Below are positions 1-64,000 of a stretch of DNA of 64,000 nt, one piece after another. The stretch lies in NCBI RefSeq assembly GCF_947568905.1, contig NC_079168.1, positions 3,782,001 to 3,846,000 of the forward strand, in the 5' to 3' direction. The stretch comes from Ostrea edulis. Lineage: Eukaryota. A model generated the notes under the pieces. That model ran no database searches and was not told where the DNA came from. It saw nothing but the letters and a program-made list of their open reading frames with translations. A program made the translations under genes and the position numbers. Each line of letters opens with the position of its first letter. Position 1 is the first letter of the stretch.

Positions 1-565
1 TTGAGACATGTACATGTATGAAGAAACGAGTACCATCTGCCTGGTCTGCGACTCGACTGAACGTCTTCTTTTCTTAAATTCCTCTTGCAAAAGAACGGGC
101 TCGAATCTATACGACTCCAACCTTAACTATTCGTGACTTGTCATGTTTACAGTGCTGCTGATGATATAAACCGGAACCGACGGTGTGACGTAATAAATTA
201 AACTTCAATGGCCGCTCTCTTGGCGGCGGGTAATTTGAAATATAAGATACATTAATATTGATTTAATTGTTAAGCAAGGATTTTTGTTGTTAAAGACTGT
301 AATTTATTATATCAATAAGTAATACTTTATTCATAAAGGCAACAATGTGGTTAGGGTTGCCTTTCAGAAATGAAACTTATGGTTCTTTATTTGATGCATG
401 ATGCGCATTGATGAAAAAGTTTTCCGTCCAATTTTTCGTATGATACATGCATCAAATAAAGAATTATAAGTTTTATTTATGATCATTTAATTATATTTTT
501 GCAAATAGTTTCTCTCATCAAAAAGCTTGAATTAACTTTTTTGAAATGGCGCATAGGAATACCTA
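1..565 (-). mobile_element. Probable end of a non-autonomous Kolobok-like DNA element with a decayed 'YRFEP' (P2X7-ballast-like/KolX-like) first exon
   Basis: Minus strand from ATG at ~144 reads MTSHE*LRLESYRFEPVLLQEEFKKRRR, then a GT donor at ~33. The (P)YxFEP motif recalls the N-terminus of stand-alone P2X7-C-terminal-like proteins. The segment ends in ...GGAATACCT (~565). The family call is from memory. Confidence 0.35.
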
Positions 566-791
566 TACGTAACAATGAAAACAACAATTAAAATGGGTGT
601 GCGTTCGGGTGAGGTAGGCTAGAGTTACTGTGCAGAATTAAATGGATTATACGCCAAATTGAAGATGCAATGGTTAAATGATGAAATAGATATAAAGGAA
701 GAGAACAACTGGTGACTGGATGTATGCTGCTTTGCATTCGAGACGTTAAACACTGGTTGTATCGTAGGAACGGTGGAATGCTACTCGGCTC

Positions 792-1265
792 CAGTGGCGG
801 ATTTAAGGGGGGCGCAGCCGCCCCCACCCCCACCCCACCCCACCCCCCACCCCCACCACCACCCCTACTAAAATTGTCAAATTGAAGGTAAATCGTGGTA
901 TCTTGTTTAGAAAAATGTACTAAACGATAAAAGAAGCAATACTTTCTTCCACTCCCGGAGAAATAAATGACAAAATCTTTTGATTTCTTGAATTACTTTA
1001 TTGGGAGAACTTAATTTTTTCCAAAAAACCCTTAAAATTAGCGTCATTTCATTAATTTCACCTTATTGAAAATGATAGAAAATAGTACTAATGACTAAAT
1101 AGGAGACATATTTCAAGCCCTATAACATCTGTAAAATCCAGGAGCTTCCGGGGGCTTCGCCCTCTAGGCCCCACCAGGGCTTGCCCCCCCCCCCCCCCAA
1201 CAACAACCCTGCCTCATAAATTAAAGTGGCGCCCCCTGTAACCGCAATTCCTGGATCCGCCCCTG
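792..1265. mobile_element. MITE family 1 (TIR CAGTGGCGGAT.../...GGATCCGCCCCTG), copy 1
   Basis: Imperfect terminal inverted repeats; flanks GGCTC/GGCTT (5-bp TSD, one mismatch); internal sequence shared with 2626-3058 and 27042-27499. Confidence 0.85.
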
Positions 1266-2625
1266 GGCTTCATTTCAATATCAAGTAAAAAGTTCAACAC
1301 CTTTTCATCTAAATTGCTCTCGTTGACTGAGCCTCATATAACGCAGTTCAATTTCATTAATATTTACCAGATCAAAAGTCGCTGCTTCCTCCGTCATGTT
1401 ATCGAACTCGTAGAAGCAGACCATACATAGGCCTATCGTAATCTGTCTACTTCTACCAGTCAGTGTCCTACGTCATCAAGTTGACTATATTCTGACACGT
1501 CATCACTAGGCCTATGTCTTTTATGTGTGTTGTTTCTTTAAATTAATTTGTATTTTATTCACATCTTTGGTTGCGTTTATTTTTGGTAGCATCAAACAAA
1601 TACATTTCGTTTACAATGCATGTATGGAAATTCCCGTTCTGTAAATAGCGCTAAAATTAGAACGGCCGTTAACGGGGATAATTCCAGGGAAAAGTAGTCC
1701 CGTGTGCTTAGTGCAGATGAACTCCGGACGAATGTTTTGTTTTGACATAGAAATCAAACGAATTTTTCATCCAATCAGCATCGTTGTTAAGTCATCACTT
1801 TAAAACTTATTAAATGATAGAGAAATCAAACGAATTTTTCAACCAATCAGCATCGTTGTTAAGTCATCACTTTAAAAGTTATTAAATGATTTATAAATTA
1901 CGTCATGTGCAACAGTAGTCAGGGGAATGGTGAAAGAGACATTCGGATGTTTTAACTGGGCTCATGAAAAGCAATTTATTGTCTAGAATGAATGCTGGTC
2001 GTCAGAGAAAATAACAAGTAATTTCTTCAAAAACATGAAAAGAAACACGACAAATCTCCTTGTATGTAGATCGGTACCTTGTTAACAGATATAAAGTGTT
2101 TTGAATAATGAATTCTGTATAGTTGTACACAATATTCATTAAAATGTCAATAAAATAATTTTTAATGATATAATCTATTCTTTTATTTATTTCGTGCACC
2201 CTTTAATTTGGAGATGCATACGAATTTAATGTGCATTAATTTACTTCCCGTTAAATATTATCGCCATGTGAACGTTATTTAATTCGAATCAAATTAATGC
2301 GCATTATTTTACTTCGCATTAAAATTAATGCGAAGTAAAATTTAATGCGCATTTCTGTACATCTTCTTCAAACAAGGGGGTATGACTTACCTATTTCACA
2401 ATTAGATGCCTCATGAGCAAGCCTTTCAATTTGACCTAGTGACCTTGATCTTGGACTTTGGCCTACTTTTAAATATATTTCACCTGGCGTTAGCTTGTGA
2501 ACCACAGGAGATATAACTTTGATATTTCAAAATGGATTCTTCATGACCAAGCCTTTCATTTCTTACCATGACTTTTTACCCTGAACTTTGACCTAATTTC
2601 AAAAACTTTTAACCGTAGCTATACT

Positions 2626-3058
2626 CAGTGGCGGATTTAAGGGGGGGGGGCGCAGCCGGCGCGTACCCCCCTAAAATTTTCAAATTTAAGGTAAATCGGG
2701 GTATCTTGTTTAGAAAAATGTACTAAACGATAAAAGAAGCAATAATTTCTTCCACTCCCGGAGAAATAAATGACAAAATCTTTTGTTTTCTTGCATAACT
2801 TTATTGGGAGAACTTAATTTTTTCCAAAAACTTAAAATTTGCGTAATTTTATTAATTTCACCTTATTAGAAATGATAGAAAATAGTACAAATTACTAAAT
2901 AGGGGACATATATTTCAAGCCTTTAAAATCCCGGAGCTTCTGGGGGCTTCGCCCCTGGGCCCCCGTTAGGGTTTCGCCCTCCAGACCGCCTGCCTCATAA
3001 GGTGGCGCCGCCCCCCCCCCCCCCCCCCCCGTAACCGCAATTCCTGGATCCGCCCCTG
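2626..3058. mobile_element. MITE family 1, copy 2
   Basis: Same TIRs; perfect 5-bp TSD ATACT (2621-2625 and 3059-3063); inserted in a decayed GACCTTGACC-type element (~2380-3150). Confidence 0.9.
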
Positions 3059-3759
3059 ATACTGTTATATCTTTTAAAATAAGGAGGATATTGTAAGTAG
3101 GGCCACACTTCCCGGTGAACTATGGTGTCTTCTGACAACTCTCCTCACAAGTTACGATTGTACTTCCTATTGGTCTTAGAGAATCAAATATGAAAAGCGC
3201 TGTTGGGTTGTATACCAGCCAAATTTCCTTTCATCCTTTCAATAGAATTCAATATTTGGGTTTTATTTTACCTTCTTTATAATTGAACCACGTATCACGT
3301 ATCACGTCAATACCAAATACCTGTAATTCATAAAACTGTTGTTACCTCTTGTAAAATTTGGTCTCTTGTGTTATACTCAATGAATTATAGTTTTTATGGT
3401 TTAATGAAGCTAGTAAAAAATTCATATATACAGGTAGATCCTGCATTGGAGTCCATAGGTATTGCTAGTGGTGGATCCAGCGCCGTCACCCCGGGCGCAC
3501 CCCCACCCTCTTATTTCATCAGAACTCCGTAGGTTGATGGGGCTTCTCTAGTCTCCCATCAGGGCTTCGCCCTGGATCCACTGGGGGCTTCATGACAGCT
3601 CCTCCCAAATCCCCTAACTTTTTACAGAGCCTCCGTTCTGAAATTTCAGGATCCGTCATCCACTGTTGCATAGAAACATACCTTGTTAAGGACTGCGGAT
3701 CCATTACATATTAACAAATTCATCAAAGATTATTCCGACCAAGCTATCACTACCAACAT

Positions 3760-4030
3760 ACACAGGCAAAAAGAATATTCCACATTTAATGTATTAATCT
3801 GTGGGGTGTTTGTATTTCCACAGACATTACAAAAAGAATATTCCTCCTTAATGTATTAATCTGTACGGCGTTTACTGTTTAATGTATTAATCTGTAGGGC
3901 GCTTGTATTATCACAAACATTACAAAAAGAATATTCCTCCTTAATGTATTAATCTGCAAAGTGTTTGTATCATCACTGACATTCCTCCTTAATGCATTAA
4001 TATGTAGGGTGTTTATATCACCACATACAT
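3760..4030. repeat. Short degenerate tandem repeat (~65-70 bp, 3-4 copies)
   Basis: Recurring ACATTACAAAAAGAATATTCCTCCTTAATGTATTAATCTG. Confidence 0.7.
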
Positions 4031-4717
4031 GACAAAAATAACATTGTATCATGAAATGTATACAGGTAATGAAAGGAAAAGGTAATTTGTTTAATCGATG
4101 AAAAGTAATATACAGAAAGACAACACATTTCAATGTTTACATATCATTGTATTAACAAACAACGTTCGCATTAAATTGAAAGAAAAAAGACAAAGATACT
4201 CCGATTAACTTTCTATACAAAGCAGGTCTTTTTGACACAAACGTGAATTCCATATGAGGAATTATAAAAATTGAAACGGCGCAGAATTATTATCATCAAG
4301 AAAGAAACATCTTATAATTGTTGTAATGGTGCCCAGTGCTGGGCGGAATATCATTGCTCTCTGACATTATGATGCAAATTCTGTAAACAATTCATGTCTT
4401 CCATAGGACAGTTTTTTTATGCACCTATATGTGTATTGCAATTTTGCAATTCAAATTGCGTTCACTCATTCCAAAAATGGTGATGCTAATTGAAATGCAC
4501 ATTAGGAAAAAAAACTATTTCTTTAAATTTTAATTCTGCATAATATACGATTGGAATTTGTATCAAAGCGTTCCCAATGTGCATTTTCAATTTGCATAGC
4601 TCATTCATCTTGTGAATATAAAATCATTTCGAAGGTGCATTGGATGCTGACGCCCCACGTGTGACCGAGCATTTTAAATGATGTTAGTGATGTATTTTGT
4701 GTCGGTTTGTTTCCTAA

Positions 4718-6632
4718 TCACGTGTCAAAATCACAGATGAAGTCAGTGAGTCTCTCCAAAGCTCTGTTATTCATATCGCAGGCGTACATCCCTCTGGTGG
4801 TGAGAAACGCAATGTCCACAATAGCTCTGAGGTCCCGGAATTTGTCCCCATACAGAAGTTTTTCGGAGGCCTGGGGTGGTAAGGCGTGGATCTCTTTGTG
4901 GTGTATCACAGCTACCACCACAGATCTGGAACCTTTAGAGAAAAGAAAGAAAATATTGAAACACTGTATGACAATTAAAACACCCCTCCCCAAACAGACC
5001 CAAAATACGAATAAAACTTCATTACATTCGGTCCAATTTATTCATTACATTTCGAAAAAAGTTCCGAATTCATCATCCACTGAAATATGATTTTTTTGAT
5101 AAAAAGTTTATTTGTGAAGTTCTACATTTTCTTTTTTCAGTTTGCAGAATTTATACACGTTTAAACATGTCAATACCATGGTGATATTTGTAATTTTACA
5201 GCAGGTTGTCACACATACATTGTGGAAGACGTCGCATGAACTTGTACCGGGAGCTAACACAGGGGCTAAGCCCATTTTGGGCCCGAACACTGTGATACCA
5301 TATATATATAGAGAGAGATTTATGGTATCACAGTGTTCAGGCCCAAAACGGGCTTAGCCCCTGTGGGAGCTAAGATCACGCTGAAATTGACGAAACAAGC
5401 CACAAATATCAGACATTAGGGAGTTAGGATCACACTTACACGTGACATTTTGGAGAGCTTGCTCTACGTCTGTACCAAGCCTGGACGCGTTGATACAAAG
5501 AACTATAAGGGGTTTGTGGACGGGGACCATTTTGGCGTCATGTGTGGACATAATGTCCAGTTTTCTGTCCTTAATGGCCCCTAGGTGCTGCGTCAAGATT
5601 TCCTTTAGCTCGGATCTTACGGCAGTCGAAATCCGCTCATTCATTGACGGCGCATACATGTAAACTTGTACTGAAAATGTATGATCATACAATCACGCAC
5701 TGAAATAATAAAGACTTTACAAATATTCTTTAATGAATAATATCCAAATGTTATAAATGTGTCTGTAAGAAACAGTCAATTCTTAAATCATATGAGTAGG
5801 CAATTTGTGAAATGTAAACCCGAGATAAGTGTTAAAAGGTAGGCAATTTGTATCCTTAACTGATTACATGTGTTGATAAAAATAAAATAATGGTATAGGG
5901 TAATAGTATATTGTATAGTGAATTAAATTAATAACACTCTGCTGTAGACTGCATTATATTCTTTTAATTTATGTGTTTACCACGCTCAACTGACTGAAAT
6001 ACATCTCCCAACTTATAGGTTTTTTGAACTCCTTTTTATCACGTTTTCTCTCCTTTTTTTTATCGCAATATTTTTATCCCTCTCCTCAAATTTTAAACAA
6101 TAGATGAATAAATTGATTATGAACAGATACAACTGTGCCTGTGTATCTTTATCGTGTAGTTCTCTCAGTTTAATGCAAAACAAAATATGTGTGCTATTTG
6201 AGGATCATTTGGAGAAACAACTAGATGTATACTATAACATCTTCAACAAAATGTATACCAACCTACCCTTACTATTAATAGAGTCGGGAAAGGGCCAAAC
6301 ACGATCTTATTAAAGATGACCTAACCTGGTTTTTTGCGAGAAGCCAACTCCAAATTCGTTATTTCATCCCGCAGCTCTTGGTTTTTATTCCTCAGTTTAC
6401 TGGTTTCATTTTTCAGTTCTCCGTTTTCTTTCTGCAGTTTCCCGTTTTCATTAAGCAGTTTTGTGTTTCTTTCCTCCAATCCTCTGATTTTAGTCTTCAG
6501 CTCATGCTCCAAATGTCTGTTCCCCTCGTGTGAAGGTCGTGCTCCTTCCAGTAATTTCTCTACACTTTCCTTTCCCTCCTTTAGTTTTGTAATCTTGATG
6601 TTTTGAGATTCGACTTGTTTATGAAGAACTTG
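4718..6632 (-). CDS. 3' three exons (6632-6326, 5670-5440, 4932-4718) of an uncharacterised protein: coiled coil plus C-terminal alpha/beta 'SRxGTD' domain; 5' exons unresolved (probably within 7800-9100)
   Basis: AG/GT sites (tttcag|CAA, CCAG|gttagg, ttttcag|TA, ACGT|gtaagt, aaag|GT) join in frame: 753 nt, 250 aa plus TGA. Heptad-rich exon ...KTKIRGLEERNTKLLNENGKLQKEN..., then VQVYMY...PLIVLCINASRLGTDVEQALQNVTCSRSVVVAVIHH...IVDIAFLTTRGMYACDMNNRALERL. Confidence 0.8.
5258..5365. mobile_element. 108-bp fold-back mini-MITE with 8-bp TSD, in the last intron of the coiled-coil gene
   Basis: Near-perfect ~42-bp inverted arms (CACAGGGGCTAAGCCC.../...GGGCTTAGCCCCTGTG), (TA)n(GA)n loop, TSD GGAGCTAA at 5250-5257 and 5366-5373. 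Confidence 0.85.
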
Positions 6633-7299
6633 CTGAAACAACACGAGAAAGTTACTCTACTACATAGCTTTATAATTTTAGAAAGCTGGGATGTTTCATG
6701 TGAGTGTCAATAAAATAGATAGATAAAGCATAAACACACTACCGATGTTATAGATATTGGTCAGTAATTATTACAAAATCCTTAATTGTCTTTATTTTTG
6801 TAGGCAGGTACATTGTTAGGTGATTTCATTAGGATTATGAATTTGTAATGATATATTAACTAGTTTCGATGCTGGTTTGTATACAGTATCTTAAAGTATT
6901 GTTGGTGTAAGTGTAAACTTCTCTAGTTTGTTTCTAGAATATATTTTGTGCAAGTGATTGTACTTTTTTTTAAAAATCATGTCCCATTCGAGAATTTTTC
7001 ACTCATACAGAGACGACCCCAGCTGTAGGTGATGTGCCATCAATTTTAGAAAGGGTTCTTCAACGAGCTGGTCCAACACCTGCGGTGACATGGGGCCCCT
7101 GTCGTTTTGATGTTTTAGCCGAGAAACCAGTGACCTTCATATCTAATACCAGGTACTTATCATCACAAGAGAGATAATGCAATGACTTTATTCTCATAAA
7201 CAAGTTTTACGGTGTTATATACAATACAAATCGGCATTTACTCATGTGTAGTAAACCTCTTAATTAACCCGGAGGTTGAACTCAATATAACTTGTAATT

Positions 7300-7549
7300 C
7301 CGTGGAGATCCGAGTTAGAATAGGTCCTCAGCACCCGTTGCTTGTCGGAGAAGGCGACTAAATGGGGCGGTCCTTCGGATGAGACCGCAAAAACAGAGGT
7401 CCCGTGTCACAGTAGGTGTGGCACGATAAAGAACCCTCCCTGCTCAAAGGCCAAAAGCGCCGAGCATAGGCCTAAATTTTGTAGTCCTTCACCGGCAGTA
7501 GTGACGTCTCCATATGAGTGAAATATTCTCGAAACAATATTCAATCAAT
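7300..7549 (+). mobile_element. SINE copy (common bivalve-type SINE)
   Basis: Reverse-complement match to 45231-45491 over ~250 bp; short TCAA-type tail; AATATAACTT occurs on both sides (7284-7293, 7550-7559). Confidence 0.8.
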
Positions 7550-9260
7550 AATATAACTTATAAGTTTACGTAATTTCAACAACAAAATTTTATCTGTTGA
7601 GTTAATGAGGTTATTATATTTAAATATTATTAGAATTTAAATGATATATTTCAGGTAAACAGAATTTTCGCATGGATGCAATATCGACAATACTACCTTT
7701 TAAAAGGTAATGATATTCATCCCCAATTTTATCTAAATCGCAAAATGTAAATTTTCTTTCACATCGTGGAATATTATGTCATCTACCAGTTTCAATTGGT
7801 AGTTTGACATTACAACATCTATATTTACATGTACATATGTTTTTTTGCATTTTTGTTTGGGAGGTGTTTGAGATAACTTTCTAAACGCGGTGTTGTTTTT
7901 AAAAATTCTATTTTTGATTGCTTTAGGCGAATTAGAAATATTTCTCTGCCATTTCTGTACAAATTGATCATACAATAATTCTATAAACAGTATTTTGTAA
8001 CCAATTTACACTAGGGAATCTATGAGACAACCAAATCACAGGCACTTGTTTCTGTAAATGACTTATGACCTCTGTATACTAATAACAACACAAGGTAACT
8101 AGCTTCAAATGACACAGAATGGCACCCCCTGAGAATGTCGGCCTTTTGAGCTTCCAGGGAATATGCGATGCTAATGTATTTACTACCGTTGTATTGTACA
8201 ATCATTCAACTTAAAAACCATGTATGACATGACTGCATTCATTGCCTCTTATCGCCGAAAACTGCAACAAAACATGGATTTTCCGTTTTATACCACGAAG
8301 TGCTATGTACTGATACCGCACAGAATGAAAATTGTATATTCGTTGTGTTGAAAAATAAAGTCTCATTGTTTTATTATCACAATAAATTGATACGATGTTT
8401 ATTACCAAAAAATCTTGAACATATTGGTTTGTTAACAAAATAAAAATTTTGAATTGAAGACGCTGTACGCTATTTTTAGTTACTCAAAAAAAACCAAAGC
8501 TGTTCGTACGTTTCGGGATTTTACATGTCATCAGAAGATAGAAGCTAAGACCTCCCGAGTTGAGATTTAAAAATATTTTCGTGTCGGAATCATTTCTGAT
8601 GAAGATAATAATAAAATTATGACTTACTGTAAATACAACTTCGTTAACTAGTATGAGAAATATTTCTGCCAATTGCATGTTTCATGCAGATCTATGGAAA
8701 GTCAGAGAAAATACAGATAAAAGATTATTTGGAAGTATGCAAAATAGAGCAAGGAAAGTTTTTTTTAGTGATGTGTTATTGACTTTGTGATATGTATTGA
8801 TGTGGCAAGTACCTGTTGTTACATTGAAGTTTTATGAAACCCACCATAAGTACCAAGAACGCTGCAGGCACATATCAATGTTTTTCGGAGGCGACTGGCC
8901 AACCCTTAACATTAACTGTTATTTCCATGCATGCAAATGAAGATATATTGCGAGACTGACCCCTCCACTATTTTTGATAGTACTATGTAGTAGTGAATGA
9001 GAAGATATTAATGCATGTAAGCTTGAAAGTTTTGAATTGAAGCCCTGGAGCAAAGAATGACCCCTCTCAGCCTGAGGGGAAAAAATTAAGACAGCATTGA
9101 CGAACACTGTGTGAACTCTGACAGTATTAGTACTTCTGAATGATTGTTAAACAATGTTATTTATTTTCATTGCTATAATTAATTGCTTGTTAACCTCTAC
9201 GAGCCCCCCCCCCGCCCCCCTCCCCCCCGGAGGGCCCTTGATTGGTGAATAAACAATAAA

Positions 9261-10740
9261 CATAACGTAATGATGTAACCACATAATATAAAGAGCTATC
9301 GACATAACGTAATGATGTAACCACATAACATAAAGAGCTATCAACATAACGTAATGATGTTACCACATAATGTAATGATGTAACCACATAACATAATGAT
9401 GTAACCACATAACATAATGATGTAACCACATAACATAAAGAGGTATCGACATAACGTAATGATGTAACCACATAATGTAATGATGTAACCACATAACATA
9501 ATGATGTAACCACATAACATAATGATGTAACCACATAACATAAAGAGGTATCGACATAACGTAATGATGTAACCACATAACATAATGATGTAACCACATA
9601 ACATAATGATGTAACCACATAACATAAAGAGGTATCGACATAACGTAATGATGTAACCACATAACGTAATGATGTAACCACATAACATAATGATGTAACC
9701 ACATAACATAATGATGTAACCACATAACGTAATGATGTTACCACATAACGTAATGATGTTACCACATAACATAAAGAGGTATCGACATAACATAATGATG
9801 TAACCACATAACGTAATGATGTAACCACATAACATAATGATGTAACCACATAACGTAATGATGTAATCACATAACGTAATGATGTAACCACATAACATAA
9901 TGATGTAACCACATAACGTAATGATGTAACCACATAACGTAATGATGTAACCACATAACGTAATGATGTTACCACATAACGTAATGATGTTACCACATAA
10001 CGTAATGATGTAACCACATAACGTAATGATGTAACCACATAACGTAATGATGTAACCACATAACGTAATGATGTAACCACATAACGTAATGATGTAACCA
10101 CATAACGTAATGATGTAACCACATAACGTAATGATGTAACCACATAACGTAATGATGTTACCACATAACATAATGATGTAACCACATAACGTAATGATGT
10201 TACCACATAATGTAATGATGTAACCACATAATGTAATGATGTAACCACATAACGTAATGATGTAACCACATAATGTAATGATGTAACCACATAACATAAT
10301 GATGTAACCACATAACATAATGATGTAACCACATAACATAAAGAGGTATCGACATAACGTAATGATGTAACCACATAATGTAATGATGTAACCACATAAC
10401 ATAATGATGTAACCACATAACATAATGATGTAACCACATAACATAATGATGTAACCACATAACATAATGATGTAACCACATAACATAAAGAGGTATCGAC
10501 ATAACGTAATGATGTAACCACATAATGTAATGATGTAACCACATAACATAATGATGTAACCACATAATGTAATGATGTAACCACATATCATAAAGAGGTG
10601 TCGACATAACGTAATGGTGTAACATAGATAACGTAATGATGTAACCACATAACGTAATGATGTAACCACATAACATAAAGAGGTATCGACATAACGTAAT
10701 GGTGTAACATATACATGTATAACATAATGGTGTAACCATA
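9261..10740. repeat. 21-bp minisatellite, ~70 copies (CATAACGTAATGATGTAACCA plus variant CATAACATAAAGAGGTATCGA)
   Basis: Direct reading; explains ORFs 9190..10584, 9341..10669, 9360..9725 and 10200..10739. Confidence 0.95.
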
Positions 10741-10746
10741 TCCTGG

Positions 10747-13408
10747 CGTTACCGGTTTTCGATAGTGTAATACAATTTTTACAAATTTGATATGTTCAGT
10801 GTTTTATTTCTCACCTTAATTCTATCTGTTCTGAACAATTGACCATATTTAATACATATATACTGTTTTTTGCGTAAAACTATCAAAATCCCGGTAGCAT
10901 TTCAACTTTCTTGAGATCCGCCATGATCAGGGTTGTTTTGAGTGACGTCACCTATTTTCGATAGTAAGTATGGCGCGCTGTTAGTGTTAAAACAACATGA
11001 AATAAAGTCTTTTCTAGATTATTTTTTCAATCAATTTGAATATACAAAATAAATTTGAATTCATAATTAACGACATTAAACAAATTTATGAAGTTTTTTT
11101 TTTCTCTCAATTGATTGTGTAAAATTAATTTGCTTGCAACGTATTGCAGTTAAAAATGTTAAACACAATGGGGACATTTTATCTGTGTGTCTCTTCTGAT
11201 CACCTTTTCCTTGACACAGAAAGAAAGGTGGACCCAATGTCCACAATGGCACTGTCCCCACCCTACAAACTCAATGTAAGGCTTAAACTTCAACTGTTCT
11301 GGCTCCAGTTTGTCACAAACACAACATCGTTCCTCATCTGCTATAGATTCCTCATCTGACAATGCAGGCAAAAGATGTGATTCAGAAGTAGAAGTGAAAA
11401 CTGTTGAAGGACCTGCTTTCTCATTAGATGGTGAATATTTGCCTTTTTTCTTCAATTAATTTCCCCTTTCCTTTTCCCTTCCCTTTGATTGATTTTTCTG
11501 TTGACTTTTCATTGTAATCCCGAATTTTTTCAAACACTTCTTGTTCTGTGATGGCTTTCCCAGCAATGATGGTACTCAGATTTCTTCTTGGTTTCTTGGC
11601 CTTCCCAGCAGCTAATAGAACTTCTCCCCCACGTTTGTTAAAAAAACTTTCGGCTGTAGCTGAAATGTTCTCATCAGTGGTTTCAGATGTTGTTTGAGCA
11701 TTGATGATGTCTGCCTTGCCTTTGTATACAAGAGATGGTAGAGTCTTGTTTTCACTGATTGATGATGAATTCAGAGGGTATATATCAGTTCTCCTGAAGG
11801 CTGATCTTAAATTCTGAGGACTAAGGGCTGTATCATACACTTTTCACACCATCCTGCACACATCATATCTTGTCACAGAGCGACCAACACTTTGGCGCAT
11901 AAATTTGTGAGCTTCCTGCTGATACAAGGTCTCAAATGGCCCAAAACATCCAACATCCATCGGCTGCAAAAGGTGACTAGTGTGTGGCGGCAATACAAAA
12001 AGAATAATGTTATTTTCACGAGGCCATTGGATTAAAGATAAAGAAGTATGGCTTCTGTGTCCATCATACAAAAGAAGAATTGGCTGCTCTGGGTTCCTAG
12101 ACTGGACATATTTGGTGAAGTGGTTCTTAATATAACTATTGAAAATGTCAGTATTAGAATAGCCTGTATCACTCATGGATCCATCACGGCCAGTAGTATC
12201 ACCGTCAAATAGTTCCGGTAGCACTCGCTTACCTGGAAACATCAGATAGGGAGGAATACTGGATCCCAAAGCATTACCACACCCTAGTACAGTTATTGTT
12301 TGTGGTCTCTCAGAAGTCACGATTTGTGCTGGCATCCCTTTAGCTGAAATGATGTTTGGAGGCTTTGATCCACCAGTATTGATTCCTTTTTCGTCAGCAT
12401 TGAATATATGTTGGGGTTTATCCCTCAGTCCATGTCTGTCAATGATAGTTTCTAGTTCTTCAAAGTACTTCTTGATGCATTCTGGTGACGCAGCTTTTGC
12501 TCGAAGTTCTGATAATCCTGATGGTTTCACGGCATGAAGTTCAGGCCACCTTTTCATGAAGTTGTAGTACCACTTCATTGTCAAGTCTTTACCCTTTTCT
12601 CTGATACCTAGATCTGCAGCATAATCAGATGCTAGATTCAACACTTCTGCCCGAGTGTATCCATATCCTATCTCTGACATGGTCTTCACATGCTCTACCA
12701 TGTAGGATTCCTGTTCCTGTGTAAACAGTGGTGGAGGTCCTGACGAGACACACTCAATACTAATACGTCCATCTACCCTATCTCTTAAAGTTGTTAAGGG
12801 GACTTGAAAACGTTTGGCTGCACCATGGACACTCATACCATCTTTAACCGCCTGGAATGCATTGTCTAATGCTTCTGGACCATAATTCTTATAAGTTCCT
12901 CTCTGGACGGAAAATATCTGTAAACAAATAAACAATGAATTAATATCTGCAAACAAATAAACAACGTATCAATAAAAACAAATTTTAAAGCAAAGATATT
13001 TTTTTCAAAATGTATGGTAATATGACTATAACGCGCTTCCATAGTTTTTATTTTGAAGCGAGAGTTTACCCAAAGTGAGGCTTATCTATTTTTAGAACAT
13101 AACGTTGAGTTGATCATCAGACGACAGCATATCTCGATTAGGCGTTGTTTTCAACTAAAAATGGTTGGGGTTTTAGTGTGATTTTTTTTTTGCATTAAGG
13201 AAACATGGCGTTTTCTGAACCTATGCATATAGAATTGTAGTCTTACCTCTCTGAAAGGCATAATTCTTGATATTTTCGGCTATCTGACACTTGTTGCTAC
13301 TGACGCTGATTATGAGGAAAAAGTTCCGAAAAATGACGTCACGATTTCCGAATGATCGTTAAAAATAAAAACCTATCGAAATTAGGATACTATCGAAAAC
13401 CGGTAACG
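10747..13408 (-). mobile_element. pogo/Tigger-family (Tc1/mariner superfamily) DNA transposon, 2.66 kb
   Basis: Perfect 20-bp TIR CGTTACCGGTTTTCGATAGT (10747-10766) and its reverse complement (13389-13408); subterminal TTTCGATAG repeats; encloses the transposase gene. No clean TA TSD is visible. Confidence 0.9.
11159..13261 (-). pseudogene. Transposase pseudogene: HTH_psq/CENP-B-type DNA-binding region, DDE_1 endonuclease, C-terminal PHD-like finger
   Basis: Putative exon 1 MPFRE (13261-13247, gtaaga donor) splices in phase 0 to 12917 IFSVQRGTYKNY. Motifs: AAKRFQVPLTTLRDRV, IFNADEKG, LLLYDGHRSH, LPPHTSHLLQPMDVGCFGPF; C-terminal CCVCDK...GQCHCGHWVHLSFC...CPHC. One in-frame TGA (11844-11846) and one frameshift (~11455). 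Confidence 0.9.
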
Positions 13409-14146
13409 GCACAATATATATTTATATTACGAATTGCATTTTCCTCTATGAACCAACCAATTTCAGCTCGCGGCACAATCCGTTCATATTGACTATGAAC
13501 GGATTATGCAAACTCCCCGTCGAGGCCTCATTACGTCACCTACGAATAGACCTCTCAATCCTATGTGACGCAGTTCTGTATATTGTGAGTCCGCGATTAT
13601 CACGCAGGCAAATAACACTAATGAAGTAGTTCGTAGTTAAAAGTTTGAAGATATTGACATTAAGAGCATTAATATAAAAGTATGAATTTTATTTTAAACA
13701 TAAAATGATCAAAAGATCATTAAAAAGTAGGGAAATTCTGTTCAAATTACTGTGTAAATTAATGAACTTATTTGTTTACGTTCTTGTTTTGAAAGTTGTT
13801 TACGTTTGACGTTATGTTTTTTCGTCATTCTACAGTGACGTCACACAGTACCTAAGCACCTAAGAAATCGCTATCCCATAATGCCTAAATGGAAGAGTTT
13901 GGTTTGTAAGCAAACGAACTCTGGCGGAAGTTTGCGGATTATGAACTAGTTTAAAGCACGTGACTGAGAGAGCGTAATGATTTGAAAAAATACAACATGT
14001 GTTACAAAGATCTCGCAAGTCACACCTCGGATTAAGATTGTGAACTTACGTGGATTATCATCCCAACATATATAACGTAGTGATGTATAACCACATAACG
14101 TAGTGATGTCACCACATAAAGTAAAAAGTATCGACATAACGCAATT

Positions 14147-17100
14147 CCCAGCAGGCACGCGACGTTGTTTCAACGTTGAGAATAGGTTGAATATTGGTTG
14201 CAACGTTGAACAACTATAATTCAACGTTGTTTCAACGTTGAAGTTTCAACGTCGAAACCACAACGTTTTATCAACGGTGAAACAACGTTGAAGATATAAC
14301 ATATTTTCAACGTTGCATGTTCGTTGATATTTCAACGTTGAAAGAACGTTGAAGGTATGACATATTTTCAACGTTGAATGTTTGTCGATCTTTCACGTTG
14401 AAACAACGTTGAAGGTATAACATATTTTCAACGTTGAATGTTTGTCAATCTTTCAACATTGAAATAATGTTGAAAGTATAACATATTTTCAACGTTGAAA
14501 TGTTTGTCGATCTTTCAACGTTGCAACAACGTTGAAGATATAACGTATTTTCAATGTTGAATGTTTGTCGAGATTTCAACGTTGAATCAACGATGATGAT
14601 ATAACATATTTTCAACGTTGAATATTTGTTAATATCTCAACGTTCAAACAACGTTGGTTATTCAACATTGAAAAAGTGACGCGGATTCAATTATCATTCA
14701 ACGTTGTTTCAACGTCGAAACATCAACGTTGAGGATGTAACAAATTTTCAACGTCAAAACATCATAGAATGCACAACCTGTTTTAAAATTTGTTGTTTTG
14801 ACATTTTAAAATGTATATGAATTTTCAACCTTTGGCTATTCATATATAGTTATTGTGTGTTTTAATTATTATTTAATTTACAACCAATTGCGTAGAACAT
14901 GGGTAATTCTCTTGAATTTTTTCTCCTTTTCGAAATTCTTTTATTACTTTTCAGCAGTATGACTCTTCAGTTATACATTTGTAATCTATATTGTTCATAT
15001 GCAACATTGTTTTTCATTTGTTTGAGTGTAATGTACGGAAACAATATTATGATTTCTTTTTCTTTATAAGCTTTGTAGCATACAAAGGAAGGTGTAGGGA
15101 ATATTGCATATTTGTTAAATGGTTTTTCCAATCTTTTCAACCTGGCGATAGAGAAGACGTGTCTATTGTCGGACACCCCGACATAAAATTCTTTTTTTAA
15201 ACTTAATTACTTAACCTTACCAATTTTCCCACTGGAAACAATTTTCGTTTTTCGGGTACCCCTCCCCCCTTAAAATCCTGCAGCAGGCATTTCACGAAGC
15301 TACCTTAAGACTAATACGCGTCCTTAGTATGTCTACACATCCTATTCCTAACTGGGAAGTCAGTTTCTCGAAGCTTTTCTAAATTTAGGGCTCGCCATAC
15401 ATGTAAGTTCATCCTAGGACAGCATAACACTTGTCCTAGCTAAAATACCATCCTACGTTTGTATAAACATGGCGACAGCCGCGAAATTGAAGCGAAAAGC
15501 TCGCAGAAACCGTTAAAAATATTTTTGTTAAGGACAACCCGCAAGATTGCTTAACTGTGAGGAAGTACAGACTTTCGCGGTTTTCATAGCCTCTGTCGTT
15601 TTTTTCTACCTCATGTAGTATGTAGAACTTGAATTTTCCCCAGTTGAACAATTTGGGTTCCTCCTCTTACTCATGATAATACACTAATCCGCACAACTCA
15701 CAAATTAAATTCAGATCGGTTTGATTTTTGTCGGAAAAACGATTGTTTAATTATTGTTATTAAAGACCTTGACATGAGTACGTGTACGTAAGTCAAGGTA
15801 TATTCGTTCGATTTCAAACTATCGTACACGAGTATTGCATGGCTCAGTGGTATTGCATTCATCGTGAAAAGAAATGATAATAAACTATTAAATTAAACAC
15901 GCATGTATAGGTCCGAGTATCACAATATCTGTTTGTTTTACTACTTTATCAAATGATCTTAAAATTTCTTCGTTTATAACATATTTATATTGAATTCTCG
16001 GTATTTATATTACAAATATTCATATAAATGAATATGTCTTTTCTCTCAATGTGTGTGTCTAGTTTTGATTTGCTTAATCGGAAATATATGACGAATATCA
16101 TGTGTATAAATACATGTAAAGGAGTAATAATAACAATAATCTGAAATGCTGATCAGAATAGGACTTGGTGAACTGATTCTGATGTGTGTTAGTTATTTTG
16201 TTATCAATACCCTTTGAAGAATTTATCAATCACTGTTATTCAGATCAAATTAATGTTTGAATTTATTTCAGGGAATAAGCAAAAAAAAATGTCCTAACAT
16301 TGTAACTGCAAAAGCTAGATTAATATAATAAAAATAGAATTTTGCGTAGATATGCAACCAGGAAAATTAGTATCCATTTCATAGCGATACTTTCAACTAA
16401 TGCTCAAATGACCGTTAAGGTCTTTGGGCCGCTTGTTACTAATTTGAAATAACAATATTTAATAATTTGTTATAGCGAATTGATAATTTGAAATATCTAA
16501 ATAATTAATCAAATTACAAATTGATGATTTGTTATAAACACATTCATTGATAATTTGAAATAACAAATTGATTATCTGTTACAACAAGTTAGCATTGAGA
16601 TAACAAATTGATAATGTGTTATATATAAGGCCTATATATGATTGATTTTGTATTGTTTAACGGGAGGATATTTCATTCAAATGGAGATGTCACCAATACC
16701 GGTGAAGGGCTTCAAATTTATGAATAATTGATTTGTTTTATAACAGATTGATAATTTGTTGTAACAAATTGCATGATGATTTGTTATATTCCAAATTGAT
16801 AATTTGTTATAATTCAGATTAATGATTATATATATTATTTTACACAACAAATCATATGAATCTGTTTATAACAAATTATTAATTTCTTATAACAATGAAA
16901 CGAAAAAGAATACTGCTGCCGGCCCTAAATATTTCCGTATGTTCACGAAATCATGTAATCCCTTCTGGGTGCTGAGATTTTTAAACGTGCGCATGCGCAA
17001 AGTTTGGCGGCTGAAGAGAAAAGGTGCAAGAAACGTGTTGGAGAAAGAAAGAAAGAATTGTGATATCATTAATTAGCAGTCAAGCAGTGATCGAGGATAT

Positions 17101-18000
17101 ATTTAAGGTAATTAACAGTTCTTTATATTTCCAAACTTTATATAAAATTTACCATGAAATAGTACATACTGTTAGGCCTACTTGTTAATGCTAAATTATA
17201 TGTACATGTATATACTCCATCTGCACCTATAGACCTATATGCTCAGTGCTAAGGCGAGGGGATGCGAACAAAGTGTTTGGGGACGAAATAAAGGGATGGA
17301 ATTGATGACACCAGTTGTGTGTGTGTGGTGGTTTTGAGGGGTTTTTTGTGTGTGTTTTTTATTTGCGATGATTTGTTAAGCTTATAAACGCATCAAATCC
17401 AAGTAGTTTTCGCAAGACGCATAGGGTCTTTATAGGCCTACATTTAGATAGGATTGCGCCTCAGCTGAGTAAATGATTTATTACCCCTTTGTCATCGATG
17501 TTGGATTCTTTTCATGGACAAAGCCTAACATACAAAATTCATGCCGAGAAAATCGACAATTTAGGGGAAGCGCAGTTACATGTAAAGATAAGCGATGGCT
17601 GCTCTGTCCGTGCATGAGGATGCGAATGATGACACCATGTGGTTTTATTGCCCCTTTTTCTTTTTGCTGGTCTTATCTCCAAAACTTGTACACTTTCCAA
17701 GGAATGTTTATTAAAACGACTATAAGGCATGGAGAATGAAAAGATACCAGGCAGGCACTACATGTACATACATAGAATTCGGGGGATGGGGGTCTTTTTT
17801 TGACAACATTCATTTTTCATTATTTCCACATACAAATAAAGATATATTTGCGTTACTGAGCAACGTTGATATCTGACGTTGAAACAACGTTGATATGTGA
17901 CGTTGCTTCACCTTTCATATGAAACCAAAATTCAACGTTGATTCCACGTTAGAGAGTGACGTTGTTTCAATGTTGATTCAACGTTGAAGTGCCTGCTGGG
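14147..18000. mobile_element. Pair of CMC/EnSpm-like termini (CCCAGCAGGCAC ... GTGCCTGCTGGG) with AACGTT-rich subterminal repeats
   Basis: 12-bp perfect TIR at 14147-14158 and 17989-18000; ~59-bp tandem subterminal repeats at ~14200-14760 and shorter ones at ~17860-17990. Flanks TT/AA are not a direct TSD. Confidence 0.65.
16988..17107 (+). promoter_or_regulatory. Putative FAM50A promoter (NRF1-type TGCGCATGCGCA) and 5' non-coding exon
   Basis: Perfect TGCGCATGCGCA at 16988-16999, followed by a purine-rich segment ending in AAG|GTAATT at 17107. The FAM50A ATG exon begins at an acceptor (21391), so an upstream exon is needed. Confidence 0.5.
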
Positions 18001-18420
18001 AAGGCTGATTTACACTTTAACTTAAGGCAGTAACAGCGTTCCATAGTACGACATATTTTACCCGTCTTGGATGTAGATAAATCAACCTGATGACTTGTAA
18101 TAATTTGTAGCTTATCGCCAGTTATCGCCAGAGTCAATAAACTGATTGTCGATCTGGTTATCATAAAACTTTATCATAAAACCATGGTATTTGTTGTAAG
18201 TCAGCGAAAAGATGTCAACATGGTGTAAATTTTATGCTCAAAATAAATAATTTTTGACGATATCGTTTCATTAAATCAACTAAATGTCTAAATGAAACAA
18301 ACACCTGTACACACAGGCTCAGTTCTATTGAAGCAAATGTGAAATGGTCGTCCCGGCCCACAATGGACCGGGCCTACCTTAATCATGGCGATATACCTGT
18401 CCGGTGTCAATCTCCGAGAT

Positions 18421-19569
18421 AAGGGTTTTGAGATCAGAAAGCTGCTTTTTGAGTTCCTGGTCAACGTCTTGCTTTGAAAAAAAAGATCCCATTACGATAT
18501 GCCCACAGTTAGTCTGTATTTTCAACTTTCGCTTTCGGTTTTGTTTTGTTTTTTTACGGATTTACATGGGCCGTACTGTATTTTAATATTACAAACATTG
18601 ACAGACTTCCAGTTACGATATTGTATTGTTTTGTGAAGGTTCTCAGACTCAAGTCAATGCATTGCATTTGAATTACTTTAAAAATCTAGGAAATATCTTA
18701 TATAGATCGAATGCACTAACCAAGTGAGGTAATTTATTTGTACTTAGAGATTGACCAATCCAATGACTGACCTTTATATGTTTCGTGGCAATATACTGTG
18801 ATAGACTGATAGATTCTCCATATATATCTAAATACTTCATTCAAATTACAAACGCTAAGTTTGAACTAAAACGTATTGAATTGTCTCAAACAAATCTTTA
18901 ATCTCATCATTCAATTTGATGCTTTTATTTTCAAACACATTTTCTGTTTCTTTAAATTCTACCGTCACGGAAATTCTTTAGTCCATTTAGAAAATAATTT
19001 CAACCTTTCTTTTTTATTTCTACTTCATAAGCCCTACTTTGTTTCTTCCCAACCTTTTCCTTTTTTTTTTCTCTTGGGACATCTTTCCTTGAGAACGAAA
19101 AGTCGTATTTGAATATAGAGACATTTCCGCACATATTTCAACAACGAAAAATGGCTGTTTACGACGTAATTTATTAATTTGATAAACACTTTCTTATGAA
19201 TATTTAATTCAATTAAACTGGTTTTTTTAAAAATAAAAATGAATTCAATTTATATCTATTTATCCGAAACATAACTTTACACACACATTAACTGTTAACA
19301 TTGAGTAGATGTCGTAAAACATCACTTCCGACTACGACTTATTTATTAGAACTAAAGATAGAGATTATGTCACCATACAGTTCAAAATTGCTCTCAAACT
19401 CTTTGCAGTTATTTTTCTAGTTGAGAATAAAATATCTTCTGGTTTAAAGTAAAGTTTCTTGTTTATTTTTTTAACACGACCAGTCAGACTAGTAAATCGA
19501 CATTTTACCCAACCGGACCTATCATTTAGTAGACTCAGTCGGTCGGACGTGCCTTAGTGTCAAACCCTG
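18421..19569 (-). mobile_element. Decayed hAT-like element remnant
   Basis: End ...GTGTCAAACCCTG (19569) with ACCAGTC-type subterminal motifs; frameshifted ...RLKLFSKWTKEFP*... on the minus strand (~18950-19030) recalls hAT transposase N-termini; GAGAT on both flanks is a possible 5-bp TSD. Confidence 0.3.
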
Positions 19570-21437
19570 GAGATACAAAAACGCAATTGTCCCTCTTTAG
19601 CGAGATTAGCTGCAGAACTGTAGCTCTCTGAAAAAATAGTGTGACGGACAGAGCTACAGATCCACCCCTTATAAAAACCTTCGATTTACGGCGCACAAAA
19701 AACTGCGCACGGTTGAGGCCTGATATAAATAATTTCATATTTAATTCAATGGCCTAATTCAAACAAATACTATTCTTGATATGGTCAGTTTAATGTATAC
19801 CAATGGCTAATATAATAAAAATTTACACTTTCATGACTTTTATTCGTATTTACATAGCTAGTCTATAATACATGTATACATCTTGTACCCACCGAAGCAT
19901 TCAATAAAACACTGAACATACCTCCATCGCAGAAGAGCTGATATCTCGGAAGTTGCGTATTGAAATTACTTATTTACATTTTCAATGTAATTGATCCCAT
20001 TCCTGCCTATGAACACCTCTTTTAAAGTGGGTAAAATTATACAAAATAAACCTATAGTTCTTTATTGATTTTACAGTTTTTCATTTGTGTCACCACAAAG
20101 AAAGAAATGTAGTTTAAATTGCAATGATTATTTTTGAGACATTTTATTTAATTACTTCACTGTGATTAAACAAGTTTTACAACAATCTCAGCATGCAATG
20201 AACATAGCTCATATCGTTTGATGTTCTCTTATGTATTTCTGAATGCAGGGCTATGCAAGATGTAACAAAAATGCAGTGAATTTAATCATAATTTTTATTT
20301 TCAAATATATTTAATATTATTCTACCAAACACAGTAAAATAAAAACAAAATATATTGGTATAGAAAATGTAATTCAAAAAATTGAGTATAATGATTTTAT
20401 TCACTGCTGGTTGTCCTTCATTTCTTCAGGTGATATTTATAGAAAGGAATATCACGGGTAGCGTTTACTGATTTGCAAGAAAAACAATGAAAAGTGAGAG
20501 CACTTCTCTGGCAGTCTTTAAAACATCACTAGTTAGGCCAAAATAAATATATGTGTGTTTCCTATTTCACTTTTAATAAAAATATTAGGTAGTTTAGGTA
20601 CAACATTTCATGTCTTACCCATCATCAATACATGTGCCTTATACATTGTACAATCAGGTATGTGCAGTACTTAAGTCAATCGGGTGAAAAACACAAGTGG
20701 TGTACCATGGGTAAATTAAGACAGAGGATCTGAAAGAAATATAACAGACTTCCTTGTTAGTTTCTGACTGCTGTGTCTATTTACAATGTCAGATGAGCTT
20801 TAAATTTAACATTTTCAAGGCATCCTATGGGTTATCAAATCTCGATATGTCATACAATTATAGTGTTAAACAAACTTTTTTGTGTTAGCATAAAGATTGA
20901 CTTTGTGCTACTTTGAAAACTCCTCAAGAAAATGATAGTGACAATGAGCTCCAGGACTGAGGTAGACATTTAAAAGCCAGACAATGTCAAAACATAACTA
21001 CCTGGTCAAGTTGGTACAATAGTATATAATAATTTTTTAATGTTTGTTTGAGTAGACCAAACAGTAGTTGGGTGACTTGTCATGTTAGTTGAGGTAAGTT
21101 TCTATGAAGTCACACATTTCGAAGAATTGCTCTAAAGTTGGAGTTTTCTTGCATTTGAAAATCCTTGAATGTGCATGATGAGAGAATTTTCTTCTTTCAT
21201 TTAAGTTTGATCCGAGATGTGAAAAATCTTCACAGGAATAAAAATCAATATTAATGTAACATTATACTTGACATATTCTTATGTCCACTTTCAAATGTCA
21301 TTTATTAATCAATATCATGGGCCTTTGCCAATTATTGTACAGTTATTGTGTTTCTTCCAATGATAAAATACATGCATTGTTATTATTCAGAGCTGTATAA
21401 AAGTTAACGTGATTCCCCTTTGAGGACTTAAAGAAGG

Positions 21438-24400
21438 ATGGCGCATTACAAGGGTGCAGCATCGGAGGGTGGAAGAGCCCAAATTCTGTTGAAGAAACGT
21501 CAGAAAGAGCAGGAAGAGATTGAAACCAGAAAACGCAAAATAGAAGAGGAACTGAAGATCGGAAGCATCCAGAACAAGTTTGCTTCTCATTATGATGCAG
21601 TGGAGCAACAGCTCAAGTCCAACACAATAGGTGAGGCCTCTTAACTTATATATATTCCAAAAGCCAGGGTTTTCATCCACTTCCCTAGCAAGACAGACTT
21701 CAATCGGAAATCTCACAAAAACATTTAATATACTAGGTATACATACCTAACACATCCATTCCTTTTTGCACTCTTTTGCTTCCCATTAAAATTTCATTTA
21801 CAGCTTTCAATTGTTACAAGTTTTCATGTTTCCTTCATTTATAGAACTGATGAAAAAAGTTGAGGTCAATTAAAACTTTTACTTCTCTAGAACCATTGAA
21901 CCAAAAAATGACATAATGAGACGATGCCTCTCTTTTTACCTCTACCATGGAGGTAATATTTGGTCCGGTTTTTGTGTATTTTATGTCGACAAAATTACAT
22001 AAAACCTAAAGGTTGACCATCACTGGAATTTCTGTGAGAGATTGGTTTTATGAATGTCAACTTTACAGCAAGAGTTGATTAAAATTTGGTGTACAACTTC
22101 ATTCAAATAATGGCCGTTCACTAAGTGTTTCACCCTAGTGAGGGTCTGGTTTTGTAGTGAAGGGTCCAATGTTTTATGAGATTCATTGCTCAGCTTTCTG
22201 ATATGGAACATGGGTCTCTAATTCATACTTACGAGTGCACTGAAATATACATTAATCAGCTGATATCAGAATACGCTATTGAAACTACACTAATTCATAC
22301 TTACAAGTGCACTGAAATATACATTAATCAGCTGATATCAGAATACGCTATTGAAACTACACTATTCAAGGACTTACTGAAGGGATGCATGAAGACAATA
22401 GTATTTGCTTGAAAGTTAAACAAATGTTATACTCTCAACAACCTAATGTATATATTAAACTTAATGCAAAAATTTCAATTTGCAAGAAGAAGGTTCTTTC
22501 AAATTAAATTAAACAATGTTTATCCACCTATGATATTTAAATCCATGCAATTAATACTAGCTTTAATGATTGCATAATTGGGATTGATAAATTATGAGAT
22601 ACAAAAACAATTTTACCAGGTCTTGTAACACTGGATGAAATGAAAGCAAAACAGGAGGACGTAATTAAAAAGAGACAGTCACAGTTAGCCAAGAAAGACG
22701 CAGAAGCGAGACTCATAGAGAAAGAAAGACAGAGAAAAAAGAAGAAAGAACAACAAAAGGTGGGTTCTCAGAGAAAAATTACCATCAGTGAATTGTGCTG
22801 GTGAATGATGGTTGATTGCTTTGGCATTGCTGTGTTAGTATTTTGTTAGTGAATATTGATGATGAAATGTTGTGTTAGTATTTTGTTAGTGTACTCTGAT
22901 GATGAAATGCTGTGTTAGTATTTTGTTAGTGAACACCGGTGATGAATGTTGTGTTAGTATTTTGTTAGTGGACACCAGTGATGAATTGCTGTGTTAGTAT
23001 TTTGCTAGTGAATACTGGTGATGAATTGTTGTGTTAGTATTTTGTTAGTGAACACCGGCGATGAATTGCTGTGTTAGTATTTTGTTAGTGAACACCGGCG
23101 ATGAATTGCTGTGTTAGTATTTTGTTAGTAAACACTGGTGATGAAATGCTGTGTTAGTATTTTGTTAGTGAATATCGATGATGAATTGTTGTGTTAGTAT
23201 TTTGTTAGTGAACACTGGTGATAAAATGTTGTGTTAATATTTTGTTAGTGAACACCGGTGATAAAATGTTGTGTTAGTATTTTGTTAGTGAACACTGGTG
23301 ATAAAATGTTGTGTTAGTATTTTGTTAGTGAACACCGGTGATGAATGTTGTGTTAATATTTTGTTAGTGAACACTGATGATGAATGTTGTGATAGTATTT
23401 TGTTAGTGAACACTGATGATGAATGTTGTGTTAGTATTTTGTTAGTGAATACTGATGATGAATGTTGTGTTAGTATTTTGTTAGTGAACACTGATGATGA
23501 ATGTTGTGTTAGTATTTTGTTAGTGAACACCGGTGATTAGATGTTGTGTTAGTATTTTGTTAGTGAACACTGATGATGAATGTTGTGATAGTATTTTGTT
23601 AGTGAACACTGATGATGAATGTTGTGTTAGTATTTTGTTAGTGAATACTGATGATGAATGTTGTGTTAGTATTTTGTTAGTGAATACTGATGATGAATGT
23701 TGTGTTAGTATTTTGTTAGTGAACACTGATGATGAATGTTGTGTTAGTATTTTGTTAGTGAACACCGGTGATTAGATGTTGTGTTAGTATTTTGTTAGTG
23801 AACACTGATGATGAATGTTGTGTTAGTATTTTGTTAGTGAACACTGATAATGAAATGCTGTATTAGTATTTTGTTAGTGAACACCGGTGATTAGATGTTG
23901 TGTTAGTATTTTGTTAGTGAACACTGGTGATAAAATGTTGTGTTAGTATTTTGTTAGTGAACACTGATAATGAAATGCTGTATTAGTATTTTGTTAGTGA
24001 ACACCGGTGATTAGATGTTGTGTTAGTATTTTGTTAGTGAACACCGGTGATTAGATGTTGTATTAGTATTTTGTTAGTGAACACTGGTGGTGAAATGTTG
24101 TGTTAGTATTTTGCTAGTGAACACTGGTGGTGAAATGTTGTGTTAGTATTTTGTTAGTGAACACCGGTGATTAGATGTTGTATTAGTATTTTGTTAGTGA
24201 ACACTGATGATTAGATGTTGTATTAGTATTTTGTTAGTGAACACTGATGATTAGATGTTGTATTAGTGTTTTGTTAGTGAACACTGGTGATAAAATGTTG
24301 TGTTAGTGAACACTGATGATGAATTGTTGTGTTAGTATTTTGTTAGTGAATATCGATGATAAAATGTTGTGTTAGTATTTTGTTAGTGAACACCGGTGAT

Positions 24401-25714
24401 AAAATGTTGTGTTAGTATTTTGTTAGTGAACACTGATGATAAAATGTTGTGTTAGTATTTTGTTAGTGAACACTGGTGGTGAAATGTTGTATTAGTATTT
24501 TGTTAGAGAACACTGATGATAAAATGTTGTGTTAGTATTTTGTTAGTGAACACTGATGATAAAATGTTGTGTTAGTATTTTGTTAGTGAACACTGATGAT
24601 AAAATGTTGTGTTAGTATTTTGTTAGTGAACACTGATGATAAAATGTTGTGTTAGTATTTTGTTAGTGAACACTGATGATAAAATGTTGTGTTAGTATTT
24701 TGTTAGTGAACACTGGGGATGAAATGCTGTGTTAGTATTTTGTTAGTGAACACCGGTGATAATATGTTGTGTTAGTATTTTGTTAGTGAACACTGGGGAT
24801 GAAATGCTGTGTTAGTATTTTGTTAGTGAACACCGGTGATAAAATGTTGTGTTAGTATTTTGTTAGTGAACACTGATGATAAAATGTTGTGTTAGTATTT
24901 TGTTAGTGAACACTGGTGGTGAAATGCTGTATTAGTATTTTGTTAGTGAACACTGATGATAAAATGTTGTGTTAGTATTTTGTTAGTGAACACTGGGGAT
25001 GAAATGTTGTGTTAGTATTTTGTTAGTGAACACTGATGATAAAATGTTGTGTTAGTATTTTGTTAGTGAACACCGGTGATAAAATGTTGTGTTAGTATTT
25101 TGTTAGTGAACACCGGTGATAAAATGTTGTGTTAGTATTTTGTTAGTGAACACTGGTGATGGATGATAGTTGGTGGGTTTAGCTTAACAGAAAGGGTCTA
25201 ATAACATAGAAAAGAATCTTTATTCATTAAAAAGTAAAATAATGATAATAGGAATATACATTTGAAAATTGGGAATTTTATGTAAGAAACATTCAATATA
25301 CTTTACACTTTTCAGATTGCTAGTCTCTCTTTTGACCCAGATGAAGAGGAAGACATTGAAGAGTCCGATGAAGAGGAAGTCGAAGAAACAGGAAAGAAAA
25401 GAAGACTTGGTAAGTAAACAATTTTGATTCATTAAAGTTGTTGTTTGTAGAGATGATATGTTAAATAAAGCAAACTAGAACATTTGAAATGTTAATCCAG
25501 AACATCTCATATTAAGGTCTTGATATAATTACTACATACTAGTATATATGAAGTTTTTTAACCAAAATGTGAATGTTGACAGGTAAAAATCCAGATGTTG
25601 ATACGAGCTTCCTTCCAGACCGAGACAGAGAGGAAGAGGAAAACAAACTCAGGTACATCAATCAAATGTAGATCAAAGACTATTTACTTAAAACATGACA
25701 CACACACACACACA

Positions 25715-25772
<58 letters not shown>

Positions 25773-26079
25773 TCAAAAGGTTATAGATGAAGGCAACATA
25801 CAGTAAATGAATACAATAGTTATTATGCAAACAGGCAAAAACCCTTGTGATTTTTCAGCTTTATATTTTGCAAGGGAAATTTCCCATTTGGCAGTGCTCT
25901 CCTTTCCTTTTTGTGATGTATTTATAATATAGAATAAAGTCAATTATTCAATGTCATCAATAGTAAATGTATTTATTATAGTTGTGTTGTATAATTATTA
26001 ATTTTTTGTTGTTGTTAGGGAGCAACTTCGCCAGGAGTGGGAAAAGAGACAGGAGAGGATGAAGAATGAGGAAATCGAC

Positions 26080-26112
<33 letters not shown>

Positions 26113-26529
26113 AGGCGACAGGCACGAATGAAGAAGGGCAACAGCATTCAACAGTTCTTACAAAAATGTCTGGAGAGTTTGCGACGAGAATTTAACGACC
26201 TGAAAGTTGTCTCTGTCGACCAATTAATGTATGTGAAAGAGGATTTGATTATCGCCCACCATTACACGTTTTATGATTTCATTGTCACCAAGGCTCGAGG
26301 TAAAAGTGGCCCTCTGTTCAGTTTCGATGTTCACGATGATGTGAGATTGGTTAGTGATGCCTCTGTGGAAAAAGACGAATCGCATGCCGGGAAGGTGTGT
26401 TTAAGATCTTGGTATGAGCGGAACAAGCACATATTTCCAGCAAGTAGATGGGAACCATATGATCCGGAGAAAAAGTGGGACGAGTACACAGTGTCAGACA
26501 AAAACGCAGCCAAAATAACCGTTAAGTGA
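21438..26529 (+). CDS. FAM50A: FAM50A/XAP5 nuclear protein, 335 aa; coding exons 21438-21630, 22620-22759, 25316-25409, 25583-25652, 26019-26529
   Basis: Starts [21 protein letters not shown]; contains [68 protein letters not shown]. All introns GT-AG; exon lengths sum to 1008 nt (336 codons). Confidence 0.97.
22828..25160. repeat. ~39-40-bp minisatellite (GTGTTAGTATTTTGTTAGTGAACACTGATGATGAATGTT), ~58 copies, in a FAM50A intron
   Basis: Direct reading; begins ~70 bp after the donor at 22759. Confidence 0.95.
25698..25768. repeat. Compound (CA)n(CT)n microsatellite in a FAM50A intron
   Basis: Direct reading. Confidence 0.95.
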
Positions 26530-27041
26530 CAGCTTTTATAACGGTTGTATAGTACAGTAAATGTGATGTTATTCATAAGAAGGATCGGAAATAAAGAACA
26601 GGGTGTATTGTGCAGTCTCATGACACAAAAAATCTTAAATTGATTTTATCTGAATCAGTTGAAAAGTATGATTCTGGATTTTATTGAAACTGTATTCCTT
26701 TTAAGAACTTGTGAATACAGCAACATCCATTACCATGAAAGATTGGGATTTATGTTCCAAATTATTTAGTATTGTCATGTTTTCAGTACAATATAAAATG
26801 TGTTTCATTTGTCATGATTTTAAATACATGTATATCTATGAAAATATATCTGTTCTGTGTTGTTGTTGGCAAAAATTTACAAAATCCATTCATACAAAGT
26901 ACTCGTAATTCTAGTATAGATCTACAACACATCATATTAGTTTTCTTGGATTTTTCAGTTTTGATTTGCACATAATTATGTCACTTCCCTTCAGATTACT
27001 TGGTTAGTAAACACAAATTGTATGTTTTATTTGTCAGCTTC

Positions 27042-27499
27042 CAATGGCAGATTTGAGGGAGCGCAGCCGGCGCTCACCCCCTTAAAAAATTTAATTCAAG
27101 GTAAATTGTGGTCTCTTGTTTAGAAAAATGTAAACGATAAAAGAAGCAATAATTTCTTCCACTCGCAGAGAAATTACAAAATCTTTTGATTTATTGAATT
27201 ACTTTTATTTGGAGAACTCTGAGTGACATTTTTTTCCAAAACCCTTAAGATTTACATCATTTCATTAATTTCACCTTAATATTAAAAATGACAGAAAATT
27301 GTAAAAATGACTTCATAGAAGACATATTTCAAATCCTATAAAATCTGTAAAATCCAGAAGTTTCTAGGGACTTCGCCCCCAGGTGCCTCCACCATGACTT
27401 CACCCTGGACCCACAGTCGATGGGCAACAAGGCAGCTCCCAGATCCCCTGCCTCATAAAGTTGCGCTCCCCCTAACCGCAATTCCTGGATCTGCCCCTG
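27042..27499. mobile_element. MITE family 1, copy 3
   Basis: CAATGGCAGATTTG ... GGATCTGCCCCTG; perfect 5-bp TSD GCTTC (27037-27041, 27500-27504). Confidence 0.85.
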
Positions 27500-29094
27500 G
27501 CTTCATCACAAATATCAGAAATTATCAGTAAGTTGTGATAGATACAATGTGCATCTTTTCCGTTACTTAAATATTCATCTTTCTTACCTGAACTGCCTTT
27601 CTCAAACAGCATTTGAATGTATGAAAATTAATAAAACTTGTTGCATGTATAAAAAAAAAAAAAAAAAGAGAGAGAGATTTAACAGTTTGATACTGAATAT
27701 TAATTTCTTGTTTGAATATGTAACAATCACATGTAATATCAACCCATTGCAATATATGGAATTTATTGACCACGTACATTGTACATGTCATATTGAATCA
27801 ACTACAAACCATGTTATTAATGAAATAAGTGCATTTTTTAATTAATTTATAATTGATTAAAATTTCATATGCCTATGGTTTTATTTTTTAAACCACAACT
27901 CACTTTTATGATCTGCAAGCTTGCATGTGCATACCTCATTGACAAAACGTCAAAATTGTTTCATTTATAAATGGGATTCGTGTGCCTGCATGTGTGACTT
28001 ATATACTCATAGTAACAGCTGATATAGAGATTTACATGAAGTATAACATCGCAATGGCCGCTAACTAATAGATCACAAATCTTTACATTTTGTGTTGGTT
28101 GCACAGGGCAGTCTCATACTACCCATAGTCCTCTGCGTCTCCGCACTTGTGTGCAAACGACCTCTGGCGGAAGTTTGAGGGCAGTCTAAACCTGAACACA
28201 GAGATGATCTGCGTATATAATTCTGTATGTAGTATGAAAAGGTAAGGTAACCGGAATAACCATTAGGACTGGTTCAAAATTTTGAAATATTTCATCTGCA
28301 TTCGGAATTGTTGATTTCCGGAATTATAACGCTTCCCTTTACTTCATATAGACATTTTAAGATTATTGATCGCTTTTGTACTTCCGGTTAGAATTGATAC
28401 TTAAGAGTACGGTAAGAAAATACTGAACTTAGTGAAAGTTCCCATGGAATTATATGTCATAAAAGATATACCGTAGTGCTTGTAACGAAATATCCGTTTA
28501 TTTACCTAACCCTTTATATCTTTGCGAATGTGATATGTTAAACCACAGGCACCTGAATTAATGCCAATAGAATTTAGAAATCCAGGTGCAGGTGGTGAAA
28601 CACAGTCAGGCCTAGTATATATTGTATACAAAATAAATTTGGTACATGCATCGTTGTAGACTGACATCAACTCCTTTCTCACAACCTAGCCGTTAATCTT
28701 GCTGAACTTTCTATTTATGAAAAATACAATAATTCTACTTCTCTTGATCTTTTAAATTTGCTTCTATCTATTTTTTTTAAATTTGGGTTTGTTTTAATGA
28801 GAAGTTGAGAACCAATGACGTAACGTACACTGATAGATTTTTTAAGCATGTTTTATATCTGTTAAGGACGACACGGAGCCAAAATAGTACACTACAGTGA
28901 TCCCTATTTTTGCTTGTGCATTCATTGGACAATATTCCCAATCTGAAATTCATGCATCCTTCTGAAAGTGCTAAATTCATGCATCCTTCTGAAAGTGCTA
29001 AATTCATCACTGAAATACAATAAGAATTCATATGGAAAGTGTTGATTGTTCACTTTGTATTTCAGAAAGGTAAAATGCCTCAAGGAACAGAGAT

Positions 29095-30643
29095 ATGTAT
29101 CTTGTCTGGTTAAAATATACTGTGAAAGGTCCAATCGCATCATCAAGGAAGAATTGGATTCAAAGGTAAAAATTGAATTACCACATTTATGGAGAAAAAA
29201 CCCACAATCCGTTTGAATTGCTTTTCATGTTTTCTTAGTCAACTTCCATTAATTTATGATACTTCCAAGTAGTCAAGTACTGGTGAAGTTGACCTTGAAA
29301 ATAATGACCAACAAAACAACATAAAATATAACTATATATATCATGTGGGGAATCAATTTGAATTACCTTGACCTGAGATACAATGACCAAGGTGATGTGT
29401 TAAGAGTACTTGTACACTTACTGACCAGGTGCAGATTGTCAGTCTCAACACCAGCCACGCATTATGATACTTTGGGAATAGGAAGACAAGCCAACACAAA
29501 AGAAATCAAACAGGCATATATTTGTCTCTGTAAAAAAGTAAGTATTTAGTAAACATGGTAAAGAAATTCACAAAGACTGTGTAATTGTCATGATTTTGAA
29601 ACTTATAGTATACATGTAGTATTGCATGTACATGTGATATTACTGACCAGCATAATACATGTACATTTATATAAATGTTTTTATCTGATATATTCCCTTG
29701 TTAAAGAAAAATCTTCATTTGACTATAGGCCTCATAGCTGCATTGAAATTTCAGTTGCACCCAGATGCTAATCCAAGTGACCCTCAAGCACAGCAAAAAT
29801 TTATCCAACTTCAAGATGCTTACAATATACTGAGTGACCCTAAGGAGAGAGCAAGTTATGATGTGCAGATGTACAAGGAGCTGCATTCAAGGGCAAATGT
29901 CAAACAAACATATACCACGTAAGTAAGATCAAGAATGACGTAATTTACGTTTGTTCATAAATATATGACACAGTACTGTAGTAAACATGGATAAAGCAGA
30001 TTGAGCTTGCAAAGTCCTCTCCCATGCAAAGACCAAAGGCAGGCGTATTTTCAGATATTCTGTTAATAGCTCAGGTGACCTATTGCAACTGGTCTGTATC
30101 CGACATGCGTCGTCCATCGTGCGTTAACATTAATTTAACATTTTTAACTTCTTTTTGATAACTACCATTCCAATTCTTTTCAGATGTGGTATGAAGCATA
30201 TTTGGGACAAGGGGGATATAAATTGTAAATTTCAAAAAAAATTCTTCTCTACTACTGCACATGTAAAAGAAAAACTAAATGCATAATGATGTAGAGCAGG
30301 AGGGTCTCTATAACAAACTTGTAAATTTCACGATCCCCGGGGTAGAGGTTCTGTCCCCAGGGCGGGGCCAGACTTGATATGTGTAAAACACTTAAATAAC
30401 ATCTTCTTTAGTGCTATTGATACTGAATTGAAACAAAATTATTACAGTGATTATTGTCTTTATCATTTGAAGGATCGACTTTTTGAAGTTTACTGATACA
30501 GCAACTCCGGGGTTTTGACTTTAGGGTGGGTCCAAATTAGTGATATCGTTTATTACGTAAAGTCTTTGTCAGTATATGCACTTTTAAGGGCATTGAAGTT
30601 TTAAGAACACATTTTTATGCCCCCGAGATCGAAGGGCCTATTG

Positions 30644-30688
<45 letters not shown>

Positions 30689-32199
30689 CGTATTCCGGCG
30701 TCCGTCTGTCTGTCCGTCCGTCTGTAAACTTTTCACATTTTCAACTTCTTCTCAACAACCACTGGGCCAATTTCAACCAAAGTTGGCACAAAACATCCTT
30801 AGGTAAAGGGAATTCTAAATTGTTAAAATAAAGGGCCAGGCCACCTTCCAAGGGGAGATAATCAAGAAAAGGTAAAAATAGGGTAGGGTCATTAAAAAAT
30901 CTTCTTCTCAAGAACCACTGGGCCAGAAAAGATGAAATTTATAGATAAACTTTATTAGGTAGTGCAGATTGTAAATTGTTAAAATCATGGCCCCCGGGGG
31001 TCAGATGGGGCCACAATAGGGGATCAAAGTTTTACATACAAATATATAGGGAAAATCTTTAAAAATCTTCTTCTCAAGAACCACTGAGCCAGAAAAGCTG
31101 AGATTTATATGAAAGCTTCCTTATATAATGAAGATTCTAAATTGTTAAAATCACGGCCCCCGGGGGTCGGATGGGGCCACAATAGGGGGTCAAAGTTTTA
31201 CATACAAATATATAGGGAAAATCTTTAAAAATCTTCTTCTCAAGAACCACTGAGCCAGAAAAGCTGAGATTTATATGAAAGCTTCCTTATATAATGCAAA
31301 TTCTAAATTGTTAAAATCATGGCCCCCGGGGGTCGGATGGGGCCACAATAGGGGATCAAAGTTTTACATACAAATATATAGGGAAAATCTTTAAAAATCT
31401 TCTTCTCAAGAACCACTGAGCCAGAATAACTGAGATTTATATGAAAGCTTCCTTATATAATGCAGATTCTAAATTATTAAAATCATGGCCCCCGGGGGTC
31501 GGATGGGGCCACAATAGGGGGTCAAAGTTTGTTTTTTTTGGGGGGTTTTTTTCGGTTTTTTTTTTGGGTTTTTTTTTTATATAGTGCAGATTCAAATTCG
31601 TTAAAATCATGGACCCCGGGGATTGAATGGGGCCTCAAGGGGGGCATCAAAGTTTTACATACAAATTTATAGGAAAAATCTTTTAAAATCAACTTCTCAA
31701 GAACCACTGAGCCAGAAAAGCTGAGATTTATATGAAAACTTCCTGATATAGTGCAGATTATAAATTGCTAAGATCATGGCCCCCCGGGGGTCGGATGGGA
31801 CCACAATAGGGGGTCAAAGTTTTACATACAAATATATAGGAAAAATCTTTAAAAATCTTCTTCCCAGAACCACTAAGCCAGAAAAGCTGAGATTTATATG
31901 AAAGCTTTCTGATATAGTGCAGATTCAGGTTTGTTGAAATCATGCCCCCCTGGAGTAGGATGGGGCCACAATAGGGGATCAAAGTTTTACATACAAATAT
32001 ATAGGGAAAATCTTTAAAAATCTTCTTCTCAAGAACCATTGGGCCAAAGAAGTTCATATTTACATGAAAGCTTTCTGACATAGTGTAGATTCAAGTTTGC
32101 AAAAACCATGGCCTCCAAGGGTAGGTTTGGGGCCATAATAGGGACTACGGTTTTACATGCAAATAGATATGGAAAATCTTCTGATATGGACCAAGGTGA

Positions 32200-32236
<37 letters not shown>

Positions 32237-32676
32237 GAATTGTTTTGGCACTACTATCAATTAAATGATACATGTGTATAACCCTTTTAAGTTTTTCACC
32301 ACCAGAGGCATATACATGTTTCTGAAACATTTCTCTTAGTAGTCACAGCACAGAGCACATGTCTGAACAGGAAGTCATGCAGAGGTTTTACAAAAGACAT
32401 CAGGAGATTTACGAAGAATGGGCCAGGAAAAACAAAAGTCAGTCCAGCACCAACACACACCAACATTGGAATGAGAACAGACAACAGGCATATGACGACC
32501 CCAAGGAGTGGTCTGGGCCAGGGAATTTCAATCCACATGACGAGGTGTCATTCAGAGTGTATCGGTATCTGAGTATGCTGTCTGTCGCAGACTTATTCCT
32601 CATCACTGCTTTTGGGAAGGTCATCTCTCTGTTCCTGATGATGTACCTTTTATATTCTTATTACAAAAAATTCTAG
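29095..32676 (+). CDS. DNAJC4: DNAJC4-like J-domain protein, paralogue A, 224 aa; exons 29095-29165, 29435-29537, 29755-29918, 32340-32676
   Basis: [27 protein letters not shown]|[36 protein letters not shown]; basic N-terminal leader; C-terminal hydrophobic segment; intron phases 2,0,2; 675 nt. The symbol rests on recalled architecture and motif similarity. Confidence 0.88.
30644..32234 (+). mobile_element. Helentron/HINE-type non-autonomous element carrying ~8-9 units of 166-bp Cg170-type satellite (paralogue A intron 3)
   Basis: 5' TTAGCTCACCTGAG with 3' inverted CTCAGGTGAGC, terminal hairpin GGCCCATGGGCC, short (CCGT/CTGT) microsatellite, 166-bp period (e.g. 31081 to 31247). Confidence 0.9.
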
Positions 32677-33764
32677 TGGCCATGATCCTTACAGTTTGTT
32701 CTTCAATGATTTTCATTTATTAAGTTATTGACATGTATGTTAAAACATACTATAATTTCTGTTTGACAATTTAAGTTTATTTAATAGCTCTGTTTACTAT
32801 GATTCAAATAAAAATTTGTTTTATATATTTTGGACAAGATTAACAACTTGTGAATGTACATTGTATATTACAGGAAAATGTTATCATGTATATGTAATTG
32901 GTAACATATTGACAGGATACAATGTGTTGTAAGTGCCAAGTAATATATTTATAGACTTGCTTTGTATTTTGAAATTGTTGAATTTTATTTTGAATAAAAA
33001 TATAAGTATAATTTTATCCAAGCATTATAATATACATTGCACCATGAAAATTGCATACCAGGGCTTTAATCTATGTTTACATTCTGCCGACCCTCATATC
33101 AGTCTTAATGATTTATACAATAGTAAGGAAAATCATGTGATACAATTGACCAATCAACAGATTGTTGTTCTTCTTACATTTTGGTCTAAATGCTAGCTGT
33201 AGTAAACAAAAATGTATGAAGACATTATTTTCGTCAATACAAGAAAAGTTTCACTACAAAGTAATGAGATTATTGAAATTCACAAAACAAACATACCTAT
33301 TTCTAGCTTTCATGTCCAGTAAACCTAATGCGTACAAATGTACACAATGTGGTTCTAGATGAAGCCTTTTTTTACACTATATTTGACTGGCCCTTTAGCT
33401 TCTATCTATTGCACATAACAATTTTGGAAATTGATGGGAGCTGCCAAATTTAGTGGAGATTAAACTTGGGGATTCGAGAATGAAAGTTTGGCCCAAACGA
33501 AAGGCGAAATACAAGCACATTTCTTGAAAGAAGACAAACAATTTTTTGCTCAGTACACTACAAACTTTATATGACATTGGCCAAGGTTACAACAATACAT
33601 AAGCTAGTTATGTAATTTTATATCATAACCCTGTTGTATTTAGATTAATGTTTCAGACTTTGATATTGTATCTGATTTCAATCATTCCATTTTTTATGTC
33701 TACTCCGAAGTCCTATACATTTGCCTGTGACATATGCATCTGGACACCATAAATTCTTGTGTTT

Positions 33765-33985
33765 AATGAAGAAGTTAAGATAACAGTTATCAATCATATA
33801 ATTTTCACAAAGAATGAAAAATAATTAAGAGTAGGGCAGACATGGACCCCTGGACACACCAGAAGTGAGATCAGGTATCTAGGAGGAGTAAGCATTTCCT
33901 GTTGACCGGTCACACCTGCCTTGAATCCTATGTTTTGATCAGGTAAATGGAGTAATCGGACCTAATGACCAGTTGTTTAGTAAAT
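33765..33985 (-). mobile_element. Degenerate 3'-end fragment of the retroelement family at 57100-57413
   Basis: Contains CTAGGAGGAGTAAGCAT...GACCGGTCACACC, the reverse complement of the 57270-57305 motif. Confidence 0.6.
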
Positions 33986-34237
33986 TAGATGGTTCTAACA
34001 ATCATACTTTATTTAACTTCAATAATCTACAGCAGACAGAATTTAATCATGAATACAAATTGCAGTCAGTTATTACTGTGTCGGCAGTTCACATTTTCAG
34101 TCCTTTGATTATTTTCAGTGCCGCATGAAAGAGAAGTTGCCTGATTTATATAGGTCAGACGTGGGCAGCATAAGTGTAATTTATGTGCGATACCTTGCAG
34201 TTTGCTGGCCATGTTCTATTTTTAATTACTCGAACTA

Positions 34238-34560
34238 TCAGGTGGACATGATGTATGTCAGGTGGTTCTACTATCAATACATGTATACTAGGACATTCAG
34301 GTGGTTCTACTATCAACATATGCATACTAGGACACTCAGGTGGTGCTGATAAACAATGTTGGATGGTTCTACTATCAATACAAATATACTAAGACATTCA
34401 GGTGGTGCTGATAAACAATGTCAGGTGGTTTTACTATCAATAGATGTATACTAGGACATTCAGGTGGTTCTCCTATCAACATATGCATACTAGGACATTC
34501 AGGTGGTGCTGATAAACAATGTCAGGTGGTTCCACTATCAATACATGCATCACCAGGACA
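34238..34560. repeat. Composite tandem repeat (CAGGTGGTTCTACTATCAATACATGTATACTAGGACATT plus CAGGTGGTGCTGATAAACAATGT modules)
   Basis: Direct reading. Confidence 0.85.
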
Positions 34561-34876
34561 CTCTTGTACTGATAATGAATTGGGGGTGAAGTTTTGAGTT
34601 ACAGGTAACAATTTCAGGATGATGAGCAACTTCCTTTATAACCGTAAATGAAAAAAAAATAGATTCCTGTCAATTTAGCTTAAAGTTAGTGAATTAACGT
34701 GACAATTGATCTGTAAATCATGTGTTCGAAACTTGCAGGGGTTGTAATTTTTCCCCTTTGATTGATTTCTACTAAAACTGCATATTTTTCAATAAATAAT
34801 GAGTAAACAAAGTAAAATTTATTTTATATTTTCTCCACTTTCCATTTATAACAGTTTTCTCTCATGTGATACATGC

Positions 34877-37800
34877 TTCTGTCAGTGCCGGGTGTCAGGG
34901 TGTTCATTGTCATCTACTGTCAGTGTCAGGGTGTTCATTGTCATCTACTGTCAGTGTCAGGGTGTTCATTGTCAGCTACTGTCTTCTGTCAGTGTCAGGG
35001 TGTTCATTGTCAGCTACTGTCAGTGTCAGGGTGTTCATTGTCAGCTACTGTCTTCTGTCAGTGCCGGGTGTCAGGGTGTTCATTGTCATCTACTGTCTCC
35101 TGTCAGTGTCAGGGTGTTCTTTGTCATCTACTGTCTACTGTCAGTGTCAGGGTGTTCATTGTCATCTACTGTCTCCTGTCAGTGTCAGGGTGTTCATTGT
35201 CATCTACTGTCAGTGTCAGGGTGTTCATTGTCATCTACTGTCTCCTGTCAGTGCCGGGTGTCAGGGTGTTCATTGTCATCTACTGTCTCCTGTCAGTGTC
35301 ACGGTGTTCTTTGTCATCTACTGTCAGTGTCAGGGTGTTCATTGTCATCTACTGTCTCCTGTCAGTGTCAGGGTGTTCATTGTCATCTACTGTCTTCTGT
35401 CAGTGCCGGGTGTCAGGGTGTTCATTGTCATCTACTGTCAGTGTCAAGGTGTTCATTGTCATCTACTGTCTTCTGTCAGTGTCAGGGTGTTCATTGTCAG
35501 CTACTGTCAGTGTCAGGGTGTTCATTGTCATCTACTGTCTCCTGTCAGTGTCAGGGTGTTCATTGTCAGCTACTGTCTCCTGTCAGTGCCGGGTGTCAGG
35601 GTGTTCATTGTCATCTACTGTCTTCTGTCAGTGTCAGGGTGTTCATTGTCATCTACTGTCTTCTGTCAGTGTCAGGGTGTTCATTGTCAGCTACTGTCTT
35701 CTGTCAGTGCTGGGTGTCAGGATGTTCATTGTCATCTACTGTCTCCTGTCAGTGCCGGGTGTCAGGGTGATCATTGTCATCTACTGTCTTCTGTCAGTGT
35801 CAGGGTGTTCATTGTCATCTACTGTCTTCTGTCAGTGCCGGGTGTCAGGGTGTTCATTGTCAGCTACTGTCTCCTGTCAGTGCCGGGTTTCAGGATGTTC
35901 ATTGTCATCTACTGTCTTCTGTCAGTGTCAGGGTGTTCATTGTCGTCTCCTGTCAGTGTCAGGATGTTCATTGTCAGCTACTGTCAGTGTCAGGGTGTTC
36001 ATTGTCATCTACTGTCAGTGTCAGGGTGTTCATTGTCATCTACTGTCAGTGTCAGGGTGTTCATTGTTATCTACTGTCAGTGTCAGGGTGTTCATTATCA
36101 TCTACTGTCAGTGTCAGGGTGTTCATTGTCAGCTACTGTCTCCTGTCAGTGCCGGGTTTCAGGATGTTCATTGTCATCTACTGTCTTCTGTCAGTGTCAG
36201 GGTGTTCATTGTCATCTACTGTCTTCTGTCAGTGTCAGGGTGTTCATTGTCATCTACTGTCTTCCTGTCAGTGTCAGGGTGTTCATTGTCATCTACTGTC
36301 TCCTGTCAGTGTCAGGGTGTTCATTGTCATCTACTGTCTTCCTGTCAGTGTCAGGGTGTTCATTGTCATCTACTGTCTTCTGTCAGTGTCAGGGTGTTCA
36401 TTGTTATCTACTGTCTTCTGTCAGTGTCAGGGTGTTCATTGTTATCTACTGTCTTCTGTCAGTGTCAGGGTGTTCATTGTTATCTACTGTCTTCTGTCAG
36501 TGTCAGGTGTCAGGGTGTTCATTGTCATGTACTGTCTTCTGTCAGTGTCAGGGTGTTCATTGTCATCTACTGTCAGTGTCAGGGTGTTCATTGTCATCTA
36601 CTGTCTTCTGTCAGTGTCAGAGTGTTCATTGTTATCTACTGTCTTCTGTCAGTGTCAGGGTGTTCATTGTTATCTACTGTCTTCTGTCAGTGTCAGGTGT
36701 CAGGGTGTTCATTGTTATCTACTGTCTTCTGTCAGTGTCAGGGTGTTTATTGTCATCTACTGTCTTCTGTCAGTGTCGGGTTTCAGGGTGTTCATTGTCA
36801 TCTACTGTCTTCTGTCAGTGCCGGGTGTCAGGGTGTTCATTGTCATCTACTGTCTTCTGTCAGTGTCAGGGTGTTCATTGTCATCTACTGTCAGTGTCAG
36901 GGTGTTCATTGTCATCTACTGTCTTCTGTCAGTGTCAGGGTGTTCATTGTCAGCTACTGTCTTCTGTCAGTGTCAGGATGTTCATTGTCAGCTACTGTCT
37001 CCTGTCAGTGTCAGGGTGTTCATTGTCAGCTACTGTCTTCTGTCAGTGCTGGGTGTCAGGGTGTCCATTGTCATCTACTGTCAGGGTGTTCATTGTCATC
37101 TACTGTCTCCTGTCAGTGTCAGGGTGTTCATTGTCATCTACTGTCTTCTGTCAGTGTCAGGGTGTTCATTGTCAGCTACTGTCTTCTGTCAGTGCCAGGT
37201 GTCAGGGTGTTCATTGTCATCTACTGTCTCCTGTCAGTGTCAGGGTGTTCATTGTCATCTACTGTCTCCTGTCAGTGTCAGGGTGTTCATTGTCATCTAC
37301 TGTCTTCTGTCAGTGTCAGGGTGTTCATTGTCAGCTACTGTCAGTGTCAGGGTGTTCATTGTCATCTACTGTCTCCTGTCAGTGCCGGGTGTCAGGGTGT
37401 TCATTGTCATCTACTGTCTTCTGTCAGTGTCAGGGTGTTCATTGTCATCTACTGTCTCCTGTCAGTGTCAGGGTGTTCATTGTTATCTACTGTCTTCTGT
37501 CAGTGTCAGGGTGTTCATTGTCATCTACTGTCTTCTGTCAGTGTCAGGGTGTTCATTGTTATCTACTGTCTCCTGTCAGTGTCAGGGTGTCCATTGTCAG
37601 CTACTGTCTCCTGTCAGTGTCAGGGTGTTCATTGTCATCTACTGTCTCCTGTCAGTGTCAGGGTGTTCATTGTCAGCTACTGTCTCCTGTCAGTGTCAGG
37701 GTGTTCATTGTCATCTACTGTCTTCTGTCAGTGCCGGGTGTCAGGGTGTTCATTGTCATCTACTGTCTCCTGTCAGTGTCAGGGTGTTCATTGTCATCTA

Positions 37801-38334
37801 CTGTCTTCTGTCAGTGTCTGGGTGTTCATTGTCATCTACTGTCTCCTGTCAGTGTCAGGGTGTTCATTGTCAGCTACTGTCTCCTGTCAGTGCCGGGTGT
37901 CAGGGTGTTCATTGTCATCTACATGTCTGGGTGTTCATTGTCATCTACTGTCTCCTGTCAGTGTCAGGGTGTTCATTGTCAGCTACTGTCAGTGTCAGGG
38001 TGTTCATTGTCAGCTACTGTCAGTGTCAGGGTGTTCATTGTCATCTACTGTCTTCTGTCAGTGTCAGGGTGTTCATTGTCATCTACTGTCTTCTGTCAGT
38101 GTCAGGGTGTTCATTGTTATCTACTGTCTTCTGTCAGTGCCGGGGTGTTCATTGTCATCTACTGTCTCCTGTCAGTGTCAGGGTGTTCATTATCAGCTAC
38201 TGTCTCCTGTCAGTGCCGGGTGTCAGGGTGTTCATTGTCATCTACTGTCTTCCTGTCAGTGTCAGGGTGTTCATTGTTATCTACTGTCTTCTGTCAGTGT
38301 CAGGGTGTTCATTGTCATCTACTGTCTTCTGTCA
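34877..38334. repeat. 3.46-kb modular minisatellite (31/38/45-bp variants of TGTCAGTGTCAGGGTGTTCATTGTCATCTACTGTCTTC)
   Basis: Direct reading; the unit lacks + strand stops, giving the spurious 1162, 1168 and 865-aa ORFs. Confidence 0.97.
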
Positions 38335-41300
38335 CTTTTTTGTTATGTATGTAATCTCTTTCAACATGTAAATTCCTGATAAACACATAAAAAACGTGAA
38401 AACATTAATCAAGGTAAATACTAAGAAAATGTCCTGAAAAGTCGCCTCCGACGATTGTTTATGTTCAATGAAAGCATCCACAAGAAAAGCAAAAGGTCCG
38501 AGCATGTTGTTGAGTTTTTGATGATTGAAGGCGTGATGATGATGAGGGTAGTCCTTTCTATCTCCGTGGTTGGTGCTGTTTCTATGTTGTTTGATCCAAT
38601 CATCCTTCTCTGGTTTCCTTCTCTGTCTGGCCCACTGACCATACAAATCCTCCTGTTGTCTGGCCTGACTTGACCACTGTCCATACTTGCCCTGTTCTGT
38701 ACCCTGACGCTGCCAGTAATTGTAATCAGTGGTTTCCTGTTTATGATGAACGGAGTTCCATTGCCTAAATAAGATGTACAAATTGTGGTGGCTTACATTC
38801 CAACATGATTTTGTCAAGAAAATCTCCAAAATAATAATTTACGTCAATGACATTACAAAGAACACAGAACAATAATGTTAATGTCAAAATGCCATTCCGA
38901 CTACTAAGTATAGAAAGCATCCATGGTTCTGACAAGAACAGAAAGTTCTACAAAATATGATATCAGAAAGATCAACACCTCCAGAAAATTACACTGAAAT
39001 TTAATGTGAATATGAGATTTACAGCTTTACAAAGTTTCATCTTCCAGTTTATTTTGGTTTTAGAACTATTACATGGAAAGATTTGTGAATGTACAATAAT
39101 GAGGACTAATACTTCTGAAAATTTATAATATCACACAGTCAATGTTAGGATTTGGGGGGATGCAAGATCAAAGGTGAAAATAATGAACAGTGATCAATCT
39201 CATAACTCCTATAAGCAATACAAAATAGAGAGTTGGGCAAACACGGAATCCTGGATATACCAGAGGTGGGGTCAGGTGCCTAGGAGGAGTAAGCATCCCG
39301 TTGACAGAGTCCTATATCTTGATCAGGTAAACAGAGTAATTCGTAGTCAAAATCAGTGTGCCAAGAATGGCCTAACAATCGGTATGAAATATGTCAGATA
39401 GCATTTGACCCAATGATAGTTTTTGACAAACTGGATCATTATAACAACCATAGATGTAATCTTTAAAATTTGTTTACTTTTGGGATATTCAAGTCATGCA
39501 CTTAATTTCATACAATAACGAAAAAATTTATCAACTACGTAACAGAGGATTATAGCAAAACATGTATTTACAGTAAAACATGCTTATAACGATTGATTGA
39601 TTGTATATTGTTTAATGTCCCTTTTGTGAATCTTTCCCTTATAGGCTTATAATGAACATGCTTATTATTACCAATTCATGCTTAATGCAGTGTTATTTCT
39701 TCCCCTTTGAGAGGAAAATAACGAAAATTTTATTCTATACAATGAAGTTTGGATATAACAAACTGTTTCATTACTCTGGTATCGTTGCAAACCATGGGTT
39801 ATTGGTTTGTGAAAAAGAATGGAACAATAGCCCGTGGTTTGCGACTATGTGATCCTGGAGGTTCACTATAACTGTGTTTTGCTGTATAATAAAGTTTGGT
39901 TATACATGTAATGAACTGCTTTCCTGACGCTGGAGGTTTGATATAACAGTGTTTTACTGTATCATGAAATTTGGTTATAATGAAATACTGTTTTAATGAG
40001 CTGTTTTTTTTGCTGACACAAGAGGTTCACTAACCATGTTTTACTGTTTAATGATGTTTGGTTATATTGAACTGGTTTTTGCTGGCCCTGGTGGTTCATT
40101 TTAGCCTTGTTTTACTGTATAATGAAGTTTGGTTATAATGAACTGTTTTTTGCTGACCCTAGAGATTCTCTATAATCGTGTTTTACTGTATACAAATTAA
40201 CTCTCATAATGATTAACAATAGTTATAATATTTCTGGCCCACTGGTTTAATTGAAATTATCAATCCTACTTTCAATTTCATATATATATTATCTCGCATT
40301 GGGATGAAGGGTGTGACTTTTCATTTCACAATCTTCAATACTTTATAGCCAAGCATACTTAAATTTCATAAAATACAGATAAAATGTATTTTACTTCTGA
40401 AGATTGGTTGAACACATTGTCTTTAGTTATTATGACATTGATGGTATGCAATCCAGAAAGCAAGCTCGTGTACTTCAGCTGTTGGGAAATAATGAACTAA
40501 TCTTAATTTAGACGTGCATTTAGTGAGCTTACCTTCAATAATGCTTTCAGTGAGCTTACTTTGATTTGGGGTATGCCATGTAGATCTGTCTGTTATAGCG
40601 AGCTCTTTCCTTGGGGTCATTCAGCACCAGGTAGGCTTCTTGAAGGCGGACAAACTTCTGCTGGGATTGCGAGTCCCCTGGATTAAGATCTGGATGATAC
40701 TGAAATAAAAATATGAATTTAATTAAAATGCAAATCTCAATATTACCCTAGGGGAAGAGGAACATCAAATTTTTTTCCAAAAGCTGAAAGTTGTTTTGCC
40801 ACTTGACGACCAATCAGCAGTGTGTTCTGTATGTGTATTCCAGGTTCGCATTATGTGACCTTTTTGATTCTATTTGTTAACCTCTCTTCTTGTCTTTCAG
40901 TTGATTTAACCTGCAGCGTTTTGTGCTATATACTTTTATGTTGTTGCTGTGTGTATGGAGCGCCACATTAACATAAACTCAAATAATTGAAGATATCTTC
41001 AATTATTTGAAGATATCATCAAATGAATTGATCCACGCAACAATTTAATTAAAGATCTCTTCAAATAATTAATGATATCTTCAATTCTGAATTATTGTGC
41101 ACATTAATTGAATTGATGATAGCATTTAAAATTCTTCAGCTGAATTGATGCATGCTTTAATTGAATTAATGATCTCTTCAAATAAATTAATGATATTAAC
41201 AATTGAATTGATGAGCGCTACAATTCAATTGAAGAGAGCAATAATTAATATAATATGTGCGCATTAAATCAATTGATGAGAGCAATAATTGAATTGATGT

Positions 41301-44300
41301 GCGCATTAATTCATTTGATGAGAGCAATAATTGATCTAATGCACGCATTAATTCAATTATTGCTCTCTTCAATTGAATTAATGATATCTTTAATTCATTT
41401 GAAGAGAGCAATAATTCTTTCAGAGAGAGCAACTATACAATTAAAGATATCTTCAATTCAACATATCCACAATTGAATTAATGATCTATTTAATTTAATT
41501 GTTGCTCTATTTAAAAGAATTGATGCGCGCATTAATTCCTTATACAAAAACATTGTAAATAATTAAAGATATCTTCTTAGCTCTAAATTAATTATTGCAA
41601 GCAATATTTCTACAAAATTTATGCGTGCATTAAACCAATTATTGCTCTCATTAATTCAATTGATGTGTGCTTTAATTCAACTGATGAGAGCAATAATTGA
41701 ATTGAAGCGCGCATTAATTCATTTGATGAGAGCAATAATTGATTTATTCAATTAAAGAGAGCATGGTATCTTCAATTATTCGAGTTTATGTTAATTTGGC
41801 GCTCCATATGTATGGAGCACCAAATTAACATAAACTGAAATAATTGAAGATATCTTCAATTATTTGAAGATATCATCAATTCATTTGATGCACTCAACAA
41901 TTAAATTAAAGATCTCTTCAAATAATTAATGATATCTTCAGCTGAATTGATGCACACTTTAATTGAATTTTAAAATGATATCAACAATTGAATTGATGTG
42001 TGCTACAATTCAATTGAAGAGAGCAATAATTGATATAATGCACGCATTAAATCAATTGATGAGAGCAATAATTGATTTAATGTGTGCATTAATTAAATTA
42101 TTGCTCTCTTCAATTGAATTAATGATATCTTTTTTTTAGAGAGAGTTACTATATAATTAAAGATAGCTTCAATTCAATATATCCACAATTGAATTAATGA
42201 TATCTTTAATTGAATTGTAGCTCTCTTTAAAAGAATCATTGATGTGCGCATTAATTCCTTATACAAAAGCATTGTAAATGATTTAAAGATGTCTTCAATT
42301 GAATTAAAGAGATCATCAAATTATTTATACAGAGCTCTAAATTAATTATTGCGAGCATTATTTCTACTAAATTGATGCTCTCATCAAATGAATTGAAGAG
42401 AGCAATAATTGAATTAATGCGCGCATCAAATCTATTATTGTTCTCATTAATTGAATTAATGCGTGCATCAATTGAATTGATGAGAGCAATAATTGAATTG
42501 AAGTGCGCATTAATTCATTTGATGAGAGCAATAATTGATTTAATGCGCGCATTAATTCAATTAAAGAGAGCAATAATTGAATTTATGATATCTTCAAATA
42601 ATTGAAGATATCTTCAATTATTTGAGTTTATGTTAATTTGGCGCTCCATACATATGTGTGGGATTACTTACTGGCACATTATACATGAGACAAAATGTTG
42701 TCAGTCTGTTATATTCTTCCACGTTCAACCAAACTCTTACAATGATCTCTGCATTACATAGAGTTTATAATAAGACAGACTATGATTATAATCAAGTGAC
42801 CTTGACCTGTCTTAAATGACCTTAATGGAGGGTTTAAGACAAATAGTTTGTCAAAAGCAACCTTTGTGACAATTAGCATGAACATAGAAAGTTTCTTCTG
42901 TTGAATCCATCAAGAGCAAGTGATAAGGAAATGCTTTAATTCTTATAGCAGAGCTTTCAGTTTATAATCCAGTGGCAGATTTAGAGGACTGGTTACTGGG
43001 GATGCAACATTCCCTCCCCTTTGATAGAAAAAAGATTACAAAATGGTATATTTTTGCCATATTTGACCTTCAATCCCCCCTCTATCTTTTTATCAAAAAG
43101 GTACAATCTTTAGTAAAAATCCCCCACCCCCTTTGAAAATTTTCTGGATCTGCCCCTGTGTAGTCTATACATGACTTTTTGGGGGGGGGGGGGTGTTTCA
43201 ATGATTATAATTTTGTATTTGTCCCCAAATGACCTTTTCTCCAAATTGCTATCAGCAACGGTTGCGACAGTAATTCACAGACTGACACTGCATGACTTGT
43301 GGATTCAGTGTTCTAACTAGTTGCCTACCGTTATATTCATTTATCCAGTATAAGATAAAAATTAAGTAATGCACATGTGCTTGAAAATTGTCATATTTGG
43401 GGTGGTGGTGGTTTTATAATGTATCGTTTGTGGTACTTTTGGTGTGTGTGTTTATAGGGGGGGGGGAGGTATGGTAAATAAAGTAGAAATTTTCCATTAG
43501 TCCCACACTACTAGAGTACAAACCTTTTTGCACTGGGCTATATAAGCAGCCTTTATCTCTCTGCCATCTGCGGTCTGCTTTATTCCAAGTATTTGGTAAT
43601 GGGTTTTTGATTGCAATGATGCACATCTTCTAAAAAAAAACAAATCAAAAACAAACCCTTAGATAACTTATTATCTAAGCTGTTTTAAGGTAGTGATTGC
43701 ATGGGTCATTGATAATTAATGAATCTATGAATTTTTTTAATTTTTACATATTTGTAGTTGACAGTATCTGTAACTCATTATGAAAGTATCATGTAGGGTT
43801 TTTACGGAAATTGTGACGCTACGGTTGTCATAGTAACCCCTCTTGTCAACTTTCTGTAATAAATGGCACAGGTGTTTCAGATGGTGTTTAAAAATGATAC
43901 AAAAAGAGTAAGTGATACAAATTTTATATGTTAATTCACACTTTTTTATTTCTCTTAAGATCCACGTTACACAGTAGACTCCCTCGATTCCCTCTTAGAT
44001 GACGATCTCAAAGTGGACGATGGGGATATTTGTAGCAAAATAAAGTGTTTTAAATCCATGTATAGTGTACTTAGGAAAGATATGATTAAAATAATCAGTA
44101 TTGTTTGCTTAAAATGACGCGTTTACATAACCCGCGTTTCCTTGGCCTAACGGTTTCCCTTGGATATTAGGCTATATATCCTGACCAGAACTTTAGATTT
44201 ATGTGCACTAACACCATATACATTTTATGAAATTTATAGCATTATATATTATTATTTTAGGTGGAAAGGATAACGCTTTAGCGGCCGGAAACCATTGCGT

Positions 44301-45128
44301 CTACAGACGGACGGACAGACAGACAGACAACCCGATTCCAGTATACCCCCCCCCCCCCCCCCCCCACAACTTGTTGCGGGGGGTATAATAAAGGTTTTCC
44401 CTATAATATTTATTTATATAGGCAAATTTTACTGTATTGTAAGTATTTCAAAATATATGTTCACTCAAATGTATTTAATGCATAAGTCTATTTAATTTCC
44501 TACAAAATTACCTTGATGTGAATTTGTTTATATTGAGAGTAATTAATGTATCACGTAATCAACAATTCTCAACATGGTATCACGCAATCAACAATTCTCA
44601 ACATGATATCACGCAATCAATAATTAATTCTCAACATGGTATCACGCAATCAATAATTCTCAACATGGTATCATGCAATCAATAATTCTCAACATGGTGT
44701 CACGCAATCAATAATTCTCAACATGGTATCACGCAATCAATAATTCTCAACATGGTATCACGCAATCAATAATTCTCAACATGGTATCACGCAATCAATA
44801 ATTCTCAACATGGTGTCACACAATCAATAATTCTCAACATGGTATCACGCAATCAATAATTCTCAACATGGTGTCACACAATCAATAATATTCAACATAA
44901 TACCCATTTATTTTCGGAATCCATCCTTGACCTATTATATGTAATCTTTTGACCCAGCAATCAATAAATAATAGATTAAATTTGATCTGTCTCGTACTAT
45001 AATAGGGTTTGTATAGTCATGATATTACTACATTTAATTTCAGAATATACACACCTTGTTAGAAGAACCTGAGCGAGGGATATCTTGCGTAACAGCTTAC
45101 AAGGTACTGGACAGAAGCACTCAACCAT
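38332..45128 (-). CDS. DNAJC4: DNAJC4-like J-domain protein, paralogue B, 250 aa; exons 45128-45055, 43629-43524, 40699-40560, 38764-38332
   Basis: MVECFCPVPCKLLRKISLAQVLLTR|RCASLQSKTHYQILGIKQTADGREIKAAYIAQCKK|YHPDLNPGDSQSQQKFVRLQEAYLVLNDPKERARYN; C-terminal hydrophobic segment; phases 2,0,2; 753 nt. The J-domain exons are missing from the supplied ORF track. Confidence 0.87.
39168..39450 (-). mobile_element. 3'-end fragment of the same retroelement family as 57100-57413
   Basis: Reverse-complement match over ~280 bp (GAACAGTGATCAATCTCATAACTCCTATAAGCAATAC...CCTAGGAGGAGTAAGCATCCC). Confidence 0.75.
39571..40188. mobile_element. TA-flanked pogo/Tigger-type MITE (TIR CAGTAAAACA...) with internal tandem repeats
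   Basis: TA|CAGTAAAACATGCTTATA ... TATAATCGTGTTTTACTG|TA. Confidence 0.75.
40954..42650. mobile_element. Two adjacent copies (40954-41808, 41811-42650) of an ~850-bp AT-rich TIR MITE
   Basis: Each copy runs TATGGAGC(G/A)CCA(C/A)ATTAACATAAACT ... AGTTTATGTTAATTTGGCGCTCCATA; the copies are separated by only TG. Confidence 0.85.
42970..43158. mobile_element. Short derivative of MITE family 1
   Basis: CAGTGGCAGATTTAGAGG ... CTGGATCTGCCCCTG; TSD unclear. Confidence 0.6.
44547..44898. repeat. 29-bp minisatellite (ATGGTATCACGCAATCAATAATTCTCAAC), ~12 copies, paralogue B intron 1
   Basis: Direct reading. Confidence 0.95.
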
Positions 45129-45230
45129 AACTTAGGCGCTTCATCCCCGTGACATGCAGCATCTGCCTGACCTGCGATAAAACAGCTCTGATATACTAAA
45201 AACTACCTGTGTATGACATTCGTGAATATG

Positions 45231-45491
45231 ATTGATTGAATATTAATGTTTAACATCCCTCTCGAGAATATTTCACTCATATGGAGATGTCACCATTGCC
45301 GGTGAAGGGCTGCAAAATTTAGGCCTATGCTCGGCGCTTATGGCCTTAGAGCAGGGAGGAATTGTGCCACACCTGCTGTGACAAGGGACCTCAGTTTTTG
45401 TGGTCTCATCCGAAGGACCACCCCATTTAGTCAGTTCATACGACAAGCAAGGGGTACTAAGGACCTATTCTAACCCGGCTCCCCACAGGAT
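45231..45491 (-). mobile_element. SINE copy with 12-bp TSD
   Basis: TTCGTGAATATG at 45219-45230 and 45492-45503; reverse complement of 7300-7549; lies 60 bp upstream of the paralogue B first coding exon. Confidence 0.9.
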
Positions 45492-47405
45492 TTCGTGAAT
45501 ATGTCATTGTGGATGAAATTGATAGATCTATTCATTGTGCAGTGTATCAGCTAGCATCTGCATTTAGAGCATTACATGATTACTATGTCAACATGTTATA
45601 TTATTTTAAAGATGCCCATGGGTGCATGACAATGATCACCTGAGTCATCAATAGAATATATACTAGAGGATATATAGTAAACCTGTATTGAAAATTTAAG
45701 ATTTCATTTTGTTAGTTTCATTTCCCTTTATAAACCCCTCACACATGTATGCATACAGATTTAAGCAGAAATATGCCACACCAGAGAAATTTGATAGGGA
45801 TGAAAAGTGGAGGATTGTATATATAACAATATTTTGAAATTAAAAACTTTCAAATTTACTTTACTGGTAGCCAAAAAATGCATGCAGTTTTAAAAGGAAA
45901 AAGTTTAAAACCCCTGCTGGATTCAAACCAGTGACCTATACAGTTCAGCGAATATTCGAACTCTGAAAGGAATATACAAATATTGCTGCATGATTTTTAT
46001 ATTTTCAAATTCATTCAATTGGTTTAAAAGGAAGTCGGCCATTATGATGATGTAGAGTACCTCCTTAGAGCTATATGTGCCGTATAAATCTTCAGATATT
46101 ATCGTAGGAATAAGAAATATGTGTTTTATATTAAGCTAATAATAATAAGTTATATACTTTTTAAAATTTAACTATCGGATTAAAAAGTTATCAAGCTAAC
46201 TTCCTACTTGTAATTACGTATTCTCCGAGCCGGATAGGGAATGCCCCATTTTCAAAATATTCATGATCACGTACGTGATGTTGCAAACGGAATTTGAAAG
46301 TCAACAATAATTACATATGGAAATGTGAAAGCGTGTGGACAGCTTGCAGGCTGTTAGCGGGGCACATTTAGCAATTTAATAAAAATCAGACAGAAACATT
46401 AGGGTAGAGAGAACCACTTAAAGCAATGGCAGGCAAGTTAAATATCATAATATTTAACACAATCTCACCGTACAACTACACACTGTAAATCTCCCATGGT
46501 GTTTCTATAATATTTTTCTCTTAACTAATGTGCTTGCATGCATATATCCAACGTCAATCCTTCATTATAAATATATATATATGTGTGTATTAAAAAATCT
46601 TCGTTTTCTCCTTACATTGCGTAGACCAGTACACCTTTAATATAATAGTACCCATATATAATTTGTGGAAATTTCAAATATTATTATAAACAAGTAATAT
46701 AGTTTTTAACATTTGAACAAATATTATACTGTTTAATACAGCATGGGCACATATGAATTTAACAGTGCATGTTTAATCCACGGTGTTTTTTTTTTTTTTT
46801 ATACAATCTGAGCAAACTGGTATATACTGATATATACTCTATATACGTACTACAAACAGATTTATACCATTTGCTCAGATTGTGCTAAAACGCTAGCTCA
46901 GTGATTTAATCAATATTTCATTATTGATACAAACAAATTTTGCGGTGTCTGTGGTTTTGTCAATGTATCTGACATAGGCCCCATATAATGAAATACAATA
47001 ACCATCAAATCTAGGCATACATACGCTATACACCGGCCTTTATGACAAAAGCCTTACACAACTTGTTCAATCCGTGATTAATCCGGAAAGGTTTTAATTT
47101 TAGTCTTTCCCATTCCACTTCTTGTTATGGGTTGAACTTGCTCAAGGTTTCGAAGCTCATATCAAATAAGTTTCCAAATGAAAGTGCTTAGGTCTGCTGC
47201 TTTGGACATTTTATAAAGTAAGAATTAATTTGGATTTGACACAAAATCTTGAGAAATGAAGGTACACAAGTTTTCATTTATTAAATAGTTGTATAGATCT
47301 ACATATTTTGCAATCACCGCCGTGCAATGTTCGATCAGTTGATGTTACACAATATCATGAATTTGTATTTGTTATTGCAGGTCAGTGAAGATGTTGACAT
47401 AAATT

Positions 47406-50400
47406 ATGTTTCATTCAACATGTTCAATAAAGAATCATGCACATACGTTTAAACATACTTCATGTTGGCAACTGGTTTCGAGGTAAATTGAAATTAATCA
47501 ATTAAAAAGAATGCTGTATATTATGATTGTAAGAAGTATATTGATTATCAATGATTCTTGATATTTAGAAACAGTAGCTACAATACCAAAGGTGCCTGGA
47601 TCAACAGGGCTTGATGCTAACTTTTTATGTCACCAGTCCAGCCGGACTGATGGGGTATAGTATCAACCAGTCCGCAGAAAAAATTACCAGTCCGACAGAG
47701 TTTTCCAGAAATAATTAAACATATTCCATTAATGTTATCAAAATGAAATTTAATTAAATATGCCTCAGACAATAATGTAACACTTATGTGGGATTTATAA
47801 TTTACGAGTCAGATTCGTCTGATATCTACAGGTCGAAGTAGATATATGCCAAATGTGTGTATAAGATTCCATAAACTGTATATTTTCCAAAATGATGCTT
47901 TAGAAAATTAACCAGTCCCATCGGACTGACTAAAACAAATGTCAGTCAGTCCGCCAGACTTATAACCAGTCACAGACTGACGGGCATATGTTAATTTCGA
48001 GCCCTGATCAAGGATATTGTACCGTAACATATGTAAACACTGAGGGAAAATAATAATAGCCTTTATTATACCCCCCGAACGAAGTTCATGACCTCTGTAT
48101 GACCTTGAACCTTGACCTCAAGGTTAAAATTAAAGGGTTTTTTACGATGGATTCGTGTCCGGGCTATAACTTCTTTGTTCTTTGACATTGGCATACCATA
48201 TTTGGCACACAGGTGGATCACCATGAGATGATGTGTAAAGTACCATCATGACCTCTATATGACCTTGACCCTTGACCTCAAGGTCAAAATTAGAGGTTTT
48301 TTACAATGGATTTGTGCCCAGGCCATAACTTCTTTGTTCTTTGACATGGGCATACCATATTTGACACATGAGTGTATCACCATGAGACGATGTGTCGGGT
48401 ACCTTTATGACCTCCATATGACCTTGACCGCAAGGTAAAACTTAAAGGTTTTTACAATGGATTCGTGTCAGGGCCATGACTTCTTTGTTCTTTGACATAG
48501 GCATACCATATTTGACACATGAGTGTATCACCATGAGACGATGTGTCGGGAACCTTCATTACCTCTATATGACCTTGAACTTTGACCTCAAGGTCAAAAT
48601 TGATTATAGGGTTTTGACATAGTCATACCATAAGACATGGGTGTATCCCTGAGACTATGTGTCAGGTACATTCATGACCTCTTTATGACCTTGACCTTTG
48701 ATCTCAAGGTCAAAATTATAGGTTTATACCATGGATTTGTGTTTGGACTATATCTTGCATTTTCTTCTACAAAGGCATACCATATTTTTACACTCAGGAA
48801 AGAGGTAATTTATACCTATTAACAACACCCTTTGGGAGATTGGGGTAAGCGGGGGGTAGTCTTAGTGAGTATTGCTCACAGTACCTCTTGTTTATCCAGG
48901 ATAACACAAATTAGCATATAGCTAGTTTCCATTGTGGTCCTGCTTTAAAACATATACACAAACGAAAAATTACAATCTAAAATTATTATCTAAACATGAA
49001 TATGATATAAAAGGAAAAGGGGGAAAATATAGCATAAGACACACCTAATTAGGGATAAAATTATTACCAAAATATGAATACATAACATAAAAGGAAAGAA
49101 GAAAAAATAGCATAAGACACACGCACATACAGTGCCATATCACAACTACATTTGGCAAATGTGAACCATGAAATGGGAAATGTGAACCATGAATAATTAT
49201 TTCTTCCGATTTATGTTGTCTCTGTCTTCATTAGGCCAAAAAATATATATGTTGATTTACACTTTCCCTACCTACCCTGAAAATTTCTGCTGACCCAAAC
49301 AAATTTTTTTCCATTCTCACAGAATTTGCAAATGTCATCACTACAACAAGAGTATATTTATTGACTTATTTATCAAGTTATTTATTATGCTCTAATACTA
49401 GACAAATTCTAAAACATCCAAAACACAGAAACAGTTTTTGTTTACAGTAAAGTGAAGATATGTATTGATTCATCATATAAATTTTATTTGATTACTAAAT
49501 AATCGCTTCATTTTATGCATAGTAGAATACTAGATCATTAGAAAATTATTCAGCCTATAAAATTAGAAAGAAAAAAGAACTACCTACCTACCGACCCTTA
49601 AAAATTTTGAGGTGAAAGTGGAAACCAACATATATTTTTTTTGGCCTTTATGTGTGTGTGTGTGTTTAGCTTAAAACTAAATACGTCATTACCACAGAAT
49701 GTTAATTTAGCCATGTTTTGCAGTACAATATCCTAACGCAGGTGCCTATGTACAATATTCAGTGGTCTTCTCCAATTTTTATAACAGACACATCGATCCA
49801 CTTTAAACATCATTCCTATTGTATTTATATTGAAAATAAATATTGAAAGCATTGTTTTACTTTCAGGGGAAGGCTACAAATCTTTGTGATTTATTTTTGG
49901 ATAGAATGAGCTTTCAGAGAACATTAATAATGTATAAACCTTTAAAAACAAACAGTTGACATTAAATGTAAAATTTATGAATTTTTAACTATCTTTGGTG
50001 GAAATCATTATATATCTGCTGGGAAGATACTGTTTCAGTGATTGTAATAACAACAAAACAATCACAACAAACAAACGAAACAAAGATTGAATTATTGGTG
50101 GATAAACAATTTTCATTTATTTTTACATGCTTTCATTAATTTGAAATGATTGTACAATTTTCAGACACTGCTTATCCTCATATTCAAGAACACATTATGA
50201 AACATTAGGACTGCAGAAACAAGCCAGTGGAAAGGAAATCAGAGCTGCATACATTCAGTTATGCAAAAAGGTATGTGGATCCAGTTATATCACTCATGTC
50301 TGCTTTCTTTTATTGCATTTTTTTTTAAACTTCGAAAAAATTTTGTATTGATTTTATATATTTTAAGATATATATATATATGCATTATATATTGCATTGT

Positions 50401-53400
50401 GATTATTTCACATTTAGAATTCATCATATATGTATATGTAAATTACATTTAAGAATAAAAAATATACTGAAAGTCGGGTATTAAAGTAGTTTAGTCTTTT
50501 TTTCCAGTATCACCCAGATGCAAATCCAGGTGACCCGCAATCGCAGCAAAACTTTGTGCAACTTCAGGAAGCTTACAGTATACTTACTGATCCCAAGAAA
50601 AGAGCAGATTATGATGTCCAGTTAAATAGAAATAATTTCAGGACAAACCGAACAGAGTAAGTCTGGCAAAACAAAACAGCTTCATGGAGAGCTACCAAAC
50701 ATGGTTTATTTATTCCTCAAGATGTCTAAATGTCTCATCCTCTGGATTTTACGCCTCGAGATGTTGAGATCTTACTCCTCGAGATGTTGAGATCTCACTC
50801 CACACGAGATATATAGATGTCTCATCCCCAAGACCTTACTCTTTGATGTAGAAACTGTGTGTTGGAGAAATTGTGTAACATATACATATATTAATTATAC
50901 ATGTACAGTAAACCACGATTACAGTGAATACACTAATAATAATAATAAACATGTTAAAGTAAACGTGCTTATAATGAATTCATGTTTACAGTGAAACACG
51001 GTTATAATGAACATGTTTATAATGAATTCATGCTTACACTAAAACACTGTTACAGTGAACATGCTTATAATGAATTCATGTTTACAGTGAAACATGGTTA
51101 TAATGAACATGTTTATAATGAATTCATGCTTACACTAAAACACTGTTACAGTGAACACGCTTATAATGAATTCATGTTTACAGTGAAACATGGTTATAAT
51201 GAACATGTTTATAATGAATTCATGCTTACACTAAAACACTGTTACAGTGAACACGCTTATAATGAATTCATGTTTACAGTGAAACATGGTTATAATGAAC
51301 ATGTTTATAATGAATTCATGCTTACACTAAAACACTGTTACAGTGAACATGCTTATAATGAATTCATGCTTACACTAAAACACTGTTACAGTGAACACGC
51401 TTATAATGAATTCATGTTTACACTAAAACACTGTTATAATGAACATGCTTATAATGAATTCATGTTTACAGTAAAATATGGTTGTAATGAACATGCTTAT
51501 AATGAATTCACGCTTACAGTAAAACATGGTTATAATGAATTCATGCTTACACTAAAACACTGTTACAGTGAACATGCTTATAATGAATTCATGTTTACAG
51601 TGAAACACGTTTATAATGAACATGCTAATAATGAATTCATGCTTACACTAAAACATGGTTACAGTGAACATGCATATAATATTAAAATTCATGCTTACAG
51701 TAAAACACAGTTACAGCGAACACACTTATAATGAATTTACGCTTACAATAAAAGATTGTTACAGTGAACACACTTATAATGAACTCACGCTTACAGTAAA
51801 ACACTGTTACAGTGAACACACTTATAATGAATTCACGCTTACAATAAAACATGGTTACAGTGAACACACTTATAATGAATTCACGCTTACAGTAAAACAT
51901 GGTTACACTGAACACGCTTAATAAAAAGAATTCACACTTGCAGTAGAACACGGATACAGTGAACATGCTTATAATAAATTCACGCATACACTAAAAAATG
52001 ACTACAATGAACATGTTTATAATGAATTCATGCTACATTCAAACACTGTTACAGTGAACACGCTAATAATGAATTCACGCTTACAATAAAACATGGTTAC
52101 AGTGAACATGCTTATAATGAATTCACACTTACAATTAAACATGGTTACAGCGAACACGCTAATAATGAATTCATGCTTACAATAAAACATGGTTACAGTG
52201 AACATGCTTATAATGAATTCACACTTAGGCCAATTCAACTTAATTAGTAGATTATCATCCAGGGTCAGCAAAAAGTATGGGGCGGGTGGGAGGATTTTAT
52301 TTTTTAGTTTTTATTTTCTGAGAAAAATATTAAAGACAAACGATTTTTTTTTTCAACAGATGTGCATCATTTAATGCCAGGTGGATATCAATCTATGCTA
52401 TTTTCACAGATAAATTCCAGGTTAAGCTTTAATTTCAAACAGAATTATACCTAACTTCTTCAAGATTTACGCCTGTAAGAACGCGAGAAATTAAGAAAAC
52501 CATATAGATCTATTTTCTTCACGTGGCTTTCCACGTTGCTATACCGGAAATGTAAACAAGAAGTGTAAATACCGGAGTCGGACATGAAAATATTCTGGAT
52601 TTCGCAAGTTTTGCAAAATAAAAAAATTCAGGGCGGGCCAATTTTTGAGGGGCGGGCGGGGATAATAATCTATCAATTAAATTGAATTGGCCTTACAGTA
52701 AAACACTGCTACTGCGAACACGCTTATAATGAATTCACGCTTGCAGTAAAACACTTACAGCGAACATGCTAATAATGAATTCATGCTTACAGTAAAACAT
52801 GGTTACACTGAACACGCTTATAATGAATTTACACTTACAATAAAAGATTTGTTACAGTGAACACGCTAATGATGAATTCACGCTTACAGTAAAATACTGT
52901 TACAGTGAACACACTTATAATGAATTCACGCTTACAGTAAAACATGGTTACAGTGAACACACTTAATATAATGAATTCACACATACGGTAGAACACGGAT
53001 ACAGTGAACACGATTATAATAAATTCACACATACACTAAAAAATGGCTACAATGAACATGTTTATAATGAATTCATGCTTACATTAAAACACTGTTGCAG
53101 CGAACACGCTAATAATGAATTCACGCTTACAATAAAACATGGTTACAGTGAACATGCTTATAATGAATTCACACTTACAATAAAACACGGTTACAGCGAA
53201 CACACTAATAATGAATTCATGCTTACAGTAAAACACTGTTACAGCGAACATACTTATAATGAATTCATGCTTACAGTAAAACATGGTTATAATGAACATG
53301 CTCATAATGAATAAACACTTACAGTAAAACACTTTTACAGCGAACACACTAATAATGAATTCATGCTTACAGTAAAACACTGTTACAGCGAACATACTTA

Positions 53401-54775
53401 TAATGAATTCAGGCTTACAGTAAAACATGGTTACAGTGAACACTCTTATAATGAATTCACGCTTACAGTAAAACATGGTTACACTGAACACACTTAATAT
53501 GATGAATTCACACATACAGTAGAACACGGCTACAGTGTACACGCTTATAATAAATTCACAGATACAGTAAAACACAGCTACAATGAACATGCTCATAATG
53601 AATAAACACTTACAGTAAAACACTTTTACAGCGAACACGCTAATAATGAATTCATGCTTACAGTAAAACATGGTTACAGTGAACACAATTATAATGAATT
53701 CACGCTTACAGTAAAATACGGTTACACTGAACACGCTTTGAATTCGTGCTTTCAGTGAAGTGATTTGCAATTTTCATTCCCTTTAGTTTTGAAACATATT
53801 ATGAACTTTAATACTGGATATAACAAATTCATTTATAACAAATCAAAACTTATTCATTACCAGCATTTTATTTAATTGTACAAGATGATGATATGACAAC
53901 TGTGTACTGTTTTATAACCTCCTTTTTATTTCAGATACACTCGAAGTACAGGGTATCGTTCAGAAGATGATTTTGTACAGAGTTACTACCAACAGCGAGC
54001 TAGACAACAGAGAACAGGCGATATGTACAATGATTTATACGATGAAATGATAAGAAAAAGCGAAGAAGCAAGACGAAAGGCATATGGTGAATATTACAGA
54101 GACCAAAACAGTAAACAGAAAGCATATGAGGACTTCTACAAAAACCAGGAAAGAAGGCGGAGAGAATTTGAGAACATATATAAAGAATATTATCAGTATC
54201 AATCGCCCGGGTACATGCGAGGCAACCCACGGAGTGATTATAGTAGAAAACAACAGTACCACCCTCACCCTTATACCTCACCATTCGGGAATTTTCTCTT
54301 CACGTTTATATGGCTCTATATTGCTATCAAAATATTGATGTCATTAGTATGGAGTAATGGTATGCTGAATTTTTTTCCTGACCTTTTCTTTTTACTGTCA
54401 AATTACTCTTTCATTTATCACTTCTCTGTTACGTTTATATACGAGCAAATTTATTATTCAAATAATATGGAAACATGATTGTAATGACAAGGAGATTTTA
54501 AAAGAAATTTCCTATTGGGAAACATTTATTGATTTATTGTTATGTTTCTGACTGTCAGATGATTTCAGGCCTTCAAGCAAATTTGATAAAAAAGATTAAA
54601 ATGTGATTTGATTTTTCAATTCAAAAATCAATTCAAACATTACATTTTTAATAATAAATAATCATACAAATGCATGTTCAACTTGTAGCCTAAATATACA
54701 TGAACAACTTTTCGTAATAATTTTTTTTGCACCGTTCTGTTTTTATTTTTAGGTCACTCAGAAAGAGACAGATAA
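47406..54775 (+). CDS. DNAJC4: DNAJC4-like J-domain protein, paralogue C, ~259 aa; exons 47406-47482, 50165-50270, 50508-50656, 53935-54359, 54753-54775 (last exon less certain)
   Basis: [27 protein letters not shown]|[36 protein letters not shown]; Y/R/E-rich linker; TM-like [20 protein letters not shown]; phases 2,0,2,1; 780 nt. A further exon at ~56018-56200 (AATAAA ~56178) may be 3' UTR or an alternative coding end. Confidence 0.87.
47605..48006. mobile_element. MITE family 2 (CAGGGCTTGATGCTAAC ... GTTAATTTCGAGCCCTG) with 5-bp TSD
   Basis: Imperfect TIR; ACCAGTC subterminal repeats; ATCAA on both flanks (47600-47604, 48007-48011). Confidence 0.8.
48065..48892 (+). mobile_element. Helentron/HINE-type element with ~4 internal tandem units (GACCTTGACC motif)
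   Basis: TTATACCCCCCG start, complementary CGGGGGGTA near the end, hairpin GTGAG...CTCAC, terminal CTTGTT. Confidence 0.75.
49234..49646. mobile_element. PIF/Harbinger-like MITE
   Basis: TIR GGCCAAAAAATATATATGTTG / CAACATATATTTTTTTTGGCC; flanks TTA/TTT. Confidence 0.65.
50904..53745. repeat. ~48-bp minisatellite (AATGAATTCATGCTTACAGTAAAACATGGTTACAGTGAACATGCTTAT), ~50 copies, paralogue C intron 3
   Basis: Direct reading; explains ORFs 50982..51731, 53075..53314 and 53084..53770. Confidence 0.95.
52228..52692. mobile_element. PIF/Harbinger-like MITE inserted into the 48-bp array
   Basis: ~33-bp imperfect TIR GGCCAATTCAACTTAATTAG.../...ATTAAATTGAATTGGCC; TTA TSD (52225-52227, 52693-52695); the array resumes in register. 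Confidence 0.85.
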
Positions 54776-54999
54776 CATAAAGGTACTATATACAATAAGT
54801 TGTATGACATAAAGGTACTATATACAATAAGCTGTATGACATAAAGGTACTATATACAATAAGTTGTATGACATAAAGGTACTATATACAATAAACTGTA
54901 TGACATAAAGGTACTATATACAATAAGTTGTATGACATAAAGGTACTATATACAATAAACTGTATGACATAAAGGTACTATATACAATAAGTTGTACGA
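54776..54999. repeat. 32-bp tandem repeat x7 (CATAAAGGTACTATATACAATAAGTTGTATGA)
   Basis: Copies at 54776, 54808, 54840, 54872, 54904, 54936, 54968. Confidence 0.95.
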
Positions 55000-55368
55000 C
55001 TGATGATGTTGACTTTATATATAGTAAAACACACTGATAGCGAAGTGCAGAGGACAAAAAAGTTGGATTCATTGTAAATGTAATTTGTTATATCCCATAA
55101 GATTATATGGTTTTGAATTGCAGGAAATGAAAATCACTGAATAAGCATGAATTGATTATATAAAGCATATTTGTTGTGACAAAATTTTACTGTATACTGG
55201 TTGGCATGTAGTGTTTATAACCCCGGGAACTGATGAACATCCCAGAGGTGAATGACCTGAATTATTCCAATAATAATGGAGACTCATTTATTGTCCCTTG
55301 AAAACTTGAAGCTTTGAAATGTTATAGTTAACTGAGTTTACAGAAATCATATAGACAAGAATTATATT

Positions 55369-55916
55369 TTATGCCCCATTTAACAAAGAGGGGGCATACT
55401 GTTTTGCACTTGCCGGTCTATCTGTAGACCAAGTCTTTTCCACTTAATATCTTAAGAACCCTTTGCTTGACAGACGTTAAACTTTGTACACTGGTACATC
55501 TGATAAAGGAGTAAATGACCTCTTGATTTTGAGGTCACATGGTCAAGGGTCAATCCACTCTGGACATAGGAAGATATTGTCTGCTCAATATATTGAGAAA
55601 CCTTTGTTTGAAATACATCAAACTTGGTACATGGTAAGGAATAGATTAACCCTATTGATTTTGGGTTTGCATGGTCAGAGGTCAAGGGTCAAACTGGACA
55701 TAGTAATATATTGTCTATATGCTTGATTGGCACCAATCTTGGTTCACTGGTACATCCTAAGAAGTAAATGACCCCTATTGATTATGAGGTCACATGGTCA
55801 AGGGTCAGTCCACTCTAGAAACAGGAAGATATTGTCTGCTCAATATCTTGGAATTGTTTTGGCACTAAATGATACTTGTGTATAACCCTTTTCAATTTTG
55901 CTCCACAGGGGCATAC
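55369..55916 (+). mobile_element. Helentron/HINE-type element fragment with two internal repeats
   Basis: TTTTATGCCCC start, AGGGGCATAC end, duplicated GAGGTCACATGGTCAAGGGTCA units. Confidence 0.65.
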
Positions 55917-56950
55917 AGAATTTGTATGAAATAAACAAATTATGTGTTATAAAATATCATATTGTTTTTCTTTGTGTGCGTTACTTTATTTATAGTTTAT
56001 ATAATATTTCATTTACAGGGCAATTTTCAGTTCCAGTTGTATGGAATTTAACAGACTCGAAAGGACATCATGAAATAGATATTTTGTTCTGTTGTTATTT
56101 GATATTGATATATATATATATATATTTTGAATGTCTGATTAAATTTCTATTAAGTATGGATAGTCTGATGTTCTTCAATAAAACCTCATGTCTGAAGGAC
56201 AGAAAAGACATATAAAAAAGCGGAAAAATCCAGCAAATTTTCAAACAACTTTGGGGGGGGGGTGTCATGTCACAGCACCCCCAAAATGGCGTAATATAAC
56301 CTTTTTGATATTTTTTCCATTTACAATTCCATACTCCCCACCCTCACTCCTGGTTTGCCTCTGAAAAGTACACTAGTTAACTTGCATTTTATGATAAAGG
56401 ATTAATTATACTTGCCTGTTTTCCCCTAATGAAACACATGGCAAACTGTTCATTATTGCGGCAGGAATATATATTAATTTGCTGCGTACACATATCATTT
56501 GCAAAAGAGATCTGTCGTTAAAATATATGTGCCTCCCAAAAAAAGTTTGCGTTATATAGTTCCGATTTATAATTTAATCAACATCATTTAATCAAATTCA
56601 AAGTCATTTTTTAATTTCAAATTATCAATATCGTGTCGAATTTCACTTTCATGTACATGTAGTAGACCATCGTCTCCAGAGAGAGGAACGAAGCGTAATC
56701 AACTGTGGGTTTCCGACGATGGTAGTAGACGTATTTATGATATTCTTTGTTATCAATAACATTTACCGTATATACCTGTCGAAAATACAATTCGTAAAAC
56801 AAACGTAAGGTCAGTCCAAGTGCACAATGCAAGCTGGTATTACAAAACACTTTAGAAAATAATTTTGTGCATTCTTTTCTTTTTGAAATTGACAAGAAAC
56901 CCTGTTTCCATGCACAGAAAATGGTGATAAAACCCAGGAGGTTATGGGGA

Positions 56951-56984
<34 letters not shown>

Positions 56985-57099
56985 ATGTACCAGGGTTTTG
57001 CCATGGACCCACTGGGGACCTCAGGTGGCCCCCAGACTCCTAGCCGTACATTGCTTACACTTTTTCTAGCTACGCACCTGTAAGATATTCAATGTATAA

Positions 57100-57413
57100 C
57101 AAGTTGATGGAGCTGGGGGTTTCACCAGTCTCGATTGAAGTCGGCATCATTTGGTCAAATGCTGTCTGACGTGTTTCATACCGATTGTTAGGCCGTACTT
57201 GCTACACTGATTTTGACTACGGATAACCCCGTTTACCTGATCAGGATATAGGGCTCACAGCGGGTGTGACCGGTCGACAGGGGATGCTTACTCCTCCTAG
57301 GCACCTGATGCCTCCTATGGTGTGTTCTGGGGTCCGTGTTTGTCAAACTATCTATTTTGTATTGCTTATAGGAGTTGTGAGATTGATCACTGTTCGTTAT
57401 CTTCACCTTTCAT
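57100..57413 (+). mobile_element. 3' end of a retroelement (probably Penelope-like or other non-LTR; family uncertain)
   Basis: Decayed ORF end ...FHQSRLKSA/SFGQMLSDVFHTDC*, followed by a 3' region also present inverted at 33765-33985 and 39168-39450. Confidence 0.6.
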
Positions 57414-58585
57414 TAAGGTACACAGAGTGTATATATTCTGTTATCCATAGGCGGAATTGAAGGTATGACGATATTTCAAGGTTCTTTGGTTGTTAATGAC
57501 GTACGTAAACCCAGCAACCAAATATATTACCACTCAAAACCGGTGTGAATTTACCCGCAGTCATCTTTTTAAACTTACTTCCTTTATTTGTATGCCCATG
57601 ATAGCTAACTATAGATCCTAAATTCCTAATACAGCTTTTATTAAGTGCTATATAGCACATATATGCATGGTCATCCTCGACAGCCAAGGACTGGGCTCAC
57701 GACCCACTCCGTTCACAAGGATTTCTAGCGAAGATGGTTTGCTGAGGTAATTTTAAAATTAGTAAATAACATAAACAAACGTGTATTTATACAGGACCCA
57801 ATATTTGAATGTGAAATAACATATAAACAAACATCTAATTCGCTATGTCCTTATAAAGGACCAACGTAAAATAACGTAAACAAACATTTAATTCACTATG
57901 CCCTTATACAGGATTCAATACTTGAATATAATAAACAAACATTCAATTCACTATGCCCTTATACAGGATTCAATACTTGAATATAATAAAATAACAAACA
58001 TGTCTGTAAACTGCAGTTGCGTGATAAAACTACAACACAGATTGAAAGTTCACTCAGCCGTAGAGATTTTCTGTATAAATTCAACTGAATGCAATTAACG
58101 GGAAAGCTATACAATAGAAAGTAATGCAATGGAATGTAGTGGCCCTGCAAAACATTAAATATCCCCGACTTTAGAAATATATGCATGATGCAGCAAACGT
58201 ATCAATTGCAGTAAACATAAATGATATAATTATAATCTTCACAACACATATCTATACATGCTAAACGTATTTTCTCAATATAAAATATCTGAAACACTCT
58301 TAAATTTAATTTATAAAGTGATCTCTGCTGAACCTTCCGACTATTACAATTAAGCTATAAAATTAAAATTATTCACACTTTATATTTACACTAATTATAA
58401 TAAAGGTATTTAATTTACCGAAATTATGGACTTTTGGTCGTTTTGATGTTTTATATCGTGTACAATTGTGTACTCTGCTAATCTAAATTGAACATGCAAA
58501 TTGTTAGTTATAAGCAACCTGGATCCAAATAAATATCGCACCATATGAATGAAAGTTGAACATACCCAAATGCTGAATATATATA

Positions 58586-59242
58586 TGTAAGACTCTACAG
58601 TGCAATGGTCGCTCCAAAGTGCGATGGTCTGCGTCAAAGTGCTATGGTTTGTTAACGTTACGGACGCCAAAGTGCGATGGTCACGCCAAAGTCCGTTCAA
58701 TAACGTTTGTGAGGGTCTTTCAAAATAAAACCGATCGAAGAAATGCAACATGGACGACAGCAACAGCAAGGCCACGGTTTACACTGTTGAGGATAGTGAG
58801 AACGGCAAAGTACATTTGTTGTCGAACTATCTACTTCGCCCAAACATTCTTTAATTCATGATCATTTATTACTTTGACGTACACGTATTTTCCTTGGGGC
58901 ATGCTATGATACAAAACATTCTATTCGATTTTGTGTTGGAAAATGTTGTGTTTAATATCACAACTAAATGATAATATAATATTAGTTCTTATTCTTATTT
59001 CTCTGCATGAAATTTGCACTGATATTTTGGTGAAACAACACACGGTTGGTTCAGTCTGTACCAAAACACTGTCTCGTTTACAAACCAATGGATTTCGGCG
59101 TGTCACACCATTGCACTTTGGCGTGTCAGATCATCGCACTTTGGCGAGAGTGTGGACCATCGCACTTTGGCGTGTCACACCATCGGGGTTTGGCGCAGAC
59201 CATCGCACTTTGTGGAGTCCCATCGCACTTTGGAGTCCTACA
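58586..59242. mobile_element. 657-bp non-autonomous TIR element with TGT...ACA ends (Ginger-like)
   Basis: TGTAAGACTCTACAGTGCAATGG versus reverse-complemented right end TGTAGGACTCCAAAGTGCGATGG; repeated CCAAAGTGCGATGG subterminal motifs inverted at the two ends; TATA on both flanks. Confidence 0.7.
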
Positions 59243-61010
59243 TATATACCAATGTTCACCAAACTCCTATTGGAATAGAATACTATTCTGCCTTTCTATC
59301 AAGTGGCATGGGACTGATTAAATATGAATAAAGTTAAAATCAAAATTGTAAAACTATGTACATGAAATTTCTGCTTCGCTCCATGTCCTTATGTACAGGA
59401 ACCAATTTATGAATGTGAAATTACATATAAACAAACATATAATTCGCTATGTCCTTATACAGGACCAATACTTTGAAAGACATATCACAAAGGGGCTACT
59501 TTAAATAGTTAGAAAATGAGTCTGAGAAGATAACTAAAGACGGTGTGGGGTCCATGGCCCTGGATTTGCCTGTGTTTGAAATAAAACGGAAAACGTGCAA
59601 AAATCAAGCATTCGTTATCTTTCTTTTATGAAAGAGGCCCACAGGATTTATCGGTCACCTGAGTATCAAACTATTCTGATGCAAGGGCTACGAAATCAAT
59701 AATAATTTGGAATCAAAAATTATTTTCCTGTTCTGCATATCTAAACTAAATTGTAATATTCAGCAGCTATACAAACAATTTCAAGATGTGCTGTGTTACA
59801 CACACCCGCTCCCCGAAATTTAAATGTCCATACTAATGAAAAACTTTAAAATACATTATGTATTAGATTAACACTATATATGACTATTTTATGGACCCAC
59901 CCTTGGAGGTAGTGTCAGAACCCTGGTGTTGTGAAATGTTTTTTGCTTTTCCTATATCTACATCCCTGACATGAGGTAGATAGGTAGATTAGTCCACAGA
60001 CACTAGTATGGATACTATAGTATTTCACAAGTGGTCATCTCAAAAGCTGACAGAAGGTAGAAACTGACTATTCAGAACGACTTATGAGGGGGGTCGGTAG
60101 AGAAATAACATATTTTGGATAAATTATTGATTCTGTATAAAAATGATTTCGAGTCATTTTAGAAGCGGGGAGGGGGGGGGTATGTACAAGCTATCCACAC
60201 TTCAGGTGCCTGTGGTTTCAAGTACCTGGTCTGATATAAATTGAAACAAGAAAAAAAAACTAATATATGATAAATAAAGCATAACGACAGCTCTCGGGAG
60301 AATAAATAGGACAGCCGATAGTTTTTACAATCGATCCGGAAATGTCATATTGTGACAGGGTTTCAATTTTAGTGTCCATCTTATTATATCCGGTTGCTGT
60401 GTCCTGTGTTTCATAAAATGGTCAAAGTCATGGTCATTTTCGTTAAAAATAGACCCAGCTCTTGTTTTTCTTCGATTGTACAGTTGCAACATAAAGATAA
60501 TCTGACAAAGGTATATTTCAGCACTTTGTGCAATTTATACTACAGTTGCATTTTACTTGCAGTCACACGAGACTTTTTACAGACTGTGATGTCAGTCTCA
60601 CTGCATGCTGCACTGCCTTGCAGAATTCGACCAGTATGCTTCTTTCTTATTAGTGTCCATTAAAGTCGTGATTATGTCGTTGCTTGGTTCAAAATATTAC
60701 CGCCTGAAGTAAACTTTTATTAACTTTTTACATTTTGAACAAATAGATGTTGATTGTTTACGAAGACAGTTCTTATATCATGCACATTTCAGTTATCTGA
60801 TCTGCACGTTCATCTTAATGCCTGTGATTTGGTGAAAGATTCATACTCCAATAGGGTGGAATGGACACCTTTACCAACTTCAAATTCAGGTACTTATGCT
60901 TATTGCTTGTAGACTTATTTTGACGAATTGTTGCCACATACTGCACAATTTGCAATTTGGTGAGAAAGGCAGGCGAGCACTGTAGGCCACTTAAAGACTT
61001 CTTGTTTTTG

Positions 61011-61103
61011 TTAGCTCACCTGAGCTGAAAGCTCAAATGAGCTTTTCTGATCACCTATGTCCGCCGTCTGTCTGTCTGTCTGTAAACTTTTTACATTTTC
61101 GAC

Positions 61104-61144
<41 letters not shown>

Positions 61145-61758
61145 CAAAATAATCCTTGGGTGAAGGGCTTTCAAGCTTGTTCAAATGAAGGGCCATGTCC
61201 CTTTCAAAGGGGAGATAATCACAAAAATGCAAAAATATGGTGGGGTCATTTAAAAATCTTCTTCTCAAAAACCACTGAGCCAGAAAAGCTGAGATTTACA
61301 TGATGCTTTCTGACATAGTGCAGATTCAAGTTTTTTTAAATCATGGCCCCGGGGGTAGGATGGGGCCACAAGGGGGGATCAAAGTTTTGCATACAAATAT
61401 ATAGGGACAATCTTTAAAAATCTTCTCAAGAACCACTGAGCCAGAAAAGCTGATATTTACATGAAAGCTTTCTGACATAGTGCAGATTCAAGTTTGTTCA
61501 AATCATGGCCCCCGGGGGTAGGATGGGGCCACAAGGGGGGATCAATGTTTTACATACAAATATAGGGAAAATCTTTAAAATTCTTCTTCTCTAGAACCAT
61601 TGGGCCAAAGAAGTTGACATTTACATGAAAGCTTTCTGACATAGTATAGATTCAAGTTTGCAAAAATCATGGCCTCCAGGGGTAGGTTGGGGCCATATTA
61701 GGGACTAAGGTTTTACATGCAAATATATGGGAAAGTCTTCAGATATTGGCCTAGGCGA

Positions 61759-61793
<35 letters not shown>
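61011..61793 (+). mobile_element. Second Helentron/HINE element with ~4 Cg170-type units
   Basis: Same termini and repeat unit as 30644-32234. Confidence 0.9.
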
Positions 61794-61794
<1 letters not shown>

Positions 61795-61925
61795 AAGGAA
61801 CAAATGCCTAAGTTTCTTGTATTACGGGGGTGTATAAACAATAAACATGATAAAGCACAGAGTAATAATAATTAATTTATATAAGCTGAAATTTATTACT
61901 ACATACTTATATCATTCACTTTTAA

Positions 61926-62460
61926 AGGGGTTTTACCACGATTTTTAATGTAATTAAAATCAGAAGGAGTAACCTTAATAAAGCACGTTTCTGCTGTTAT
62001 ATTGTTTCATTACTCCCAATAATTGATACAAACATGCATTTTATCTGCATATATTCAAAGCTTCCGCTTCTCAAATCGTCACTAATGAGCTACTAGTCAC
62101 GTGATACGTCATGACGTCATACGTGTCAATGTGCTGCAGCAGCTATGTATATGTGTGTGTGAATAGATTCTATTTGAAAGTCATAAATTATACAGAATGG
62201 ATAGTTAATGTTCCGACATCGATGACACCCCGTTAGTATTTAATATTCCGCCATACATATTTGAACCTGCCGCTGAGCTAAATCTTAAAGAAATTCCCTC
62301 AGCAAACATTTATATTAGCCTAATACTACATCGACATTGACCACTCGGACGGAGATCCTGCTCACAGAAAGGATGGAACGTTTTCAACTTTTGGTAAATA
62401 TCTGAATGACACATTTCGTTTGCCAACATTTTGACTGTGTTCCCTTGTAGATCATAATAT
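61926..62460 (+). mobile_element. Kolobok-like element start with decayed 'PYIFEP' exon
   Basis: TTAA|AGGGG start; TGACGTCA/CACGTG motifs; ATG at 62197 reads MDS*CSDIDDTPLVFNIPPYIFEP; donor at 62393. Confidence 0.4.
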
Positions 62461-63227
62461 TTTTAAAGCATTAGAGGTCAGTATATGTAGAGTGTAACAT
62501 GCATTAGCCAATGCTAATCTAATTAAAATCAGTTCTTCTCTAACCGTTACACTGGAGAAGGTAGAGAAGATTTGCTATTAATTAATAAATTGATGCATTA
62601 ACCTACAAAGTGTCGACGGAAACAGCCGATTTACGGATATCGATTTAATTTATAATTTTATTTTTCAAAGGGGGAGGGGGGGGGGGGGGGGCAGCCGGAT
62701 TTTAAAATTACCAATCTGATGAAAATCTATCGACTTCTTAAATCGTATAGTGTGTGTTTAAGAGGGCGGGATAGAGAGAGGGGGGGGGGGGGAGAAATGG
62801 GGCCAATAGTCGTAACCTCTACCTTAGAATCGTCCCTCTCATTACTTTAAAAAAAAATATAGGGGGGGGGGGGGCTGTCATTCATTATATTGTTGCAATT
62901 TTTTTTCACCATGTTGGCACGCACCGTCATTTTTTAAAAATAAAGCCGCCGTATTTCAGCATTTTTGACGATTATTATCTGGCATTTTTTCGACTTTTTC
63001 ATTTTCTTACTATTTTAATCTGGGAGTGGGGGGAGGGATCATTTTTGTTTCTGACTTTTTAAAAATTGGTGGTTTCTCAATATCAGAGAAATAAAAGTAA
63101 GAGATTAAAATTTGGGACCTGAAATGGCCGTTTTTGTTTTATGTTACACATTAAAAATATTCATTTAATGTTGACAGCCAAAATTTTGACCTTCTGAATA
63201 CAAGAATAAAAGCAATATTTAAGCCTT

Positions 63228-63740
63228 AGGGACTGGTTCACGATTTTTGATAAAAATATTTTTCATTTTTTATGTTAAACATTAAAAATATAACTTATTT
63301 GATATTGACAGCCAAAATTTTGACCTTTTGAATGCAAGAATAAAAGCAATATTTTAGCCTTAAATCTATGTTATGTAAACAAAGACTCACTTTTTATGTA
63401 TACAAACAAACCAGTGAAATATTGATTTTGTAATATAGAGCATCTTAATTTTGCGTAGTCACAAATTTTAACGTTTAGATGACACATTTTACCCCCAAAA
63501 TGCTTGAAATGCGAAAGATATAATAAACTTAGATCGATATCCATTTCTTTTGAAAATATCGTAAACAATAACATACCAAAATCTTTGTTTACAAAACAAA
63601 TGATAAACTCTCTAAAATTAGCTTCTGTGATAATGTATAGCCTTAATTTTTATGTAAAATCATTGAAACACATTACACCTTAGATTCTGATCATTAAAAG
63701 TGAAAAGGAAAATTTGGGGGGAAATCGTGAATCAGTCCCT
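63228..63740. mobile_element. TTAA-type (Kolobok-like) MITE nested inside a copy of its own family
   Basis: TIR AGGGACTGGTTCACGATTT / AAATCGTGAATCAGTCCCT followed by TTAA; the outer copy (from ~63100) resumes at 63741. Confidence 0.75.
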
Positions 63741-64000
63741 TTAAATCTCTGTTATGTAAACAAAGACTCTTGTCTTTTTGTGTTTACAAACCAGTGAAAT
63801 TTAAGTATTGTAATTTAAAGCATCTTGATTTTGCACAATCAAAAATTTAACTTTTTCATGACACATTTCACCAAAAGAATACTTGAAATATGATAGATAT
63901 AATAAACTTAGATTGATATCCATTTCTTTTGAAAACGTAAACAATAATATACTGCAATCTTTTCTTACAAAACAAATAATAAAATCTCTTATATGAGCTT

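Follow-up and report, generated by a model that had tools for sequence, protein, structure and literature searches.

Here we describe an old, oyster-wide tandem array of J-protein genes that has four members at one locus of Ostrea edulis. Three of them, A (+), B (-) and C (+), lie intact within the 64,000 nt of DNA analysed (the window), at 3.78-3.85 Mb of chromosome piece C5, and we consider it likely that they encode small membrane-anchored J-domain co-chaperones whose nearest named relatives are of the DNAJC4/DnaJ-60 type. The locus is confirmed but fairly ordinary and the array is partly annotated already: B and C have been predicted in RefSeq.

The local gene order is XAP5-A(+)-B(-)-C(+)-F(+), where F, the fourth member, lies 2.2 kb past the end of the window. 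A further gene, D, is found on the same chromosome 26 Mb away, giving five oyster paralogues in total (A, B, C, D and F). In Saccostrea the array XAP5-A-B-C-F is also present with gene order and orientation kept, and in Magallana and Crassostrea it is partly present. Phylogenetic trees pair A with M. gigas/C. angulata (support 100/99), B with S. cucullata (100/99), C with S. echinata (97/91) and D with C. virginica (99/97). Alignments and trees used spliced A, D and F proteins joined from coordinates; database searches used single exons or database proteins. Separate oyster orthologues for A, B, C and D, together with the order kept in Saccostrea, indicate that the genes had duplicated before the oyster subfamilies diverged. 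A reading made beforehand from the sequence alone had proposed a lineage-specific trio; the trio is indeed intact, and the ends of its span are exact (the ATG of A and the stop of the last mini-exon of C), but it is neither the whole set nor confined to this lineage. The same reading would have been abandoned had the trio proved ancestral and already described, which is partly what was found, given the age of the duplications.

Table 1. Positions of the genes, their exons and the B/C spacer in the window
Feature	Position	Strand	Description
Gene A	29095-32676	+	four exons
A exon 1	29095..29165	+	ATG at 29095; 23 codons + 2 nt; basic leader
A exon 2	29429..29537	+	end of leader and J-domain helices I-II, last residues C-K-K; GT-AG; contig joints
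A exon 3	29755..29918	+	L-HPD and J-domain helices III-IV; joints 29537>29755, 29918>32340
A exon 4	32340..32676	+	linker, C-terminal membrane helix, stop; contig record 8, run X2
Gene B	45128-38332	-	four exons
B exon 1	45055..45128	-	leader MVECFCPVPCKLLRKISLAQVLLT + AG; P0031 maps exactly; donor AG|gt, phase 2
B exon 2	43524..43629	-	N-terminal half of J domain, last residues C-K-K
B exon 3	40560..40699	-	Y-HPD and C-terminal half of J domain
B exon 4	38332..38764	-	W/Q/H-rich linker, membrane helix, stop
B/C head-to-head spacer	45129..47405	.	2.3 kb from one start codon to the other
Gene C	47406-54775	+	five exons (isoform X1)
C exon 1, isoform X1	47406..47482	+	conserved leader; P0004 and P0002 map to the locus
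C exon 2	50165..50270	+	N-terminal half of J domain, last residues C-K-K
C exon 3	50508..50656	+	Y-HPD and C-terminal half of J domain
C exon 4	53935..54359	+	Y/R/E-rich helical linker and membrane helix
C exon 5	54753..54775	+	G-HSERDR and stop

Gene A is transcribed. Spliced contigs from public runs reproduce exactly the four-exon model that had been read from the sequence: a 1130-nt contig of run X2 joins 29065-29163, 29427-29537, 29755-29918 and 32340-33050 at GT..AG boundaries, run X1 contains the same three joints and run X4 the joint 29537>29755. The first joint, 29163>29427 in runs X1 and X2, is cut at +2 (GT..AG). Contig record 8 of run X2 spans 32340-33050 and extends the 3′ UTR to at least 33050, and an in-frame stop is found 5′ of the ATG. 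The contigs differ from the window by 13 synonymous and 6 non-synonymous changes, none of which introduces a stop. A version of A without intron 1, in which an in-frame ATG at 29343 lengthens exon 2 upstream, is ruled out by the spliced contigs.

The structures of B and C are those of the RefSeq models. The RefSeq proteins P0031 (B) and P0002/P0004 (C) equal exons 2-4 of the two genes, with 100% identity between B exon 4 and P0031 along the entire exon, and carry the generic names 'DnaJ B9-like' and 'chaperone DnaJ-like'. They overturned the candidate first exons at 43831-43806 for B and 49906-49931 for C in favour of starts at 45128 and 47406. Isoform X2 of C uses an alternative first exon beginning at 47614; the leader of isoform X1 can be aligned with the leaders of its Saccostrea and Crassostrea orthologues. 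The claim that B is nearly invisible among the open reading frames does not hold: B has a RefSeq annotation, and its final exon forms an ORF of 165 aa.

The three genes are built alike, as had been claimed, with introns of phases 2, 0 and 2 at homologous positions whose splice sites can be read from the sequence. The first intron (AG|gt ahead of an Arg codon, phase 2) runs between 29165/29429 in A, 45055/43629 in B and 47482/50165 in C isoform X1. The second follows C-K-K at the end of three matching N-terminal J-domain exons (phase 0, GT-AG), and the third follows the C-terminal half of the J domain (phase 2, GT-AG). For C this set is correct but incomplete, one further phase-1 intron (54360-54752) having been missed. 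Both motifs said to be kept are located in all three genes, with HPD intact in the exons at 29758 (+), 40696 (-) and 50511 (+), and the Cys of C-K-K-x-HPD is invariant in 12 family members. The Pfam DnaJ profile is split between two exons at position 27/28; in A, exon 2 covers profile positions 1-27 and exon 3 positions 28-63 (E 1.4e-12). The proteins thus have the four-helix J domain with HPD that defines PF00226, which the RefSeq proteins of B and C carry; Pfam returned only this domain for the family and no Gly/Phe region, zinc-finger domain or DnaJ C-terminal domain. AlphaFold2 models residues 34-105 of C, its J domain, at pLDDT > 90. In protein-atlas searches by sequence and fold, the only matches were generic 'J domain-containing protein' clusters.

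Outside the J domain the paralogues have diverged strongly, in agreement with the sequence-only reading: identity between them is 61-70% in the J domain and 18-26% beyond it. The comparison of substitution rates that it had proposed, J domain versus C-terminus, gives a lower dN in the J domain for orthologue pairs (0.11-0.25, against 0.32-0.52 in the linker), with nominal dN/dS < 0.3; these ratios are rough because dS is saturated, and between paralogues, where dS is saturated or undefined, they are unusable. As judged from the orthologue pairs, the family is under purifying selection.

The proteins measure 226-259 aa. Leaders of 32-38 aa are found in all members; they are Ser/Thr-rich with 3-8 K/R and 0-2 D/E, and end directly before the J domain in a conserved Arg, encoded where exons 1 and 2 join. 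Every paralogue and orthologue retains a basic leader, the Dreissena and insect relatives included. As claimed, one hydrophobic segment lies near each C-terminus, and every member has a single one, 7-12 residues from the end in A, B and C (residues 201-219 of 226 in A, a 19-mer; 220-238 of 250 in B). The remaining tails are short and often basic (KKF, ITKK, SERDR, GKK). Between J domain and membrane helix A, B and C have a fast-evolving, largely helical linker of 90-130 residues (A ~90, B ~115, C ~130; ~25 in F); in the AlphaFold2 model of C a long helix spans residues 121-198 and the membrane helix residues 227-258. The leader may be a mitochondrial presequence, and its composition suggests a possible mitochondrial location. 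A short basic C-terminal tail is also compatible with a tail-anchored protein of the outer membrane or the ER.

The claim that these genes are DNAJC4-like stands as the best available label on the strength of names, J-domain similarity and layout, and it is plausible rather than proven; the RefSeq names behind it are automatic. The S. cucullata orthologue of B is called 'DNAJC4-like', as is the damselfly (Ischnura) protein P0068, which at 101 bits is among the top matches to the family profile and whose best match in the O. edulis genome is the intronless gene E, followed by C, D and A. Names of other members conflict (B9-like, A3-like, DnaJ-like, dnaJ 20 chloroplastic, uncharacterized). Leader, J domain and single helix of the DNAJC4 layout are present in the oyster family and its C-terminal tail is absent. 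Between the oyster family and the insect DNAJC4-like group, hhalign aligned 75 columns at 44% identity in the J domain only, and no homology beyond it. In trees built without full-length vertebrate DNAJC4 and DNAJC30, the insect sequences branch apart from the oyster clade, with the deep nodes lacking resolution. Among solved structures the best matches to the family profile are the J domains of DNAJA3 (2dn9, 87 bits; 6iws, 82 bits) and E. coli DnaJ (74-75 bits). When gene E and P0068 were searched against the PDB, they too came closest to DNAJA3 and DnaJ, and DNAJC4 could not be told apart from DNAJC30.

Human DNAJC30 has ~226 aa, a C-terminal anchor and a Cys shortly before HPD. These features, with the size of the oyster proteins, their presequence-like leader and a helix at the extreme C-terminus that sets them apart from insect DNAJC4-like proteins, would suit a family of DNAJC30 (CG11035) co-orthologues, J-proteins of the inner mitochondrial membrane that work with mitochondrial Hsp70 on respiratory complexes. 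The human DNAJC30/WBSCR18 J domain (2yua), however, scores only 55 bits, which puts it at about 30th place, below DNAJA3 and DnaJ, and among the named profile matches two are called DNAJC4-like and none DNAJC30 (in the second ten matches names exist for two clusters only). Neither point is decisive, because invertebrate DNAJC30 lies outside the sample; on balance we regard this assignment as quite unlikely. We think it unlikely, too, that the family consists of cytosol-facing, tail-anchored J-proteins of the ER or outer mitochondrial membrane that recruit cytosolic Hsc70/Hsp70 rather than matrix Hsp70. The lone helix, placed within about 30 residues of the C-terminus as in tail-anchored proteins, the short and often basic tails and the lack of an evident signal peptide would fit such proteins, and PMC11268181 gives 113 HSP70 genes for oysters, which makes extra membrane-bound partners conceivable; yet a conserved basic leader of ~35 residues, nearly acid-free and ending in Arg, is unexpected in a purely tail-anchored protein, and the solved J domains most like that of the oyster family are those of mitochondrial DNAJA3 and bacterial DnaJ.

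It seems very improbable that any of the three, for example B, is a decaying duplicate without function of its own. The low identity beyond the J domain, the low-complexity, W/Q/H-rich linker of B and the reliance of B and C on RefSeq models could be read in this way. Against it, all reading frames are open and splice sites canonical, B is itself a RefSeq model, its orthologues in two Saccostrea species match it in exon sizes and keep the membrane helix, and the comparison of B with S. cucullata gives a nominal dN/dS of 0.08 for the J domain and 0.27 for the linker.

Under the preferred reading, an array of membrane-anchored co-chaperones of DNAJC4/DnaJ-60 type, the C-terminal helix would hold the protein in the membrane of an organelle, most likely the mitochondrion, and the J domain, carried on its helical spacer, would dock Hsp70 through HPD and trigger ATP hydrolysis, so that clients could be captured at that membrane. 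The paralogues differ chiefly in spacer and membrane helix, which may confer a preference for client or site. We infer Hsp70 activation, membrane identity and topology, and subfunctionalisation alike. The head-to-head arrangement of B and C, seen in Saccostrea echinata too, makes the spacer between them a possible, putative shared promoter region; the heat-shock element consensus has no match inside it and one in the whole window, within C exon 4, which is chance level. A bolder scenario, which we hold to be a long shot, is that a single DNAJC4-type gene gave rise in oysters to a conserved set of five tail-anchored J-proteins, whose unequal helical spacers serve as rulers placing Hsp70 at different distances or sites on the organelle membrane, as a counterpart of the oyster HSP70 expansion and with B and C sharing a bidirectional promoter that co-regulates them.

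Oysters are a model of stress tolerance with a very large HSP70 family, and to our knowledge the J-protein partners of HSP70 in oysters are poorly catalogued. Our literature search found no paper joining 'DNAJC4' with 'oyster' and, among its top results, no survey of the oyster DnaJ gene family. Five fast-evolving, membrane-anchored J-proteins are offered as defined candidates for organelle-specific Hsp70 recruitment, and the inconsistency of their automatic names is exposed and due for harmonising. The understanding of J-proteins is unchanged: these genes have an ordinary mechanism, and RefSeq already predicts two of the three.

DNAJC4 is usually a single gene, unlike the five paralogues of oysters. 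DNAJC4 (human HSPF2/MCG18) and Drosophila DnaJ-60 resemble the oyster proteins as small class C members with a ~35-residue leader, an N-terminal J domain opening with '(K/R/Q)-T-H-Y-x-x-L-G' and one downstream membrane helix. Human DNAJC4 has been treated as a MICOS-interacting mitochondrial protein (PMC8185549), its equivalence with DnaJ60 has been tabulated, and DNAJC30/CG11035 is likewise mitochondrial (PMC5597180 for both). Insect DNAJC4-like and Dreissena proteins have a tail of 35-70 residues after the helix (60 in P0068, 35 in Dreissena P0159), in contrast to 3-12 in oysters, and the oyster linker is longer than theirs and not alignable with it. DNAJC30 (WBSCR18)/CG11035 is similar in size to the oyster proteins and likewise has a J domain with a membrane helix after it at the very C-terminal end, and differs in that its human J domain matches more weakly than those of DNAJA3 or bacterial DnaJ. 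The J domains of DNAJA3 (Tid1) and bacterial DnaJ are the most similar of those solved, whereas the oyster proteins replace the Gly/Phe, zinc-finger and C-terminal domains of these chaperones with a helical spacer and a membrane anchor.

A, B and C, the three J-protein genes in the window, are ordinary genes that are ancestral to oysters and not species-specific, and they are in part already annotated. O. edulis RefSeq proteins match the window (G000:C5:3782001-3846000) with 100 % identity. Six-frame scans reveal exactly three exons with the Hsp70-docking motif HPD, along with three partner exons whose last residues are Cys-Lys-Lys (C-K-K), the two-exon split of Pfam DnaJ falling at profile position 27/28. 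In each gene, C-K-K is followed by a phase-0 intron and then by a phase-2 intron, both with GT-AG ends, while the first intron is in phase 2 with a homologous AG/gt directly 5′ of an Arg codon. The sequence-only reading had proposed phases 2, 0, 2 at the same positions and outer limits of 29095 and 54775, and both are right when phases and splice sites are read from the sequence. Gene C has an extra intron followed by a seven-codon last exon, and its start codon lies 2.3 kb from that of B in head-to-head orientation. RefSeq gives C two alternative first exons, at 47406 and 47614, and only the former encodes the leader conserved in other oysters. Two 141-aa proteins from Logan, P0005 and P0006, read past the last donor site of C, as does the ORF P0001; P0005 and P0006 terminate in SVTFKRF, where the window sequence differs. 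These read-through proteins suggest that the 3′ end of C can be unspliced or alternative.

Transcript support was assessed by aligning contigs from four public sequencing runs to the gene A region (27100-33099). A 1130-nt contig from run X2 joins four blocks of A, the same three joints are present in run X1, and run X4 contains the joint 29537>29755 with zero mismatches. Across the A coding sequence, the X1 and X2 contigs carry 13 synonymous and 6 non-synonymous changes relative to the window and zero stops, a pattern consistent with purifying selection if the contigs stem from a close relative or a divergent haplotype. Spliced contigs cover A, and the models of B and C are supported by RefSeq and by conservation: B is P0031 (250 aa, 'dnaJ homolog subfamily B member 9-like') and C is P0002 (247 aa) and P0004 (259 aa), named 'chaperone protein DnaJ-like' and 'B9-like'. 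Intron 3 of A contains a 166-bp repeat, tandem or interspersed, to which contigs from RNA-type runs align in their thousands, at very high depth; this sequence probably belongs to an abundant repeat family that is transcribed, and it is separate from gene A.

The proteins of A, B and C (226, 250 and 259 aa) begin with a 34-35-residue leader (4-6 K/R, 0-1 D/E), followed by the J domain, a divergent linker and a single hydrophobic 19-mer (Kyte-Doolittle 2.1-2.2) ending 7-12 residues short of the C-terminus. Paralogue identity is 61-70 % in the J domain versus 18-26 % beyond it. The post-J parts are still alignable, sharing S-E-(D/E)-(D/E)-(F/V/I)-x-x-x-Y directly after intron 3 and, farther downstream, (I/L)-Y-x-(E/Q)-(W/M). 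The Cys preceding K-K-x-HPD is unchanged in 12 family members. For C, AlphaFold2 with the family alignment as input predicts a confident J domain, a long helix at 121-198 (pLDDT 84-96) and, beyond a flexible stretch, a membrane helix at 227-258, with low confidence for the leader. Between orthologues, the J domain has a dN of 0.11-0.25 and a nominal dN/dS of 0.06-0.09, the linker together with the helix 0.32-0.52 and 0.12-0.27, and the leader 0.45-0.62 and 0.33-0.58; the dN/dS values are rough because orthologue dS is saturated (1.3-3). All parts of the protein are under constraint, the J domain most strongly.

The family extends beyond the window. F, the fourth array member, was found by searching with an insect protein and lies 2.2-4.1 kb past the 3′ window end; its phase-0 split falls at C-K-K/T-HPD, further introns are in phase 2, a very short linker precedes a membrane helix (…YAPFLRIFILIVYVMGLTQFGKK), and a 161-aa orthologue occupies the equivalent position in Saccostrea echinata. 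Searching the O. edulis genome identified a fifth paralogue, D (RefSeq P0036/P0194), 26 Mb from the array on the same chromosome, with a C-K-K/L-HPD split, phase-2 introns and intron positions identical to those of A-C. The same genome search yielded E, an intronless gene; its 217-aa product combines a J domain with a membrane helix at the C-terminus and pairs with Logan protein P0114.

Orthologues were collected by searching the family profile against 1.84 billion representative proteins, cluster names then being used for the matches. In a maximum-likelihood tree, O. edulis A, B, C and D each pair with their own orthologue (ultrafast bootstrap/SH-aLRT 100/99, 100/99, 97/91 and 99/97, respectively), deeper nodes being unresolved. 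The XAP5 gene directly upstream of A, which is also upstream of A in M. gigas with 89-94 % protein identity, anchors the synteny of the array. The order is XAP5, A, B (opposite strand), C in S. cucullata; B(-), C(+), F(+) in S. echinata; and A type, C type, F420_oxidored gene in C. virginica, the F420_oxidored gene also lying 3′ of F in O. edulis. Orthologues keep exon sizes. Given the orthologue pairs, the synteny and the conserved exon sizes, the array therefore existed before Ostrea, Saccostrea and Crassostrea/Magallana diverged. The observation of three genes in the sequence-only reading is confirmed and its interpretation partly supported, but the idea of a lineage-specific trio gives way to a larger and older family, with D and F and with orthologues and synteny in other oysters.

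Coordinates of features and accessions of orthologues (window positions unless a locus or contig is named)
Feature	Location or accession	Strand	Remarks
HPD exon, A	29758	+	
HPD exon, B	40696	-	
HPD exon, C	50511	+	
First intron boundaries, A	29165/29429		
First intron boundaries, B	45055/43629		
First intron boundaries, C	47482/50165		isoform X1
A blocks in X2 contig	29065-29163, 29427-29537, 29755-29918, 32340-33050		joined at GT..AG
Spacer between B and C start codons	45129-47405		
Extra intron, C	54360-54752		phase 1
Read-through, C	54359-54478		
XAP5 gene	21417-26585	+	PF04921, FAM50-like
G-over-C skew	22001-26000		within XAP5 gene span
166-bp repeat	30895-32180		A intron 3 (30100-32300)
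38-bp minisatellite	34944-38334		between A and B 3′ ends
42-bp minisatellite	41158-42587		B intron 2
48/96-bp minisatellite	50947-53738		C intron 3
Minisatellite array	L018:3723-4836		F last intron
F exons	L018:3172-3286, 3425-3543, 4931-5060	+	span G000:C5:3848172-3850060; same intron positions as A-C
F orthologue, S. echinata	L025:26453-27239		
D	L007:773-2563		G000:C5:29.865 Mb
E	L008:1471-2124		G000:C4:68.78 Mb
A-type orthologues	P0180, P0183		Magallana gigas, C. angulata; profile search
B-type orthologue	P0034		Saccostrea cucullata; profile search
C-type orthologues	P0007, P0008		S. echinata, C. virginica; profile search
D-type orthologue	P0196		C. virginica; profile search

Several minisatellites lie in and between these genes. 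The 3.4-kb array between A and B has about 88 copies of its unit with 82 % matches and is open in three frames, so that the ORF list contains spurious entries of 865-1168 aa; other large ones occupy introns of B, C and F. The G-over-C skew is unusually strong (0.37-0.40) within the XAP5 gene span.

J domains stimulate the Hsp70 ATPase by docking through HPD, and those of A, B and C would be expected to do the same. The conserved, acid-free basic leader with its conserved final Arg, together with the C-terminal helix, suggests from composition that the proteins may be imported into mitochondria via the leader and anchored in a mitochondrial membrane via the helix; the main alternative is a cytosol-facing, tail-anchored topology. 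A consensus search of the promoters of A, B and C in the window found no heat-shock element.

RefSeq names conflict inside this one family (B9-like, A3-like, DnaJ-like, 'dnaJ 20 chloroplastic', uncharacterized, DNAJC4-like). A subfamily C name occurs in 2 of the 20 profile matches looked up, S. cucullata P0034 and Ischnura P0068, both 'DNAJC4-like', and the best O. edulis genomic match of an insect DNAJC4-like protein is E. When the oyster family was compared with the insect DNAJC4-like group by hhalign, the J domain aligned and nothing beyond it. We consider 'DNAJC4-like' the best label, with a likelihood a little above even. A DNAJC30-like identity is a live alternative, although the human DNAJC30 J domain (PDB 2yua) matches the family more weakly than DNAJA3 or DnaJ. 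DnaJ60 corresponds to DNAJC4 and CG11035 to DNAJC30 (PMC5597180), and human DNAJC4 has been treated as a MICOS interactor (PMC8185549); our literature search turned up no publication on DNAJC4 in oysters. Many profile matches of 200-290 aa are also built from a leader, a J domain and a single membrane helix. Most of these, among them P0068 and Dreissena P0159, continue for 35-70 residues past the helix, whereas oyster A-C have 7-12.
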